Under the pieces are notes generated by a model. That model did no database searches. It was not told the origin of the DNA and was given only the letters and a program-made list of their open reading frames with translations. Of a stretch of 64,000 nt of DNA, positions 1 to 64,000 are shown one piece after another (the first letter of the stretch is position 1; every line of letters begins with the position of its first letter). The DNA comes from Thalia democratica (taxonomy: Eukaryota). The DNA is taken from contig OZ241833.1 in NCBI GenBank assembly GCA_965202585.1, positions 41,912,001-41,976,000 on the forward strand, given 5' to 3'. The position numbers and the translations under genes are program-made.

Positions 1-7
1 TTTACAG

Positions 8-98
8 CCCACCCCGCCTCCACAGCAAAACACGGCTCCTTTTTTGAGTTCCTCCAAAGTCGTGGAACAATTCCCACTACAAAACACTGGTTCTAAAG
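8..98 (+). CDS. TRAF3IP2: Internal exon of ACT1/CIKS-like SEFIR adaptor gene (Pro/Gln-rich linker; PTPPPQQNTAPFLSSSKVVEQFPLQNTGSK)
   Basis: tttacAG acceptor at 1-7, AAG|GTATTA donor at 99, open frame. The phase-1 end (G) joins TG at 1744 to give K-V-F-I-T-Y, matching the recalled ACT1 SEFIR start RKVFITY. Symbol means 'TRAF3IP2-like'. Confidence 0.75.
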
Positions 99-410
99 GT
101 ATTATTAATGTTGTCATTGTTAATTATAACTAAATATTTAAAGGTTTTTTAACAATTCCCATTACAAAACACTGGTTCTATTTGTTAATTAGAACGTTAA
201 AGGTATTAATGTTGTTTATTATTAAATAAAGGTTGTTTAACAATTCTTATTACAAAACACTGGTTTGTGATCGTTTTAATAAACTACGACTGTTTGTGAG
301 AAGTCTATTGTGAAAAGTATATTTAGCTATTTAGAAAAGATTATTTATTCATAACAGATAAATGAGTAAGACAAAATAAATATTAAAAAAAACAACTGTT
401 CTAAAGGTTT
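67..410 (+). repeat. Degenerate direct repeats of the exon 8-98 3' end in the start of the intron
   Basis: aacaattccc(a/c)ttacaaaacactggtt at 67, 151 and 239; aaaggtatta-like donor context at ~199 and ~403. Confidence 0.75.
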
Positions 411-632
411 CTAGTTTCTTTATTATTTTACTGGGGTTTTATGGGACATGCGTAGATTAATATAAAAAATTAAAACCTACAGTACACTTAAAGTTATGGT
501 ACACATATCAAGAAATGGTATTATGTAATTTAAGCTTAAAAGATACTTGATTTGAGTTGGAAAGATAAGTATCTCTCATTTAAAGTAATAATAATATAAA
601 TTTATTTCCCTGTAAATTCAAGTAAATTGAAC

Positions 633-854
633 TTCCGGGAAGCAGTATTTTTATTAAAATTTTTGTAACACAATCAAAAATGAGAACAACAGGATGTTAA
701 AAAGCAGAACTTATTAAAGATCAATGAAAATTAAACTTCCTGGAAATGTGTTCTACGTTTTATATAATCTATTCTCTACTTTATTTAGCAATTTAGATGT
801 TTAAAGTTAGTATAAAGACTTTAAACGCAAGCAAGGCTGTACAGCTTCCTGCAA
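633..854. promoter_or_regulatory. Candidate STAT (GAS) site cluster
   Basis: TTCCGGGAA 633-641, TTCCTGGAA 737-745, TTCCTGCAA (1 mismatch) 846-854. Confidence 0.4.
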
Positions 855-1342
855 AACTGATTAATTCGGTTTGAAATTTCCTCAACAGTCTGTTTTTGAT
901 ACGATTTTTTACTTAAATATTTTTGAATAGCAGATATAGTGTGCTAGCTTAAATCAGGTGTCAGTTAAAACGAATGCACAAATATTTAAATTCCTACAAT
1001 TCATGTTCTAATAACTCTTATTTATAGTGTTGATCGCTTAATAATGAAGAAAAAAACACTTCAATTACATCATTTAGACTATCAATAAAAAATAAAAATG
1101 GTTTTTGAGGCAGTGCTCTTTCAAATTTCTCAAAGTGTTTTATTTTCGTAATTTGAAGAGCCATCTAACCAATACATATAAATTCTAGTTATATCCTTAG
1201 TTATATATAATCTTAAAAGGTACTTAGCTTAATATTTAAAAACTATTTTAATGTTTAATAGTTTCTAATATTTAAATACTTCACCAGACAACTGCGTGCA
1301 TGACTGTGTTCATGATATGAATGAAAACACCAATTATATGTA

Positions 1343-1679
1343 TAGGGTTGACACCCGCTCTAAATATTTTGAATTTTAAAAAATCACAGGATAACTCAGG
1401 ATTTATGATTTTTTTATAAACTTAGGCTGACTCAGGATAGTTTTATATTAAAAATGTTCAAGATACTTTATAGATATTTTCTAAATCTCAGGACAGATTT
1501 TTTTCTTGATTTTGAATGAGACTAAGTAATATAGTTTAAATATTTTTTTATTTTATAACCAATTTCGTTGAGAAACTTGTTTTTATAGATTTTGAGAGTT
1601 TTTATTTTACAAATTTAAGGTTTTGAAAAAACTCAGGATGACTCAATACATTTTTTTGACTTTAAGAGCGGCAACCCTG
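1343..1679. mobile_element. Degenerate MITE with (C/T)AGGGTTG(C/A)C-type termini
   Basis: TAGGGTTGACA at 1343 and GGCAACCCTG ending 1679; internal CTCAGG repeats; no target-site duplication seen. Confidence 0.5.
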
Positions 1680-1743
1680 CTCATATCAAAAATTAATCCA
1701 AACAGGTTTCATCCAGTATTTTTTATTTGTTTTGTTACAACAG

Positions 1744-1916
1744 TGTTCATCACGTATTGTGACGTCAACGAAACCACGAGTCACGTGACCAAGAAGCAGC
1801 TTCAGTCTATATACAAATTTCTGCTGAACAACGGGGTGAGGGCATCAATCGACTTCATGCACGAAATGCTGAGGAGCATGTCGAACGCGCAGTGGCTTGA
1901 AGATGAGTTGCAAGAA
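1744..1916 (+). CDS. TRAF3IP2: SEFIR domain exon (VFITYCDVNETTSHVTKKQLQSIYKFLLNNGVRASIDFMHEMLRSMSNAQWLEDELQE)
   Basis: Pyrimidine tract + CAG acceptor (1741-1743), GAA|GTAAGT donor at 1917, GC-rich relative to flanks. VFITY, FLLxNG, ID and W motifs match recalled ACT1 (VFITY...FLLVNG...AID...KW). Confidence 0.9.
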
Positions 1917-2098
1917 GTAAGTGTAATAACTGTAATGAGTGTGTTAATATTTATTAAATGAGATGCTTAGGTGTATGTCGGCTTTAAAAATTACAAATTT
2001 ATACAACTTCAACAGTGACTACACTACAGTAGTAGAAAAACAGTAAATAAAAAATAATTAAAATAAATAATATAAAATAAATTATTCCCTCATTACAG

Positions 2099-2296
2099 TG
2101 CGACTTCATCATGGTGTGCATCAACAGCGACTACACAACAGTGGTTGAGGAGAGGTTACCGCTGCAGGTGGCCAACGCGAGGAGGAAGCACGTCGAGGAC
2201 TGCACTTACGTGTACCGGCAGATGCACCAGGAGTATATAAGTAACAGGGCCAAGAACTACCGGTTCATACCGTTGCTGATCGGAGATGCTAACTAT
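2099..2296 (+). CDS. TRAF3IP2: SEFIR domain exon (CDFIMVCINSDY...YVYRQMHQEYISNRAKNYRFIPLLIGDANY)
   Basis: cattacAG acceptor (2097-2098), TAT|GTTAGT donor at 2297, phase 0/0, 198 nt. NYRFIPLL matches recalled ACT1 NFRFIPVL. Confidence 0.9.
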
Positions 2297-2780
2297 GTTA
2301 GTTGTTTGATTGTTTGCTAATCAGTTATTTGTATTGCCAATTTTATCGGTTCATACCATTTATATTTATACATCTATTAATAGGAGATGCTAATTATGTT
2401 AGTTGCTTGATTTATTTACATTATTTTGATATCTCTAGTTTATACCGTTGTTGGAAGGAGATCCTAGTTGTTTCCTTAGTTTCTTTATTTATTTATATTA
2501 TTTTGATATTTCTAGTTCATACCTATGCTGATTGGAGATGCTAATTATGTTAGTTGCTTGATTGTTTATATTACTTTGATATATCTAGTTTATACTATTG
2601 TTGAAAGGAGATCCTAGTTGTTTTAGTTTATTTATTTATATTATTTTGATATTTCTAGTTCACACCTATGCTGATTGGAGATGCTAATTGTGTTAGTTTG
2701 ATTTATTTTGTATAAGAATTATATATATATATATTTATAAACCACTGTTGATTGGAGATGCTAATTATGTTAGTTGTATG
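2268..2780 (+). repeat. Degenerate direct repeats of the exon 2099-2296 3' end plus donor site
   Basis: ggagatgctaa(c/t)t(a/g)tgttagtt at ~2282, 2383, 2535, 2676 and 2753, several preceded by ttcatacc...gctgatt. Confidence 0.85.
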
Positions 2781-4390
2781 ATTGTTTATAGTGTTTCTAT
2801 TTGCTTTTTTAATTAATTTAATTATTGGTTGCTTGTCGGGATACCAACCATAGCTGTTTTATTTTTTAATTACACATACCTCTATTATTTTTAAGGAAAA
2901 CTTTGATAGTTGTTAGTAATAGTGTTATTTACATAAAAAATAATGCAAAGAAGACTAGCAGAAAGATTTTTGTACTTTTTACAAACTATTTTGGAAAACT
3001 TGTATCTTAATTATCAAATTATCAAATGTTCTTTATTATGGATTAAGGTAACAAAATTAGTACATAAACTATTAAAAAAAACTGCTAGTTTTAAGATACA
3101 GATAGTAATAAGCTGTTGAATGTATTGAATGATAAGGGTTTGGCAAAACAATTTTATTTACAAAAAAATACGACTCATTTTGAGTTTCCGTAAATACAAA
3201 GAAATATTTGGATGATATTTGATATTCTGGTAGTGATCAAAATATTTATTAAGATTTACGACCCCTGCCTCAACTTATTTAGTTCATACATGTTGATTTT
3301 AAAACAAATAAATAAACAAGTTTATCACGTCATATTTTATATTTTACAAATAAGATTGTTTGTAAACGTTTGTCTTTTTCTATTTGTTTTACCTTCTTTT
3401 TGACATTTTGTTAATAAAAATTTATGAAAAGTAAACATTTTTAGAAAAAATAAACAAAAACACCAACCTTCATACATCACAGTTTTTTTGGTTCACAAAA
3501 GAAATCAAATAAACGAGTTACAGGGTCATATTTAATGTTTAACAAGCAAAAGTTTGTTTGTCAAAGTTTCATTTGATGGTCATTTTGTTTGCGTTATCTT
3601 AATTTTGACGTTTAAATTGTGAAAATGAACTTGTGAAATTAAATATAAAAACTTTTGTAAAAGTTTGATCTGTTATAAAACAATTTTTTTTTAACACTAA
3701 GAAACGAAGAAATAAACTTAACTGGATTATTTTTTATTTTATATTTTATTATAATCGTAAAAACTAGCTATTGTTTAAAGCTTTAGAAAAATTTCATCTT
3801 AGAAAGCTAATCAACAAGGAAAACAAAAAAATTTTTTGGCTATCGACAAATAAATACCTAAATTAGTTAGAATTACACAAAATTTGAATGACCAATTTTT
3901 TCGTAGAACTGTTATGTAAGAGAGATTACTGGAAGTTTTGGTTGGCAACTAAACTGTCTTAAATGGCAAATGATGCTTGATAATATTCAGTAATATTAAA
4001 ATCAAACGTTTTACTATATTGAATAACTTGTTTTAGTTGGTTCTAAAACGATCAACTTTGGAATGAATACAAAAGATAAAACCAAAATTTTAAACAGATC
4101 TAGTAGTGGTATTTGGAAATTTGTTTTGTTTATGCTCATTGAATGTAAAAAACTAATTGAAGGTGTAATGATTTTATTACAAAAAAAAAATTCATTAATA
4201 AGTTAGCTATAATATTGTAAATAAAAGTTATCAAAGATATGCACAGACTTAGTTACGAAGTTCAAAAGAGTTAACATTCGTTATAATTGTTGTTTTGTTG
4301 TTAACGTTGTTATTATAATAACTTGAAACACTTAACAAGGTGCTATTGTGTTTAACATATTTACTGAAAAGGCTTTTATAATAGTTAAAC

Positions 4391-4765
4391 AACTTTTTAC
4401 GGTAACAATTTCACAACTTTTTACAGTAATAATTTTACAACTTTTTACGGTAATAGTTAAACAACTTTTTACGGTATCAATTTCACAACTTTTTAAGGTA
4501 ATATTTTCAGAACTTTTTATGGTAATAATTTCACAACTTTTTAGAGTAATAATTTCACAACTTTTTAGAGTAATAGTTTCACAACTTTTTAGAGTAATAG
4601 TTTCACAACTTTTTACGGTAATAATTTCACAACTTTTTAAGGTAATATTTACAAAACTTTTTAGAGTAACAATTTCACAACTTTTTTGGTAATAATTTCA
4701 CAAATATTTGTGGTAAAAATTTTACAATTTTTTACGGTAATATTTTCACAATTTTTTACGGTAAT
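4391..4765. repeat. 21-bp minisatellite (consensus ~CAACTTTTTACGGTAATAATTTCA), ~17 copies
   Basis: Visible periodicity; explains the 7-aa repeat in the ORF at 4348-4692. Confidence 0.9.
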
Positions 4766-5254
4766 AGTTACGCAACAGTGGTTTACTTTATTGTTTGCTT
4801 TCAAGTAGCCATTGCGGTTTTTTTATGTTTTATGAGTGAAAACTAACAAAACAAAAAAAAAGAAAAATCCTGTATCAAAAAGTTACGTGATGAATATAAA
4901 TTTGTTTATTATAAAATATAATGTCTCAATATTCTGTTAATTAATTATATTATTATAAATATTGTTGTAAAGAGAGTAGTAATTTTGAACTATTTTTAGC
5001 AATGTGTTTACATATTTCAATGATTTTCGCAAAGTTTTAATGCATACAAAATTAAGCTTGTTATAATGTTAGTTTATTGGATTTTGTGGAAATTTTTCAT
5101 GAATGTTTTAACTCATTTTTAGCGTGTGTGTTTTGAAAGACATTTAATGAGGTGTTATGTTATAAACAACACAAAATGTTTGAAAATCATCGGTGAGCCG
5201 ATGAACCTTGTCAAACACAAAAGTGTTGAATTGCAACGTTAAATATTACTTGTA

Positions 5255-5655
5255 CAGGGTTGCCACGAAACCTGGAATCCTGGAAAAACCTGGATTTTGA
5301 CAATTTAGGCTAAAAAAACCTGGAATTTGAGAAATTTTGAAAAAAAATTGGAAAATTCATAAGTTTTGATCAAAGATTACAAAAAATATGGGGTTTAAAC
5401 AGTTTTTATAAGTTAAGTAGTAAGGTTTTGATTTGACAAAAAAATCTATCATGTAGACAAAAAATTTTTTTATAATAAAAATAAATTTAAATGATTATTA
5501 CAGTATCTTTTCAATTTTATTATACTTTTCAACACAGTTTTCAACCTTTTAATTAACTTTAAACTAAAAATAGATCCAAAAACGTGTATTTTAAAAAACC
5601 TAGAAGAAATTCAGAAAACATAGAAGAAATTTCTTAATAACCAGTGGTAACCCTG
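5255..5655. mobile_element. MITE, 12-bp TIR CAGGGTT(G/A)CCAC, 6-bp TSD CTTGTA (hAT-like by termini)
   Basis: CTTGTA|CAGGGTTGCCAC ... GTGGTAACCCTG|CTTGTA; internal CCTGGAA repeats. Confidence 0.85.
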
Positions 5656-6684
5656 CTTGTAGCTTAGTTTAAACTTAAAAAAAATGTAATTTATTAACTG
5701 TATTTAAATGTGTGTTCTATTTAGATAGACCATAATACGCAAGAACATATTGAAAATCATAACAGTTTAATAAAATGTTTTTAGCTATGAGCAAAATTTG
5801 CTTCAAGTTCTCTCTGGTGCTAGTTTACATGCAACCTAATGTGATATTTAAACTAATTTCGTTCGAGATACGTATCATGCATGGGAAAAATGTATACTAT
5901 CGTTAACAGAAAGTTTAAATTAATATGTCATCAACTTGAAACATTAAAGTTCGAACTTGCTCGGAACTTTTTTCACGGTCAGAGTTGCCTGAAGGTTGCA
6001 GATTTCAACACACCATTTAAACTGCAATCAATCAGCCGCGATCAAACAAAATGCGACTGACCGTAAAGTCAACGTTTTACATACTAGTTTCTAGCTGGTG
6101 GTTTTCTTGTGAAATATTTCGAAATAGTTCAGCGGTGTTTTTGTTCGGTCGGGATTGAAACGTTGCTGGTATGAATATCCAAAACCGACTAAAAGTGATT
6201 TATGTTTTTTTTGTTTGCGTTTTCAATTGAAAAAGTGGTTAAAAGCTAGTTCTGCATACAGGGATTTGTAAGTAAGCCGGGCGTTTTTAAAACTGATTCT
6301 TAAATTAGTTGAACAAAATTTCTTTTATTAACGATCAAAAAGATTTTGATATTAAAAAAAAAAATATTGTGGTAAATAAAACGTTTTGTGAATTATAGTT
6401 TTTACGCGTAGAAGGTAATTTGCTTCCAATTAAAAAAGTTAAAAATTCTTACAGAAACATTTACACTGATATTGCAGTTTTAAAACAGGGCGGATTAGAA
6501 AGTTAATTTTTTAAATAAATTTGTAAAGAGCTATAAATTGAACATGATGTTACTTTGCTTTCAAATTAGAAGAATATGTTTTAATTTACGTAATATTCAA
6601 AAAATATAGATCAGTATTTCTGTATATTAACACAAGTGTTGCAATAATCGTATGCATTTTAAATCAGAATGGTTTAAAAAGTTA

Positions 6685-8420
6685 CTGATTTAAGTGCAAC
6701 TTTTTAAAATTTTATTAAACAAACGTGATCACACTTTGTATACAAATGGAAATTTGAGGCGTAATTTAACATTAATTTTTTAATTAGATTAAATTCAAAT
6801 GCATGTTGCCACAAATTCTAATACATTCAAATTCAAATCACAACGGATTAAAAAGCATTACTATTGTAAGTGTAACTTTTCAAAAACTAAAAGTTTAATA
6901 TAAAATGATAAACTTTGCATACAAATGATAGTTTTGAGGCGTAATATACCATTAATTTTAAGATTTTTTTTAATTCAAATACATATTTTGTCAGAACGTT
7001 TTAAAATGCAACTTTTCAAAAACTATAGACTAAACGATACTTTGCGTTCAAATGGAAAACGTATTGACCACAAATTTTGCGAATTTTAAAATTCAAAAAA
7101 TAGCTTTAAAGACTAAAAAGTATTACCATTGTAAGTGCAACTTTTAGAAAAAATGTGCTAAACCTAGTTATGCTTTTATTTAAAAAAATAATTACTAAGT
7201 TATTACAAAAACTTCTACTTAATATTTTATATGTATTATGTTTGAACAGATTAAAAAAATTTACTATTGTAAAATGCAAGTTTTCAAAAAACTACAAACT
7301 AAACATGATACACTAAGCATTCAAATGAAAAAACGCATCAACCATTAATTTTCGAAGCGAACATGCAACTTAAAAAGTAACTAGTGTAAATGCAATACAG
7401 TACACTACCGCTTAAGTACGCAAATTGAACCCGACCAAAAAGTGCGTACTTAGCACGGGTAGTGCGTACTTTTTGACGACATAGTATAATATGAAATTTA
7501 GTTGTTTGTTTTCTTTCTTACCACTAGCCACCAAATAATTAAGCCAAACAAACAAGTCTTTTTATTTTAAATTACATTTAATACATAATTCTAATTTGTA
7601 AAATTTTTTTATAAATCTTGAAATGATTTATTTTTTCTATAAAAAGTTTCTACATAATTAATACATACATTTAATATAGAAAGTCAATGTCAGTCAATGA
7701 TTAAAAAAAAAATATTAAACTACATTTTGTTTTGTTAGAGGAAAAGTACCAAACTACATTTTGTTTACCAAACATTTTCAAAACATCGATGTATGTACAT
7801 TTAAATTAATTTATGACTTAACTATTTTGTATTTGTAGGTTTTTTTTAACTTTGTCATCTATATTTATTTTATAGCATTAAAGCTCAAATATCATTATTC
7901 TTTTTACTTTTCTGCAACTACTACGTAAGTATTTAGTTTATTAACATTTAATAACAGGACTGTCACAATCTCAGGTTACTTTAGACTACTCAGGATTACT
8001 CACCCTAGTTTAAAAGTTGTGAAAGTCTCAGGCTGACTCAGCAGGTTGGCCATTCTACCTGGAAACATAAAATAATCTGGAAAAACTTGATGATTGAAAA
8101 TTTAGGCAAAAAAACTGGAATTTCTTATAAGTTCTAGTATAACATCCTTTACTTTATCTTTCTGGATAAGTGCGTACTTAAGGCGTGATGCGTACCAAAA
8201 AAAGTGCGTACTTAAGCGGTAGTATACTGTATTATAAATTTTAACTAGAACGTAATAATACTTTGAATTCAAATGAAAAAACGTATCAACCATTAATATT
8301 TTAATTTTCGAAGCGAACAAGCAACTTAAAAAGTCACTAGTGTAAGTGCAATATTAGAAATTTTAACTAGAACGTGATAACACTTTGCATTCAAATGAAA
8401 AACGTACTAACCATGAATTT
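6685..8420 (+). repeat. Degenerate ~115-170 bp tandem repeat (gtgcaactttt...aaacgtgata.actttgcattcaaatg...accattaatttt)
   Basis: Motif recurs at ~6691, 6867, 7004, 7130, 7269, 8250 and 8340; also at ~31695-32480 and ~58070-58850. Confidence 0.7.
7398..8229. mobile_element. Non-autonomous Tc1/mariner-like element (832 bp), present only in unit 1
   Basis: TIR CAGTA(C/T)ACTACCGCTTAAGTACGCA at both ends, TA duplication (7396-97, 8230-31); empty site gtgcaaTAttagaaa in units 2 and 3. Confidence 0.85.
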
Positions 8421-11400
8421 TTCAAATCAACGTGACATATACCAAGCGCATTTTGCGCTCATCTAGCGAAAATGTGATTTGCATACTAGTTTTACATATA
8501 GCTTCGGGGCATGAATTGAATAAAGTGAAAAGTATTGATGAGTATCAACACGAATTGTTGAAAGGTCTGCCGGGTTTATTGGCTGGTTGAAACAAATTGT
8601 TTGAATATTTTCAACAGTCTGTAATTGATTTTTATGAAATGTTTGATAAATTTATAAATACACGTACAATGTTTGGAATGATGTTAAATATTTGTATAAG
8701 TTAGTTGATTCATTTTTAAAATTTTGCTGATTTTGTTGAATTTTTAAAAAAATGACATTTGTAGAAGTTAAGTTTATTTATTGAACTGTTAAATTTTGTT
8801 TAAACTGTATATATATCAATAAACTAATGTTTCAAAAAATTGCTGACATTAAAACAAATAGAACTGTATATGGAAAAAAAAACTAAATAAATTAAAAATT
8901 CTAATGTTATTTTGACAAATTAGTAGAAGTTTTGTTGTAACATGTTGTTTGGTTGAAGTAGTATGTTCAAATAACAATGTTTATTATTGCTTTAATTTGC
9001 GAAATATTCGAATTAATTATCTCGCTTAGACTATGTCTGAAGTAGTTTTAGTATAATGTTGTAAGTCATCATATTTTTTTGATATTTGTTCGTTTTAAAA
9101 CAAGCTGTACCAAAATATTGTTTCCTAAGTTTAAACTTGAACAATTTTTAATTCCACACGTTTAATATAAGTTTAGTATATTTTAAAGATAATTCGTTAC
9201 TTATTTGATTTACTTTCTAAATGGACCATGTTTTTTTGATTTATTTTCTGCATGAGTTTGTCTTGTATTTTTAACTTTGATTTCTATAAAGCTTCATAAA
9301 ATTGAATTATAAAATACTTTGAGAATTCTAAGAAAAGCAATTAGTTTTGTTCAAAAAAATTCTCACCAAAAACATTTCAAGTTTTTGTTGGTTTGTTAAT
9401 GCAAAATACAAGAAGTAAATACTATGGTTGCTTATGGTTCTTGCTAATGCTGTTTATCATTTTAATCTAAATGTCATCTTTAATGTTGTTTTTACTTAGG
9501 AAACATTTTTGTAATTCAAAGTTGTGCACTGTATACATTGTTTTTTAACTATTTAACCAAAAACACAGCTATATTTGTTTTTTAATCTAAATATTTGCTG
9601 ATTACTTGTTAAAAGAACTACAAGCAAAAAACAATCCAAGAATTTACTTCACCCTTTGTTAATTTAGAGGTATGACTCATATTTATTGTTAAATTTTTTC
9701 AAAACCTTTAACCTACTTTTTGTTTTTGAAGAACATTTTAATTTCTCTGAAAACATGAAAACGGTTGTTATTGACAAGTTTCGAAGCTAAACACTTCCTT
9801 TATGAATATACTTGAATTAAATTCAAAATAGTAGTTTTAAAAGTGGTAAGGAAAATTCAATTTCTCAACGGATTTTTTTTAATTGAAAATTAAAAATATT
9901 GAAAATATTCATTAATAACTTAAAAATAATTTCATTTAACAACTTTTTACGTCCAACAAATAGTTTATAAATTTAAAACTAGTTTATCATCACCGGGTTT
10001 TTACCAAAAACAAATATTATTTGTCTTATTGAGTTTTTGACGCATTTACAACATTAAAATTTTTTTAGCAAATTTAATTAGTTTTTCGTACAGTTTCCAA
10101 AACACTTTTAATAATGATTTATCTTTTGAAACAAAGGTTAAAAGTTACTCTTGATTAGTTGTTTTACAAACAAATGTAAAAAATTCAAAGTGAGTGAAAC
10201 AGTCTCTTTTTCTTTTCAAATTGGATTAAAAGGTCAAGTTTCAAATATTTGAAAAATATTTGTGTTTAATCTTGATTGATACGTAGAAATAATACTGAGA
10301 AAATTTAATGTTTTCTTCATTGTTGAATAAGTTACATAAAGAATTAGCTTGGAATTTAGTTTGTTTTAAAAGTTTAAAATTTTCGCAGGTGTCCTGTAAA
10401 AAGATTAGTTTTGATAGTTGGTATTTAAAACCAAGCAAGTTTTATTTTACAGTTATCTTTGCAAAAATTCAACAAACTGATTTAGCTCTAATTATAAGCA
10501 ACGTTTTTTTCTGCAAATAGAACTTTTTCGACCGTTTGTGTGGACATGAATTATTAAATTCAATCAGAATCCAAAAAATTAATAATACACGAGTTTGATT
10601 TGCATTTAAGTTGAAAATAAAGCGCTTTTTATTTTGATAACAATCAGTTTGCATGTAGTTTTCCTTTCAACGTTCAAGGTGTAATCACCTGACTTCGCAA
10701 TAATTTTTGTCAATTAAATAATTTCTTAGAAGCTATATTGATTTGTTTGTTGTTTTTATAGATTATTAACATTTAGTTATGCGGTTATATGTAATTAAAA
10801 AGAAACATTAATTACATTGTAGAACTGACTAATTTAATTTACTTATTTTTTAAACCCAGATAAAGTTAAATGTTACAATATTAGTAAACTCAGTAACGTT
10901 ATTACAAATTAAGTGTTTTTATTAATTTGTATTTTAAGCGTTTATTTATGAAATATCAATAAATAGTAAATATATATATATTTTTTGTAAACAGGTATGT
11001 GGCCGTAAAAATATATTAAGCAAAACTGATTTTTAATTAATAAAAAAAAAACTATACTTTTTATATATTGTTCTATATACTGTATTTCAAAGATATACCT
11101 TTAAAATACAGGTATATTTTAATCAATTAAAATGAAGAAGTTAAGTATAAGTTTTTGGTAAACTGTTTTAAAATTTGGTTAGATGTTTCAAAGATTATAG
11201 AAAATCATTATTATTTTACAAACCATTTTTATAATTTGAATATTATTTTAAAAGTCTATTCTAATAAAAACACGACCTTGTAATAGGCACCTAGTTACAT
11301 AAAAAACCAAATTGGCAAGCTATATGTAAATTAGATACTTAACTGCGCTCTGATTACAATCTCTACAGTTTTCAATTATTGTTGAGTTCGTGGGAACTCT

Positions 11401-12554
11401 TAAAGTTTACTGAGAAAATTTTTGAGGCGATTATAGCAAAATATTTATTTTATGTGGGTTTTTATTTTTTTAAAGAAAAGTAAACTTTAATCTGTGAGAA
11501 AAATTCCAATGAAAGTTGAACTTTGTAAACTTAGTTTGAAAAATTCAGTCTTTAAAAAAAGTTTATTTATGTTTTGTTCGCTAATATTTACATGATAAAG
11601 TTTTAAATTGAAGCAAAAAAAAAAAAAAACGATTTTCAGGTGGTTAAACTCGTATCCTTAGAGAAAGTCTTGTAATTAATAAAAAAAAAACATTTATCAT
11701 TTATTTTTATTTATTTCATTTATTTTTATCGAAAAAACATCACCTTGAGCAATTTATTTGAATACAGACTGTGGTTGAGTAGGTTATACTGGTTTAATAA
11801 ATTAAAAAACTAAATAGTAATTTATTTTTATTGGTTTAATTTGTTTTAAATAACTTGGTTGAACTCAAAACTGTTATTTTAATTCACAATTTTAACCATA
11901 ATAAATGTTTGAACACGTCAGCAAAATTAATTATTATTTAGACCAGTTGTTGATGTTGTTAAAAAAATGTTTTAGTTAAGTGGTTTTAGTCAACAGAATT
12001 AATTTTAACAGCATCAAAAATATTAATTTATCTATAAAAGCTATTCTAATTAATTTATTACTAACAATTTTTCAATACGCTAACAACAGTTCATGTTACA
12101 CATTTATTACATCACACTGTCAAAATTTGTTGAAATACAACCCAATAAAATTGTCTTGAACCTAAAATGGATGAACTCAGAATATTGTATGACCTCTGCT
12201 TTTAAACTCACATGTTTGTTTTACTTCAGAGCAAGTCTGGTAGTTAACTTGAAAAATAAAACATTTATCACACAGTTTTGTGGCTTTTGTTAAAAAAACA
12301 TTATATTAGGCAATTACAGACCAAGTCTATGTTCGTGGTTTGATACATTGAAAAATTAAACATTTTATTTTAATTCTCTGTTTTTATGTGTAATTATTAC
12401 CTCACACTGTCAAGTTTTGTTTTTATTTTTCTATTTTATCAAACTCAAGCAAATAACTACACTTCAGAATAAGTATGCTCACAAATGGTTCCGTTACACC
12501 TCTAAATAGTACTAGACATATTTTATTACAAATAACTTACTTGTGTTATATATT

Positions 12555-12960
12555 CCATCAGCTCAACAAGTTATTGTGAACTCAAACAAGTTATACGAGC
12601 CATGAACTCAATAAACTCCGTGAACTCTGCTTGGCGATGAACTAAAAAGTTTGGTGAACTCAAACTGGGTAATAAATCATGATTTAACAGCTTGCTAATA
12701 TCTTCTCTTAAACCTAAACCATAAACTCAACAGACTAAATAATGTTTAAAGTATTTTGCTACGACAAAATATTGAAGAAAATTGCGTTTAAATTCTGCAA
12801 TAAGTTAAAAAAAAATTTAACAAAAACATTTTAAAACAAACAAGGAAAAAACTTGTTGTTTTCTCACTTTAAAACACAGCATTAAAAATTCAACAAAGTC
12901 GTGTTGAACCCAGAGGGTGGATGAACTCAAAAGTTCTTGTGAACTCAAACTGCGAAATAA
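12555..12960 (+). repeat. Cluster of TGAACTCAA motifs (probable decayed repeat element)
   Basis: Many GAACTC(A/T) motifs; recurs at ~36985-37390 and ~63850-64000. Confidence 0.5.
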
Positions 12961-15900
12961 ATCACAACTTTACAGCTTGTAAATACCGTCTACTGCTTGA
13001 TGCTTTACTGAGTTTTTTTATTTATGTTGGATGGTGTTTGGATTAACTTTAATTTATTTAAAATGAGTGAGGCGTGCTAATTAAATTTTAACCTGATAAT
13101 TGAAGTGTTATTAAATTTATAAAGAAAACTTTTTATACTAACAAAGCTAAGTTAAAACTATTTAATTAAATAGAAGATAGTCTAAAAATTGATGGTTTTG
13201 TTGTAATTAAGATTTAAAAAAACTGTTAGTGAATTGTTAAACTCTGAAAAGGCTATTAAATTTCTTGAATAGTTATACATGTTTTAGCGCAAACCTTAAA
13301 TGAAAAAAGAAAATCTGAGGTATATCTCTGAATTTTATAATATAAAAATCTAATGTACAAATTTATGAAAGTTTTAACTAAATTAAATGAAAATTGAATT
13401 AGAAAAACTCTAGATTGAAGTATGCTAAGCAATATAATTAGTTAATGTTAAAAGTATTAGTTAAAGTTGTGATCTTGAATTAAAAATACACTGGTGAAAT
13501 TAGTAATAATTAATACATTTTTTTCTCAAGCTATGTCCGACTCTTTTATTTTATGATTATTTATTTGCCACTACTTCTTTATGTACTCGAAAACTCTTAG
13601 TAGCCTTAAAATGCCGTAGACTCAACGAAAAAATGGTAATTAAGTAATGTGTAATTGGCTTGTATAAGATATAAAACATGATGGTTGTTTAAATATCTTT
13701 TAAATATTTAAATAAAATTTGAAGTCATTCACCTAAAAGTTTACACAAACTTTTTTATAGTTTAGTTTAATTATATTTGTAAATTTAAACGCGAATCTCA
13801 CTTTTTTTTACTTGAAGTAATTTAATTTTTAATGTAATCAAAAAGTTTATGTGAACTCATACAATTAACTCAATGAAAATAACAAAATCATACAGTAGGT
13901 AGTCAGTAGTTCGCATAAAATTTAAAAAACAAAACATTGTGGCTCCTTAACGTAACATGGTGTCTATCAAATGTGTTTTCATTAGATTAAGTTTCGATGA
14001 ATTGTCGTAACTTGTTATATATTATATTATATATTACAACAGTTATTCGAATATCTTTAAAACAACCAAAATTGAAAGGTATTTTACTATAAAGTTTTGA
14101 ATTATTTTAACAGTTCTTAAATTGAAATAACTATGAAAAGGCTTGATGTAACATTATGATTATTTTAGCATTTTTGAAAAACGCAACTAATGTTTGGAGC
14201 TACTCGCCTAAAAAGTTTATATGTATGGTTTTTTAAGTAGACTGCTTAGGTTAAGTTGGTAGTTTTTAAAGACATGTTTTTAATAAAAATAATATTTTTT
14301 TGACTACTGAAGATTAATTATCTTTATTTTGTATTAAATATAAAGGTATGATGAATGTTAATTAGTATTTTTATTCAAAATAAACATTTACAAGAATAAA
14401 AATCAATTCAACAAATATGTTGAGTTCAAATTACTAATTACTTTATTAAATCCACTAATACTGTAACAAGTAACTTGCCGGTACCATAAAAAAAACTGGT
14501 TTACAGGTGAAATTAATGGCTTTTAATTAAACAAATCCGCAAAGTCAAAATTATCAGTCTACAAAAATTAATCACCAGAGATTTTATAAGAAATCTTGTA
14601 GCTAATCAGAAATTTATTTTTAGTTTAAATCGTAAACTAACACCTTTGAGCGCAAATATAAAACTTGCATGCAAATTATCCACTATGAAAACAAACCTTG
14701 AAATTAAATGCAAATTCGTTTTCGCAATTTCGTTTATTTGATTGCGGTCATATTGGTAAAGCTCGCAATGATAAATGCAACCTTCTAACCCGATTAACAA
14801 AGTCAGACTTGAATAAATAAACTCTAAGCTACAGAGTTGAGTATAAAACTAGTTGATGATAACAATTTGGTCATAAATCTGCTTTATTAAGAAGGAATTA
14901 CGATTAAACTTGTATTCAAATAGCAATGTGGTGATATATCGCTTTGTAACTTCCATTCAAAACACATTCATTTCTTACATTTATTTGAGGTTGAACAAAA
15001 TATACGATGAAGGTTTTATTGAAAAAATGTCCAAACTTGGATTTTATTATTGATTTTAAAATTTTAACCATTTTGGTGTGAAGTTTTAACGTTTGTACGA
15101 TAAGAAAAGTTTCTCAATAAATAAGTTTACGTTTTTTCATTCACCTAAGTAAGGCGCTTTTCCAAAGATGATCATATTATGAATTCATCGTTTTTATTTG
15201 ACGTCTTTTTTACATTGAATCAATAGATAACAAGACCATAATAAAATTTCTATCAATATGAAAGGCATGCTAAAACTTCGTACGTATTACTATTAGTGAT
15301 GTAATGACAAATCATGTTTTAAAGATAAATTTTCTCAATATTTTTCTACGTATTTACATCGATCAGTATTAACAAGAATGAATAAGAACAACTAACCTTT
15401 TAGTCATATTTTCCAAGAAATCAAAGTTATTTGAGATAATTAAAGTTATTTTACAGTGATTAGTTGTAATAATGAAAATAAGAAAATTTGTTTTAACTGA
15501 GAAACTAAAGTTTCATTTCCTTTAAAAGGATCTTTTTACAAGTAAATTAGTTTTTTATTTAGTTTTTAATAAAGTTTCTTTTAGTTGTGCAAAATTGGTT
15601 ACTTTTTATAAATTTATAAGACAATTAGTCTTTACAAAAACAATTAAAAAGTATACTTTTGAGTAATTTTTATTAAGCTTTTTAACAACTTTTTTTAACG
15701 AGTCTTTTATTTAAAGTCATAAAAATAATTTGTTGTCTTAAATTAAGTTACATCTGCTCAAAATGTTGTAAAAAATTGTAAGAAGTTTTAAAATTTTGAT
15801 TTAGTTTGTTATTCTTTCAGTAGTAACAACTACAAATAAGATTTTTAATGCGTCAATTTTGTTTAAAATGAAAAATAGATGCTACTTCAAACTTAATTGA

Positions 15901-17032
15901 ATTATCTATGATTGAATTGTTGTTGAGGTTATTTAATTTTTGAGTCAATTATTTGTTCTGATAAGCATTGAATAGGGAGTTAAAGTAGTAATTGAATAGT
16001 TTTAATTTACCATCTTTGTACAGTAATATAGAATGACATTAATTGACAGTTTGAATTAATTTGTATTATGATTACTTAAAACATTGTAGGAAATATTTCA
16101 AACTATTAAGTTATTTTCAGCTCAAAAATATAATGTTTTTAATAAAAAATATTGTAATAACTATGTATATAGTTCATAACCACTAGAATGACGCAGTAAA
16201 AATGTATAAATATTTGCTTTTTTATAAAACACCATATATTAAAAGGTTGTTTTATTACATTTTAGGCAGTAAGTTTACATAAAAAAAAAATCTAAATAAT
16301 ACTTTCCAGTTATTTTGTATGCCTTAAATAGTTCACTATTAGTTGTTTTTCAAGTTCTTCAAAGTATTGTTTAAATCGAAAAGTAAACAAAAATTTTTAG
16401 ATGTTTTTTTATTTAGTTAAAATGAATTAAATATAACTAACTTCAAGTACGTTCAACCTACTTGGCTAGATGCTTACAAAAATTACCTTGGTTTATTTGA
16501 AAAGTATGACCTATGTTATAAATGTTTCATTTTTTATTTATTTGGCGTTTAACACTTTAAATTTAAATAAAAAAAACAATTAATTTAAAGGATTTTATTT
16601 TATTGGTCTGTAAATAGTAAGAACATTGTTAACAAAATTGTAAGACAAATTGTATTACTAAGATTAAATACCAATGACACATAAATTCTTTGTAAGATAA
16701 AATTAGCATACAAAATTGTTTTTCAAATTTTATTAATTAAAATACAGCAGGTACATTTTTGACATTTGTTTTTCTTAAAAATAAATTTTATGAATCATAT
16801 GACAACAAAACTTTGAGAGAAAATTTTGACAATAGTTTTTATTGTCAAAATCTTCCTTATTTAAATAGTTGAACTTTACAGCTTTTAAAATGTTCAAAAT
16901 AATAAGCGTCAAAGCTACTACTACTGCCAAAAAGCTTACTATTGCTTTGCTAGTTTAACTGTTTACATTTAACACAAATAACATTATTAATAACATCGAC
17001 ATGAAAAATCTAGTATTATGACGTCATTACAG

Positions 17033-17172
17033 AGCCACGTGCCGCGGTGGTTGAAGGACACTCGGGTGTACAAGTGGCCGGAAGACTTTGAGGACCTGAT
17101 GTACCGAATCTACAAGGTGGCCAAGTACCGCACTCCCACGTTAGGGAAACCCCCTAAATGCACTATTACCAG
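17033..17172 (+). CDS. TRAF3IP2: C-terminal SEFIR exon, copy 1 (SHVPRWLKDTRVYKWPEDFEDLMYRIYKVAKYRTPTLGKPPKCTIT...)
   Basis: cattacAG acceptor (17031-32), phase 0. Joined to 2296 it gives FIPLLIGDANY-SHVPRW, colinear with recalled ACT1 FIPVLFPNAKK-EHVPTW. The 3' end is uncertain: possible AG|GTACGC donor at 17173, or read-through to the stop at 17302. Confidence 0.85.
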
Positions 17173-19712
17173 GTACGCTTTTGATTGTGTACGGTTTATT
17201 AGTAATTCACTAATATTCTGTTATCAGTTGTTTGATGAAATTACATTTTGTATGTTTTGCAACACTCAGACCAGCTTGGATGTTTTTACAAATTCAGGAT
17301 AGTTTTTGGAATTTTTTTTATTGCTTCTTTTAAGTCCTTTTGTTTTTATTTTGGTGTTTAAGTTTGATTAACAGTACTTTTTCTCTTTTAGTTTATTTTT
17401 TTATTTTAGAAAAATTTCAAATACTTTGGGTAGCTTGATATAACTCAGGTTGTTTTTTGCTCAAAGGGCGGGAACCTTATTGTTGTTGCCTCACAATTAC
17501 TTGCAGTAGGTTTGAAATATATTAAAATAAACAAATAAAAAAGAAAAAAAGAAAAAACAGCCAATTGTATTTTGACAGGTATGTCAATTGAAACAAGAGG
17601 GCTGCAAACTGCAAAAATTGATTTATTTGAAAAACTAAGTGGTCGAAAAGAAAAAATTGCGTAAGTTGTCCAAAAGAATTATTAAACGATCAAAAGTTAG
17701 AAAAATTAATTAAATATTTCAAAAATTTATACAATATGTCTACTCAATCATTCTGAAATGTTTTTGTTGTAGGTGAAAGTATTTTATTATGTGAAAAAAT
17801 ATTATTTTTGTGCAAAAAAAATGTTTATTTTAGTTTTATTGATTAAACCTGTCAATATTACTGAATTTAACATAATTATAAAATTATTATCAAAAAATTT
17901 TTGCTTTTAACACTTTTAGTTATTTTGATTTAGGACAAAAAAATAAGTACAATAGAAAAGTTTTTTATTTTACAGAGAAAATTCTGACAATTAGTTTATT
18001 TGTTTTAGTTAAGTAGAACTTTTTTTTCTTTTATAAAGAAAATAATCTTAAATGATTGTTGCATATAGTCTCGTTTTTAACTTGTTAAATTTTTGCATAT
18101 TTTTACTATTTAAAAGTATGTTTTTAATATTGTTTGTTTTTTAAATAAATGTATTTACTAACACTTTAAACAAGTTTTTATCACCTATTTTTTATGAACT
18201 ACTAAAAGTTGTTTTTTTTTAATTTAAACTTTTTTTTATGCATTATTTAAAAACTTTTCGTATGTTGTTTTTTTATGCAATTTTATAAGTCAGTCTGTAA
18301 TGTTATTACAGACATTTTGAAATTTAAAAAGTTCAAAAACTTATAAAATCATTTCACTTAAAGTTTTTTTTTCATGAAGGTTTTTAAAACACGTAAATGT
18401 TTTGTTAATGTTGTTATATTTTACTCAGATATCTTTATAGTGTATGTTCATTAAATAAATTCGTAAAACTTAATAATCTAGGTTTTAATAATGACTTTGT
18501 GAGAGTTAAATTTTTTTTTTTAATAGTTTTTAAGAATAATCAGATATAGAATTCATACCAGTGTATTTAATTTTTAAGATGTAAACAGCATTTAAGCTTA
18601 AAGTATTTAAGTTTTTCAATAATTTATAAAAGTATTTTTGTATTTATTATTTAAGTTAGTATCAAAAAGTTAATTATAAATACCGATGGTAGCCTGGTTT
18701 GAATTAATTTTTACCAATTCTGATAAGATAGACTTGTTATGTGTATTAAGATCCGTAAACATAAATTAGAAAAGTGCTTAATTACTTTGAAAAGCATTAA
18801 AAATAATTTAGAACATGTTAGTTTGATTTTAGTTAAATAACAAATTACTTACAATTTTGTTAATTTTGAGTGTAAGTGATTCTGAACGTTTCATTTCAAA
18901 CACTCAAAATTTGTTCAGTAATCTTAGTGATAGTGATAAAATTTTAACTTAAGTATTTATTTTTTTTAAACTTTAAGAAAAGTAGTTCTTGTGCAAAAAA
19001 AATATAAGAAATTTATTAAAATTTCAGCCTTTTAATGCGATTTCACTGTTAAAGATTGTGATTATATTAGGCGTTCAAATTAATTTTTATATTAAAACTT
19101 CAATTTTTGTTAGTTTCCCGTCGACTTAGTTTTGGAGTAAGTATAGGTTATTTTACAAAAAGAAGTATTAATAAATAAAACCAAAAAAAAAAAAACAGTA
19201 AAGGTAATTTGTAGTTTTATATGTGATGGTCTGAACGTTTTAAGTTAAAATAAATTCTTTTGTATTGCTAGAATTTTTAAATTTATATTATTTGATAAAA
19301 CTAAATATTCGTTATTATAATATAAATTTAATTGAACAACTCATAGAAATTATAACTAAAACTTTCAATTCAACATTTTGCCAGTATCTACAGCGAATAT
19401 ATTTATATTTTACTCTGTTTCTAAACTTTAAACAGTTTAAGTTTAAAAGAATGAGTTTTGAAGCATAATTTATTGTGTCACAGGTCTTTAAAAGTTTTTT
19501 GATATATTTAGTTTTTCATTAATTTTGTAGGTTATTATACGTTTATGTGTGTGTGATTGTTTGTGATATTATAGTTTGCATAGTTATTAAGTATAATTTG
19601 ATGTAGGTAAAAAATGTGATAAAAGTTAAAAGAATTTGGAAGGGTATATTACGTAGGTATATGTTTTTGGTGAAAAAAATAATTTCGCTCAGTATGAGCC
19701 AAGGCTAAATTT

Positions 19713-19738
19713 GGGGGGCTAGTGGGTGGGGGATAGGG
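19713..19738 (+). other. G-quadruplex-forming motif
   Basis: GGGGGG-CTAGT-GGG-T-GGGGG-ATA-GGG; unit 2 copy at 43994-44019. Confidence 0.6.
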
Positions 19739-19846
19739 ACGGCATGGTGTCAGCGACAGCGAGTGGTGAAAAAACAAGTAAATTTTTTAAATTTTATTTT
19801 TTAAAGAACGAAAATGGTGCAACCTCAGGAGAAGTCTGCGACTCCG

Positions 19847-19862
19847 TGGCGCCACCTAGCGG
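19847..19862 (-). promoter_or_regulatory. CTCF-like site
   Basis: Minus strand CCGCTAGGTGGCGCCA matches the CTCF core CC(A/G)C(C/T)AG(G/A)TGGCGC; unit 2 copy at 44128-44143. Confidence 0.45.
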
Positions 19863-20719
19863 TTAAAATTTTAAAATTATAATTTTATGCGACCAAATGT
19901 TTATTTACTTCAAGTTAGAACTTTTAAAACCTCAAATTTTAGTATATTTCCTTTAAATAAACCTTTTTAAACACGCTTAATCTAATATACTGCAAAAAAT
20001 AAATGTGAAGTCTCAACAATTATTTCTTTACGTGAAATTTTCTTTTAAAATTTAGATACAAAATAACTTAGACATAAAACGTGACCAAAATGCAAATAAA
20101 TTCTACATTAGAAATTCTATTTCTTTTACTTAGAGCTTTGAAAACTTCGACTTCTAGTAGGTTATTTTAATTTCAGTTAAAAATAAATGGTTTTTATTAT
20201 TAGAAATAAAGCAAAAAACTTCGTTGTAGTTTTTAAAGACACTTTAAAAGTTTTTCTAGATTCAAACGCATTAAACAGTAGCCTTACAAGGAATACATTT
20301 TCTTTTTGCATATGGTATATTTTATGTTGTTTTTATATGCTTAAATGAAGTTATAAATAAATAATGCTTCCAAACTTAAGAACAGTAAACTAATCAGCAG
20401 CACTTGCTGAGTAGTGGGTATTCTTAAAGTAAAGGAAAATTTGTAACAAGTTGATTATAAATTATATAAAACTCTAAAGTTAAAACAACATATTAAACAC
20501 AGCTAAATTAATTCCAAACAATAACAGTTTCTTTTAGTTTCATACAAAGCTTACTTATGAAAGAAAGGTTTAATATATTAAGTATTTAAATGGCATAAGG
20601 TTATTTTGAAGAATTAATGAATTAAAATTGTTATTTTTACTATAAAGTTTAAGTTTTTATTTAAGTTATATATATATATATTTAAGTTTATAAATCCAAA
20701 ATCAGCAACGATGACAAGA

Positions 20720-20798
20720 ACTTAATTGGCTATGTCGGTAGAGCGTTAGACTGGAAACCCAGACGTCGTGGGTTCAAATCTTAGTAGTGCAATTTTTT
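20720..20798 (+). pseudogene. tRNA-like unit resembling tRNA-Lys (pseudogene or SINE head)
   Basis: TGGCTATGTCGGTAGAGC (A box), GTCGTGGGTTCAAATC (B box), T6 downstream; acceptor and anticodon stems pair poorly. Copy at 44985-45063. Confidence 0.65.
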
Positions 20799-21087
20799 AT
20801 TTCACGCTGATTTTTTTAACAATAACTATTAAGGGTTGTCACATAATACATATTATCAAACATATAACTTTTGTTTATTTAAAATACAAAAGTACCATTT
20901 TATTAAAGAAGCAAACCTACTAAGATTGACATTTGAACATCGTCGTTGTCTTTTGTTAACAATAAAATATTTTGAAGTTTTGCTAAGCATGTTAGCTTTA
21001 GGTAGATACTTTATTACTTAGTAAACAAGAAAAATTGATATGAAATTAGGCACAAAAGTCAAACATTATAATATATGTATTCAATAT

Positions 21088-21163
21088 AAGTGCAGTTCAG
21101 TGTTAATGACTGTTATAATCAGTCTTATAGTATTAGGTTCGAGTCCAATGTCAGGCGCATTTT
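21088..21163 (+). pseudogene. Degenerate tRNA-like unit, parent unclear
   Basis: Perfect B box GGTTCGAGTCC, 5-bp stem/7-nt loop GACTG-TTATAAT-CAGTC, weak A box, T4 after. Copy at 45371-45446. Confidence 0.45.
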
Positions 21164-21638
21164 GTTAACTTTATTCATTCTTAAATTTAGTTTCGTTTTA
21201 AAACTCGATATACAAAACAAGTTGAACGTACTCAACAAAAATTCACATAAATTTTACTTACTTTTATTTTATTTTTTTTGGAACTTTAAAAACCTCCGAA
21301 TGTTGTACATAACTATTAAACAAAGTTATTTCCAAACTTAAAAAGTGCTTATCAGTAATCTAATGAGTAGTGGCTTGCTGAGTAATGAATAAAAACTATG
21401 AGTAAAAACTTTTTAAGTAAATGAGACTTTAAAACAAGCTTTTTTCTTCGAGTATGAAACAACTAAAAGAATATTTTAAGTTTGAAATATTAAACACATC
21501 TAAATTAGTTTTAAACAGTTACAATCCCTTTAGTTTCATAATAATAAAATATGCCTTAAATGTTAGTATGATGTATGTCGTTGATTCATATAAAAAACTG
21601 AAAGTAATTGACAAATTTGGTTTTTAGATACACCCGGA

Positions 21639-22471
21639 TTAATTTACTACTGTGTCTATGACTCTTTTTAAAGTCTTCTTTTTAAGTCTATGATGAAAAG
21701 AAATTATAACTAAAAATTTTTGTTTTATATTCGGAGTTTTATAATAATAACCTGTAATATTTTATGTGTGTACTTTAAAGTCTAAACAAGCATAAACTTA
21801 CTTGTTTATTATAACTTACCTTTAATAACGTACTTTTATTAATAATAGCATGTATGAGTGAAAATATATATGCAAAAATAAAGCCACATGCAAGTGGTGC
21901 AATAGCAGAGTGCTTGAAGCAGTCGGCCTGCGACCCAGACATCCTAGGTTCAAAACCGCGTGTGACCCGTTTTCTTCAATTTTTTTTAAATTAATTAAAT
22001 TAGTTTTAAAAAATCTACTTATATTTTGAAACAATATATATACATTTACACCTGTTTAATTTACTACTGTGTCTATGACCCTTTTTAAAGTCTTCTTTTT
22101 AAGTCTAAGATGAAAAGAAATTATAACTAAAAATTTGTGTTTTTGTTTTATATTCGGAGTTTTATAATAACCTGTAATATTTTATGTGTGTACTTTAAAA
22201 TCTAAACAAGCATAAACTTACTTCTTTATTATATTTTACCTTCAAATAACATATTTTTATTAATAATAGCATGTATAAGTGAAAATATATATGCAAAAAT
22301 AAAGCCACATGCAAGTGGTGCAATAGCAGAGTGCTTGAAGCAGTCGGCCTGCGACCCAGACATCCTAGGTTCAAAACCGCGTGTGACCCGTTTTCTTCAA
22401 TTTTTTTTAAATTAATTAAGTTAGTTTTAAAAAATCTACTTATATTTTGAAACAATTTATATACATTTACA
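21639..22471 (+). repeat. 421-bp tandem repeat, 2 copies, each with a tRNA-Arg-like unit (21883-21987, 22304-22408)
   Basis: AGTGGTGCAATAG (A box), GTCGGC-CTGCGAC-CCAGA, GGTTCAAAACC (B box), T4/T8 tracts; GCCACAT pairs imperfectly with GTGTGAC. Confidence 0.85.
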
Positions 22472-25221
22472 GTCTTATATTTAATACCCAAAAAGCTGGT
22501 ATTAATGTTGTTCAATGAACTTAATAAAACCCAGTTAAAACTTGATTGGTTTAAATAAAACTTGTCACTTTACTTCAACATAATATTGCATTGATAGCTT
22601 AGTAAGCTTAATTTATTACAAAAGTTATCATTAATCCTTATTTTTGATTTTTTTTAGGATTTTATACTGTAAGAGATTATAAAATAACTAGACTCTAAAT
22701 TTTTTGTGGGGCATAGTGAGTTTTGTAAAAGTAAAACATATTTTTTGCTGAGGATAAATTAAATTCCTAATAAGATTTTCTTTATTTGTACTGATAAAGT
22801 TTTAAGATTAATGCTTGAAAGGCTGAATGACATATATTTAATAAATTAGTCTTTTTACTTGTAGCCTTTAATAAAACACACATTAGACCCAATAACTTTG
22901 GTTCACTGAGTATTGAAATTTATTTCAATCTTTAAATGCATCAAAAAGAAACTAATTGTACAAACTTCTTAGATATTATGAATAAGACAAAGTTGTATTA
23001 AGCTATTAATCCCTCAACCATGGCATTATATAAGGAATATGTAAATAAAATTTCAATAAATCTGTATGTTAAAAGTGACAATTTATTTTCAACATTGTAT
23101 TTTTTTGTTTAAAGAGTTTACAGATAAGTTTGACTTATGTGTCAAAATTGAAAAATAGTAGTAATTTGAATTTTAACATGATTTTTGTACAGTTCAAGGT
23201 TACAGTTGGTTTCAAACAGGTAAAATTATAATTTTAAAACTAAACATATAATTAAGAAAGTTAGAATTATTGTGGGCGCTGAAAATTAATTTGTTAATCA
23301 ACAAATGTTTAGTTATTTAGTACGAGCTAAAATGTTTTTCAATAAAATGTTTCTCAATATTACTGAATTTAGCTTGTAAACAATAGAAGGGAAACCACCT
23401 AAAATTAAGAACTTTTACAATCAAGGACTAAATCTTGTTGATATAAAAAGAACTCAACAAAATAATCTAAATAAAAGTGTAAAGTTTTTGTTTAATATCA
23501 ATCTGAAATAAAAATTATAAAAAATATTAATATATATAATATACCTACAAAATAATGAAAAACTCAGCTGTAGTAGAAAACAATGCAATACGTTTCAAAA
23601 AGTAAACTTGTTTTTAAAACGACTTACATTTGATATATTGTGTTAGATGGATTAAAACATTGTTATATAAAGTCTTAAGACTCAATTTATCCCGTTTATA
23701 GCCCAGTTTTGTCATTTTGGTCCCGATTTGTGGCTAAGTTAGCTTTTTATTCAAAGTAGCGCCATTTAAAATTTAACTTCTTTAAATCTAGCTGTACTTT
23801 TACCACTTACTTCATATAATTTATTAATACTAGATATTCAATAGTTTAGTTATATGAAACCAGAAAATTCACACAACGATGAAAATACACAAAATATGGC
23901 AATTATGCTTAAAACTTAAAAAACATTTTACTTAAATATCAAAAACATTAAAAGATTGTCAGGAAATAACTTGTGCATTACATTATAACACTCGTTTCGT
24001 TAAAATGCATCATATAAGTTTAAAAGTTAAAAATTAATTTCGAATTTTTACGAACTAAAATACTTATATATTGTTTTTACAAACATTTTTTCAAATCAAA
24101 TTTAAGATTCACGAAACATTGCTTAGTAAACACTTTTACTTTTAGTCTTGTATTAAAAAGCTGGTCAAGTTTTTTTTTGTTTTATTTTACTTAATGTTAA
24201 CGATAGTATTTAAAAACTTTCAGGAGCTGTTAAAACTAGTTTAATAAAAAATATATTTGTCTAATATAGGTAAATATTTATACAACTTTCATCTACTAAA
24301 CTCGATTTTATTGTGAATTAGTTGTTTCTATATCTTAACAGCTACTTTCTTAAAAAGATGTATTAGAAATTTATCATTGAATGTATTTGTTAACAGTTTC
24401 TATGCGTGTATTGTGCAAACCACGTTGTAATAGTCTAAAATGTAAAAGAAAGTTTTATGTGTTATAGATTTATTTATCAGCTTTTTTACCAGCTAATAGT
24501 TTTCGTTTGTTTAGTCTACTACATTTATTGGATAGATATCTTAAAAGTTTCGTTTTGCCCTTTATCTAAATTAGAAAATATGTATAATATGTTTACAATT
24601 TACTTTTTTATAAGCAATGGTTGCACTAAAACACTTAAAACTACTTTTTTTTTTATTTACGACCCAGCTATAAAATAAAATGCATAAAAAAATATATATT
24701 AATGCTTATTGTTTACAACCAACTCACAAAAGATAGAGATTTTGTACAATAGTTAAGCAAGTATACACTTTCCAACTACTAAGCATTATCTGAGTATAAT
24801 TAAGTTATTATTTTTTCTAAACAGTATTCTTAACAGTTTTTTAATTGTTTTTTGAAAACAAATCAAGATGTATTTTGAAAATAAGTAAAACCTTTTTGTT
24901 CAAAGTAAAATTTTTCATTTCCATAAACTGTGCAATCTATGAATGAAATAAAAATATGTAAAGCAAGTTCATTAAGTAAGTAGTATTTATCATCTACTAA
25001 ACTAAATACACTAACTAAAGTTGTAATAAAGCTACTTAAAAAGCCTCTGTGTATGAGAAAATTTGCAAACAGGGTTTTAAACAGATAACTACTATCAAAT
25101 AAACTAAGTTTAGGTACATTTGCATATGTGCAACCTAACTAAATGTTGTAAATAAAATAAAAAGATTGTTAACTGAACGAAATTTTGAGTTAATATACTC
25201 AAAAAAATGCATTTACTGCAA

Positions 25222-25301
25222 GGTAGTATAGTCGAGCGGTTGTTGAAAAGCGATCGGGATCCAGTGACCCGAGATCGAGTCAGCTGCACTCCAACTTTTT
25301 T
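25222..25301 (+). pseudogene. tRNA-like unit resembling the 5' end of tRNA-Leu, left palindrome arm
   Basis: GGTAGTATAGTCGAGCGGT versus recalled tRNA-Leu GGTAGCGTGGCCGAGCGGT; weak B box GAGATCGAGTC; T6 downstream. Copy at 51584-51663. Confidence 0.5.
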
Positions 25302-26708
25302 GTAAAATAATTTTACGTTTTATAACTTACTTTTAACAAAACCATTTATACAGTAAAGCTTTGAATCTAAATAAAGTTAATAAACATAGCTGAACAAACC
25401 ATAACATAGCTTTTACCAATAATCAATGTAATATAATTTCAAAAGACTTTGATTAGTTAAAAACAATTTTCATTTTTCACATACTATATTAAATATGTAT
25501 TAAGTTTTTATGTTTAATGTTCATATAAAAAAAATAATTTAGCACTTTAACTTATTATTAGTAACTATATTAACTTATTTGTCTTGAATGAACAACCAAA
25601 GCAAAATCAAACGTTATATTTTAAAAGTGTAAAATATTGTACAGCAGCTTTGTATTGTTACGTCACTATAAACTAATTTATTATAAGAGCGTTTCTGAAA
25701 ACTTCAATTTAGTATCAAAAAATTTTTGAGCAGTTAGTACACTTGTGTTTTGGAAATCATCAATCACAACTTTAGACAATGTATTGAATTCCAAAAAATG
25801 TTATAAAAGTATATTTTCATTTAATTTATAGTTAAGCATAAGCAAACTTTGTTTTATAACAAGTTGTCTTAAATGTTTATAACTACATTTAACTAAGGTT
25901 TGTAATGAAGTTTGTAAAAATAACAAATATTCAAGCAAACTCCCTTTGTAATATAATTTAAACTTTTTGTAGTTTTCTGATACTTAATTGTGGAGTGAGA
26001 CATATTTTGTTTAACTGGAACTTTTTATTTATAATGGTTAGCCTTTTTTTTAACTTATCTTAAATAAATACAAATTCAAATTACTGGTTTAAACAAAGTT
26101 ATTGAAACTTCATTACAAACCTTAGTTAAATGAAGTTATAAACATTTAAGACAACTTGTTATAAAACAAAATTTTCTAATGCTTAACTAAATAAAAAAAC
26201 ACTCCAATAACATTTTTGGAATTCAGTTCATTGTATAAAGTTGTAATTGATATAATTTTTAAAATACAAGTGTACTAACTGCTCAAAAATTTTTTGATAC
26301 TAAATTGAAGTTTTCAGAAACGCTCTTAAAATAAGTTACTTTATAGTGACGTAACAATACAAAGCTGCTGTACAATATTTTACACTTTTGAAAGAAAAAG
26401 TTTGATTTTGCTTTGGTTTTTCATTCAAGACAAATAAATTAATATAATTACTAATAATAAGTTAAAGTGCTAAATTATTTTATAAGAACATTAAATATAA
26501 AAACTTAGTACATATTTAATATAGTATGGGGAAAATGACAATTATTTTTAACTAACAAAAGTCTTTTGAAATTATATTACATTGATTATTGTTAAAAGTT
26601 TTTTAAAGTAGTATTTTCAGCTATGTTTATCAACTTTCTTTAGATTCAAAGCTTTACTGTATAAGACATTTTGTTAAAAGTAAGTTTTAAAACGTAAAAT
26701 TATTTTAC

Positions 26709-26788
26709 AAAAGAGTAGGAGTGCAGCTGACTCGATCTCGGGTCGCTGGATCCCGATCACTTTACAACAACCGTTCGACTATACTACC
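26709..26788 (-). pseudogene. Mirror copy of the tRNA-Leu-like unit, right palindrome arm
   Basis: Reverse complement of 25222-25301 with a few substitutions. Copy at 53082-53161. Confidence 0.5.
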
Positions 26789-29700
26789 TTGCGCTCAAAA
26801 GCATATTTTTGAGTATATCAAGTCAAAATTTCTTTTAGTAAACAATCTTTTTATTTTATTTACAATATTTAGTTAGGTTGCATATATGCAAATGTACCTA
26901 AACTTAGTTTATTTGATAGTATTTATCTGTTTAAAACCCTGTTTGCAAATTTTCTGATACTCAGAAGCTTTTTAAGTAGCTTTATTACAACTTTAGTTAG
27001 TGTACTTAGTTTAGTAGATGATAAGTACTATTTACTAATGATCTTGGTTTACATTTTTTATTATTTTATTACATATTTTTATTTTATTCATAGATTTCAC
27101 AGTTTATGGAAATGAAATTTTTTTATTTTAGCAAAAAAGTTTTAATTTTTTTCAAAACAAGCTTGTAATACATCTTGATTTGTTTTCAAAAAACAATTTA
27201 AAAACTTTTAAGATATACTGTTTAGAAAAAATAATAACTTAATTGTAATAAGATAATGCTTAGTAGTTGGAATGTGTATACTTGCTTAACTATTGTACAA
27301 AATCTTTATTTTTTTCGTGATTTGTTTGTAAACAATAAGCATTAATATATATTTTTTTTATGCATTTTATTTTATAGCTGGGAGGTTAATAAAAAAAAGA
27401 AGTTTTATAAAAATGTAAATTGTAAAGTATACAATGTAAACATATTATAGATATTTTCTAATTTAGATATAGGGCAAAACGAAGCTTTTAAAATATCTAT
27501 CCAATAAATGTAGTAGACTAAACAAACGAATACTATTAGCTGGTAAAAAAGCTGATAAATAAATCTATAATACATAAAACTTTCTTTTACATTTTAGACT
27601 ATTACAACGTGGTTTGCACAATACACGCATAGAAATTGTTCACAAATACATTCAATGATAAATTTCTAATAAATCTTCTTAAGAAAGTAGCTGTTAAGAT
27701 ATAGAAACAACTAAATCAAAATAAAATCAGGTTTAGTAGATAAAAGTTGTATAAATATTTATCTATATTAGACAAATATATTTTTTATTAAACTATTTTT
27801 AACAGCTCCTGAAAGTTTTTCAATATTATCCTTAGCATTAAGTAAAATAAAACCAAAAAAATACTTGACCAGCGTTTTAATACAAGACTAAAAGTAAAAG
27901 TGTTTACCAAGCAATGTTTCGAGAATCTTAAATTAGTTTGATTTGAAAAAATGTTTGTAAAAACAATATATAAGTATTTAAACTAATAACGTCTTCAGAG
28001 TTTTTGAGTTATTTTATGCAATATTTCGTTTTAAGTTTTAGTTCGTTTTAGTAAAAAGTGTTAACTAAGCAATGTTAACTGTTTCGAGGATCTTAAAATA
28101 GTTTAATTCGAAAAAATGTTTGTAAAAACAATATATAAGTATTTTAGTTCGTTAAAGATTCGAAATTAATTTTTAACTTTTAATTTTATATGACTTCTAA
28201 TAAATTTAAAGTAAGCTTAATGCATTTTAACGAAACGAGTGTTATAATGTAATGCACAAGTTATTTCCTGACAATCTTTTAATTTTTTTGATATTTAAGT
28301 AAAATGTTTTTTAAGTTTTAAGCATAATTGCCATATTTTGTGTACTTTCATCGTTGTGAGAATTTTCTGGTTTCATATAACTAAACTATTGAATATCTAG
28401 TATTAATAAATTATATGAAGTAAGTGGTAAAAGTACAGCTAGATTTGAAGAAGTTAAATTTTAAATGGCGCTACTTTGAAAAAAAAGCTAACTTATCCAC
28501 AAATCGGGACCAAAATTACAAAACTGGGTTATAAATATGATAAATTGAGTCTTAAGACTTTATATAACAATGTTTTAATCCATCTAACTCAATATATCAA
28601 ATGTAAGTCGTTTTAGAAACAAGTTTACTTTTTAAAACGTATTGCATTATTTTCTACTACAGCTACTACAGTATATTATATATATTATTATTTTTATTTA
28701 TTTTTATTTAAGATTGATATTAAACAAAAACTTTACACTTTAATTTAAATTTTTTCTTGAGTTCTTTTTATTTCAACAAGATTTAGTCCTTGATTGTAAA
28801 ATTTCTTAATTTTAGGTGGTTTCCCTTTTATTGTTTGCAAGCTAAATTCAGTAAAATTGAGAAACATTTTAGCTTGTACTAAATAACTTAATATTTGTTG
28901 ATTAAAAATGTAATTTTCAATGTACACAATAAATCTAACTTTCTTAAATACATGTTTAGTTTTAAAATTATAACTTAATCTGTTTTACACCAACTGTAAC
29001 CTTGTATTGTACAAAAATCATGTTAAAATGCAAATTACTACTTTTTTTCAAATTTGACAAATAACAAGTCACACTTATCTGTAAACTCTTTAAACAAAAA
29101 AAAATACAATGTTGAAAATAAGTTGTCACTTTTAACAAACAGATTTATTGAAATTTTATTTACATATTCCTTATATAATGCCATGGTTGAGGGATTAGTA
29201 GCTTAATACAACTTTGTCTTATTCATAATTATTTAAGATGTTTGTACAATTAGTTTCTTTTTAATGCATTTAAAGATTGAAATAAATTTCAATACTCAGT
29301 GAACCAAAGTTATTGGATTTAATGTGTGTTTTATTGAAGGCTACAAGTAAAAAGACTAATTCCTTAAATATCTGTCTCATCCTACAGCCTTTCAAGCATT
29401 AATCTTAAAACTTTATCAGTACAAACAAAGAAAATCTACCTAAATTTTAAATTATCCTCAGCAAAAAACTATGTTTTACTTTTCTAAAACTGACTAAACC
29501 CTACAAATAATTTATTTAAAGTCTATATATTTTATAATGTTATACACTTCCTAAAATAATCAAAAATATGGATTAATGAAGACTTATGTAATAAATTAAG
29601 CTTACTAAGCTATCAATGCAATATTATATTCAAGTAAAGTGACAAGTTTTATTTAAAATCATTTAGTTTTAACTTGTTTTTTTTTAAACTCATTGAACAA

Positions 29701-30233
29701 CATTAATACCAGCTTTTTGGGTATTAAATATGAGACTGTAACATTATATATCTTGTTTCAAAATATAAGTAGATGTATATTTTATTTAAAATTACTATAG
29801 TTTTACTATGCATTTAAAAAGTTATTTAATACATTTTTGGTCCTTTTTCTCATATCATGTACACTATTTTATATAACTAGATTTTTATATACATATAGAC
29901 TATTAAAACAACTAAAGTTTATCACAAAAAGTAAAAATATCTACCATCATAAAACTTATAAAACTTCTTCATTTATAGATATGTGTTTACATATTTCAAT
30001 GATTTTTACATAGTTTTAATGCATACTTAATTAAGCTTGTTATAATGTTAGTTTATTGGATTTTGTGGAAATTTTTCATGAATGTTTTAACTCATTTTTA
30101 GCGTGTGTGTTTTGAAAGACATTTAATGAGGTGTTATGTTATAAACAACACAAAATGTTTGAAAATCATTGGTGAGCCGATGAACCTTGTTAAACACAAA
30201 AGTGTTGAATTGCAACGTTAAATATTACTTGTA

Positions 30234-30652
30234 CAGAGTTGCCACGAAACCTGGAATCCTGGAAAAGCCTGGAATTTGACAATTTAGGCTAAAAAAACCT
30301 GGAATTTGAGAAATTTTGAAAAAAAAATTGGAAAAATCAGAAGTTTTGATCAAAGATCACAAAAAAATATAGGGTTTAAACAGTTTTTGTAAGTTAAGTA
30401 GTAAGGTTTTGATTTGACACAAAAATCTATCATGTGGACAAAAAATTTTTGTCAACATCAAAAGTTTTTTATAATAAAATACATTTAAATAATTTTACAG
30501 TATCTTTTCAATTTTATTATACTTTTTAACACAGTTTTCAACCTTTTACTTAACTTTAAACTAAAAATAGATTCAAAAACGTGTATTTTAAAAAACCTAG
30601 AAGAAATTCAGAAAACTTGGAAAAAATTTCTTAATAACCAGTGGTAACCCTG
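30234..30652. mobile_element. Same MITE, unit 2 copy
   Basis: Same TSD; left TIR mutated to CAGAGTTGCCAC. Confidence 0.8.
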
Positions 30653-33600
30653 CTTGTAGCTTAGTTTAAACTTAAAAAAATGTAATTTATTAACTGTATT
30701 TAAATGTGTGTTCAATTTAGATAGACCATAATACGCAACAACATATTGAAAATCATAACAGTTTAAAAAAATGTTTTTAGCTATGAGCAAAATTTGCTTC
30801 AAGTTCTCTCTGGTGCTAGTTTACATGCAACCTAATGTGATATTTAAACTAATTTCGTTCGAGATACGTATCATGCATGGGAAAAATGTATACTATCGTT
30901 AACAGAAAGTTTAAATTAATATGTCATCAACTTGAAACATTAAAGTTCGAACTTGCTCGGAACTTTTTTTCACGGTCAGAGTTGCCTGAAGGTTGCAGAT
31001 TTCAACAAACCATTTAAACTGCAATCAATCAGCCACGATCAAACAAAATGCGACTGACCGTAAAGTCAACGTTTTACATACTAGTTTCTAGCTGGTGGTT
31101 TTCTTGTGAAATATTTCGAAATAGTTCAGCGGTGTTTTTGTTCGGTCGGGATTGAAACGTTACTGGTATGAATATTTTGATCAATCCAAAACCGACTAAG
31201 CGTGATTTGTGTCTTTTTTGTTTGCGTTTTCAATTGAAAAAGCGGTTAAAAACTAGTTCTGCATACAGGGATTTGTAAGTAAGCCGGGCGTTTTTAAAAC
31301 TAATTCTTAAATTAGTTGAACAAATTTTTTTTTATATTCGATCAAAAAGATTTTGATATTAAAAAAAAAATATTGTGGTAAATAAAACGTTTTGTGAATT
31401 ATAGTTTTTACGCGTAGAAGGTAATTTGCTTCCAATTAAAAAAGTTAAAAATTCTTACAGAAACATTTACACTGATATTGCAGTTTTAAAACAGGGCGGA
31501 TTAGAAAGTTAATTTTTTAAATAAATTTGTAAAGAACTATAAATTGAACATGATGTTACTTTGCTTTCAAATTAGAAGAATATGTTTTAATTTACGTAAT
31601 ATTCAAAAAATATAGATCAGTATTTCTGTATATTAACACAAGTGTTGCAATAATCGTATGCATTTTAAATCAGAATGGTTTAAAAAGTTACTGATTTAAG
31701 TGCAACTTTTTAAAATTTTATTAAACAAACGTGATCACACTTTGTATACAAATGGAAATTTGAGGCGTAATTTAACATTAATTTTTTAATTAGATTAAAT
31801 TCAAATGCATGTTGCCACAAATTCTAATACATTCAAATTCAAATCACAACGGATTAAAAAGCATTACTATTGTAAGTGTAACTTTTCAAAAACTAAAAGT
31901 TTAATATAAAATGATAAACTTTGCATACAAATGATAGTTTTGAGGCGTAATATACCATTAATTTTTAGATTTTTTTTAATTCAAATACATATTTTGTCAG
32001 AACGTATTAAAATGCAACTTTTCAAATACTATAGACTAAACGTGATATACTTTGCGTTCAAATGGAAAACGTATTGACCACAAGTTTTGCGAATTTAAAA
32101 TTCAAAAAAATGCTTTAAAGACTAAAAAGTATTACCATTGTAAGTGAAACTTTTAGAAAAAATGTGCTAAACCTAGTTATGCTTTTATTTTAAAAAGTTA
32201 GCACTAAGTTATTACAAAAACTTCTTCTTAATATTTTATATGTATTATGTTTGAACAGATTAAAAAGTTTTACTATTGTAAAATGCAAGTTTTCAAAAAA
32301 CTACAAACTAAACATGATACACTCAGCATTCAAATGAAAAAACGCATCAACCATTAATTTTCAAAATTTCGAAGCGAACATGCAACTAGTGTAAGTGCAA
32401 TATTAGAAAATTTAACTAGAACGTGATAACACTTTGCATTCAAATGAAAAACGTACTAAGCATAAATTTTAAAATGAACGTGACATCCACCAAGCGCATT
32501 TTGCGCTCAACCAGCGAGAATGTGATTTGCATACTAGTTTTACATATAGCTTCGGGGCATAAATTGAATAAAGTGAAAAGTATTGATGAGTATCAACACG
32601 AATTGTTGAAAGGTCTGCCGGGTTTATTGGCTGGTTGAAACAAATTGTTTGAATATTTGCTGTAAAATGTTTAAAATTAGTTTAAATATATAAATAAACG
32701 TTGCAATGTTAGGAATAATGTCAAGTATTTTTATAAATTAAGTTGATACATTTTAAAAGTTTTGCTGATTTTGTTAAACTTTTGAAAAATGACATTTGTA
32801 TAAATTGAGTTAATTTATAAACTGTTAGATTTTGGTGGTTCTGTAAAAATAAATAAAGTAATGTTGTAATAAATTGCTGACATTATAACAAATTAAAATA
32901 ATATCTGGAAAAAAAAACAAAATAGTTTTAAAAAGTCTCAACGATTTTTAGACAATTGGTAAAAGCTTTGTTGTAACTATTGATTGATTGAAATATTTAA
33001 GTTTTGCCTAATACAAACAAAATGAGAATTGTTGAATAATACTGTGGTGTGTTCAAATAACAATGTTTATTATTGCTCTATTTTGGGAAATATTCTAATT
33101 AATTATCTCGCTTAGACTATGTCTAAAGTAATTTTAGTATAATGTTATAAGCCATCATATTTTTTTGTTATTTGTTCGTTTGAAAACAAATTGTACAAAA
33201 ATATTGTTTCCTAAGTGTAAACTTGAACAATTTTTTACTTCACACGTTTAAAATTTAGTATATTTTAAAAATAACTTATTAATTATTTGATTTATTTTCT
33301 AAATATATAATAATTTTAAAAAAATATTTTCTGCGTGAGTTTGTCTTGTATGTTTAACATTGATTTCTATAAAGCTTCATAGAATGGAATTATAAAATAT
33401 TTTGAGAGTTCTAAAAAAAGCAATTAGTTTTGAACAACAAAATTGTCACCAAAAACATTTCAAACTTTTTTTTTTGGTTTGTTAATGCAAAATAAAAGAA
33501 GCAACTACTATGGTTGCTTATGGTTGTGGCTATTGCTGTTTATCATTTTAATCTAAATGTCATTTTTAGTGTTGTTTTTTTAGGAAACATTTGTGCGATT

Positions 33601-36600
33601 AAAAGTTGTGCACTGTATACATTGTTTTTTAACTATTTAACTAAAAACACAGCTATATTTGTTTTTTAGTCTAAATATTTACTGATTACTTGTTAAAAGA
33701 ACTACAAGCAAAAATCCAAGAGTTTACTTCACCCTTTGTTAATTTAGAGGTATGACTCATATTTATTGTTAAATTTTTTGTAAACCTTTAACCTACTTTT
33801 TTTTTTTGCAAAACATTTTAATTTCTCTGAAAACATGAAAACAGTTGTTATTGACAAATTTCGAAGCTAAACACTTCCTATATGAATATACTTGAATTAA
33901 ATTCAAATAAGTAGCTTAAAAAGTGGTAAGGAAAATTCAATTTCTCAACGGATTTTTTTTAATTGAAAAATTAAAAATATTGAAATATCCATTAATAACT
34001 TTAAAGTAATTTAATTTAACAACTTTTTTACGTCCAATAAATAGTTTAATAAATTTTAAACTACTTATCATCACCGGGTTTTTACCGAAAACAAATATTA
34101 TTTGTCTTGTTGAGTTTTTGACGCATTTACAATATTAAAAGTTTTCTAGCAAATTAGTTTTTTGTAAAGTTTCCAAAACACTTTTAATAAAGATTTATTT
34201 TCTGAGCAAAGCAAAGGTTTAGTTTGAAACAAAGGTTAAAAGTTACTCTTGATTAGTTGTTTAACTTGTAAAATGTAACAGACAAACAGACAAACAAATG
34301 TAAAAAATTCTAAGTGAGTGAAACAGTCTTATTTTCGTTTCAAATTGGATTAAAAGGTCAAGTTTCAAATGGTTGAAAAATATTTGTGTTTAATCTTGAT
34401 TGATATGTAGAAATAATACTGAGAAAATTTAATTTTTTCTTCAATGTTAAATAAGTTACATAAAGAATTAGCTTTGAATTTAGTTTGTTTTAAAAGTTTA
34501 AAATTTTCGCAGATGTACTCCTAAAAATCATTGGTTTTGGTAGTTTGTATTTATAACGTAGCAAGTTTTATTTTATAGTTATGTTTTCAAAAATTCAGCA
34601 AACTGTTTTAGCGTTAATTGTTAGCAACGTTTTTTCTGCAAATAGAACTTTTTCGACCGTTTGTGTGGACATGAATTATTAAATTCAATCAGAATCCAAA
34701 AAATTAATAATACACGAGTTAGATTTGCATATAAGTTGAAAATAAACTGCTTTTTATTTTGATAACAATCAGTTTGCATTTAATTTTCCTTTCAACGTTC
34801 AAGGTGTAATCACCTGACTTCGCAATAAATTTTGTCAATTAAAAGATTTCTTATAAGCTATGTTGGTTTGTTTGTAGTTTTTGTAGATTATTAACATTTG
34901 TTTATCAATTATATGTAATTAAAAAGAAACATTAAATACATTATAAAACTGACTAATTTAATTTACTTATTTTTTAAACCCAGATAAAGTTAAATGTTAG
35001 TAAACTTATTAACGTTATTACAAATTAAGTGTTTTTATTAATTTGTATTTTAAGCGTTTATTTAAAAAATATCAATAAATAGTAAATAAATATATATATT
35101 TTTTGTAAACAGGTATGTGGCCGTAAATATATATTAAGCAAAACTGATTTTTAATTAATAAAAAAAAAAAACTATACTTTTTATATTATTGTTCTATATA
35201 CTGTATTTCAAAGATATACCTTTAAAATACAGGCATATTTTAATCAATTAAAATGAAGAAGTTAAGTATAAGTTTTTGGTAAACTGTTTTAAAATTTGGT
35301 TAGATGTTTCAAAGATTATAGAAAATCATTATTATCTTACAAACCATTTTTATAATTTGAATATTATTTTAAAAAATTATTCTAATAAAAACACGACCTT
35401 GTAATAGGCACCTAGTTACATAAAAAACCAAATTGGCAAGCTATATGTAAATTAGATACTTGACTGTGCTCTGATTACAATCTCTACAATTTCCAATTAT
35501 TGTTGAGTTCGTGGGAACTCTTAAGTTTACTGAGAAAATTTTTAAGGCGATTATAGCAAATTATTTATTTTATGTGGGTTTTTATTTTTTTAAAGAAAAG
35601 TAAACTTTAATCTGTGAGAAAAATTCCAATGAAAGTTGAACTTTGTAAACTTAGTTTGAAAATTCAGTCTTTAAAAAAGGTTTATTTATGTTCACTAATA
35701 TTTACATGATAAAGTTTTATATTGAAGCAAAAAAAAAAAACAATTTTCATGTGGTTAAACTCGTATCCTTAGAGAAAGTCTTGTAATTTATAAAAAAACG
35801 TTTATTATTTATTTTTATTTAATTCATTTATTTTTATCGAAAAAACATCACCTTGAGCAATTTATTTGAATACAGACTGTGATTGAGTAGGTTATACTGG
35901 TTTAATAAATTAAAAAAACTAAATTGTAATTTATTTTTATTTGTTTAAGTTGTTTTAAATAACTTGGTTGAACTCAAAACTGTTATTTTAATTCACAATT
36001 TTAACCATGATAAATGTTTGAACACGTCAGCAAAATTAATTAATATTTAGATCAGTTGATGATGTTGTTAAAAAAATGTTTTAGTTAAGTGGTTTTAGTC
36101 AACAGATTTAATTTTAGCAGCATCAAAAATATTAATTTATCTATAAAAGCTATTCTGTTTGACTTATTACTAACAATTTTTCAATACGCTAACTACATTT
36201 CATTTTTATCACATATTTATCACATCACACTGTCAAAATTTGTTTTAAATAGTCAAACTCAAACAAATTGTTAAGCATCGGAATAGGCACGAGAGGTTCT
36301 TATCACACCTACACATAACCTTTGAAGTTTTATTTCAACCAAGTAATACATAAGAGTTGCAATTATTTTGCTATTAGTTCAAAAAGTAATATCGAACTCA
36401 ACAAACTAAACAAATTTTAAACTGTTTTGTTATAACGAGATATTTTGTAGTGGCTTGCTCTATTATTCTGTAGTTAGTCGAAAAAGTTTCCGTCAGCTCA
36501 AAAAGTTGGTTGAAACAAACAAGAATTTTTTTTTATTACTTCAAAGCACCCAGCTTTTGAATTGAAACATACAAATCGAAACCCAATAAAATAGTCTAAA

Positions 36601-39600
36601 ATGGATGAACTCAGAATATTCTATGACCTCTGCTTTTAAACTCACATGTTTGTTTTAACCCTAGAGCAAGTCTGGTAATTACCTTAAAAAAAACAGTTAT
36701 CACACAGTTCTGTGGTTTTTGTTAAAAAAAACATTATATTAGGCAATTACAGACCAAGTCTTTGTTCGTGGTCTGATACATTGAAAAAAAAAAACAATTT
36801 ATTTTAATTCTTCGTTTTTATGTGTAATTACCTCACACTGTCAAGTTTTATTTTTCTATTTTATCAAACTCAAGCAAATAACTACACCTGAGAACAAGTA
36901 TACACACAAATGGTTCCGTTACACCTTTAAATAGTACTAAACATGTTTTATTACAAATAACTTACTTGTGTTATACATTCCATCAGCTCAACAAGTTATT
37001 GTGAACTCAAACAAGTTATACGAACTCAGACCATGAACTCAATAAACTCCGTGAACTCTGCTTGGCGATGAACTGAAAAGTTTGGTGAACTCAAACTGGG
37101 TAATAAATCATGATTTAACAGCTTGCTAATATCTTCTCTTAAACCTAAACCATAAACTCAACAAACTAAATAATGTTTAAAGTATTATGCTACAACAAAA
37201 TATTGAAGCAGATTGCGTTTAAATTCTGCAATTAGTTAAAAAAAAAATTAACAAAAACATTTTAAAACAAGCAAGGAAAAAACTTGTTGTTTTCTCACTT
37301 TAAAACACAGCATTAAAAATTCAACAAAGTCGTGTTGAACCCAGAGGCTGGATGAACTCAAAAGTTCTTGTGAACTCAAACTGCGAAATAAATCACAACT
37401 CAGCAGTTTGTCAATACCGTCTGCTAGTTGATTTGAATTCTTAACTGGTTTTTTTGATTTATCTTGGGTGGTGATTGTTGGATTAACCTTTATTTATTTG
37501 AAATGAGTGAGGCGTTCTAGTTCAATTTTAATGTGATAATTGAAGTTTTTTTTAAGTTAAAAAAAAACTTGTTTTACTAACAACATAGTTTTATAACTGT
37601 ATAGTTAGAAATTGGTCTGATAGTTAATGACGCTTGATTTGTAATTAAATTTTCAAAACATTGTTAGTGAGTTGTCAGAAAAGGTTGTTTTAAGTTTAAA
37701 GCTAGTAGTTGTCTTGAATAGTTATGTATGTTTTAGCGCAAACCTTAAATGAAAAAAGAAAATCTGAGGTAAATCTCTGAATTTTATAATAAAAAATTCT
37801 AATGTACAAATTAATGAAAATTATAACTAAAATATATGAATGTTGAATTAAAAGTACTATACGTTGAAGCATGCTTAGCAATATAATTAGTTAGTGTTAA
37901 AAAATATTAATTAAACTTGTAACCTTGAATTAAAAATACACCGATACAATTAGTATTTCTATTTAAAAAAACCTCTCAAGCTATACTTGTAAACTAGTAA
38001 ACATGTCTAAGTTTTATATTTGTATAAATATTTCTTCGCCACTACTTCTTAATGTACAAAAAAACTCCTTATAGCCTTAAAATGCCGTAGACTCAACGAA
38101 AAATGTTAATTATATATATGTGTAAATGGCAGTCTGGCACGTATAAGATATAAAACATGATGGTTGTTTAAATATCTTTTAAATATTTAAATAAAATTTG
38201 AAGTCATTCACCTAAAAGTTTACACAAACTTTTTTATAGTTTAGTTTATTTATATTTGTAAATTTAAACGCGAATCTCACTTTTTTTTACCTTGAAATAA
38301 TTTAATTTTCAATGTACTCAAAAAGTTTATGTGAACTCATACAATTAACTCAATGAAAATAACAAAATCATACAGTAGGTAGTCAGTAGTTCGCATAAAA
38401 TTTAAAAAACAAAACATTGTGGCTCCTTAATGTAACATGGTGTCTATTAAATGTGTTTTCATTAGATAAAGTTTCGATGAATTGTCGTAACTTTTTATAT
38501 ATTATATTATATATTACAACAGTTATTCGAATATCTTTAAAACAACCAAAATTGAAAGGTATTTTACTATAAAGTTTTGAATTATTTCAACAGTTCTTAA
38601 ATTGAAATAACTATGAAAAGGCTTGATGTAACATTATGATTATTTTAGCATTTTTGAAAAACGCAACTAATGTTTGGAGCTACTCGCCTAAAAAGTTTAT
38701 ATGTATGTTTTTTTAAGTAGACTGCTTAGGTTAAGTTGGTAGTTTTTAAAGACATGTTTTTAATAAAAATAATATTTTTTTGATTACTGAAGATTAATTA
38801 TCTTTATTTTGTATTATATATAAAGGTATGATGAATGTTAATTAATATTTTTATTAAAAATAAACATTTACAAGAATAAAAATCAATTAAACAAATATGT
38901 TGAGTTCAAATTACTAATTACTTTATTAAATCCACTAATACTGTAACAAGTAACTTGCCGGTACCATAAAAAAAACTGGTTTACAGGTGAAATTAATGGC
39001 TTTTAATTAAACAAATCCGCAAAGTCAAAATTATCAGTTTACAAAAATTAATCACCAGAGATTTTATAAGAAATCTTGTAGCTAATCAGAAATTTATTTT
39101 TAGTTTAAATCGTAAACTAACACCTTTGAGCGCAAATATAAAACTTGCATGCAAATTATCCACTATGAAAACAAACCTTGAAATTAAATGCAAATTCGTT
39201 TTCGCAATTTCGTTTATTTGATTGCGGTCAGATTGGTAAAGCTCGCAATGATAAATGCAACCTTCTAACCCGATTAACAAAGTCAGACTTGAATAAATAA
39301 ACTCTAAGCTACAGAGTTGAGTATAAAACTAGTTGATGATAACAATTTGGTCATAAATCTGCTTTATTAAGAAGGAATTACGATTAAACTTGTATTCAAA
39401 TAGCAATGTGGTGATATATCGCTTTGTAACTTCCATTCAAAGCCCATTTATTTGAGGTTAAATAAAATATACGATGAAGGTTTTATTGAAAAAATTGTCC
39501 AAACTTTTATTTTATTATTGATTTCAAAGTTGTAACCAATTTGGTGTGAAGTTTTAACGTTTGTACTAAAAGAAAAGTTTCTCAATAAATAAGTTTACGT

Positions 39601-41521
39601 TTTTTCATTCACCTAAGTAAGGCGCTTTTCCAAAGATGATCATATTATGAATTCATCGTTTTTATTTGACGTCTTTTTTACATTGAATCAATAGATAACA
39701 AGACCATAGTAAAATTTCTATCAATATGAAAGGCATGCTAAAACTTCGTACGTATTACTATTAGTGATGTAATGACAAATCATGTTTTAAAGATAAATTT
39801 TCTCAATATTTTTCTACGTATTTACATCGATCAGTATTAACAAGAATGAATAAGAACAACTAACCTTTTAGTCATATTTTCCAAGAAATCAAAGTTATTT
39901 GAGATAATTAAAGTTATTTTACAGTGATTAGTTGTAATAATGAAAATAAGAAAATTTGTTTTAACTGAGAAACTAAAGTTTCATTTCCTTTAAAAGGATC
40001 TTTTTACAAGTAAATTAGTCTTTTATTTAGTTTTTAATAAAGTTTCTTTAAGTTGTGCAAAATTGGTTACTTTTTATAAATTTATAAGACAATTAGTCTT
40101 TACAAAAACAATTAAAAAGTATACTTTTGAGTAATTTTTATTAAGCTTTTTAACAACTTTTTTTAACGAGTCTTTTATTTAAAGTCATAAAAATAATTTG
40201 TTGTCTTAAATTAAGTTACATCTGCTCAAAATGTTGTAAAAAATTGTAAGAAGTTTTAAAATTTTGATTTAGTTTGTTATTCTTTCAGTAGTAACAACTA
40301 CAAATAAGATTTTTAATGCGTCAATTTTGTTTGAAATGAAAAATAAATGCTACGTCAAACTTAATTGAATTATCTATTATTGAATTGTTGTTAAGGTTAT
40401 TTAATTTTTGAGTCAATTATTCGTTCTGATAAGCATTGAATAGGGAGTTAAAGTAGTAATTGAATAATTTTAATTCACCATCTTTGTACAGTAATATAGA
40501 ATGACATTAATTGACAGTTTGAATTAATTTGTATTATGTTTACTCAAAACATTGTAAGAAATATTTCAAACTAATTATTTTTAATTAATTCAAACTATTA
40601 AGTTATTTTCAGCTCAAAAATATAATGTTTTTAATAAAAATATTGTAATAGCTATGTATATAGTTCATAACCACTAGAATGACGTAGTAAAAATGTATAA
40701 ATATTTGCTTTTTTAAAAAATACCATATATTAAAAGGTTGTTTTATTACATTTTAGGCAGTAAGTTTACATAAAAAAAAATTCTACATAATACTTTCCAG
40801 TTATTTTGTATGCCTTAACTAATTCACTATTAGTTGTTTTTAAGTTCTTCAAAGTATTGTTTAAATCGAAAAGTAAACTAAAATTTGTAGAAGTTATTTT
40901 ATTTAGTTTAAATAAATTAAACCTAACTAACTTCAAGTACGTTCAACTTACTTGACTAGATGTTTACGAAAATTACGTTGGTTTATTTAAAAAGTATGAT
41001 CTATGTTATAAATGTTTCATTTTTTTTTGTTTGACGTTTAACACTTTAAATTTAAATAAAAAAAACAAAAAACTTGAACGATTTTATTTTATTGGTCTGT
41101 AGATAGTAAGAACATTGTTAACAAATTTGTAAGACAAATTGTATTACTAAGATTAAATACCTATAACACAAAAGTTCTTTGTAAGATGAAATTAGCATAC
41201 AAATTTTTTTTTCAAACTTTATTAATTAAAATACAGCAGGTACATTTTTGACATTTGTTTTTCTTAAAAATAAATTTTATAAATCATATGACAACAAAAC
41301 TTTGAGAGAAAATTTTAACAATAGTATTTATTGTCAAAATCTTCCTTATTTAAATAGTTGAACTTTACAGCTTTTAAAATGTTCAAAACAATAAGCGTCA
41401 AAGCTACTACTACTGCCAAAAAGCTTACTCTTGCTTTGCTAGTTTAACTGTTTACATTTAACACAAATAACATTATTAATAACAACGACATGAAAAATCT
41501 AGTATTATGACGTCACAACAG

Positions 41522-41671
41522 AGCCACGTGCCGCGGTGGTTGAAGGACACTCGGGTGTACAAGTGGCCGGAAGACTTCGAGGACCTGATGTACCGAATCT
41601 ACAAGGTGGCCAAGTACCGCACTCCCACGTTGGGGAAACCCCCTAAATGCACTATCACCAGGTACGCTTGA
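41522..41671 (+). CDS. TRAF3IP2: C-terminal SEFIR exon, copy 2 (same peptide, ending ...CTITRYA*)
   Basis: cacaacAG acceptor (41520-21); three differences from copy 1 over 140 nt, all synonymous; TGA at 41669-41671. Confidence 0.8.
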   Translation, partial: SHVPRWLKDTRVYKWPEDFEDLMYRIYKVAKYRTPTLGKPPKCTITRYA

Positions 41672-44600
41672 TTGTATACGGTTTATTAGTAATTTGCTAA
41701 TATTCTGTTATCAGTTGTTTGATGAAATTACATTTTGTATGTTTTGCAACACTCAGGCCAGCTTAGTTTTTTTTTACAAATTCAGGATAATTTTTGTAGG
41801 TTAGAAATATATTAAAATAAACAAATGAAAAAGAAAAAACAGCCAATTGTATTTTGACAGGTATGTCAATTGAAACAAGAGGGCTGCAAACTGCAAAAAT
41901 TGATTTATTCGAAAAACTAAATGGTCGAAAAGAAAAAATTGCGTAAGTTGTCCAAAAGAATTATTAAACGATCAAAAGTTAGAAAAATTAATTAAATAAT
42001 TCAAAAACTTATACAATACATCTACTCAATCATTCTGAAATGTTCTTGTTGTAGGTGAAAGTATTTTATTATGTGATATAATATTATTTTTGTGCAAAAA
42101 AATGTTTATTTTAGTTTTATTGATTAAACCTGTCAATATTACTGAATTTAACATAATTATAAAATTATTATCAAAAAATTTTTGCTTTTAATACTTTTAG
42201 TTATTTTGATTTAGGACAAAAAAAATAAGTACAATAGAAAAGTTTTTTTTATTTTACAGAGAAAATTCTGACAATTAGTTTATTTGTTTTAGTTAAGTAG
42301 AACTTTTTTTTTCTTTTACAAAGAAAAATACTCTTAAATGATTGTTGCATATAATCTCGTTTTTAACTTGTTTAATTTTTGCAGATTTTTACTATTTAAA
42401 AGTATGTTTTTTAATGTTGTTTGTTTTTTAAATAAATGTATTTACTAACACTTTAAACAAGTTTTTATCACCTATTTTTTATGAACTACTAAAAGTTGTT
42501 TTTTTTAATTTAAACTTTTTTTTATGCATTATTTAAAAACTTTTCGTATGTTGTTTTTTTATGCAATTTTATTAGTCAGTCTGTAATGTTATTACAGACA
42601 TTTTGAAATTTAAAAAGTTCAAAAACTTATAAAATCAATTCACTTAAAGTTTTTTTTTCATGAAGGTTTTTAAAACACGTAAATGTTTTGTTAATGTTGT
42701 TATGTTTTACTCAGATATCTTTATAGTGTATGTTCATTAAATAAATTCGTAAAACTTACTAATCTAGGTTGTAATAATGACTTTGTGAGAGTTAAATTAT
42801 TTTTTTTTTATAGTTTTTAAGAATAATCAGATATAGAATTCATACCAGTGTATTTAATTTTTAATATGTAAATAACATTTAAGCTTAAAGTATTTAAGTT
42901 TTTCAATAATTTTTAAAAGTGTTTTTGTATTTATTTTTTAAGTTAGTATCAAAAAGTTAATTAAAAGTATTTATGGTAGCCTGATTTGAATTAACTTTTA
43001 CCAATTCTGATAAGATAGACTTGTTATATGTATTAAGATCCGTAAACATAAATTAGAAAAGTGCTTAATTACTTTGAAAAGCATTAAAAATAATTTAGAA
43101 CATGTTAGTTTGATTTTAGTTAAATAACAAATTACTTACAATTTTGTTAATTTTGAGTGTAAGTGATTCTGAACAGTCCGTTTCATTTCAAACACTCAAA
43201 ATTTGTTCAGTAATCTTAGTGATAGTGATAAAATTTTAACTTAAGTATTTATTTTTTTTAAACTTTAAGAAAAGTAGTTCTTGTGCAAAAAAAATATAAG
43301 AAATTTATTAAAATTTCAGCCTTTTAATGCGATTTCACTGTTAAAGATTGTGATTATATTAGGCGTTCAAATTAATTTTTATATTAAAACTTCAATTTTT
43401 GTTAGTTTCCCGTCGACTTAGTTTTGGAGTAAGTATAGGTTATTTTACAAAAAGAAGTATTAATAAATAAAACCAAAAAAAAAAAAACAGTAAAGGTAAT
43501 TTGTAGTTTTATATGTGATGGTCTGAACGTTTTAAGTTAAAATAAATTCTTTTGTAATGCTAGAATTTTTAAATGCATATTATTTGATAAAACTAAATAT
43601 TCGTTATTATAATATGAATCTCATAGAAATTATAACTAAAACTTTCAATTCAACATTTTTCCAGTATCTACAGCGAATATATTTGAATTTTACTCTGTTT
43701 CTAAACTTTGAACAGTTTAAGTTTAAAAGAAAAACGCTTCGAAGTATACTTTATTGTTTCACAGGTCTTTAAAATTTTTTTGATATATTTAGTTTTTCAT
43801 TAATTTTGTAGGTTATTATACGTTTATGTGTGTGTGATTGTTTGTGATATTATAGTTTGCATAGTTATTAAGTATAATTTGATGCAGGTAAAAAATGTGA
43901 TAAAAGTTAAAAGAATTTGGAAGGGTATATTACGTAGGTATATGTTTTTGGTGAAAAAAATAATTTCGCTCAGTATGAGCCAAGGCTAAATTTGGGGGGC
44001 TGGTGGGTGGGGGATAGGGACGGCATGGCGTTAGCGACAGCGAGTGGTGAAAAAACAAGTAAATTTTTTAAATTTTATTTTTTAAAGAACGAAAATGGTG
44101 CAACCTCAGGAGAAGTCTGCGACTCCGTGGCGCCACCTAGCGGTTAAAATTTTAAAATTATAATTTTATGCGACCAAATGTTTATTTACTTCAAGTTAGA
44201 ACTTTTGTATATTTCCTTTAAATAAACCTTTTTAAACACGCTTAATCTAATATACTGCAAAAAATAAATGTGAAGTCTCAACAATTATTTCTTTACGTGA
44301 AATTTTCTTTTAAAATTTAGATACAAAATAACTTAGACATAAAACGTGACCAAAATGCAAATAAATTCTACATTAGAAATTCTATTTCTTTTACTTAGAG
44401 CTTTGAAAACTTCGACTTCTAGTAGGTTATTTTAATTTCAGTTAAAAGTAAATGGTTTTTATTATTAGAAATAAAGCAAAAAACTTCGTTGTAGTTTTTA
44501 AAGACACTTTAAAAGTTTTTCTAGATTCAAACGCATTAAACAGTAGCCTTACAAGGAATACATTTTCTTTTTGCATATGGTATATTTTATGTTGTTTTTA

Positions 44601-45921
44601 TATGCTTAAATGAAGTTATAAATAAATAATGCTTCCAAACTTAAGAACAGTAAACTAATCAGCAGCACTTGCTGAGTAGTGGGTATTCTTAAAGTAAAGG
44701 AAAATTTGTAACAAGTTGATTATAAATTATATAAAACTCTAAAGTTAAAACAACATATTAAACACAGCTAAATTAATTCCAAACAATAACAGTTTCTTTT
44801 AGTTTCATACAAAGCTTACTTATGAAAGAAAGGTTTAATATATTAAGTATTTAAATGGCATAAGGTTATTTTGAAGAATTAATGAATTAAAATTGTTATT
44901 TTTACTATAAAGTTTAAGTTTTTATTTAAGTTATATATATATATATTTAAGTTTATAAATCCAAAATCAGCAACGATGACAAGAACTTAATTGGCTATGT
45001 CGGTAGAGCGTTAGACTGGAAACCCAGACGTCGTGGGTTCAAATCTTAGTAGTGCAATTTTTTATTTCATGTTAAAATTGATTTTCACGCTGATTTTTTT
45101 AACAATAACTATTAAGGGTTGTCACATAATACATATTATCAAACATATAACTTTTGTTTATTTAAAATACAAAAGTACCATTTTATTAAAGAAGCAAACC
45201 TACTAAGATTGACATTTGAACATCGTCGTTGTCTTTTGTTAACAATAAAATATTTTGAAGTTTTGCTAAGCATGTTAGCTTTAGGTAGATACTTTATTAC
45301 TTAGTAAACAAGAAAAATTGATATGAAATTAGGCACAAAAGTCAAACATTATAATATATGTATTCAATATAAGTGCAGTTCAGTGTTAATGACTGTTATA
45401 ATCAGTCTTATAGTATTAGGTTCGAGTCCAATGTCAGGCGCATTTTGTTAACTTTATTCATTCTTAAATTTAGTTTCGTTTTAAAACTCGATATACAAAA
45501 CAAGTTGAACGTACTCAACAAAAATTCACATAAATTTTACTTACTTTTATTTTATTTTTTTTGGAACTTTAAAAACCTCCGAATGTTGTACATAACTATT
45601 AAACAAAGTTATTTCCAAACTTAAAAAGTGCTTATCAGTAATCTAATGAGTAGTGGCTTGCTGAGTAATGAATAAAAACTATGAGTAAAAACTTTTTAAG
45701 TAAATGAGACTTTAAAACAAGCTTTTTTCTTCGAGTATGAAACAACTAAAAGAATATTTTAAGTTTGAAATATTAAACACATCTAAATTAGTTTTAAACA
45801 GTTACAATCCCTTTAGTTTCATAATAATAAAATATGCCTTAAATGTTAGTATGATGTATGTCGTTGATTCATATAAAAAACTGAAAGTAATTGACAAATT
45901 TGGTTTTTAGATACACCCGGA

Positions 45922-48859
45922 TTAATTTACTACTGTGTCTATGACTCTTTTTAAAGTCTTCTTTTTAAGTCTATGATGAAAAGAAATTATAACTAAAAAT
46001 TTTTGTTTTATATTCGGAGTTTTATAATAATAACCTGTAATATTTTATGTGTGTACTTTAAAGTCTAAACAAGCATAAACTTACTTGTTTATTATAACTT
46101 ACCTTTAATAACGTACTTTTATTAATAATAGCATGTATAAGTGAAAATATATATGCAAAAATAAAGCCACATGCAAGTGGTGCAATAGCAGAGTGCTTGA
46201 AGCGGTCGGCCTGCGACCCAGACATCCTAGGTTCAAAACCGCGTGTGACCCGTTTTCTTCAATTTTTTTTAAATTAATTAAATTAGTTTTAAAAAATCTA
46301 CTTATATTTTGAAACAATATATATACATTTACACCTGTTTAATTTACTACTGTGTCTATGACCCTTTTTAAAGTCTTCTTTTTAAGTCTAAGATGAAAAG
46401 AAATTATAACTAAAAATTTGTGTTTTTGTTTTATATTCGGAGTTTTATAATAACCTGTAATATTTTATGTGTGTACTTTAAAATCTAAACAAGCATAAAC
46501 TTACTTCTTTATTATATTTTACCTTCAAATAACATATTTTTATTAATAATAGCATGTATAAGTGAAAATATATATGCAAAAATAAAGCCACATGCAAGTG
46601 GTGCAATAGCAGAGTGCTTGAAGCAGTCGGCCTGCGACCCAGACATCCTAGGTTCAAAACCGCGTGTGACCCGTTTTCTTCAATTTTTTTTAAATTAATT
46701 AAATTAGTTTTAAAAAATCTACTTATATTTTGAAACAATATATATACATTTACACCTGTTTAATTTACTACTGTGTCTATGACCCTTTTTAAAGTCTTCT
46801 TTTTAAGTCTAAGATGAAAAGAAATTATAACTAAAAATTTGTGTTTTTGTTTTATATTCGGAGTTTTATAATAACCTGTAATATTTTATGTGTGTACTTT
46901 AAAATCTAAACAAGCATAAACTTACTTCTTTATTATATTTTACCTTCAAATAACATACTTTTATTAATAATAGCATGTATAAGTGAAAATATATATGCAA
47001 AAATAAAGCCACATGCAAGTGGTGCAATAGCAGAGTGCTTGAAGCAGTCGGCCTGCGACCCAGACATCCTAGGTTCAAAACCGCGTGTGACCCGTTTTCT
47101 TCAATTTTTTTTAAATTAATTAAATTAGTTTTAAAAAATCTACTTATATTTTGAAACAATATATATACATTTACACCTGTTTAATTTACTACTGTGTCTA
47201 TGACCCTTTTTAAAGTCTTCTTTTTAAGTCTAAGATGAAAAGAAATTATAACTAAAAATTTGTGTTTTTGTTTTATATTCGGAGTTTTATAATAACCTGT
47301 AATATTTTATGTGTGTACTTTAAAATCTAAACAAGCATAAACTTACTTCTTTATTATATTTTACCTTCAAATAACATATTTTTATTAATAATAGCATGTA
47401 TAAGTGAAAATATATATGCAAAAATAAAGCCACATGCAAGTGGTGCAATAGCAGAGTGCTTGAAGCGGTCGGCCTGCGACCCAGACATCCTAGGTTCAAA
47501 ACCGCGTGTGACCCGTTTTCTTCAATTTTTTTTAAATTAATTAAGTTAGTTTTAAAAAATCTACTTATATTTTGAAACAATATATATACATTTACACCTG
47601 TTTAATTTACTACTGTGTCTATGACCCTTTTTAAAGTCTTCTTTTTAAGTCTAAGATGAAAAGAAATTATAACTAAAAATTTGTGTTTTTGTTTTATATT
47701 CGGAGTTTTATAATAACCTGTAATATTTTATGTGTGTACTTTAAAATCTAAACAAGCATAAACTTACTTCTTTATTATATTTTACCTTCAAATAACATAT
47801 TTTTATTAATAATAGCATGTATAAGTGAAAATATATATGCAAAAATAAAGCCACATGCAAGTGGTGCAATAGCAGAGTGCTTGAAGCAGTCGGCCTGCGA
47901 CCCAGACATCCTAGGTTCAAAACCGCGTGTGACCCGTTTTCTTCAATTTTTTTTAAATTAATTAAGTTAGTTTTAAAAAATCTACTTATATTTTGAAACA
48001 ATATATATACATTTACACCTGTTTAATTTACTACTGTGTCTATGACCCTTTTTAAAGTCTTCTTTTTAAGTCTAAGATGAAAAGAAATTATAACTAAAAA
48101 TTTGTGTTTTTGTTTTATATTCGGAGTTTTATAATAACCTGTAATATTTTATGTGTGTACTTTAAAATCTAAACAAGCATAAACTTACTTCTTTATTATA
48201 TTTTACCTTCAAATAACATACTTTTATTAATAATAGCATGTATAAGTGAAAATATATATGCAAAAATAAAGCCACATGCAAGTGGTGCAATAGCAGAGTG
48301 CTTGAAGCAGTCGGCCTGCGACCCAGACATCCTAGGTTCAAAACCGCGTGTGACCCGTTTTCTTCAATTTTTTTTAAATTAATTAAGTTAGTTTTAAAAA
48401 ATCTACTTATATTTTGAAACAATTTATATACATTTACACCTGTTTAATTTACTACTGTGTCTATGACCCTTTTTAAAGTCTTCTTTTTAAGTCTAAGATG
48501 AAAAGAAATTATAACTAAAAATTTGTGTTTTTGTTTTATATTCGGAGTTTTATAATAACCTGTAATATTTTATGTGTGTACTTTAAAATCTAAACAAGCA
48601 TAAACTTACTTCTTTATTATATTTTACCTTCAAATAACATACTTTTATTAATAATAGCATGTATAAGTGAAAATATATATGCAAAAATAAAGCCACATGC
48701 AAGTGGTGCAATAGCAGAGTGCTTGAAGCAGTCGGCCTGCGACCCAGACATCCTAGGTTCAAAACCGCGTGTGACCCGTTTTCTTCAATTTTTTTTAAAT
48801 TAATTAAGTTAGTTTTAAAAAATCTACTTATATTTTGAAACAATTTATATACATTTACA
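45922..48859 (+). repeat. 421-bp tandem repeat, 7 copies (tRNA-like unit starts 46166, 46587, 47008, 47429, 47850, 48271, 48692)
   Basis: Exact 421-bp spacing, also seen in the repeated minus-strand ORFs of the track. Confidence 0.95.
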
Positions 48860-51800
48860 GTCTTATATTTAATACCCAAAAAGCTGGTATTAATGTTGTT
48901 CAATGAACTTAATAAAACCCAGTTAAAAACTGATTGGTTTAAATAAAACTTGTCACTTTACTTCAACATAATATTGCATTGATAGCTTAGTAAGCTTAAT
49001 TTATTACAAAAGTTATCATTAATCCTTATTTTTGATTTTTTTTAGGATTTTATACTGTAAGAGATTATAAAATAACTAGACTCTAAATTTTTTGTGGGGC
49101 ATAGTGAGTTTTGTAAAAGTAAAACATATTTTTTGCTGAGGATAAATTAAATTCCTAATAAGATTTTCTTTATTTGTACTGATAAAGTTTTAAGATTAAT
49201 GCTTGAAAGGCTGAATGACATATATTTAATAAATTAGTCTTTTTACTTGTAGCCTTTAATAAAACACACATTAGACCCAATAACTTTGGTTCACTGAGTA
49301 TTGAAATTTATTTTAATCTTTAAATGCATCAAAAAGAAACTAATTGTACAAACTTCTTAGATATTATGAATAAGACAAAGTTGTATTAAGCTATTAATCC
49401 CTCAACCATGGCATTATATGAAGAATATGTAAATAAAATTTGAATAAATCTGTATGTTAAAAGTGACAATTTATTTTCAACATTGTATTTTTTTGTTTAA
49501 AGAGTTTACAGATAAGTTTGACTTATGTGTCAAAATTGAAAAATAGCAGTAATTTGAATTTTAACATGATTTTTGTACAGTTCATGGTTACAGTTGGTTT
49601 CAAACAGGTAAAATTATAATTTTAAAACTAAACATATAGTTAAGAAAGTTAGAATTATTGTGGGCACTGAAAATTAATTTGTTAATCAACAAATGTTTAG
49701 TTATTTAGTACAAGCTAAAATGTTTTTCAATAAAATGTTTCTCAATATTACTGAATTTAGCTTGCAAACAATAGAAGGGAAACCACCTAAAATTAAGAAC
49801 TTTTACAATCAAGGACTAAATCTTGTTGATATAAAAAGAACTCAACAAAATAATCTAAATAAAAGTGTAAAGTTTTTGTTTAATATCAATCTGAAATAAA
49901 AATAATAAAAAATATTAATATATATAATATACCTACAAAATGATGAAAAACTCAGCTGTAGTAGAAAACAAGGCAATACGTTTCAAAAAGTAAACTTGTT
50001 TTTAAAACGACTTACATTTGATATATTGTGTTAGATGGATTAAAACATTGTTATATAAAGTCTTAAGACTCAATTTATCCTGTTTATAGCCCAGTTTTGT
50101 CATTTTGGTCCCGATTTGTGGCTAAGTTAGCTTTTTTTCAAAGTAGCGCCATTTAAAATTTAACTTCTTTAAATCTAGCTGTACTTTTACCACTTACTTC
50201 ATATAATTTATTAATACTAGATATTCAATAGTTTAGTTATATGAAACCAGAAAATTCACACAACGATGAAAATACACAAAATATGGCAATTATGCTTAAA
50301 ACTTAAAAAACATTTTACTCAAATATCAAAAACATTGTGCATTACATTATAACACTCGTTTCGTTAAAATGCATCATATAAGTTTAAAAGTTAAAAATTA
50401 ATTTCGAACTTTTACGAACTAAAATACTTATATATTGTTTTTACAAACATTTTTTCAAATCAAACTAATTTAAGATTCACGAAACATTGCTTAGTAAACA
50501 CTTTTACTCTTAGTCTTGTATTAAAAAGCTGGTCAAGTTTTTTTTTTGTTTTATTTTACTTAATGTTAAGGATAGTATTTAAAAACTTTCAGGAGCTGTT
50601 AAAACTAGTTTAATAAAAAATATATTTGTCTAATATAGGTAAATATTTATACAACTTTGATCTACTAAACTCGATTTTATTGTGAATTAGTTGTTTCTAT
50701 ATCTTAACAGCTAATTTCTTAAGAAGATGTATTAGAAATTTATCATTGAATGTATTTGTTAACAGTTTCTATGCGTGTATTGTGCAAACCACGTTGTAAT
50801 AGTCTAAAATGTAAAAGAAATGTATTATAGATTTATTTATCAGCTTTTTTACCAGCTAATAGTTTTCGTTTGTTTAGTCTACTACATTTATTGGATAGAT
50901 ATCTTAAAAGTTTCGTTTTGCCCTTTATCTAAATTAGAAAATATGTATAATATGTTTACAATTTACTTTTTTATAAGCAATGGTTGCACTAAAACACTTA
51001 AAACTACTTTTTTTTTTATTTACGACCCAGCTATAAAATAAAATGCATAAAAAAAATATATATTAATGCTTATTGTTTACAACCAACTCACAAAAGATAG
51101 AGATTTTGTACAATAGTTAAGCAAGTATACACTTTCCAACTACTAAGCATCATCTTAGTATAATTAAGTTATTATTTTTCTAAACAGTATTCTTAACAGT
51201 TTTTTAATTGTTTTTTGAAAACAAATCAAGATGTATTTTGAAAATAAGTAAAACCTTTTTGTTCAAAGTAAAATTTTTCATTTCCATAAACTGTGCAATA
51301 TATGAATGAAATAAAAATATGTAAAGCAAGTTCATTAAGTAAGTAGTATTTATCATCTACTAAACTAAATACACTAACTAAAGTTGTAATAAAGCTACTT
51401 AAAAAGCCTCTGAGTATGAGAAAATTTGCAAACAGGGTTTTAAACAGATAACTACTATCAAATAAACTAAGTTTAGGTACATTTGCATATGTGCAACCTA
51501 ACTAAATGTTGTAAATAAAATAAAAAGATTGTTAACTGAACGAATTTTGAGTTAATATACTCAAAAAAATGCATTTACTGCAAGGTAGTATAGTCGAGCG
51601 GTTGTTGAAAAGCGATCGGGATCCAGTGACCCGAGATCGAGTCAGCTGCACTCCAACTTTTTTGTAAAATAATTTTACGTTTTATAACTTACTTTTAACA
51701 AAACCATTTATACAGTAAAGCTTTGAATCTAAATAAAGTTAATAAACATAGCTGAACAAACCATAACATAGCTTTTACCAATAATCAATGTAATATAATT

Positions 51801-54800
51801 TCAAAAGACTTTGATTAGTTAAAATCAATTTTCATTTTTCACATACTATATTAAATATGTATTAAGTTTTTATGTTTAATGTTCATATAAAAAAAATAAT
51901 TTAGCACTTTAACTTATTATTAGTAACTATATTAATTTATTTGTCTTGAATGAACAACCAAAGCAAAATCAAACGTTATATTTTAAAAGTGTAAAATATT
52001 GTACAGCAGCTTTGTATTGTTACGTCACTATAAACTAATTTATTATAAGAGCGTTTCTGAAAACTTCAATTTAGTATCAAAAAATTTTTGAGCAGTTAGT
52101 ACACTTGTGTTTTGGAAATCATCAATCACAACTTTAGACAATGTATTGAATTCCAAAAAATGTTATAAAAGTATATTTTCATTTAATTTATAGTTAAGCA
52201 TAAGCAAACTTTGTTTTATAACAAGTTGTCTTAAATGTTTATAACTACATTTAACTAAGGTTTGTAATGAAGTTTGTAAAAATAACAAATATTCAAGCAA
52301 ACTCCCTTTGTAATATAATTTAAACTTTTTGTAGTTTTCTGATACTTAATTGTGGAGTGAGACATATTTTGTTTAACTGGAACTTTTTATTTATAATGGT
52401 TAGCCTTTTTTTTAACTTATCTTAAATAAATACAAATTCAAATTACTGGTTTAAACAAAGTTATTGAAACTTCATTACAAACCTTAGTTAAATGAAGTTA
52501 TAAACATTTAAGACAACTTGTTATAAAACAAAATTTTCTAATGCTTAACTAAATAAAAAAACACTCCAATAACATTTTTGGAATTCAGTTCATTGTATAA
52601 AGTTGTAATTGATATAATTTTTAAAATACAAGTGTACTAACTGCTCAAAAATTTTTTGATACTAAATTGAAGTTTTCAGAAACGCTCTTAAAATAAGTTA
52701 GTTTATAGTGACGTAACAATACAAAGCTGCTGTACAATATTTTACACTTTTGAAAGAAAAAGTTTGATTTTGCTTTTAAGTTGCTTTGGTTTTTCATTCA
52801 AGACAAATAAATTAATATAATTACTAATAATAAGTTAAAGTGCTAAATTATTTTATAAGAACATTAAATATAAAAACTTAGTACATATTTAATATAGTAT
52901 GGGGAAAATGACAATTATTTTTAACTAACAAAAGTCTTTTGAAATTATATTACATTGATTATTGTTAAAAGTTTTTTAAAGTAGTATTTTCAGCTATGTT
53001 TATCAACTTTCTTTAGATTCAAAGCTTTACTGTATAAGACATTTTGTTAAAAGTAAGTTTTAAAACGTAAAATTATTTTACAAAAGAGTAGGAGTGCAGC
53101 TGACTCGATCTCGGGTCGCTGGATCCCGATCACTTTACAACAACCGTTCGACTACACTACCTTGCGCTCAAAAGCATATTTTTGAGTATATCAAGTCAAA
53201 ATTTCTTTTAGTAAACAATCTTTTTATTTTATTTACAATATTTAGTTAGGTTGCATATATGCAAATGTACCTAAACTTAGTTTATTTGATAGTATTTATC
53301 TGTTTAAAACCCTGTTTGCAAATTTTCTGATACTCAGAAGCTTTTTAAGTAGCTTTATTACAACTTTAGTTAGTGTACTTAGTTTAGTAGATGATAAGTA
53401 CTATTTACTAATGATCTTGGTTTACATTTTTTATTATTTTATTACATATTTTTATTTTATTCATAGATTTCACAGTTTATGGAAATGAAATTTTTTTATT
53501 TTAGCAAAAAAGTTTTAATTTTTTTCAAAACAAGCTTGTAATACATCTTGATTTGTTTTCAAAAAACAATTTAAAAACTTTTAAGATATACTGTTTAGAA
53601 AAAATAATAACTTAATTGTAATAAGATAATGCTTAGTAGTTGGAATGTGTATACTTGCTTAACTATTGTACAAAATCTTTATTTTTTTCGTGATTTGGTT
53701 GTAAACAATAAGCATTAATATATATTTTTTTTATGCATTTTATTTTATAGCTGGGAGGTTAATAAAAAAAAGAAGTTTTATAAAAATGTAAATTGTAAAG
53801 TATACAATGTAAACATATTATAGATATTTTCTAATTTAGATAGAGGGCAAAACGAAGCTTTTAAAATATCTATCCAATAAATGTAGTAGACTAAACAAAC
53901 GAATACTATTAGCTGGTAAAAAAGCTGATAAATAAATCTATAATACATAAAACTTTCTTTTACATTTTAGACTATTACAACGTGGTTTGCACAATACACG
54001 CATAGAAATTGTTCACAAATACATTCAATGATAAATTTCTAATAAATCTTCTTAAGAAAGTAGCTGTTAAGATATAGAAACAACTAAATCACAATAAAAT
54101 CAGGTTTAGTAGATAAAAGTTGTATAAATATTTATCTATATTAGACAAATATATTTTTTATTAAACTATTTTTAACAGCTCCTGAAAGTTTTTCAATATT
54201 ATCCTTAGCATTAAGTAAAATAAAACCAAAGAAATACTTGACCAGCGTTTTAATACAAGACTAAAAGTAAAAGTGTTTACCAAGCAATGTTTCGAGAATC
54301 TTAAATTAGTTTGATTTGAAAAAATGTTTGTAAAAACAATATATAAGTATTTAAACTAATAACGTCTTCAGAGTTTTTGAGTTATTTCATGCAATATTTC
54401 GTTTTAAGTTTTAGTTCGTTTTAGTAAAAAGTGTTAACTAAGCAATGTTAACTGTTTCGAGGATCTTAAAATAGTTTAATTCGAAAAAATGTTTGTAAAA
54501 ACAATATATAAGTATTTTAGTTCGTTAAAGATTCGAAATTAATTTTTAACTTTTAATTTTATATGACTTCTAATAAATTTTAAGTAAGCTTAATGCATTT
54601 TAACGAAACGAGTGTTATAATGTAATGCACAAGTTATTTCCTGACAATCTTTTAATTTTTTTGATGTTTAAGTAAAATGTTTTTTAAGTTTTAAGCATAA
54701 TTGCCATATTTTGTGTACTTTCATCGTTGTGAGAATTTTCTGGTTTCATATAACTAAACTATTGAATATCTAGTATTAATAAATTATATGAAGTAAGTGG

Positions 54801-56162
54801 TAAAAGTACAGCTAGATTTGAAGAAGTTAAATTTTAAATGGCGCTACTTTGAAAAAAAAGCTAACTTATCCACAAATCGGGACCAAAATTACAAAACTGG
54901 GTTATAAATATGATAAATTGAGTCTTAAGACTTTATATAACAATGTTTTAATCCATCTAACTCAATATATCAAATGTAAGTCGTTTTAGAAACAAGTTTA
55001 CTTTTTAAAACGTATTGCATTATTTTCTACTACAGCTGAGTCTTTCTTTATTTTGTAGGTATATTATATATATTAATATTTTTATTTATTTTTATTTAAG
55101 ATTGATATTAAACAAAAACTTTACACTTTAATTTAAATTTTTTCTTGAGTTCTTTTTATTTCAACAAGATTTAGTCCTTGATTGTAAAATTTCTTAATTT
55201 TAGGTGGTTTCCCTTTTATTGTTTGCAAGCTAAATTCAGTAAAATTGAGAAACATTTTAGCTTGTACTAAATAACTTAATATTTGTTGATTAAAAATGTA
55301 ATTTTCAATGTACACAATAAATCTAACTTTCTTAAATACATGTTTAGTTTTAAAATTATAACTTAATCTGTTTTACACCAACTGTAACCTTGTATTGTAC
55401 AAAAATCATGTTAAAATGCAAATTACTACTTTTTTTCAAATTTGACAAATAACAAGTCACACTTATCTGTAAACTCTTTAAACAAAAAAAAATACAATGT
55501 TGAAAATAAGTTGTCACTTTTAACAAACAGATTTATTGAAATTTTATTTACATATTCCTTATATAATGCCATGGTTGAGGGATTAGTAGCTTAATACAAC
55601 TTTGTCTTATTCATAATTATTTAAGATGTTTGTACAATTAGTTTCTTTTTAATGCATTTAAAGATTGAAATAAATTTCAATACTCAGTGAACCAAAGTTA
55701 TTGGATTTAATGTGTGTTTTATTGAAGGCTACAAGTAAAAAGACTAATTCCTTAAATATCTGTCTCATCCTACAGCCTTTCAAGCATTAATCTTAAAACT
55801 TTATCAGTACAAACAAAGAAAATCTACCTAAATTTTAAATTATCCTCAGCAAAAAACTATGTTTTACTTTTCTAAAACTGACTAAACCCTACAAATAATT
55901 TATTTAAAGTCTATATATTTTATAATGTTATACACTTCCTAAAATAATCAAAAATATGGATTAATGAAGACTTATGTAATAAATTAAGCTTACTAAGCTA
56001 TCAATGCAATATTATATTCAAGTAAAGTGACAAGTTTTATTTAAAATCATTTAGTTTTAACTTGTTTTTTTTTAAACTCATTGAACAACATTAATACCAG
56101 CTTTTTGGGTATTAAATATGAGACTGTAACATTATATATCTTGTTTCAAAATATAAGTAGAT
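48822..56162. repeat. Same palindrome in unit 2 (arms 48822-52275 and 52467-56162)
   Basis: Near-identical to the unit 1 palindrome apart from small indels. Confidence 0.95.
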
Positions 56163-56368
56163 GTATATTTTATTTAAAATTACTATAGTTTTACTATGCA
56201 TTTAAAAAGTTATTTAATACATTTTTGGTCCTTTTTCTCATATCATGTACACTATTTTATATAACTAGATTTTTATATACATATAGACTATTAAAACAAC
56301 TAAAGTTTATCACAAAAAGTAAAAATATCTACCATCATAAAACTTATAAAACTTCTTCATTTATAGAT

Positions 56369-59300
56369 ATGTGTTTACATATTTCAATGATTTTTACATA
56401 GTTTTAATGCATACTTAATTAAGCTTGTTATAATGTTAGTTTATTGGATTTTGTGGAAATTTTTCATGAATGTTTTAACTCATTTTTAGCGTGTGTGTTT
56501 TGAAAGACATTTAATGAGGTGTTATGTTATAAACAACACAAAATGTTTGAAAATCATTGGTGAGCCGATGAACCTTGTTAAACACAAAAGTGTTGAATTG
56601 CAACGTTAAATATTACTTGTACAGAGTTGCCACGAAACCTGGAATCCTGGAAAAGCCTGGAATTTGACAATTTAGGCTAAAAAAACCTGGAATTTGAGAA
56701 ATTTTGAAAAAAAAATTGGAAAAATCAGAAGTTTTGATCAAAGATCACAAAAAAATATAGGGTTTAAACAGTTTTTGTAAGTTAAGTAGTAAGGTTTTGA
56801 TTTGACACAAAAATCTATCATGTGGACAAAAAATTTTTGTCAACATCAAAAGTTTTTTATAATAAAATACATTTAAATAATTTTACAGTATCTTTTCAAT
56901 TTTATTATACTTTTTAACACAGTTTTCAACCTTTTACTTAACTTTAAACTAAAAATAGATTCAAAAACGTGTATTTTAAAAAACCTAGAAGAAATTCAGA
57001 AAACTTGGAAAAAATTTCTTAATAACCAGTGGTAACCCTGCTTGTAGCTTAGTTTAAACTTAAAAAAATGTAATTTATTAACTGTATTTAAATGTGTGTT
57101 CAATTTAGATAGACCATAATACGCAACAACATATTGAAAATCATAACAGTTTAAAAAAATGTTTTTAGCTATGAGCAAAATTTGCTTCAAGTTCTCTCTG
57201 GTGCTAGTTTACATGCAACCTAATGTGATATTTAAACTAATTTCGTTCGAGATACGTATCATGCATGGGAAAAATGTATACTATCGTTAACAGAAAGTTT
57301 AAATTAATATGTCATCAACTTGAAACATTAAAGTTCGAACTTGCTCGGAACTTTTTTCACGGTCAGAGTTGCCTGAAGGTTGCAGATTTCAACACACCAT
57401 TTAAACTGCAATCAATCAGCCGCGATCAAACAAAATGCGACTGACCGTAAAGTCAACAATTTACATACTAGTTTCTAGCTGGTGGTTTTCTTGTGAAATA
57501 TTTCGAAATAGTTCAGCGGTGTTTTTGTTCGGTCGGGATTAAGACGTTGCTGGTATGAATATCCAAAACCGACTAAGCGTGATTTATGTTTTTTTTTGTT
57601 TGCGTTTTCAATTGAAAAAGCGGTTAAAAACTAGTTCTGCATACAGGGATTTGTAAGTAAGCCGGGCGTTTTTAAAACTAATTCTTAAATTAGTTGAACA
57701 AATTTTTTTTTTTATATTAGATCAAAAAGATTTTGATATTAAAAAAAAAATATTGTGGTAAATAAAACGTTTTGTGAATTATAGTTTTTACGCGTAGAGG
57801 GTAATTTGCTTCCAATTAAAAAAGTTAAAAATTCTTACAGAAACATTTACACTGATATTGCAGTTTTAAAACAGGGCGGATTAGAAAGTTACTCTTTTAA
57901 ATAAATTTGTAAAGAACTATAAATTGAACATGATGTTACTTTGCTTTCAAATTAGAAGAATATGTTTTAATTTACGTAATATTCAAAAAATATAGATCAG
58001 TATTTCTGTATATTAACACAAGTGTTGCAATAATCTTATGCATTTTAAAACGGTTTAAAAAGTTACTGATTTAAGTGCAACTTTTTAAAATTTTATTAAA
58101 CAAACGTGATCACACTTTGTATACAAATGGAAATTTGAGGCGTAATTTAACATTAATTTTTTAATTAGATTAAATTCAAATGCATGTTGCCACAAATTCT
58201 AATACATTCAAATTCAAATCACAACGGATTAAAAAGCATTACTATTGTAAGTGTAACTTTTCAAAAACTAAAAGTTTAATATAAAATGATAAACTTTGCA
58301 TACAAATGATAATTTTGAGGCGTATTATACCATTAATTTTTAGATTTTTTTAATTCAAATACATATTTTGTCAGAACGTATTAAAATGTAACTTTTCAAA
58401 AACTATAGACTAAACTTGATATACTTTGCGTTCAAATGGAAAACGTATTGACCACAAATTTTGCGAATTTTAAAATTCAAAAAAATAGCTTTAAAGACTA
58501 AAAAGTATTACCATTGTAAGTGCAACTTTTATAAAAAATGTGCTAAACCTAGTTATGCTTTTTTTTTTTTAAATTAGCACTAAGTTATTACAAAAACTTC
58601 TTCTTAATATTTTATATGTATTATGTTTGAACAGATTAAAAAGTTTTACTATTGTAAAATGCAAGTTTTCAAAAAACTACAAACTAAACATGATACACTC
58701 AGCATTCAAATGAAAAAACGTATCAACCATTAATTTTCGAAGCGAACATGCAACTTAAAAAGTCACTAGTGTAAGTGCAATATTAGAAAATTTAACTAGA
58801 ACGTGATAACACTCTGCATTCAAATGAAAAACGTACTAAGCATAAATTTTTCAAATCAACGTGACATACACCAAGCGCGTTTTGCGCTCATTTAGCGAGA
58901 ATGTGATTTGCATACTAGTTTTACATATAGCTTCGGGGCGTGAATTGAATAAAGTGAAAAGTATTGATGAGTATCAACACGAATTGTTGAAAGGTCTACC
59001 GGGTTTATTGGCTGGTTGAAACAAATTGTTGAGTTTTTGCTGTAAAATGTTTGATAAATTTATGAATACACGTTGCAATGTTTGGAATGATGTTAAATAT
59101 TTGTATAAGTTAGTTGATTCATTTTTAAAAGTTTGTTGAATTTTTAAAAAAATGAAATTATAGAAGTTAAGTTTATTTATTGAACTGTTAAATTTTGTTT
59201 AAACTGTATATATCAATAAACTAATGTTTCAAAAAATTGCTGACATTAAAACAAATAGAACTGTATATGGAAAAAAAAACTAAATAAATTAAAAATTCTA

Positions 59301-62300
59301 ATGTTATTTTGACAAATTAGTAGAAGTTTTGTTGTAACATGTTGTTTGGTTGAAGTAGTATGTTCAAATAACAATGTTTATTATTGCTTTAATTTGCGAA
59401 ATATTCGAATTAATTATCTCGCTTAGACTATGTCTGACGTAGTTTTAGTATAATGTTGTAAGTCATCATATTTTTTTGATATTTGTTCGTTTTGAAACAA
59501 GCTGTACCAAAGTATTGTTTCCTAAGTTTAAACTTGAACAATTTTTTACTTCACACGTTAAATATAAGTTTAGTACATTTTAAAGATAACTTGTTACTTA
59601 TTTGATTTACTTTCTAAATGGACAATAATTTTTTTGATTTCGTTTATGTATGATTTTGTCTTGTATTTTTAACTTTGATTTCTATAAAGCTTCATAAAAC
59701 TGATTTATAAAATACTTTGAGAGTTCTAAGAAAACCAATTAGTTTTGTTTAAAAAAATTCTCACCAAAAACATTTCAAATTTTTGTTGGTTTGTTAATGC
59801 AAAATAAAAGAAGTAACTACTATGGTTGCTTATGGTTCTTGCTAATGCTGTTTATCATTTTAATCTAAATGTCATCTTTAGTGTTGTTTTTACTTAAAAA
59901 ACATTTTTGTTATTGAAAGTTGTGCACTGTGTACATTGTTTTTAACTATTTAAGTAAAAACACAGCTGTATTTGTTTTTTAATCTAAATATTTGCTGATT
60001 ACTTGTTAAAAGAACTACAAGCAAAAAACAACCCAAGAATTAATTTCACCCTTTGTTAAATTAGAGGTATGACTCATATTTATTGTTAATTTTTTTCAAA
60101 ACATTTAACCTAGTTTTTGTTATTGAAGAACATTTTAATTTCCCTGAAAACAGAATAAATTGTTAAAAACTAACATCAAAGTTTAATACTTCCTTTATAA
60201 TTGTACTTGGATTAAATTCAAATAAGTAGTTTGAAAAGTAGTAAAGAAAATTTAATTTCTCAACATATTTTTTATAGTTAAAAAATAAAAAGTATTTGAA
60301 ATTATACACTAAATAACTTTAAGATAATTTGATTAAACAACTTCTTATGTCCAACAAATAGTTTTATAAATTTAAAAATACGTTAGTATCTTACCCGGTT
60401 TTTACAATAAACAAATATTATTTGACAAGTTTTTGCCACATTTACAACATTTAAAAATTTTTAGCAAATTAATTTTTTGTACAGTTTCCAAAACACTTTT
60501 AATAGAGATTTATTTTCTGAGCAAAGCAAAGGTTTAGTTTAAAACAAAGGTTAAAAGTTACTCTTGATTAGTTGTTTTACAAACAAATGTAAAAAATTCT
60601 AAGTGAGTGAAACAGTCTCATTTTCGTTTCAAATTGGATTAAAAGGTCAAGTTTCAAATGGTTGAAAAATATTTGTGTTCTTTCTTGATTGATACGTATA
60701 AATAACACTGAGAAAATTTAATGTTTTCTTCAATGTTAAATAAGTTACATAAAGAATTAGTTTGGAATTTAGTTTGTTTTAAAAGTTTAAAATTTTCGCA
60801 GATTTACTCCTAAAAATCATTGGTTTTGGTAGTTTGTTTATTAAACGAAGCAAGTTTTATTTTACAGTTATCTTTGCAAAAATTCAGCAAACAGTTTTAG
60901 CGTTAATTGTTAGCAACGTTTTTTCTGTAAATGGAAATTTTTCGACCGTTTGTGTAGACATGAATTATTGAATTCAATCAGAATGCAAAAATTAATAATA
61001 CACGAGTTTAATTTGCATTTAAGTTGAAAATAAAATGCTTTTTATTTTGATAACAATCAGTTTGCATTTAATTTTCCTTTCAACGTTCAAGGTGTAATCA
61101 CCTGACTTCGCAATAATTTTTGGTCGTTAAAAGATTTCTTATAAGCTATGTTGGTTTGTTTGTAGTTTTTGTAGATTATTAACATTTAGTTATGCGGTTA
61201 TATGTAATTAAAAACAAACATTAATTACATTATAGAACTGACTAATTTAATTTACTTATTTTTTAAACCCAGATTAAATTAAATGTTACAATATTAGTAA
61301 ACTCAATAATGTTATTACAAATTAAGTGTTTTTATTAATTTGTATTTTAAGCGTTTATTTAAAAAGTGTCAATAAATATTAAATAAATATATATATTTTT
61401 TTGAAAAACAGGTATGTGGCCGTAAAAATATATTAAGCAAAACTGATTTTTAATTAATAAAAAAAAAACTATACTTTTTATATAATTGTTCTATATACTG
61501 TATTTCAAAGATATACCTTTAAAATACAGGCTTATCAATTAAAATGAAGAAGTTAAGTATAATTTTTTGGTAAACTGTTTTGAAATTTGGTTAGATGTTT
61601 CAAAGATTATAGAAAATCATTATTATCCTACAAATTATATTCATAATTTGAATATTATTTTTAAAATCTGTTCTAATAAAAACACGACCTTGTAATAGGC
61701 ACCATGTTACATAAAAAACCAAATTGGCAAGTTATATGCAAATTAGATACTTAACTGTGCTCGGGTTACATATAACTTCCAATTATTGTTGAGTTCATGG
61801 AAACTCTTAAAGTTTACTGAGAAAAACTTTAAGCCGATTATAAGAGAATATTTGTTTCATGTGGGTTTTTATTTTTTATGAGAAATACAAAGTTTAATCT
61901 GTGAGGAAAATTCCAATAAGTGTCAAGTTTTATAAACTGAGTTTGAACAATTCAGTCTTTTTTAAAGTTTCTTTATATTTTGTTTAAAAAATTTTACATT
62001 TTAACCAAATGAGTTATTTTTATAGTGGTTTATGTTTATGTCATAACTACGTGGTCTCCAGTAACTTACTGACTGCTATACTTACGAGTAGTAAGTAGTA
62101 TGCTAACACTATAAGTTACAAAACTATTTCCTAAGTTATGAATAAAACACACTTTGAACAAATGCAATTTACTTTATTTTCAATAAAAATTCTTAGTTGT
62201 GAAGAAAGAAACTATTAAATCACGACACAAATAAAATCTATAAAAAGTATCAACAATCGTAAAGTTATATAAATACTAACATCAACTCAGCGATGTAGAC

Positions 62301-64000
62301 GTTTTCTTTATTCTCAAAACTTGAATAAAACGTTGAACTCAATCGTAACTTGATTGTAAAGCGGAATAACTAAGCAACTAAATAAGCAACTAACGCGTAT
62401 TTGAAAGACAAACGCAATATATACGGATTGAAATGAAATTAACTCCTTAAAGTAAAAAAATTGTTTGTTTCTGGTACTGGAAGAACGTCACGAAAACTTC
62501 GTAAATCAATTTACAACATCCGCTTTAAAATAAGAAAATGAAATGTTAATATCATTACAACACGATAGAGTTTTAAATTCAAAAAAAAAACAATTTTAAG
62601 GTTGTTAAACTCATATGTTGGTTTAAGCTTAAAGCAAGCCTGGTGATTAATTAATTTAAAAAAAACATTTATTGCACAACTTAATTATTTTTTTCGAAAA
62701 AACATCACCTTGAGCAATTTTTTTGAATACAGTGTGGTTGAGTAGGTTTTACTGGTTTAATAAATTAAAAAAGACTTATTTGTAATTTATTTTTATTTGT
62801 TTAAGTTGTTTTAAATAACTTGGTTGAACTCAAAACTGTTTATTTTTATTCACAATTTAACCATGATAAATACTTAACACCTCAGCAAAATTAAATAACT
62901 TTAGATAAACCAGTTGCAATATTTTAAATAAAATATTTTAATTAGGTGGTTTGAGTCAACAGATTTAATTTCAACAGCATTGAAATTATTAGTTTATCTA
63001 TCAAAGCTATTCTGTTCGATTTATTACTAGCAATTTTTCAATACGCTAACTACAGTTCATTTTTATCACATATTTATCACATCACACTGTCAAAATTTGT
63101 TTTAAATAGTCAAACTCAAACAAATTATTAAGCATCGAAATAGGCACAAGAGGTTCTTATCACACCTATACATAACCTTTGAAGTTTTTATTTTAACTAA
63201 GTAATACATACAAGTTGCAATTATTTTGCTATTAGTTCAAAAAGTGATATCGAACTCAATAAACTAAACTAAATTTAAACTGTTTTGTTATAACGAGATA
63301 TTTTGCAGTGGCTTGCTCTATTATTCTGTAATTAGTCCAAAAAGTTTTCGTCAACTGAAAAAGTTGGTTGAAACAAACAAGGTTTTTTTTTCTTTTTTCA
63401 AAGCACCCAGCGTTTGCATTGAAACACAACCAAATAAAATTGTCTTGAACCTAAACTGGATGAACTCAGAATATTCAATGACCTCTGCTTTTAAACTCAC
63501 ACGTTTGTTTTAACCCTAGAGCAAGTCTGGTAGTTAACTTGAAAAAAAAACATTTATCACACAGTTTTGTGGCTTTTGTTAAAAAAACATTATATTAGGC
63601 AATCACAGACCAAGTGTATGTTCGAGGTTTGATACATTGAAAAATAAAACATTTTATTTTAATTCTCTGTTTTTATGTGTAATTATTACCTCACACTGTC
63701 AAGTTTTGTTTTTATTTTTCTATTTTATCAAACTCAAGCAAATAACTACACCTCAGAATAAGTATGCTCACAAATGGTTCCGTTACACCTCTAAATAGTA
63801 CTAGACATATTTTATTACAAATAACTTACTTGTGTTATATATTCCATCAGCTCAACAAGTTATTGTGAACTCAAACAAGTTATACGAGCCATGAACTCAA
63901 TAAACTCCGTAAACTCTGCTTGGCGATGAACTTAAAAGTTTGGTGAACTCAAACTGGGTAATAAATCATGATTTAACAGCTTGCTAATATCTTCTCTTAA
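56369..64000 (+). repeat. Tandem segmental duplication unit 3 (truncated by window end)
   Basis: Colinear with 5002-12711 and 29981-~37145; position 64000 corresponds to 12711. Confidence 0.95.
56622..57040. mobile_element. Same MITE, unit 3 copy
   Basis: Apparently identical to the unit 2 copy (offset 26,388). Confidence 0.8.

Follow-up and report, generated by a model that had tools for sequence, protein, structure and literature searches.

Downstream of a single-copy gene predicted to encode a CIKS/Act1-like SEFIR adaptor, blocks of ~25 kb are repeated head-to-tail in at least 11 copies, and each block carries a complete two-exon 3′ module whose spliced product is the same in every copy. 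These are redundant, interchangeable end-modules for one adaptor and not a diversity cassette. In the explanation that we prefer, and to which we give about an even chance of being right, purifying selection on the protein has kept the modules beyond the first. The window, which is the whole stretch of 64,000 nt that was analyzed, contains upstream exons of the gene, the first two units of the array and the start of the third (Table 1).

Table 1. Features of the adaptor gene and of the array in the window (positions in nt from the first letter of the window)
Feature	Position	Strand	Basis and remarks
Exon -1, upstream coding exon of the SEFIR adaptor gene	8-98	+	AG and GT borders, open frame; ends in phase 1
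Exon A, start of the SEFIR domain (VFITY...)	1744-1916	+	Splice borders; matches ortholog mRNAs
Exon B, middle of the SEFIR domain	2099-2296	+	Splice borders; ends in phase 0 at ...GDANY, followed by GT
Intron, exon B to first exon C	2297-17032 (14,736 nt)	+	Array starts inside, at 4992
Minisatellite in the intron	2383-2760	+	Last codons of exon B plus splice donor (GGAGATGCTAATTAT, then GTTAGTTG)
Array unit 1	4992-29970 (24,979 nt)	+	Self-BLAST, junction comparison
Exon C, copy 1	17033-17172 (140 nt)	+	AG acceptor; RNA contigs show use of acceptor and donor
C-D intron, copy 1	17173-17578 (406 nt)	+	GT..AG joint 17172/17579 in RNA runs X1, X3 and X4
Exon D, copy 1 (the actual terminal exon)	17579-17927	+	RNA contigs; stop at 17589-17591
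421-nt minisatellite within the unit	21629-22471	+	2 copies in unit 1
Large inverted repeat within unit 1	22434-29774	.	Arms of ~3.5 kb, 88-89% identity
Array unit 2	29971-56358 (26,388 nt)	+	Self-BLAST, junction comparison
Exon C, copy 2	41522-41661	+	AG acceptor; same peptide as copy 1, 3 synonymous differences
Exon D, copy 2	41861-42200, 3′ limit approximate	+	Stop at 41871-41873
Array unit 3, start	56359-64000 (window end)	+	Window self-comparison; exon C lies 4.4 kb beyond the window, at C9:41980355

Identity of the adaptor gene

Single exons are too short for Pfam, and only exon C matched the SEFIR profile, weakly (E = 0.16, profile positions 126-149 of 150). The ortholog P0001 matched Pfam SEFIR (PF08357) with 48 bits against a cut-off of 23, over profile positions 2-149 of 150, and the spliced product of the window (204 aa) aligned end to end with P0001 residues 151-354 at 81% identity, the portion from exon B being 79% identical to residues 239-304. 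Scored against an HMM of seven Pfam-verified relatives, the product reached 272 bits, with shuffled sequences at 3.8 or below, and the nearest Atlas clusters bear the name "adapter protein CIKS." P0001 (354 aa) has a disordered N-terminal part of 175 residues and a C-terminal SEFIR domain, the layout of Act1/CIKS, a cytoplasmic adaptor that lacks transmembrane and receptor portions. As modeled by AlphaFold, P0001 has strands and helices that alternate over residues 180-330 (pLDDT 75-92) as in a TIR-like alpha/beta fold, and the part that corresponds to exon C forms the last strand and the last helix (323-330). On these profile, alignment and model grounds, the gene is assigned as a CIKS/Act1-like SEFIR adaptor. 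It resembles Act1/CIKS/TRAF3IP2 of IL-17 signaling in its C-terminal SEFIR domain after a disordered N-terminal half and in its size of 310-350 aa; it differs in that Pfam reported only SEFIR/TIR on P0001, with no U-box or helix-loop-helix in the N-terminal part, and a role in IL-17 signaling is putative here. When the SEFIR profile was run against the six-frame translated genome, three other SEFIR loci were found and the split adaptor gene was missed. A BLASTP comparison of the spliced product, made with provisional exon A borders, gave no match to two receptor-type SEFIR domains encoded in this genome.

The five exons upstream of the array are single-copy. DNA and protein searches of the 802-Mb assembly each gave a single copy of exons A and B, in agreement with a preceding sequence-only reading of the window, which had held that the upstream exons were not duplicated and that the array started inside the 14.7-kb intron, as it does. 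Exon -1 is also single-copy and is 97.8% identical to the mRNA contig L048. The 14,736-nt intron also harbors a minisatellite that repeats the border of exon B, with periods of 70, 77, and 143 in Tandem Repeats Finder and copies of the exon end with its donor at 2368, 2519, 2662, and 2739. This is a tandem duplication of an exon border, whereas the array consists of 15-34-kb units with two complete exons and all signals.

The repeated module and its splicing in RNA

RNA contigs joined the end of exon B directly to 17033, and the joint between exons C and D was present in three runs, with one contig of 343 nt covering B, C, and D. In run X3, the C-D joint had a depth of 860 beside an exon depth of 1047. 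The adaptor mRNA is made by splicing of exon B to exon C and of exon C to exon D, and the gene model is corrected accordingly: the repeated 140-nt exon C is internal and exon D is terminal. The earlier proposal that only the last SEFIR exon had been multiplied was right in that exon C is the last SEFIR-coding exon; it is not the terminal exon, and exon D was duplicated too.

Exon C of copy 1 contributes the final 46 SEFIR codons and 2 nt more, and exon D begins with G TAT GTC AAT TGA, which is 10 coding nt and the stop, followed by the 3′UTR. RNA support for exon D of copy 1 extends to about 17792-17927, so that its 3′ boundary is approximate, and contig L048 runs 336 nt past the stop codon. 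All 13 copies retain the hexamers ATTAAA (17681, 17709, and 17842) and AATAAA (18144). The protein end encoded by the module (...CTITRYVN-stop) is also that of ortholog mRNAs, including mRNA of a related species.

The two copies of exon C that had been read at 17033 and 41522 were confirmed, the three synonymous differences between them (at 17089, 17143, and 17167) are real, and the third copy that had been predicted near 68,300 was located at C9:41980355, which would be position 68,355 if the numbering of the window were continued. Copy 1 has T, A, and T at the three sites that separate it from copy 2. Further sites at which copies differ are 17170 (C or A) and three specific to C1028 (17065, 17068, and 17074). 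When the 11 modules of chromosome C9 and the two of the unplaced contig C1028 are pooled, the exon C acceptor and donor, the exon D acceptor and the TGA stop are intact in all 13, and every spliced module encodes an identical C-terminal stretch of 50 residues. Differences between modules are confined to synonymous positions, the length of the intron and the 3′UTR (about 5-10%). Besides the value for copy 1 in Table 1, the C-D intron measures 400 nt in copy 5, 409 nt in copy 11, 172 nt in C1028 and 199-202 nt in the other C9 copies, length classes that are explained by a 197-nt indel.

The RNA came from wild relatives of the sequenced animal, and from mixed plankton samples in the case of L048 and the Logan contig. 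Wild transcripts are ~5-7% different from every reference module, which is comparable to the differences between modules. At the distinguishing sites of exon C, the RNA contigs read C, G, C, as copies 2/3 do, or C, A, C, as in copies 4+, and the private synonymous T of copy 1 at 17089 never appeared; these contigs, however, stem from different individuals or lineages. Assignment of RNA to individual copies was attempted and rejected, since RNA and window disagree at 6 of the 30 positions compared at the end of exon B, where the RNA carries a variant absent from this genome, and the UTR of L048 matches no module exactly. A second gene body as the origin of the variant transcript exons was likewise rejected, being absent from genome searches. 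With exon C, P0001, and P0018 as queries, word-indexed protein searches turned up no additional transcripts.

Architecture of the array

The ~25-kb tandem array proposed from the window is real and larger than had been noted. Chromosome C9 carries 11 units over 258.6 kb (C9:41916992-42175552), and the unplaced 31.5-kb contig C1028 carries two further, shorter units of 14.9 kb each. Successive copies of exon C on C9 are spaced by 24489, 26833, 24610, 17885, 25631, 24737, 34343, 17076, 24596, and 23919 nt (range 17-34 kb; most 24-27 kb), and for units 4-10 the view covers 3.2 kb around each exon C. Self-comparison of the window gave identities of 84-97.5%, by segment, among units 1-3. The 290 nt preceding junctions 1/2 and 2/3 are identical to one another and the sequence 5′ of 4992 is unrelated to them, so the array edge is sharp by junction comparison; the 64,000-nt window contains no N runs. 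The 421-nt minisatellite has seven copies in unit 2 (45912-48859) vs. two in unit 1, and the inverted repeat recurs in unit 2 at 48822-56162.

Identity between units is a mosaic of 85-100% per kb, with adjacent units 99.5-100% identical across several kb and 85-92% elsewhere, a pattern that shows recent exchange among them. Copies 7-10 are nearly identical to each other, which indicates a recent duplication. Candidates for further coding exons within the unit were discarded, as the remaining GC-rich islands were either the tRNA-like heads of SINEs or repeats that lack open frames. ARAGORN detected no intact tRNA within the unit, and a scan for bacterial promoters and terminators, irrelevant here, gave the same counts as shuffled sequence. 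Beyond the 3′ edge of the array, the nearest coding exon that was detected is part of a RING-finger gene. Gene-prediction programs may put the 3′ end of the adaptor gene anywhere across 245 kb.

Selection on the module copies

Among the 13 copies of exon C, seven sites vary, all of them third positions, with seven synonymous and no non-synonymous changes. The flanks of exon C are 9-14% variable, and at their rates 7.4 synonymous and 16.4 non-synonymous changes would be expected, so that for this test, which is based on just seven substitutions in 140 nt, the Poisson probability of zero non-synonymous changes is 8e-8. With the 11 chromosome copies alone the probability is 2.5e-5, and with the longest path of the unit tree taken as one always-functional lineage it is 0.003-0.02. 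The synonymous sites have changed at the flank rate, and between species exon C tolerates change (7.5 non-synonymous differences to L045, pN 0.07). The observed and expected counts argue that the copies are not simply decaying. In this respect they do not resemble the orphan copies that had been suggested as an alternative, as signals are kept in 13 of 13 modules and about 16 non-synonymous changes were expected where none occurred. Either several copies are used, or used by turns, or unequal exchange has brought in their variation from functional copies.

Discussion

Under the explanation preferred here, a segmental tandem amplification would have begun within the last long intron of the adaptor gene and would have multiplied a complete 3′ module, not one exon. 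Each module comprises exon C, a short intron and terminal exon D, the latter providing three codons, the stop and a 3′UTR with poly(A) hexamers. Since all 13 modules are intact and specify the same 50 residues, any of them can complete the message and leave the protein unchanged. Being reached first, module 1 is probably the main module. The others would have remained under purifying selection at the protein level, either because transcripts now and then skip ahead or read through into them or because unequal crossing-over keeps rotating different units into the used position; we put this part of the scheme at a fifty-fifty chance. As the modules differ only in synonymous sites, intron length and 3′UTR, any consequence of module choice would be post-transcriptional. 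Three counterpoints apply: ordinary co-transcriptional processing would favor module 1 and end the transcript there, unit exchange or captured allelic variation could yield a dN of 0 without simultaneous use, and the array may be a by-product without function. The more specific claim that several of the 11-13 modules are truly used and each kept by selection, giving one protein from messages with different 3′UTRs and last introns, is possible but rather unlikely in our judgment.

The strongest rival, whose chance we rate as substantial and a little short of even, holds that one module is used, most likely the first, and that the 10-12 others are young or refreshed by-products of an unstable array. 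Their undamaged state would then reflect recent unequal crossing-over, gene conversion from the used copy, or the capture of already filtered alleles from a very polymorphic population. Splicing and polyadenylation work on a first-come-first-served basis, which favors module 1. The long stretches of near-identity between neighboring units would be a sign of recent exchange, copies 7-10 would be a recent duplication, and allelic diversity may equal unit diversity, given the distance of the wild transcripts from all modules. However, neutral sites in and beside exon C have not been homogenized, so conversion would have been too infrequent to erase non-synonymous changes selectively. The single-lineage model, which is the best case for passenger copies, still leaves the low probability given above, and assembling the array from at least five distinct functional alleles requires several independent inter-homologue exchanges.

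That more than one kind of gene body draws on the C-D modules, through trans-splicing or lineage exchange, appears very unlikely. Its evidence is that L048 and an independently assembled Logan contig link a variant A-B (43-46% synonymous divergence) to a near-matching C-D (0-10% diverged in exon C, UTR ~95% identical). Yet L048 shows signs of chimeric assembly, with exon A present twice and an intron tail between, both assemblies derive from samples of mixed plankton, this genome lacks the variant A-B, and at deeper divergence exon C behaves as exons A and B do.

The sequence-only reading had raised an alternative-last-exon cassette, and the part of this idea that stands is the topology, in which one gene body faces many complete downstream modules that all bring an acceptor and a 3′ end of their own. 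A diversity-generating cassette in the style of lola or mod(mdg4), with modules that give the adaptor different C-termini, is improbable in the extreme. Unspliced read-through would indeed yield differing tails (RYA* in copies 2, 3, and 11, and a 40-residue AT-rich tail in the others), and an unspliced form (R*) occurs among ortholog mRNAs, but the C-D intron is removed in RNA at nearly the depth of the exon, so that the differing C-termini once expected from read-through do not apply to the spliced mRNA, and the spliced ends are the same in 13 of 13 modules. An assembly artefact, with haplotypes or collapsed repeats set in tandem, is just as hard to credit: contig C1028, with its two variant units, does mean that the region is not fully resolved, but 11 units are impossible from two haplotypes, the junctions are exact and without gaps, and the units differ by 3-15%, by the 197-nt indel, in minisatellite copy number and in length.

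In Drosophila lola and mod(mdg4), the modules encode different domains, and many of them are proven to be used, in part through trans-splicing. The present locus is like them in having common 5′ exons and then tandem 3′ modules, each with an acceptor, a stop and a 3′ end. It is unlike them in that all modules give the same peptide, the units are ~25 kb long and 85-100% alike, and multi-module use is putative. Human LPA contains a two-exon, multi-kb unit, kringle IV-2, that is repeated within the gene, and all units are spliced in series, lengthening the protein. The adaptor gene shares with LPA the many-fold repetition of such a unit in one gene and a copy number that is probably variable, whereas here just one module is usable per transcript and the protein is unchanged. 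In Dscam and Mhc, tandem exon duplication gave rise to mutually exclusive exons, and the likeness lies in an exon duplicated in tandem with its splice sites. Mutually exclusive exons are internal copies with constitutive exons on both sides, whereas each exon C splices to exon D of its own unit; there is no common downstream exon, every copy comes with a terminal exon and a stop of its own and encodes the same protein end. Because the 140 nt of exon C are not a multiple of three, two copies in series would shift the frame. Two publications that came up for tandem exon duplication of this kind are PMC2257972 and a bioRxiv preprint (10.1101/133215). Our literature search revealed no report of a SEFIR gene whose terminal module is amplified. 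We know of no member of the Act1/CIKS family with an amplified 3′ end.

When only part of a gene is duplicated in tandem, the usual expectation is that the extra exons will be dead. In the present case, an 11-13-fold amplification spanning a quarter of a megabase, every copy is intact and without amino-acid changes while neighboring neutral sites have diverged. If the copies are unused, the array measures how far unequal exchange alone keeps unused exons functional-looking, and it would be a caution against dN/dS-based claims of function in tandem arrays. If several modules are used, they would be tandem alternative 3′ ends for post-transcriptional control or for fail-safe completion of an immune adaptor. 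The locus would then be a natural example of one immune adaptor supplied with many interchangeable 3′ ends, and a clean system for the choice made by the splicing and 3′-end machinery where distant acceptors and poly(A) sites are nearly identical.

Splicing of the repeated exon

Splicing was assessed with Logan contigs from four marine metatranscriptome runs of wild relatives (X1-X4), aligned to 15000-20000. The repeated 140-nt exon (exon C) is preceded by a CAG acceptor and ends at CAG/GTACGC. The RNA contigs have a loose end ahead of 17033 whose sequence reads as the final exon B codons (IPLLIGDANY), and a GT..AG joint from 17172 to 17579 was present in three runs, with a joint depth of 860 vs. 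an exon depth of 1047 in run X3. In run X4, one 343-nt contig ran from exon B (84 nt) through the complete exon C into the following exon (122 nt). The joint places the start of exon D at 17579, and the spliced protein ends in ...CTITRYVN, as in the ortholog mRNAs L045 and L046 and the metatranscriptome contig L048. The sequence-only reading had taken the repeated exon as terminal, which is not borne out, since the RNA splices exon C on to exon D; a companion proposal of differing C-termini via read-through does not apply to the spliced message. Thus, a complete 3′ module is present in each unit, with exon C separated by a short intron from terminal exon D and its 3′UTR, where four poly(A)-type hexamers are retained in 13 of 13 copies. 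The C-D intron is 406 nt long in copy 1, 400 nt in copy 5, and 409 nt in copy 11; the remaining copies on chromosome C9 have an intron of 199-202 nt.

Two mRNA forms of the more distant ortholog were seen: spliced L045 (1101-1236), ending in RYVN, and unspliced L047 (1223-1447), which enters the intron (AGG TAA) and ends in R (...TITR). The first nucleotides of the C-D intron (17173-17185, GTACGCTT(TT)GA) are similar to those of exon D (17579-17591, GTATGTCAATTGA). Owing to a 2-nt deletion, unspliced read-through in copies 2, 3, and 11 terminates as RYA, near the spliced RYVN. A stretch 3′ of exon D had a contig depth of 15-48 in runs X1 and X2 vs. 4-5 for exon C, with a divergence of 4-8%; the stretch is probably not UTR of the SEFIR adaptor gene but a dispersed repeat transcribed at other loci.

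Features of the window and its surroundings
Feature	Position	Strand	Evidence or remark
Exon -1	8-98	+	AG/GT borders, compatible phase
Exon A	1744-1916	+	AG/GT borders, compatible phase
Exon B	2099-2296	+	AG/GT borders, compatible phase
Minisatellite	2383-2760		Intron just 3′ of exon B
24-nt tandem repeat	4389-4766		15.8 copies; ~225 nt upstream of first array junction (4992)
Array unit 1	4992-29970	+	k-mer offset count and self-BLAST
Exon C	17033-17172		140 nt
Exon D	from 17579	+	Reads G TAT GTC AAT TGA
Stretch 3′ of exon D	17839-18476		Runs X1 and X2
tRNA-like SINE heads	19652-19795, 25195-25312, 26699-26817		GC-rich
421-nt minisatellite, unit 1	21629-22471		2 copies
Inverted repeat, unit 1	22434-29774		7.3 kb
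Array unit 2	29971-56358	+	k-mer offset count and self-BLAST
421-nt minisatellite, unit 2	45912-48859		7 copies
Inverted repeat, unit 2	48822-56162		7.3 kb
Array unit 3 (start)	56359 to window end	+	k-mer offset count and self-BLAST
Kelch-repeat exon	C9:41872300-41872680	-	~40 kb upstream of window
RING-finger exon	G000:C9:42186600-42186830	+	11 kb beyond array

Structure and extent of the array

At ~25% G+C, the window is strongly AT-biased and is interrupted by short GC-rich islands; its three units are arranged head-to-tail. The junctions are exact: the 290 nt preceding the unit 1/2 junction are the same as those preceding the unit 2/3 junction, and the DNA upstream of 4992 is unrelated to them. 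A search of the window's own genome found 11 copies of the exon C region on C9 and two on an unplaced contig, C1028. The copies on C9 are spaced by 24489, 26833, 24610, 17885, 25631, 24737, 34343, 17076, 24596, and 23919 nt. The last unit is incomplete, as homology to the unit ends ~2.3 kb past exon copy 11, and the array spans C9:41916992-42175552 (~259 kb). The ~25-kb tandem array proposed from sequence is thus confirmed, with no N runs in the window, and the third exon copy predicted near 68,300 lies at window-equivalent position 68,355. Two haplotypes laid in tandem are ruled out by 11 units that differ in substitutions, indels, and length. The 31.5-kb C1028 (1-31550; L035-L038) carries two short units of 14.9 kb each, whose modules are distinguished by a C-D intron of 172 nt and by three synonymous changes found in no other copy; the contig represents either the second haplotype or a portion of the array that the assembly left unresolved.

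Several other repeats are present. The minisatellite next to exon B comprises ~4 tandem copies of the last exon B codons and splice donor (GGAGATGCTAATTAT/GTTAGTTG), to which the exon B end of the wild RNA has 3 mismatches vs. 6 to the live exon end. The inverted repeat, whose ~3.5-kb arms are 88-89% identical, predates the unit duplication, because the same arm is 96-100% alike between units 1 and 2. ARAGORN found no intact tRNA among the SINE heads.

Gene body and identity of the SEFIR adaptor

Two further exons, one with a start codon, lie ~5 and ~14 kb upstream of the window. Exons A and B each occur once in the 802-Mb assembly, whether searched as DNA or as protein. The array is an amplification of a two-exon terminal module downstream of this single-copy, CIKS-like gene body. 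With exon B as query, an exhaustive HMMER search identified P0001, a 354-aa ortholog from a marine metatranscriptome, with 79% identity across exon B. P0001 matches Pfam SEFIR with 48 bits (cut-off 23) over profile positions 2-149 of 150, and more distant relatives likewise pass. The spliced product of the window is 81% identical to P0001 residues 151-354, through the last residue, and scores 272 bits against an HMM of seven Pfam-verified relatives (shuffled versions, ≤3.8 bits). The closest ESM Atlas clusters carry the name 'adapter protein CIKS'. The domain match, the HMM score, and these names agree with the companion assignment of the gene as an Act1/CIKS-like SEFIR adaptor. The AlphaFold model of P0001 is confident across the SEFIR domain (180-330), of which exon C encodes the last short strand and last helix, so that a message without exon C would, on this model, encode an incomplete domain.

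The RING-finger exon past the array is on the same strand and may resemble the RING of the TRAF-interacting protein TRAIP; the kelch-repeat exon is on the opposite strand.

Conservation and use of the modules

In all 13 copies, both splice acceptors (of exons C and D), the GT donor of exon C, and the TGA stop are intact, and the 50 encoded residues are identical; B to C to D splicing would thus yield the same protein from every module, which rules out a diversity-generating cassette. The seven variable sites of exon C are all third-position and synonymous. With the substitution spectrum of aligned non-coding flanks as the neutral yardstick, the 13 copies showed 7 synonymous (7.4 expected) and 0 non-synonymous changes (16.4 expected; Poisson P for zero, 8e-8), and the 11 chromosome copies 4 (5.3 expected) and 0 (10.6 expected; P = 2.5e-5). 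When the longest path of the unit tree was taken as one always-functional lineage, 4-6 non-synonymous changes were expected on the remaining branches (P = 0.003-0.02). Exon C is not immutable, with 7.5 non-synonymous differences (pN 0.07) from the more distant ortholog, as for exons A and B. Given this deficit, the copies do not look like freely decaying orphans. The choice first posed, alternative-last-exon cassette or orphans, is answered in part: a single-copy gene body does face many 3′ modules, but these lack differing protein ends, and they do not look like decaying orphans.

The RNA contigs derive from animals other than the one sequenced. Their exon B end differs from that of the window at 6 of 30 positions, all synonymous, and this variant was not found in the genome at ≤2 mismatches. 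Transcript exon C letters were of the copy 2/3 type in X2-X4 and L048 and of the copy 4+ type in X1, and the private T of copy 1 at 17089 never occurred in exon C transcripts of these samples; letters from another individual cannot be tied to an array position.

In L048:440-1550, exon -1 and the exon A sequence up to nt 88 (97-98% like the window) are followed by an intron-like 44 nt, then by a second exon A with exon B (only 91-93% like the window, pS 0.43-0.46), and finally by exon C identical to copies 2/3 and a UTR ~95% like the modules (best match, 95.4%). A separately assembled Logan contig of like sample origin shows the same join: in both contigs, synonymous sites of the A-B version are 43-46% diverged, and the attached C-D module is 0-10% diverged. 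This represents either a chimeric assembly or a genuine mismatch of gene body and end-module. We prefer the conservative reading, a chimera of two co-occurring lineages, because L048 has two copies of exon A, separated by an intron tail.

Module 1 is probably the one mainly used, and the remaining modules may stay intact through use at some level, or through taking turns in use, a proposal that we regard as about as likely as not. It is also quite possible, if not what we would favor, that exchange between units keeps refreshing passenger modules. Units 1 and 2 are 85-100% identical per kb and 99.5-100% across most of 25-30 kb of the window, a mosaic indicating that units exchange sequence; unequal crossing-over shifting units into or out of the used position, or capture of variation that functional alleles carry in a highly polymorphic population, could also give dN = 0. 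However, neutral sites within and beside exon C vary at a normal rate, which argues against frequent homogenisation. An artefact, a diversity cassette, and shared or trans-spliced modules are improbable even when taken jointly.

Comparison with known systems

In topology, the array matches the alternative 3′ module arrays of lola and mod(mdg4). Each of their modules gives a different protein end; this is their defining feature, but the SEFIR adaptor array lacks it. Nor is the array a mutually exclusive exon cluster, because it is without the shared downstream exon that such a cluster needs. LPA KIV-2, an exon-bearing intragenic macrosatellite, is alike in unit size and exon content, but differs in that at most one unit of the SEFIR adaptor array is usable per message. 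We classify the array as a tandem partial-gene duplication giving redundant alternative terminal modules.

What the first reader, a model, noticed from the sequence alone, without database searches (positions are those of the whole stretch)
22434..29774. 7.3-kb palindrome between the alternative terminal exons
The ~3.5-kb arms are visibly diverged from each other yet colinear, with a ~190-bp spacer, no ORF and no clear TSD. Any transcript reaching exon copy 2 must traverse it and could fold into kilobases of dsRNA, a substrate for ADAR, endo-siRNA production or dsRNA sensing, inside an immune-signalling locus. It could also be a foldback-type element.
Basis: partly seen in the sequence, partly recalled or inferred. 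Interest (0 to 1): 0.7.

Follow-up and report, generated by a model that had tools for sequence, protein, structure and literature searches.

The report
Old palindrome repeated in tandem array
The 7.3-kb mirror-image repeat is real, but it is an old, non-coding inverted duplication carried in every unit of a 25-kb tandem array, an ordinary kind of rearrangement in this repeat-rich marine animal genome, and nothing yet shows that it makes double-stranded RNA.

Summary
Observation confirmed. Arms 22434-25913 and 26105-29774 lie around a 191-nt spacer. They are colinear, differ at 7.5% of aligned sites, have no ORF over 91 aa, no Pfam domain and no target-site duplication.

It is not a single object. 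A second copy lies at 48822-56162, 0.6% diverged, because the window is the left edge of a 25-26 kb tandem array. Each unit holds part of a 14.7-kb intron, the last exon of a SEFIR adaptor gene, downstream DNA, a 421-bp satellite and the palindrome. Contig depths in two public runs suggest about 5 and about 20 units. The arm has the same depth as its flank, so it is not a dispersed foldback family.

The four arms group as ((LA,LB),(RA,RB)), so the inversion predates the latest unit copying. Diverged arms rule out an assembly artefact.

Best reading: an old local inverted duplication amplified as a passenger. Both its ends are rearrangement sites: the satellite overlaps the left end and the array junction lies 196 bp from the right end.

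A transcript reaching exon copy 2 must cross it and would fold into a long hairpin, but no usable RNA data were available, so the dsRNA idea is untested. Earlier notes of this scan report several other large palindromes elsewhere in this genome.

The parts
22434..25913 (.). Left arm of palindrome, unit A (3480 nt)
25914..26104 (.). Spacer, unit A: 191 nt, no internal symmetry, identical to the spacer of unit B
26105..29774 (.). Right arm of palindrome, unit A (3670 nt). It holds a local duplication of about 165 nt near 27937-28220 that the left arm lacks
48822..52275 (.). Left arm of palindrome, unit B, 0.87% substitutions from the left arm of unit A
52276..52466 (.). Spacer, unit B
52467..56162 (.). 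Right arm of palindrome, unit B, 0.41% substitutions from the right arm of unit A
21629..22471 (+). 421-bp satellite, 2 units in array unit A. Each satellite unit ends with the outer 38 nt of the inverted repeat, so the array was built across the left border of the palindrome
45912..48859 (+). The same 421-bp satellite, 7 units in array unit B
4992..29970 (+). Tandem array unit A (24,979 nt). It starts inside the 14.7-kb last intron of the SEFIR gene and ends 196 nt after the palindrome
29971..56358 (+). Tandem array unit B (26,388 nt). Unit C starts at 56359 and runs off the window
17033..17302 (+). Terminal SEFIR exon, copy 1. Two extra T at 17179-17180 remove the canonical stop and lengthen the ORF by 40 codons
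41522..41671 (+). Terminal SEFIR exon, copy 2. It ends where the orthologues end, with TGA at 41669-41671

Best explanation
The palindrome is an old local inverted duplication of about 3.5 kb of non-coding DNA, joined head to head across a 191-nt spacer, about 5 kb downstream of the last exon of a SEFIR adaptor gene. It was probably made by a replication template switch or fold-back repair event; this origin is inferred. It was later copied as a passenger whenever the 25-26 kb unit that contains it was duplicated or homogenised by unequal exchange, so every unit of the array now carries one. The two copies in the window are shown; the remaining units are inferred from depth. It encodes nothing and is not mobile. 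Its likely effect is structural. When young, with identical arms, it would have been a break-prone site. That would fit the 421-bp satellite built across its left border, the array junction 196 nt from its right border, and the very low divergence between units over it. This structural role is inferred. If RNA polymerase reads through from exon copy 1 towards copy 2, the RNA would fold into a long imperfect hairpin. The fold is predicted; the transcription is not shown.
For: - **Arm ages.** Left and right arms differ at 7.3-7.7% of sites, while the A and B copies differ at 0.4-0.9%. There are 230 sites fixed between left and right arms and no site with an A|B or crossed pattern.
- **Second copy.** A full second copy exists, and the unit junctions A|B and B|C are identical.
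- **Nothing shared.** The arms share nothing with the rest of the window except the 38-nt terminus that recurs in each satellite unit.
- **No mobile-element features.** There is no target-site duplication, no extension of the repeat, no sub-repeats and no protein domain.
- **Depth.** In run X1 the arm contig (2445 nt from 22427, depth 1942) has the same depth as the flank contigs (1880-2250).
- **Number of units.** In the terminal exon, the B-like letters have depth 2051 against 131-251 for the window's unit-A letters in X1. In X2 the figures are 291-328 against 76. The array therefore has more units than the window shows.
- **Divergence between units.** It is lowest (0-1.4%) over 19992-30970, which contains the palindrome, and reaches 14% elsewhere.
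- **Context.** Earlier unchecked notes list other large palindromes in this genome.
Against: - Other genomic copies were tested only through contig depth over the outer 567 nt of one arm. A whole-genome search was not possible.
- Contig word depth is a poor measure of copy number, as the tool itself warns.
- The link between the palindrome ends and the two neighbouring rearrangements is post hoc, at roughly 3% by chance for the array junction.
- Absence of function is not shown, because no RNA data could be examined.
- The mid-arm stretch 23593-24769 is only 3.6-4.6% diverged, against 13% at the outer end. This could reflect constraint rather than old arm-to-arm conversion.
Confidence: 0.62

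Rival explanations
1. It is a hairpin-RNA locus. Read-through or dedicated transcription across the palindrome yields kilobases of imperfect dsRNA, which is diced into endo-siRNAs or edited by ADAR. Tandem amplification multiplies the dose, as in Drosophila hpRNA loci.
For: The central 1.4 kb folds into one long hairpin of -713 kcal/mol. The palindrome lies on the path between exon copy 1 and the more canonical exon copy 2. It is tandemly repeated. The mid-arm stretch is less diverged than the ends.
Against: There is no evidence of transcription. Runs X14 and X16, of unknown type but probably RNA, hold none of the sampled words of 20400-26400 and nothing real on 17001-23000. Two marine metagenome and metatranscriptome scans with arm 24-mers found nothing. 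The arms resemble no gene in the window that could be a target. With 7.5% mismatches and many indels, perfect duplex stretches are short.
Confidence: 0.08
2. It is a foldback-type or long-terminal-inverted-repeat DNA transposon without its own transposase, or two copies of one element inserted head to head. It was later amplified with the array.
For: It has very long inverted arms, sharp outer borders and a non-coding body. A satellite touches one end. An earlier unchecked note (s1-274445) describes a Foldback-like Mutator element with satellite-expanded arms elsewhere in this genome.
Against: There is no target-site duplication at offsets 0-3. The arms have no tandem sub-repeats and no transposase remnant. 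Arm depth equals flank depth in X1, so no extra copies at 80% likeness or more are seen for the outer 567 nt. The satellite contains only 38 nt of the arm and lies on one side only.
Confidence: 0.12
3. The palindrome is the engine of the array. As a break-prone site it triggered the first tandem duplication and the satellite, and it still seeds exchange between units, which keeps units nearly identical around it and changes the number of units. This is compatible with the best explanation but gives the palindrome a causal role.
For: The array junction lies 196 nt from the right end. The satellite is built across the left end and varies from 2 to 7 units. Divergence between units is 0-1.4% from 19992 to 30970 and up to 14% elsewhere. 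Depth suggests about 5 units in X2 and about 20 in X1.
Against: All of this is correlation from one locus. Other low-divergence patches exist away from the palindrome, for example 13992-15991. The present arms are 7.5% diverged with a 191-nt spacer, which greatly weakens hairpin or cruciform formation.
Confidence: 0.15
4. It is an assembly artefact, a false fold-back join.
Against: Artefactual fold-backs have identical arms, whereas these differ at 7.5% of sites and by many indels. The structure occurs twice with its own small differences. Three runs of two organism labels and several marine metagenomes hold 49-85% of the sampled words of 20400-26400, which includes the spacer.
Confidence: 0.02

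Closest known systems
Other large inverted duplications noted in this same genome (earlier notes s1-311186 18.7 kb, s1-291884 28 kb, s1-311350 38 kb, s1-311139 62 kb)
   Same: Mirror-image duplication with a short unique spacer in an AT-rich, repeat-rich, probably salp genome. Earlier follow-ups judged them an ordinary kind of rearrangement (unchecked notes).
   Different: This one is smaller, gene-free and much older, with 7.5% arm divergence. It is itself embedded in, and multiplied by, a tandem array.
Ampliconic palindromes of primate sex chromosomes (own knowledge)
   Same: Two long inverted arms around a unique spacer. There are signs of past arm-to-arm sequence exchange, since the mid-arm is less diverged.
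   Different: Those arms are 9 kb to 1.45 Mb, over 99.9% identical through continuing gene conversion, and carry testis genes. Here the arms are 3.5 kb, 7.5% diverged and gene-free, and no conversion has occurred since the last unit copying.
Drosophila hairpin-RNA (hpRNA) endo-siRNA loci such as hp-CG4068 (own knowledge)
   Same: A long inverted repeat that would fold into a hairpin RNA. It is tandemly repeated and non-coding.
   Different: hpRNA arms derive from and target a protein-coding gene, and their transcripts and 21-nt siRNAs are documented. Here no target, transcript or small RNA is known.
Foldback (FB) and Galileo-type transposons with very long inverted ends (own knowledge)
   Same: Kilobase-scale inverted arms and little or no coding content between them.
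   Different: FB arms are built of tandem sub-repeats, the elements have target-site duplications, and they occur at many loci. None of these three features is seen here.
Intronic inverted Alu pairs as ADAR substrates in human pre-mRNA (own knowledge)
   Same: Inverted repeats in a transcribed non-coding stretch of a gene would form dsRNA in the pre-mRNA.
   Different: Alu pairs are about 300 nt, come from a dispersed family, and their editing is measured. Here the repeat is a single local 3.5-kb duplication of unknown transcription.

Membership tests
Foldback-type / long-TIR DNA transposon | Long terminal inverted repeats with sharp ends | tested here: met
   The arms are 3480 and 3670 nt, and the repeat stops sharply at 22434 and 29774.
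Foldback-type / long-TIR DNA transposon | Target-site duplication flanking the element | tested here: not met
   No direct repeat of 2 nt or more was found at offsets 0-3 from either border. A short duplication could have decayed at 7.5% divergence.
Foldback-type / long-TIR DNA transposon | Multiple copies at unrelated loci | tested here: inconclusive
   Arm depth equals flank depth in X1 for the outer 567 nt. There are no other copies in the window.
Foldback-type / long-TIR DNA transposon | Arms made of tandem sub-repeats (classical FB), or a transposase or its remnant | tested here: not met
   The arm holds no direct repeat family, and 13 arm ORFs have no credible Pfam domain.
hpRNA / endo-siRNA hairpin locus | Inverted repeat able to fold into a long RNA hairpin | tested here: met
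   The central 1421 nt fold into one hairpin of -713 kcal/mol.
hpRNA / endo-siRNA hairpin locus | Transcription across both arms, with 21-23 nt small RNAs | not testable with these tools
   Only assembled contigs were served. X14 and X16 are of unknown type and hold nothing, not even the exon control.
hpRNA / endo-siRNA hairpin locus | Arms homologous to a target gene | tested here: inconclusive
   The arms show no similarity to any other part of the window and no protein domain. The rest of the genome was not searchable.
Gene-conversion-maintained ampliconic palindrome | Arms kept over 99% identical by continuing arm-to-arm conversion | tested here: not met
   Arm divergence is 7.5%, and no site shows an A|B pattern since the A/B split.
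Local inverted duplication (structural variant) | Two colinear inverted copies of local DNA, a short spacer, and copy number tied to the flanks | tested here: met

The most novel reading that the evidence does not exclude
The palindrome is a working hairpin-RNA module of an immune gene. Transcription that runs past the frameshifted exon copy 1 towards the canonical exon copy 2, and further units, produces one long dsRNA hairpin per unit. This would couple use of the IL-17-pathway adaptor's alternative ends to dsRNA, siRNA or ADAR signalling. Tandem amplification, about 5 to about 20 units between samples, would set the dose.
Probability: 0.06. Interest if true: 0.75.

Novelty: new member of a known kind. 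Interest (0 to 1): 0.3.

Why it matters
On the best reading this is one more large inverted duplication in a genome that has many. The points worth keeping are structural. A decayed palindrome sits at the end of each unit of a variable-copy array that multiplies only the last exon of an immune adaptor gene. Both palindrome borders coincide with later rearrangements, a satellite and the array junction. That makes the locus a usable natural case for asking whether palindromes seed tandem amplification. It also means that any RNA study of the SEFIR gene's alternative ends must allow for kilobase hairpins in the precursor RNA.

Tried and rejected
- **tRNA and RNA families.** ARAGORN at default settings and Rfam at gathering score, E up to 1 and E up to 10 found no tRNA or other RNA family in or near the arms; the E up to 10 list was noise. 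ARAGORN at an 80% threshold gave 57 calls, mostly AT-rich noise. Only the tRNA-Ser-like unit of the satellite recurs consistently.
- **Protein domains.** A Pfam scan of 13 arm ORFs gave nothing credible.
- **Metagenome scans.** Two exact-pattern scans of JGI metagenome contigs, one with the arm-terminus 24-mer and one with the GC-rich island 24-mer, each found 0 loci.
- **Earlier findings by sequence.** Searches with the arm end and the satellite unit returned nothing, which means nothing according to the operators.
- **Read laying.** I chose 17001-23000 so that the terminal exon would serve as an expression control. The candidate RNA runs X14 and X16 matched only 40-nt pieces with 5-9 mismatches, so the control failed and nothing can be said about transcription.
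- **Literature.** One search found no report on palindromes in salps. A salp genome paper states only that over 80% of the genome is repeats (PMC10686999).
- **Assembly artefact.** Rejected because the arms are diverged.
- **Inverted gene pair.** Rejected because the arms hold no exon-like ORF or domain.

Full report
**1. The observation**

An inverted-repeat search of 20000-32000 returns 25 colinear arm pairs that tile 22434-25913 against 29774-26105. A self-comparison of the window gives the same two blocks. A global alignment of the left arm (3480 nt) with the reverse complement of the right arm (3670 nt) has 3170 matches, 238 mismatches and 334 gap columns, which is 93% identity at aligned sites. 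The largest indels are 101, 59 and 27 nt and lie close together, where the right arm holds a small local duplication. The spacer is 191 nt (25914-26104) and has no internal symmetry. The longest stop-free stretch inside the palindrome is 91 codons. Thirteen arm ORFs have no credible Pfam match. The repeat does not continue beyond 22434 or 29774, and no direct repeat of 2 nt or more flanks it at offsets 0-3.

**2.

The same palindrome occurs again at 48822-56162. The window is the left edge of a tandem array:
- unit A is 4992-29970;
- unit B is 29971-56358;
- unit C starts at 56359 and runs off the window;
- bases 1-4991 are unique.

The A|B and B|C junctions are the same sequence.

A 421-bp satellite abuts the left border of each palindrome, with 2 units in A (21629-22471) and 7 in B (45912-48859). 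Each satellite unit ends with the outer 38 nt of the inverted repeat. That terminus is the only part of the palindrome found anywhere else in the window. The satellite was therefore built by repeated duplication of a 421-nt segment that straddles the left border. On the other side, the array junction lies 196 nt beyond the right border.

**3. The gene context**

A search with the ORF at 1596-1958 found a 354-aa SEFIR-domain protein, P0001, 83% identical over that exon. It is encoded without introns on a 1.2-kb contig, L001, from JGI sample 3300018950, which looks like a transcript. Mapped on the window it gives exons at about 1737-1934, 2096-2296 and a last exon starting at 17033. That last exon recurs at 41522.

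The last intron is 14.7 kb, and the left breakpoint of the array (4992) lies inside it. Each unit therefore carries part of that intron, the last exon, about 5 kb of downstream DNA, the satellite and the palindrome.

Exon copy 2 ends exactly where P0001, P0004 and P0006 end, with TGA at 41669-41671. Copy 1 has two extra T at 17179-17180 that remove this stop and add 40 codons.

**4. Relative ages**

In a four-way alignment of the arms, left versus right differ at 7.3-7.7% of sites. LA differs from LB at 0.87% and RA from RB at 0.41%. There are 230 sites fixed between left and right arms, and no site groups the two arms of one unit against the other unit. The spacers are identical. The inversion therefore predates the last copying of this segment between units, and the arms have not exchanged sequence since.

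Arm divergence is uneven (chi-square p = 3e-4):
- 13% in the outer 290 nt;
- 3.6-4.6% in 23593-24769;
- 7-10% towards the centre.

I read this as an old arm-to-arm conversion tract, although constraint is not excluded.

Divergence between units is a mosaic of 0-14%. It is lowest (0-1.4%) from 19992 through the palindrome to 30970. The oldest layers between units are as old as the arms. The palindrome may therefore be about as old as the array and has been spread or refreshed by unequal exchange.

**5. Independent data**

All listed public runs are kept as assembled contigs. Three runs under two organism labels hold 76-85% of the sampled words of 20400-26400, a stretch that includes the left arm, the spacer and the first 296 nt of the right arm (26105-26400). 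Several marine metagenomes hold 5-49%.

Laid on 17001-23000:
- the locus contigs of X1 have word depths of 1880-2250, including a 2445-nt contig that starts at 22427 and runs into the arm (depth 1942);
- those of X2 have depths of 280-365.

The arm is thus no more abundant than its flank, which argues against a dispersed repeat family, at least for the outer 567 nt.

Within the terminal exon, the abundant contigs carry mostly unit-B letters. In X1 their depth is 2051 against 131-251 for the window's unit-A letters. In X2 it is 291-328 against 76. The 197-nt insertion specific to unit A (17309-17505) has depth 5.5 in X1 and 75.6 in X2.

Contigs from elsewhere that touch the stretch only by chance have depths of about 65-130 in both runs. 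Taking that as a rough single-copy level, X2 would have about 5 units and X1 about 20. This is an inference from a measure that the tool itself calls poor for copy number. The within-locus ratios do not depend on that baseline, and they also show more units than the window holds.

**6. Artefact?**

A false fold-back join would have identical arms. These arms differ at 7.5% of sites and by many indels, and the structure is present twice with private differences. This is the one gap in the argument.

**7. Transposon?**

The arms have no tandem sub-repeats, no target-site duplication, no coding remnant and no excess depth. Only one end has a satellite, and it contains just 38 nt of the arm. An earlier unchecked note describes a Foldback-like Mutator element with satellite-expanded arms elsewhere in this genome. 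The present structure shares none of its defining parts. I give this reading 0.12, because the whole genome could not be searched.

**8. dsRNA source?**

The central 1421 nt fold into one near-continuous hairpin of -713 kcal/mol, so the potential is real. Evidence of transcription is missing. X14 and X16 are of unrecorded type. They are probably RNA, because X14 is from the same sample as X1 yet lacks a locus that X1 holds at great depth. They hold none of the sampled words of 20400-26400. On 17001-23000 they match only 40-nt pieces with 5-9 mismatches, and they have nothing on the terminal exon. Without a positive control this says little. Two scans of marine metagenome and metatranscriptome contigs with arm 24-mers found nothing. 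AATAAA hexamers are as frequent in the known 14.7-kb intron (2.7 per kb) as downstream of exon copy 1 (3.5 per kb), so they do not decide whether read-through occurs.

**9. Best explanation**

This is an old local inverted duplication of non-coding DNA, amplified as a passenger of the array (confidence 0.62). Earlier notes of this scan, unchecked by me, list other large palindromes of 18.7, 28, 38 and 62 kb in the same genome, which they take to be a salp. Salp genomes are reported to be over 80% repeats (PMC10686999). The kind of event is therefore common here.

Two later rearrangements coincide with the two palindrome borders, and divergence between units is low over the palindrome. This suggests, but does not show, that the palindrome was or is a break and exchange hot spot (0.15 as a causal claim).

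**10. Novelty and score**

This is a new member of a known kind. Nothing found here would surprise a specialist, and the one exciting reading, a hairpin-RNA module tied to an immune adaptor's alternative ends, remains untested and unlikely (0.06). Interest 0.3.

Noticed in passing
window 21629-22471 and 45912-48859: A 421-bp satellite has 2 units in array unit A and 7 in unit B. Each satellite unit contains an 87-nt tRNA-Ser-like stretch followed by an oligo-T run. ARAGORN calls it only at a lax threshold and Rfam gives no match. Each unit ends with the outer 38 nt of the palindrome arm.
   Followed up: partly
window 17309-17505: A SINE-like insertion of about 197 nt is present only in unit A; unit B has the empty site at 41796. 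It has roughly single-copy depth in run X2 (75.6) and is almost absent in X1 (5.5), so it is probably polymorphic or specific to one unit.
   Followed up: partly
window 17179-17180 versus 41666-41671: Terminal exon copy 1 has two extra T that remove the canonical stop and add 40 codons. Copy 2 keeps the stop at the position seen in the orthologues P0001, P0004 and P0006. The abundant exon variant in runs X1 and X2 carries mostly copy-2-like letters.
   Followed up: partly
window 1760, 17019, 41508: TGACGTCA occurs three times, against 0.21 expected. One occurrence is inside a SEFIR exon. The other two lie 6-13 nt upstream of the 3' splice site of each terminal-exon copy, in the intron, although earlier notes say this word is confined to exons.
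   Followed up: no
window 4389-4766: A 24-bp minisatellite of about 16 units lies about 225 nt upstream of the left breakpoint of the tandem array (4992).
   Followed up: no
window 25215-25290 and 26720-26795 (again at 51628-51651 and 53094-53117): A GC-richer island of about 80 nt ending in an oligo-T run is mirrored in both arms. No covariance model or default ARAGORN supports that.
   Followed up: partly
window 17001-23000 (runs X1, X2): The locus contigs are about 2000 deep in X1 and about 330 deep in X2, while chance contigs from elsewhere are about 65-130 in both. This suggests a large difference in array unit number between the two sampled sources, about 20 against about 5.
   Followed up: partly
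window 4992-64000: Divergence between units is a mosaic of 0-14% with sharp transitions, for example 13992-15991 at 1-2% next to 12992-13991 at 14%. This is typical of repeated unequal exchange or conversion among more units than the window shows.
   Followed up: partly
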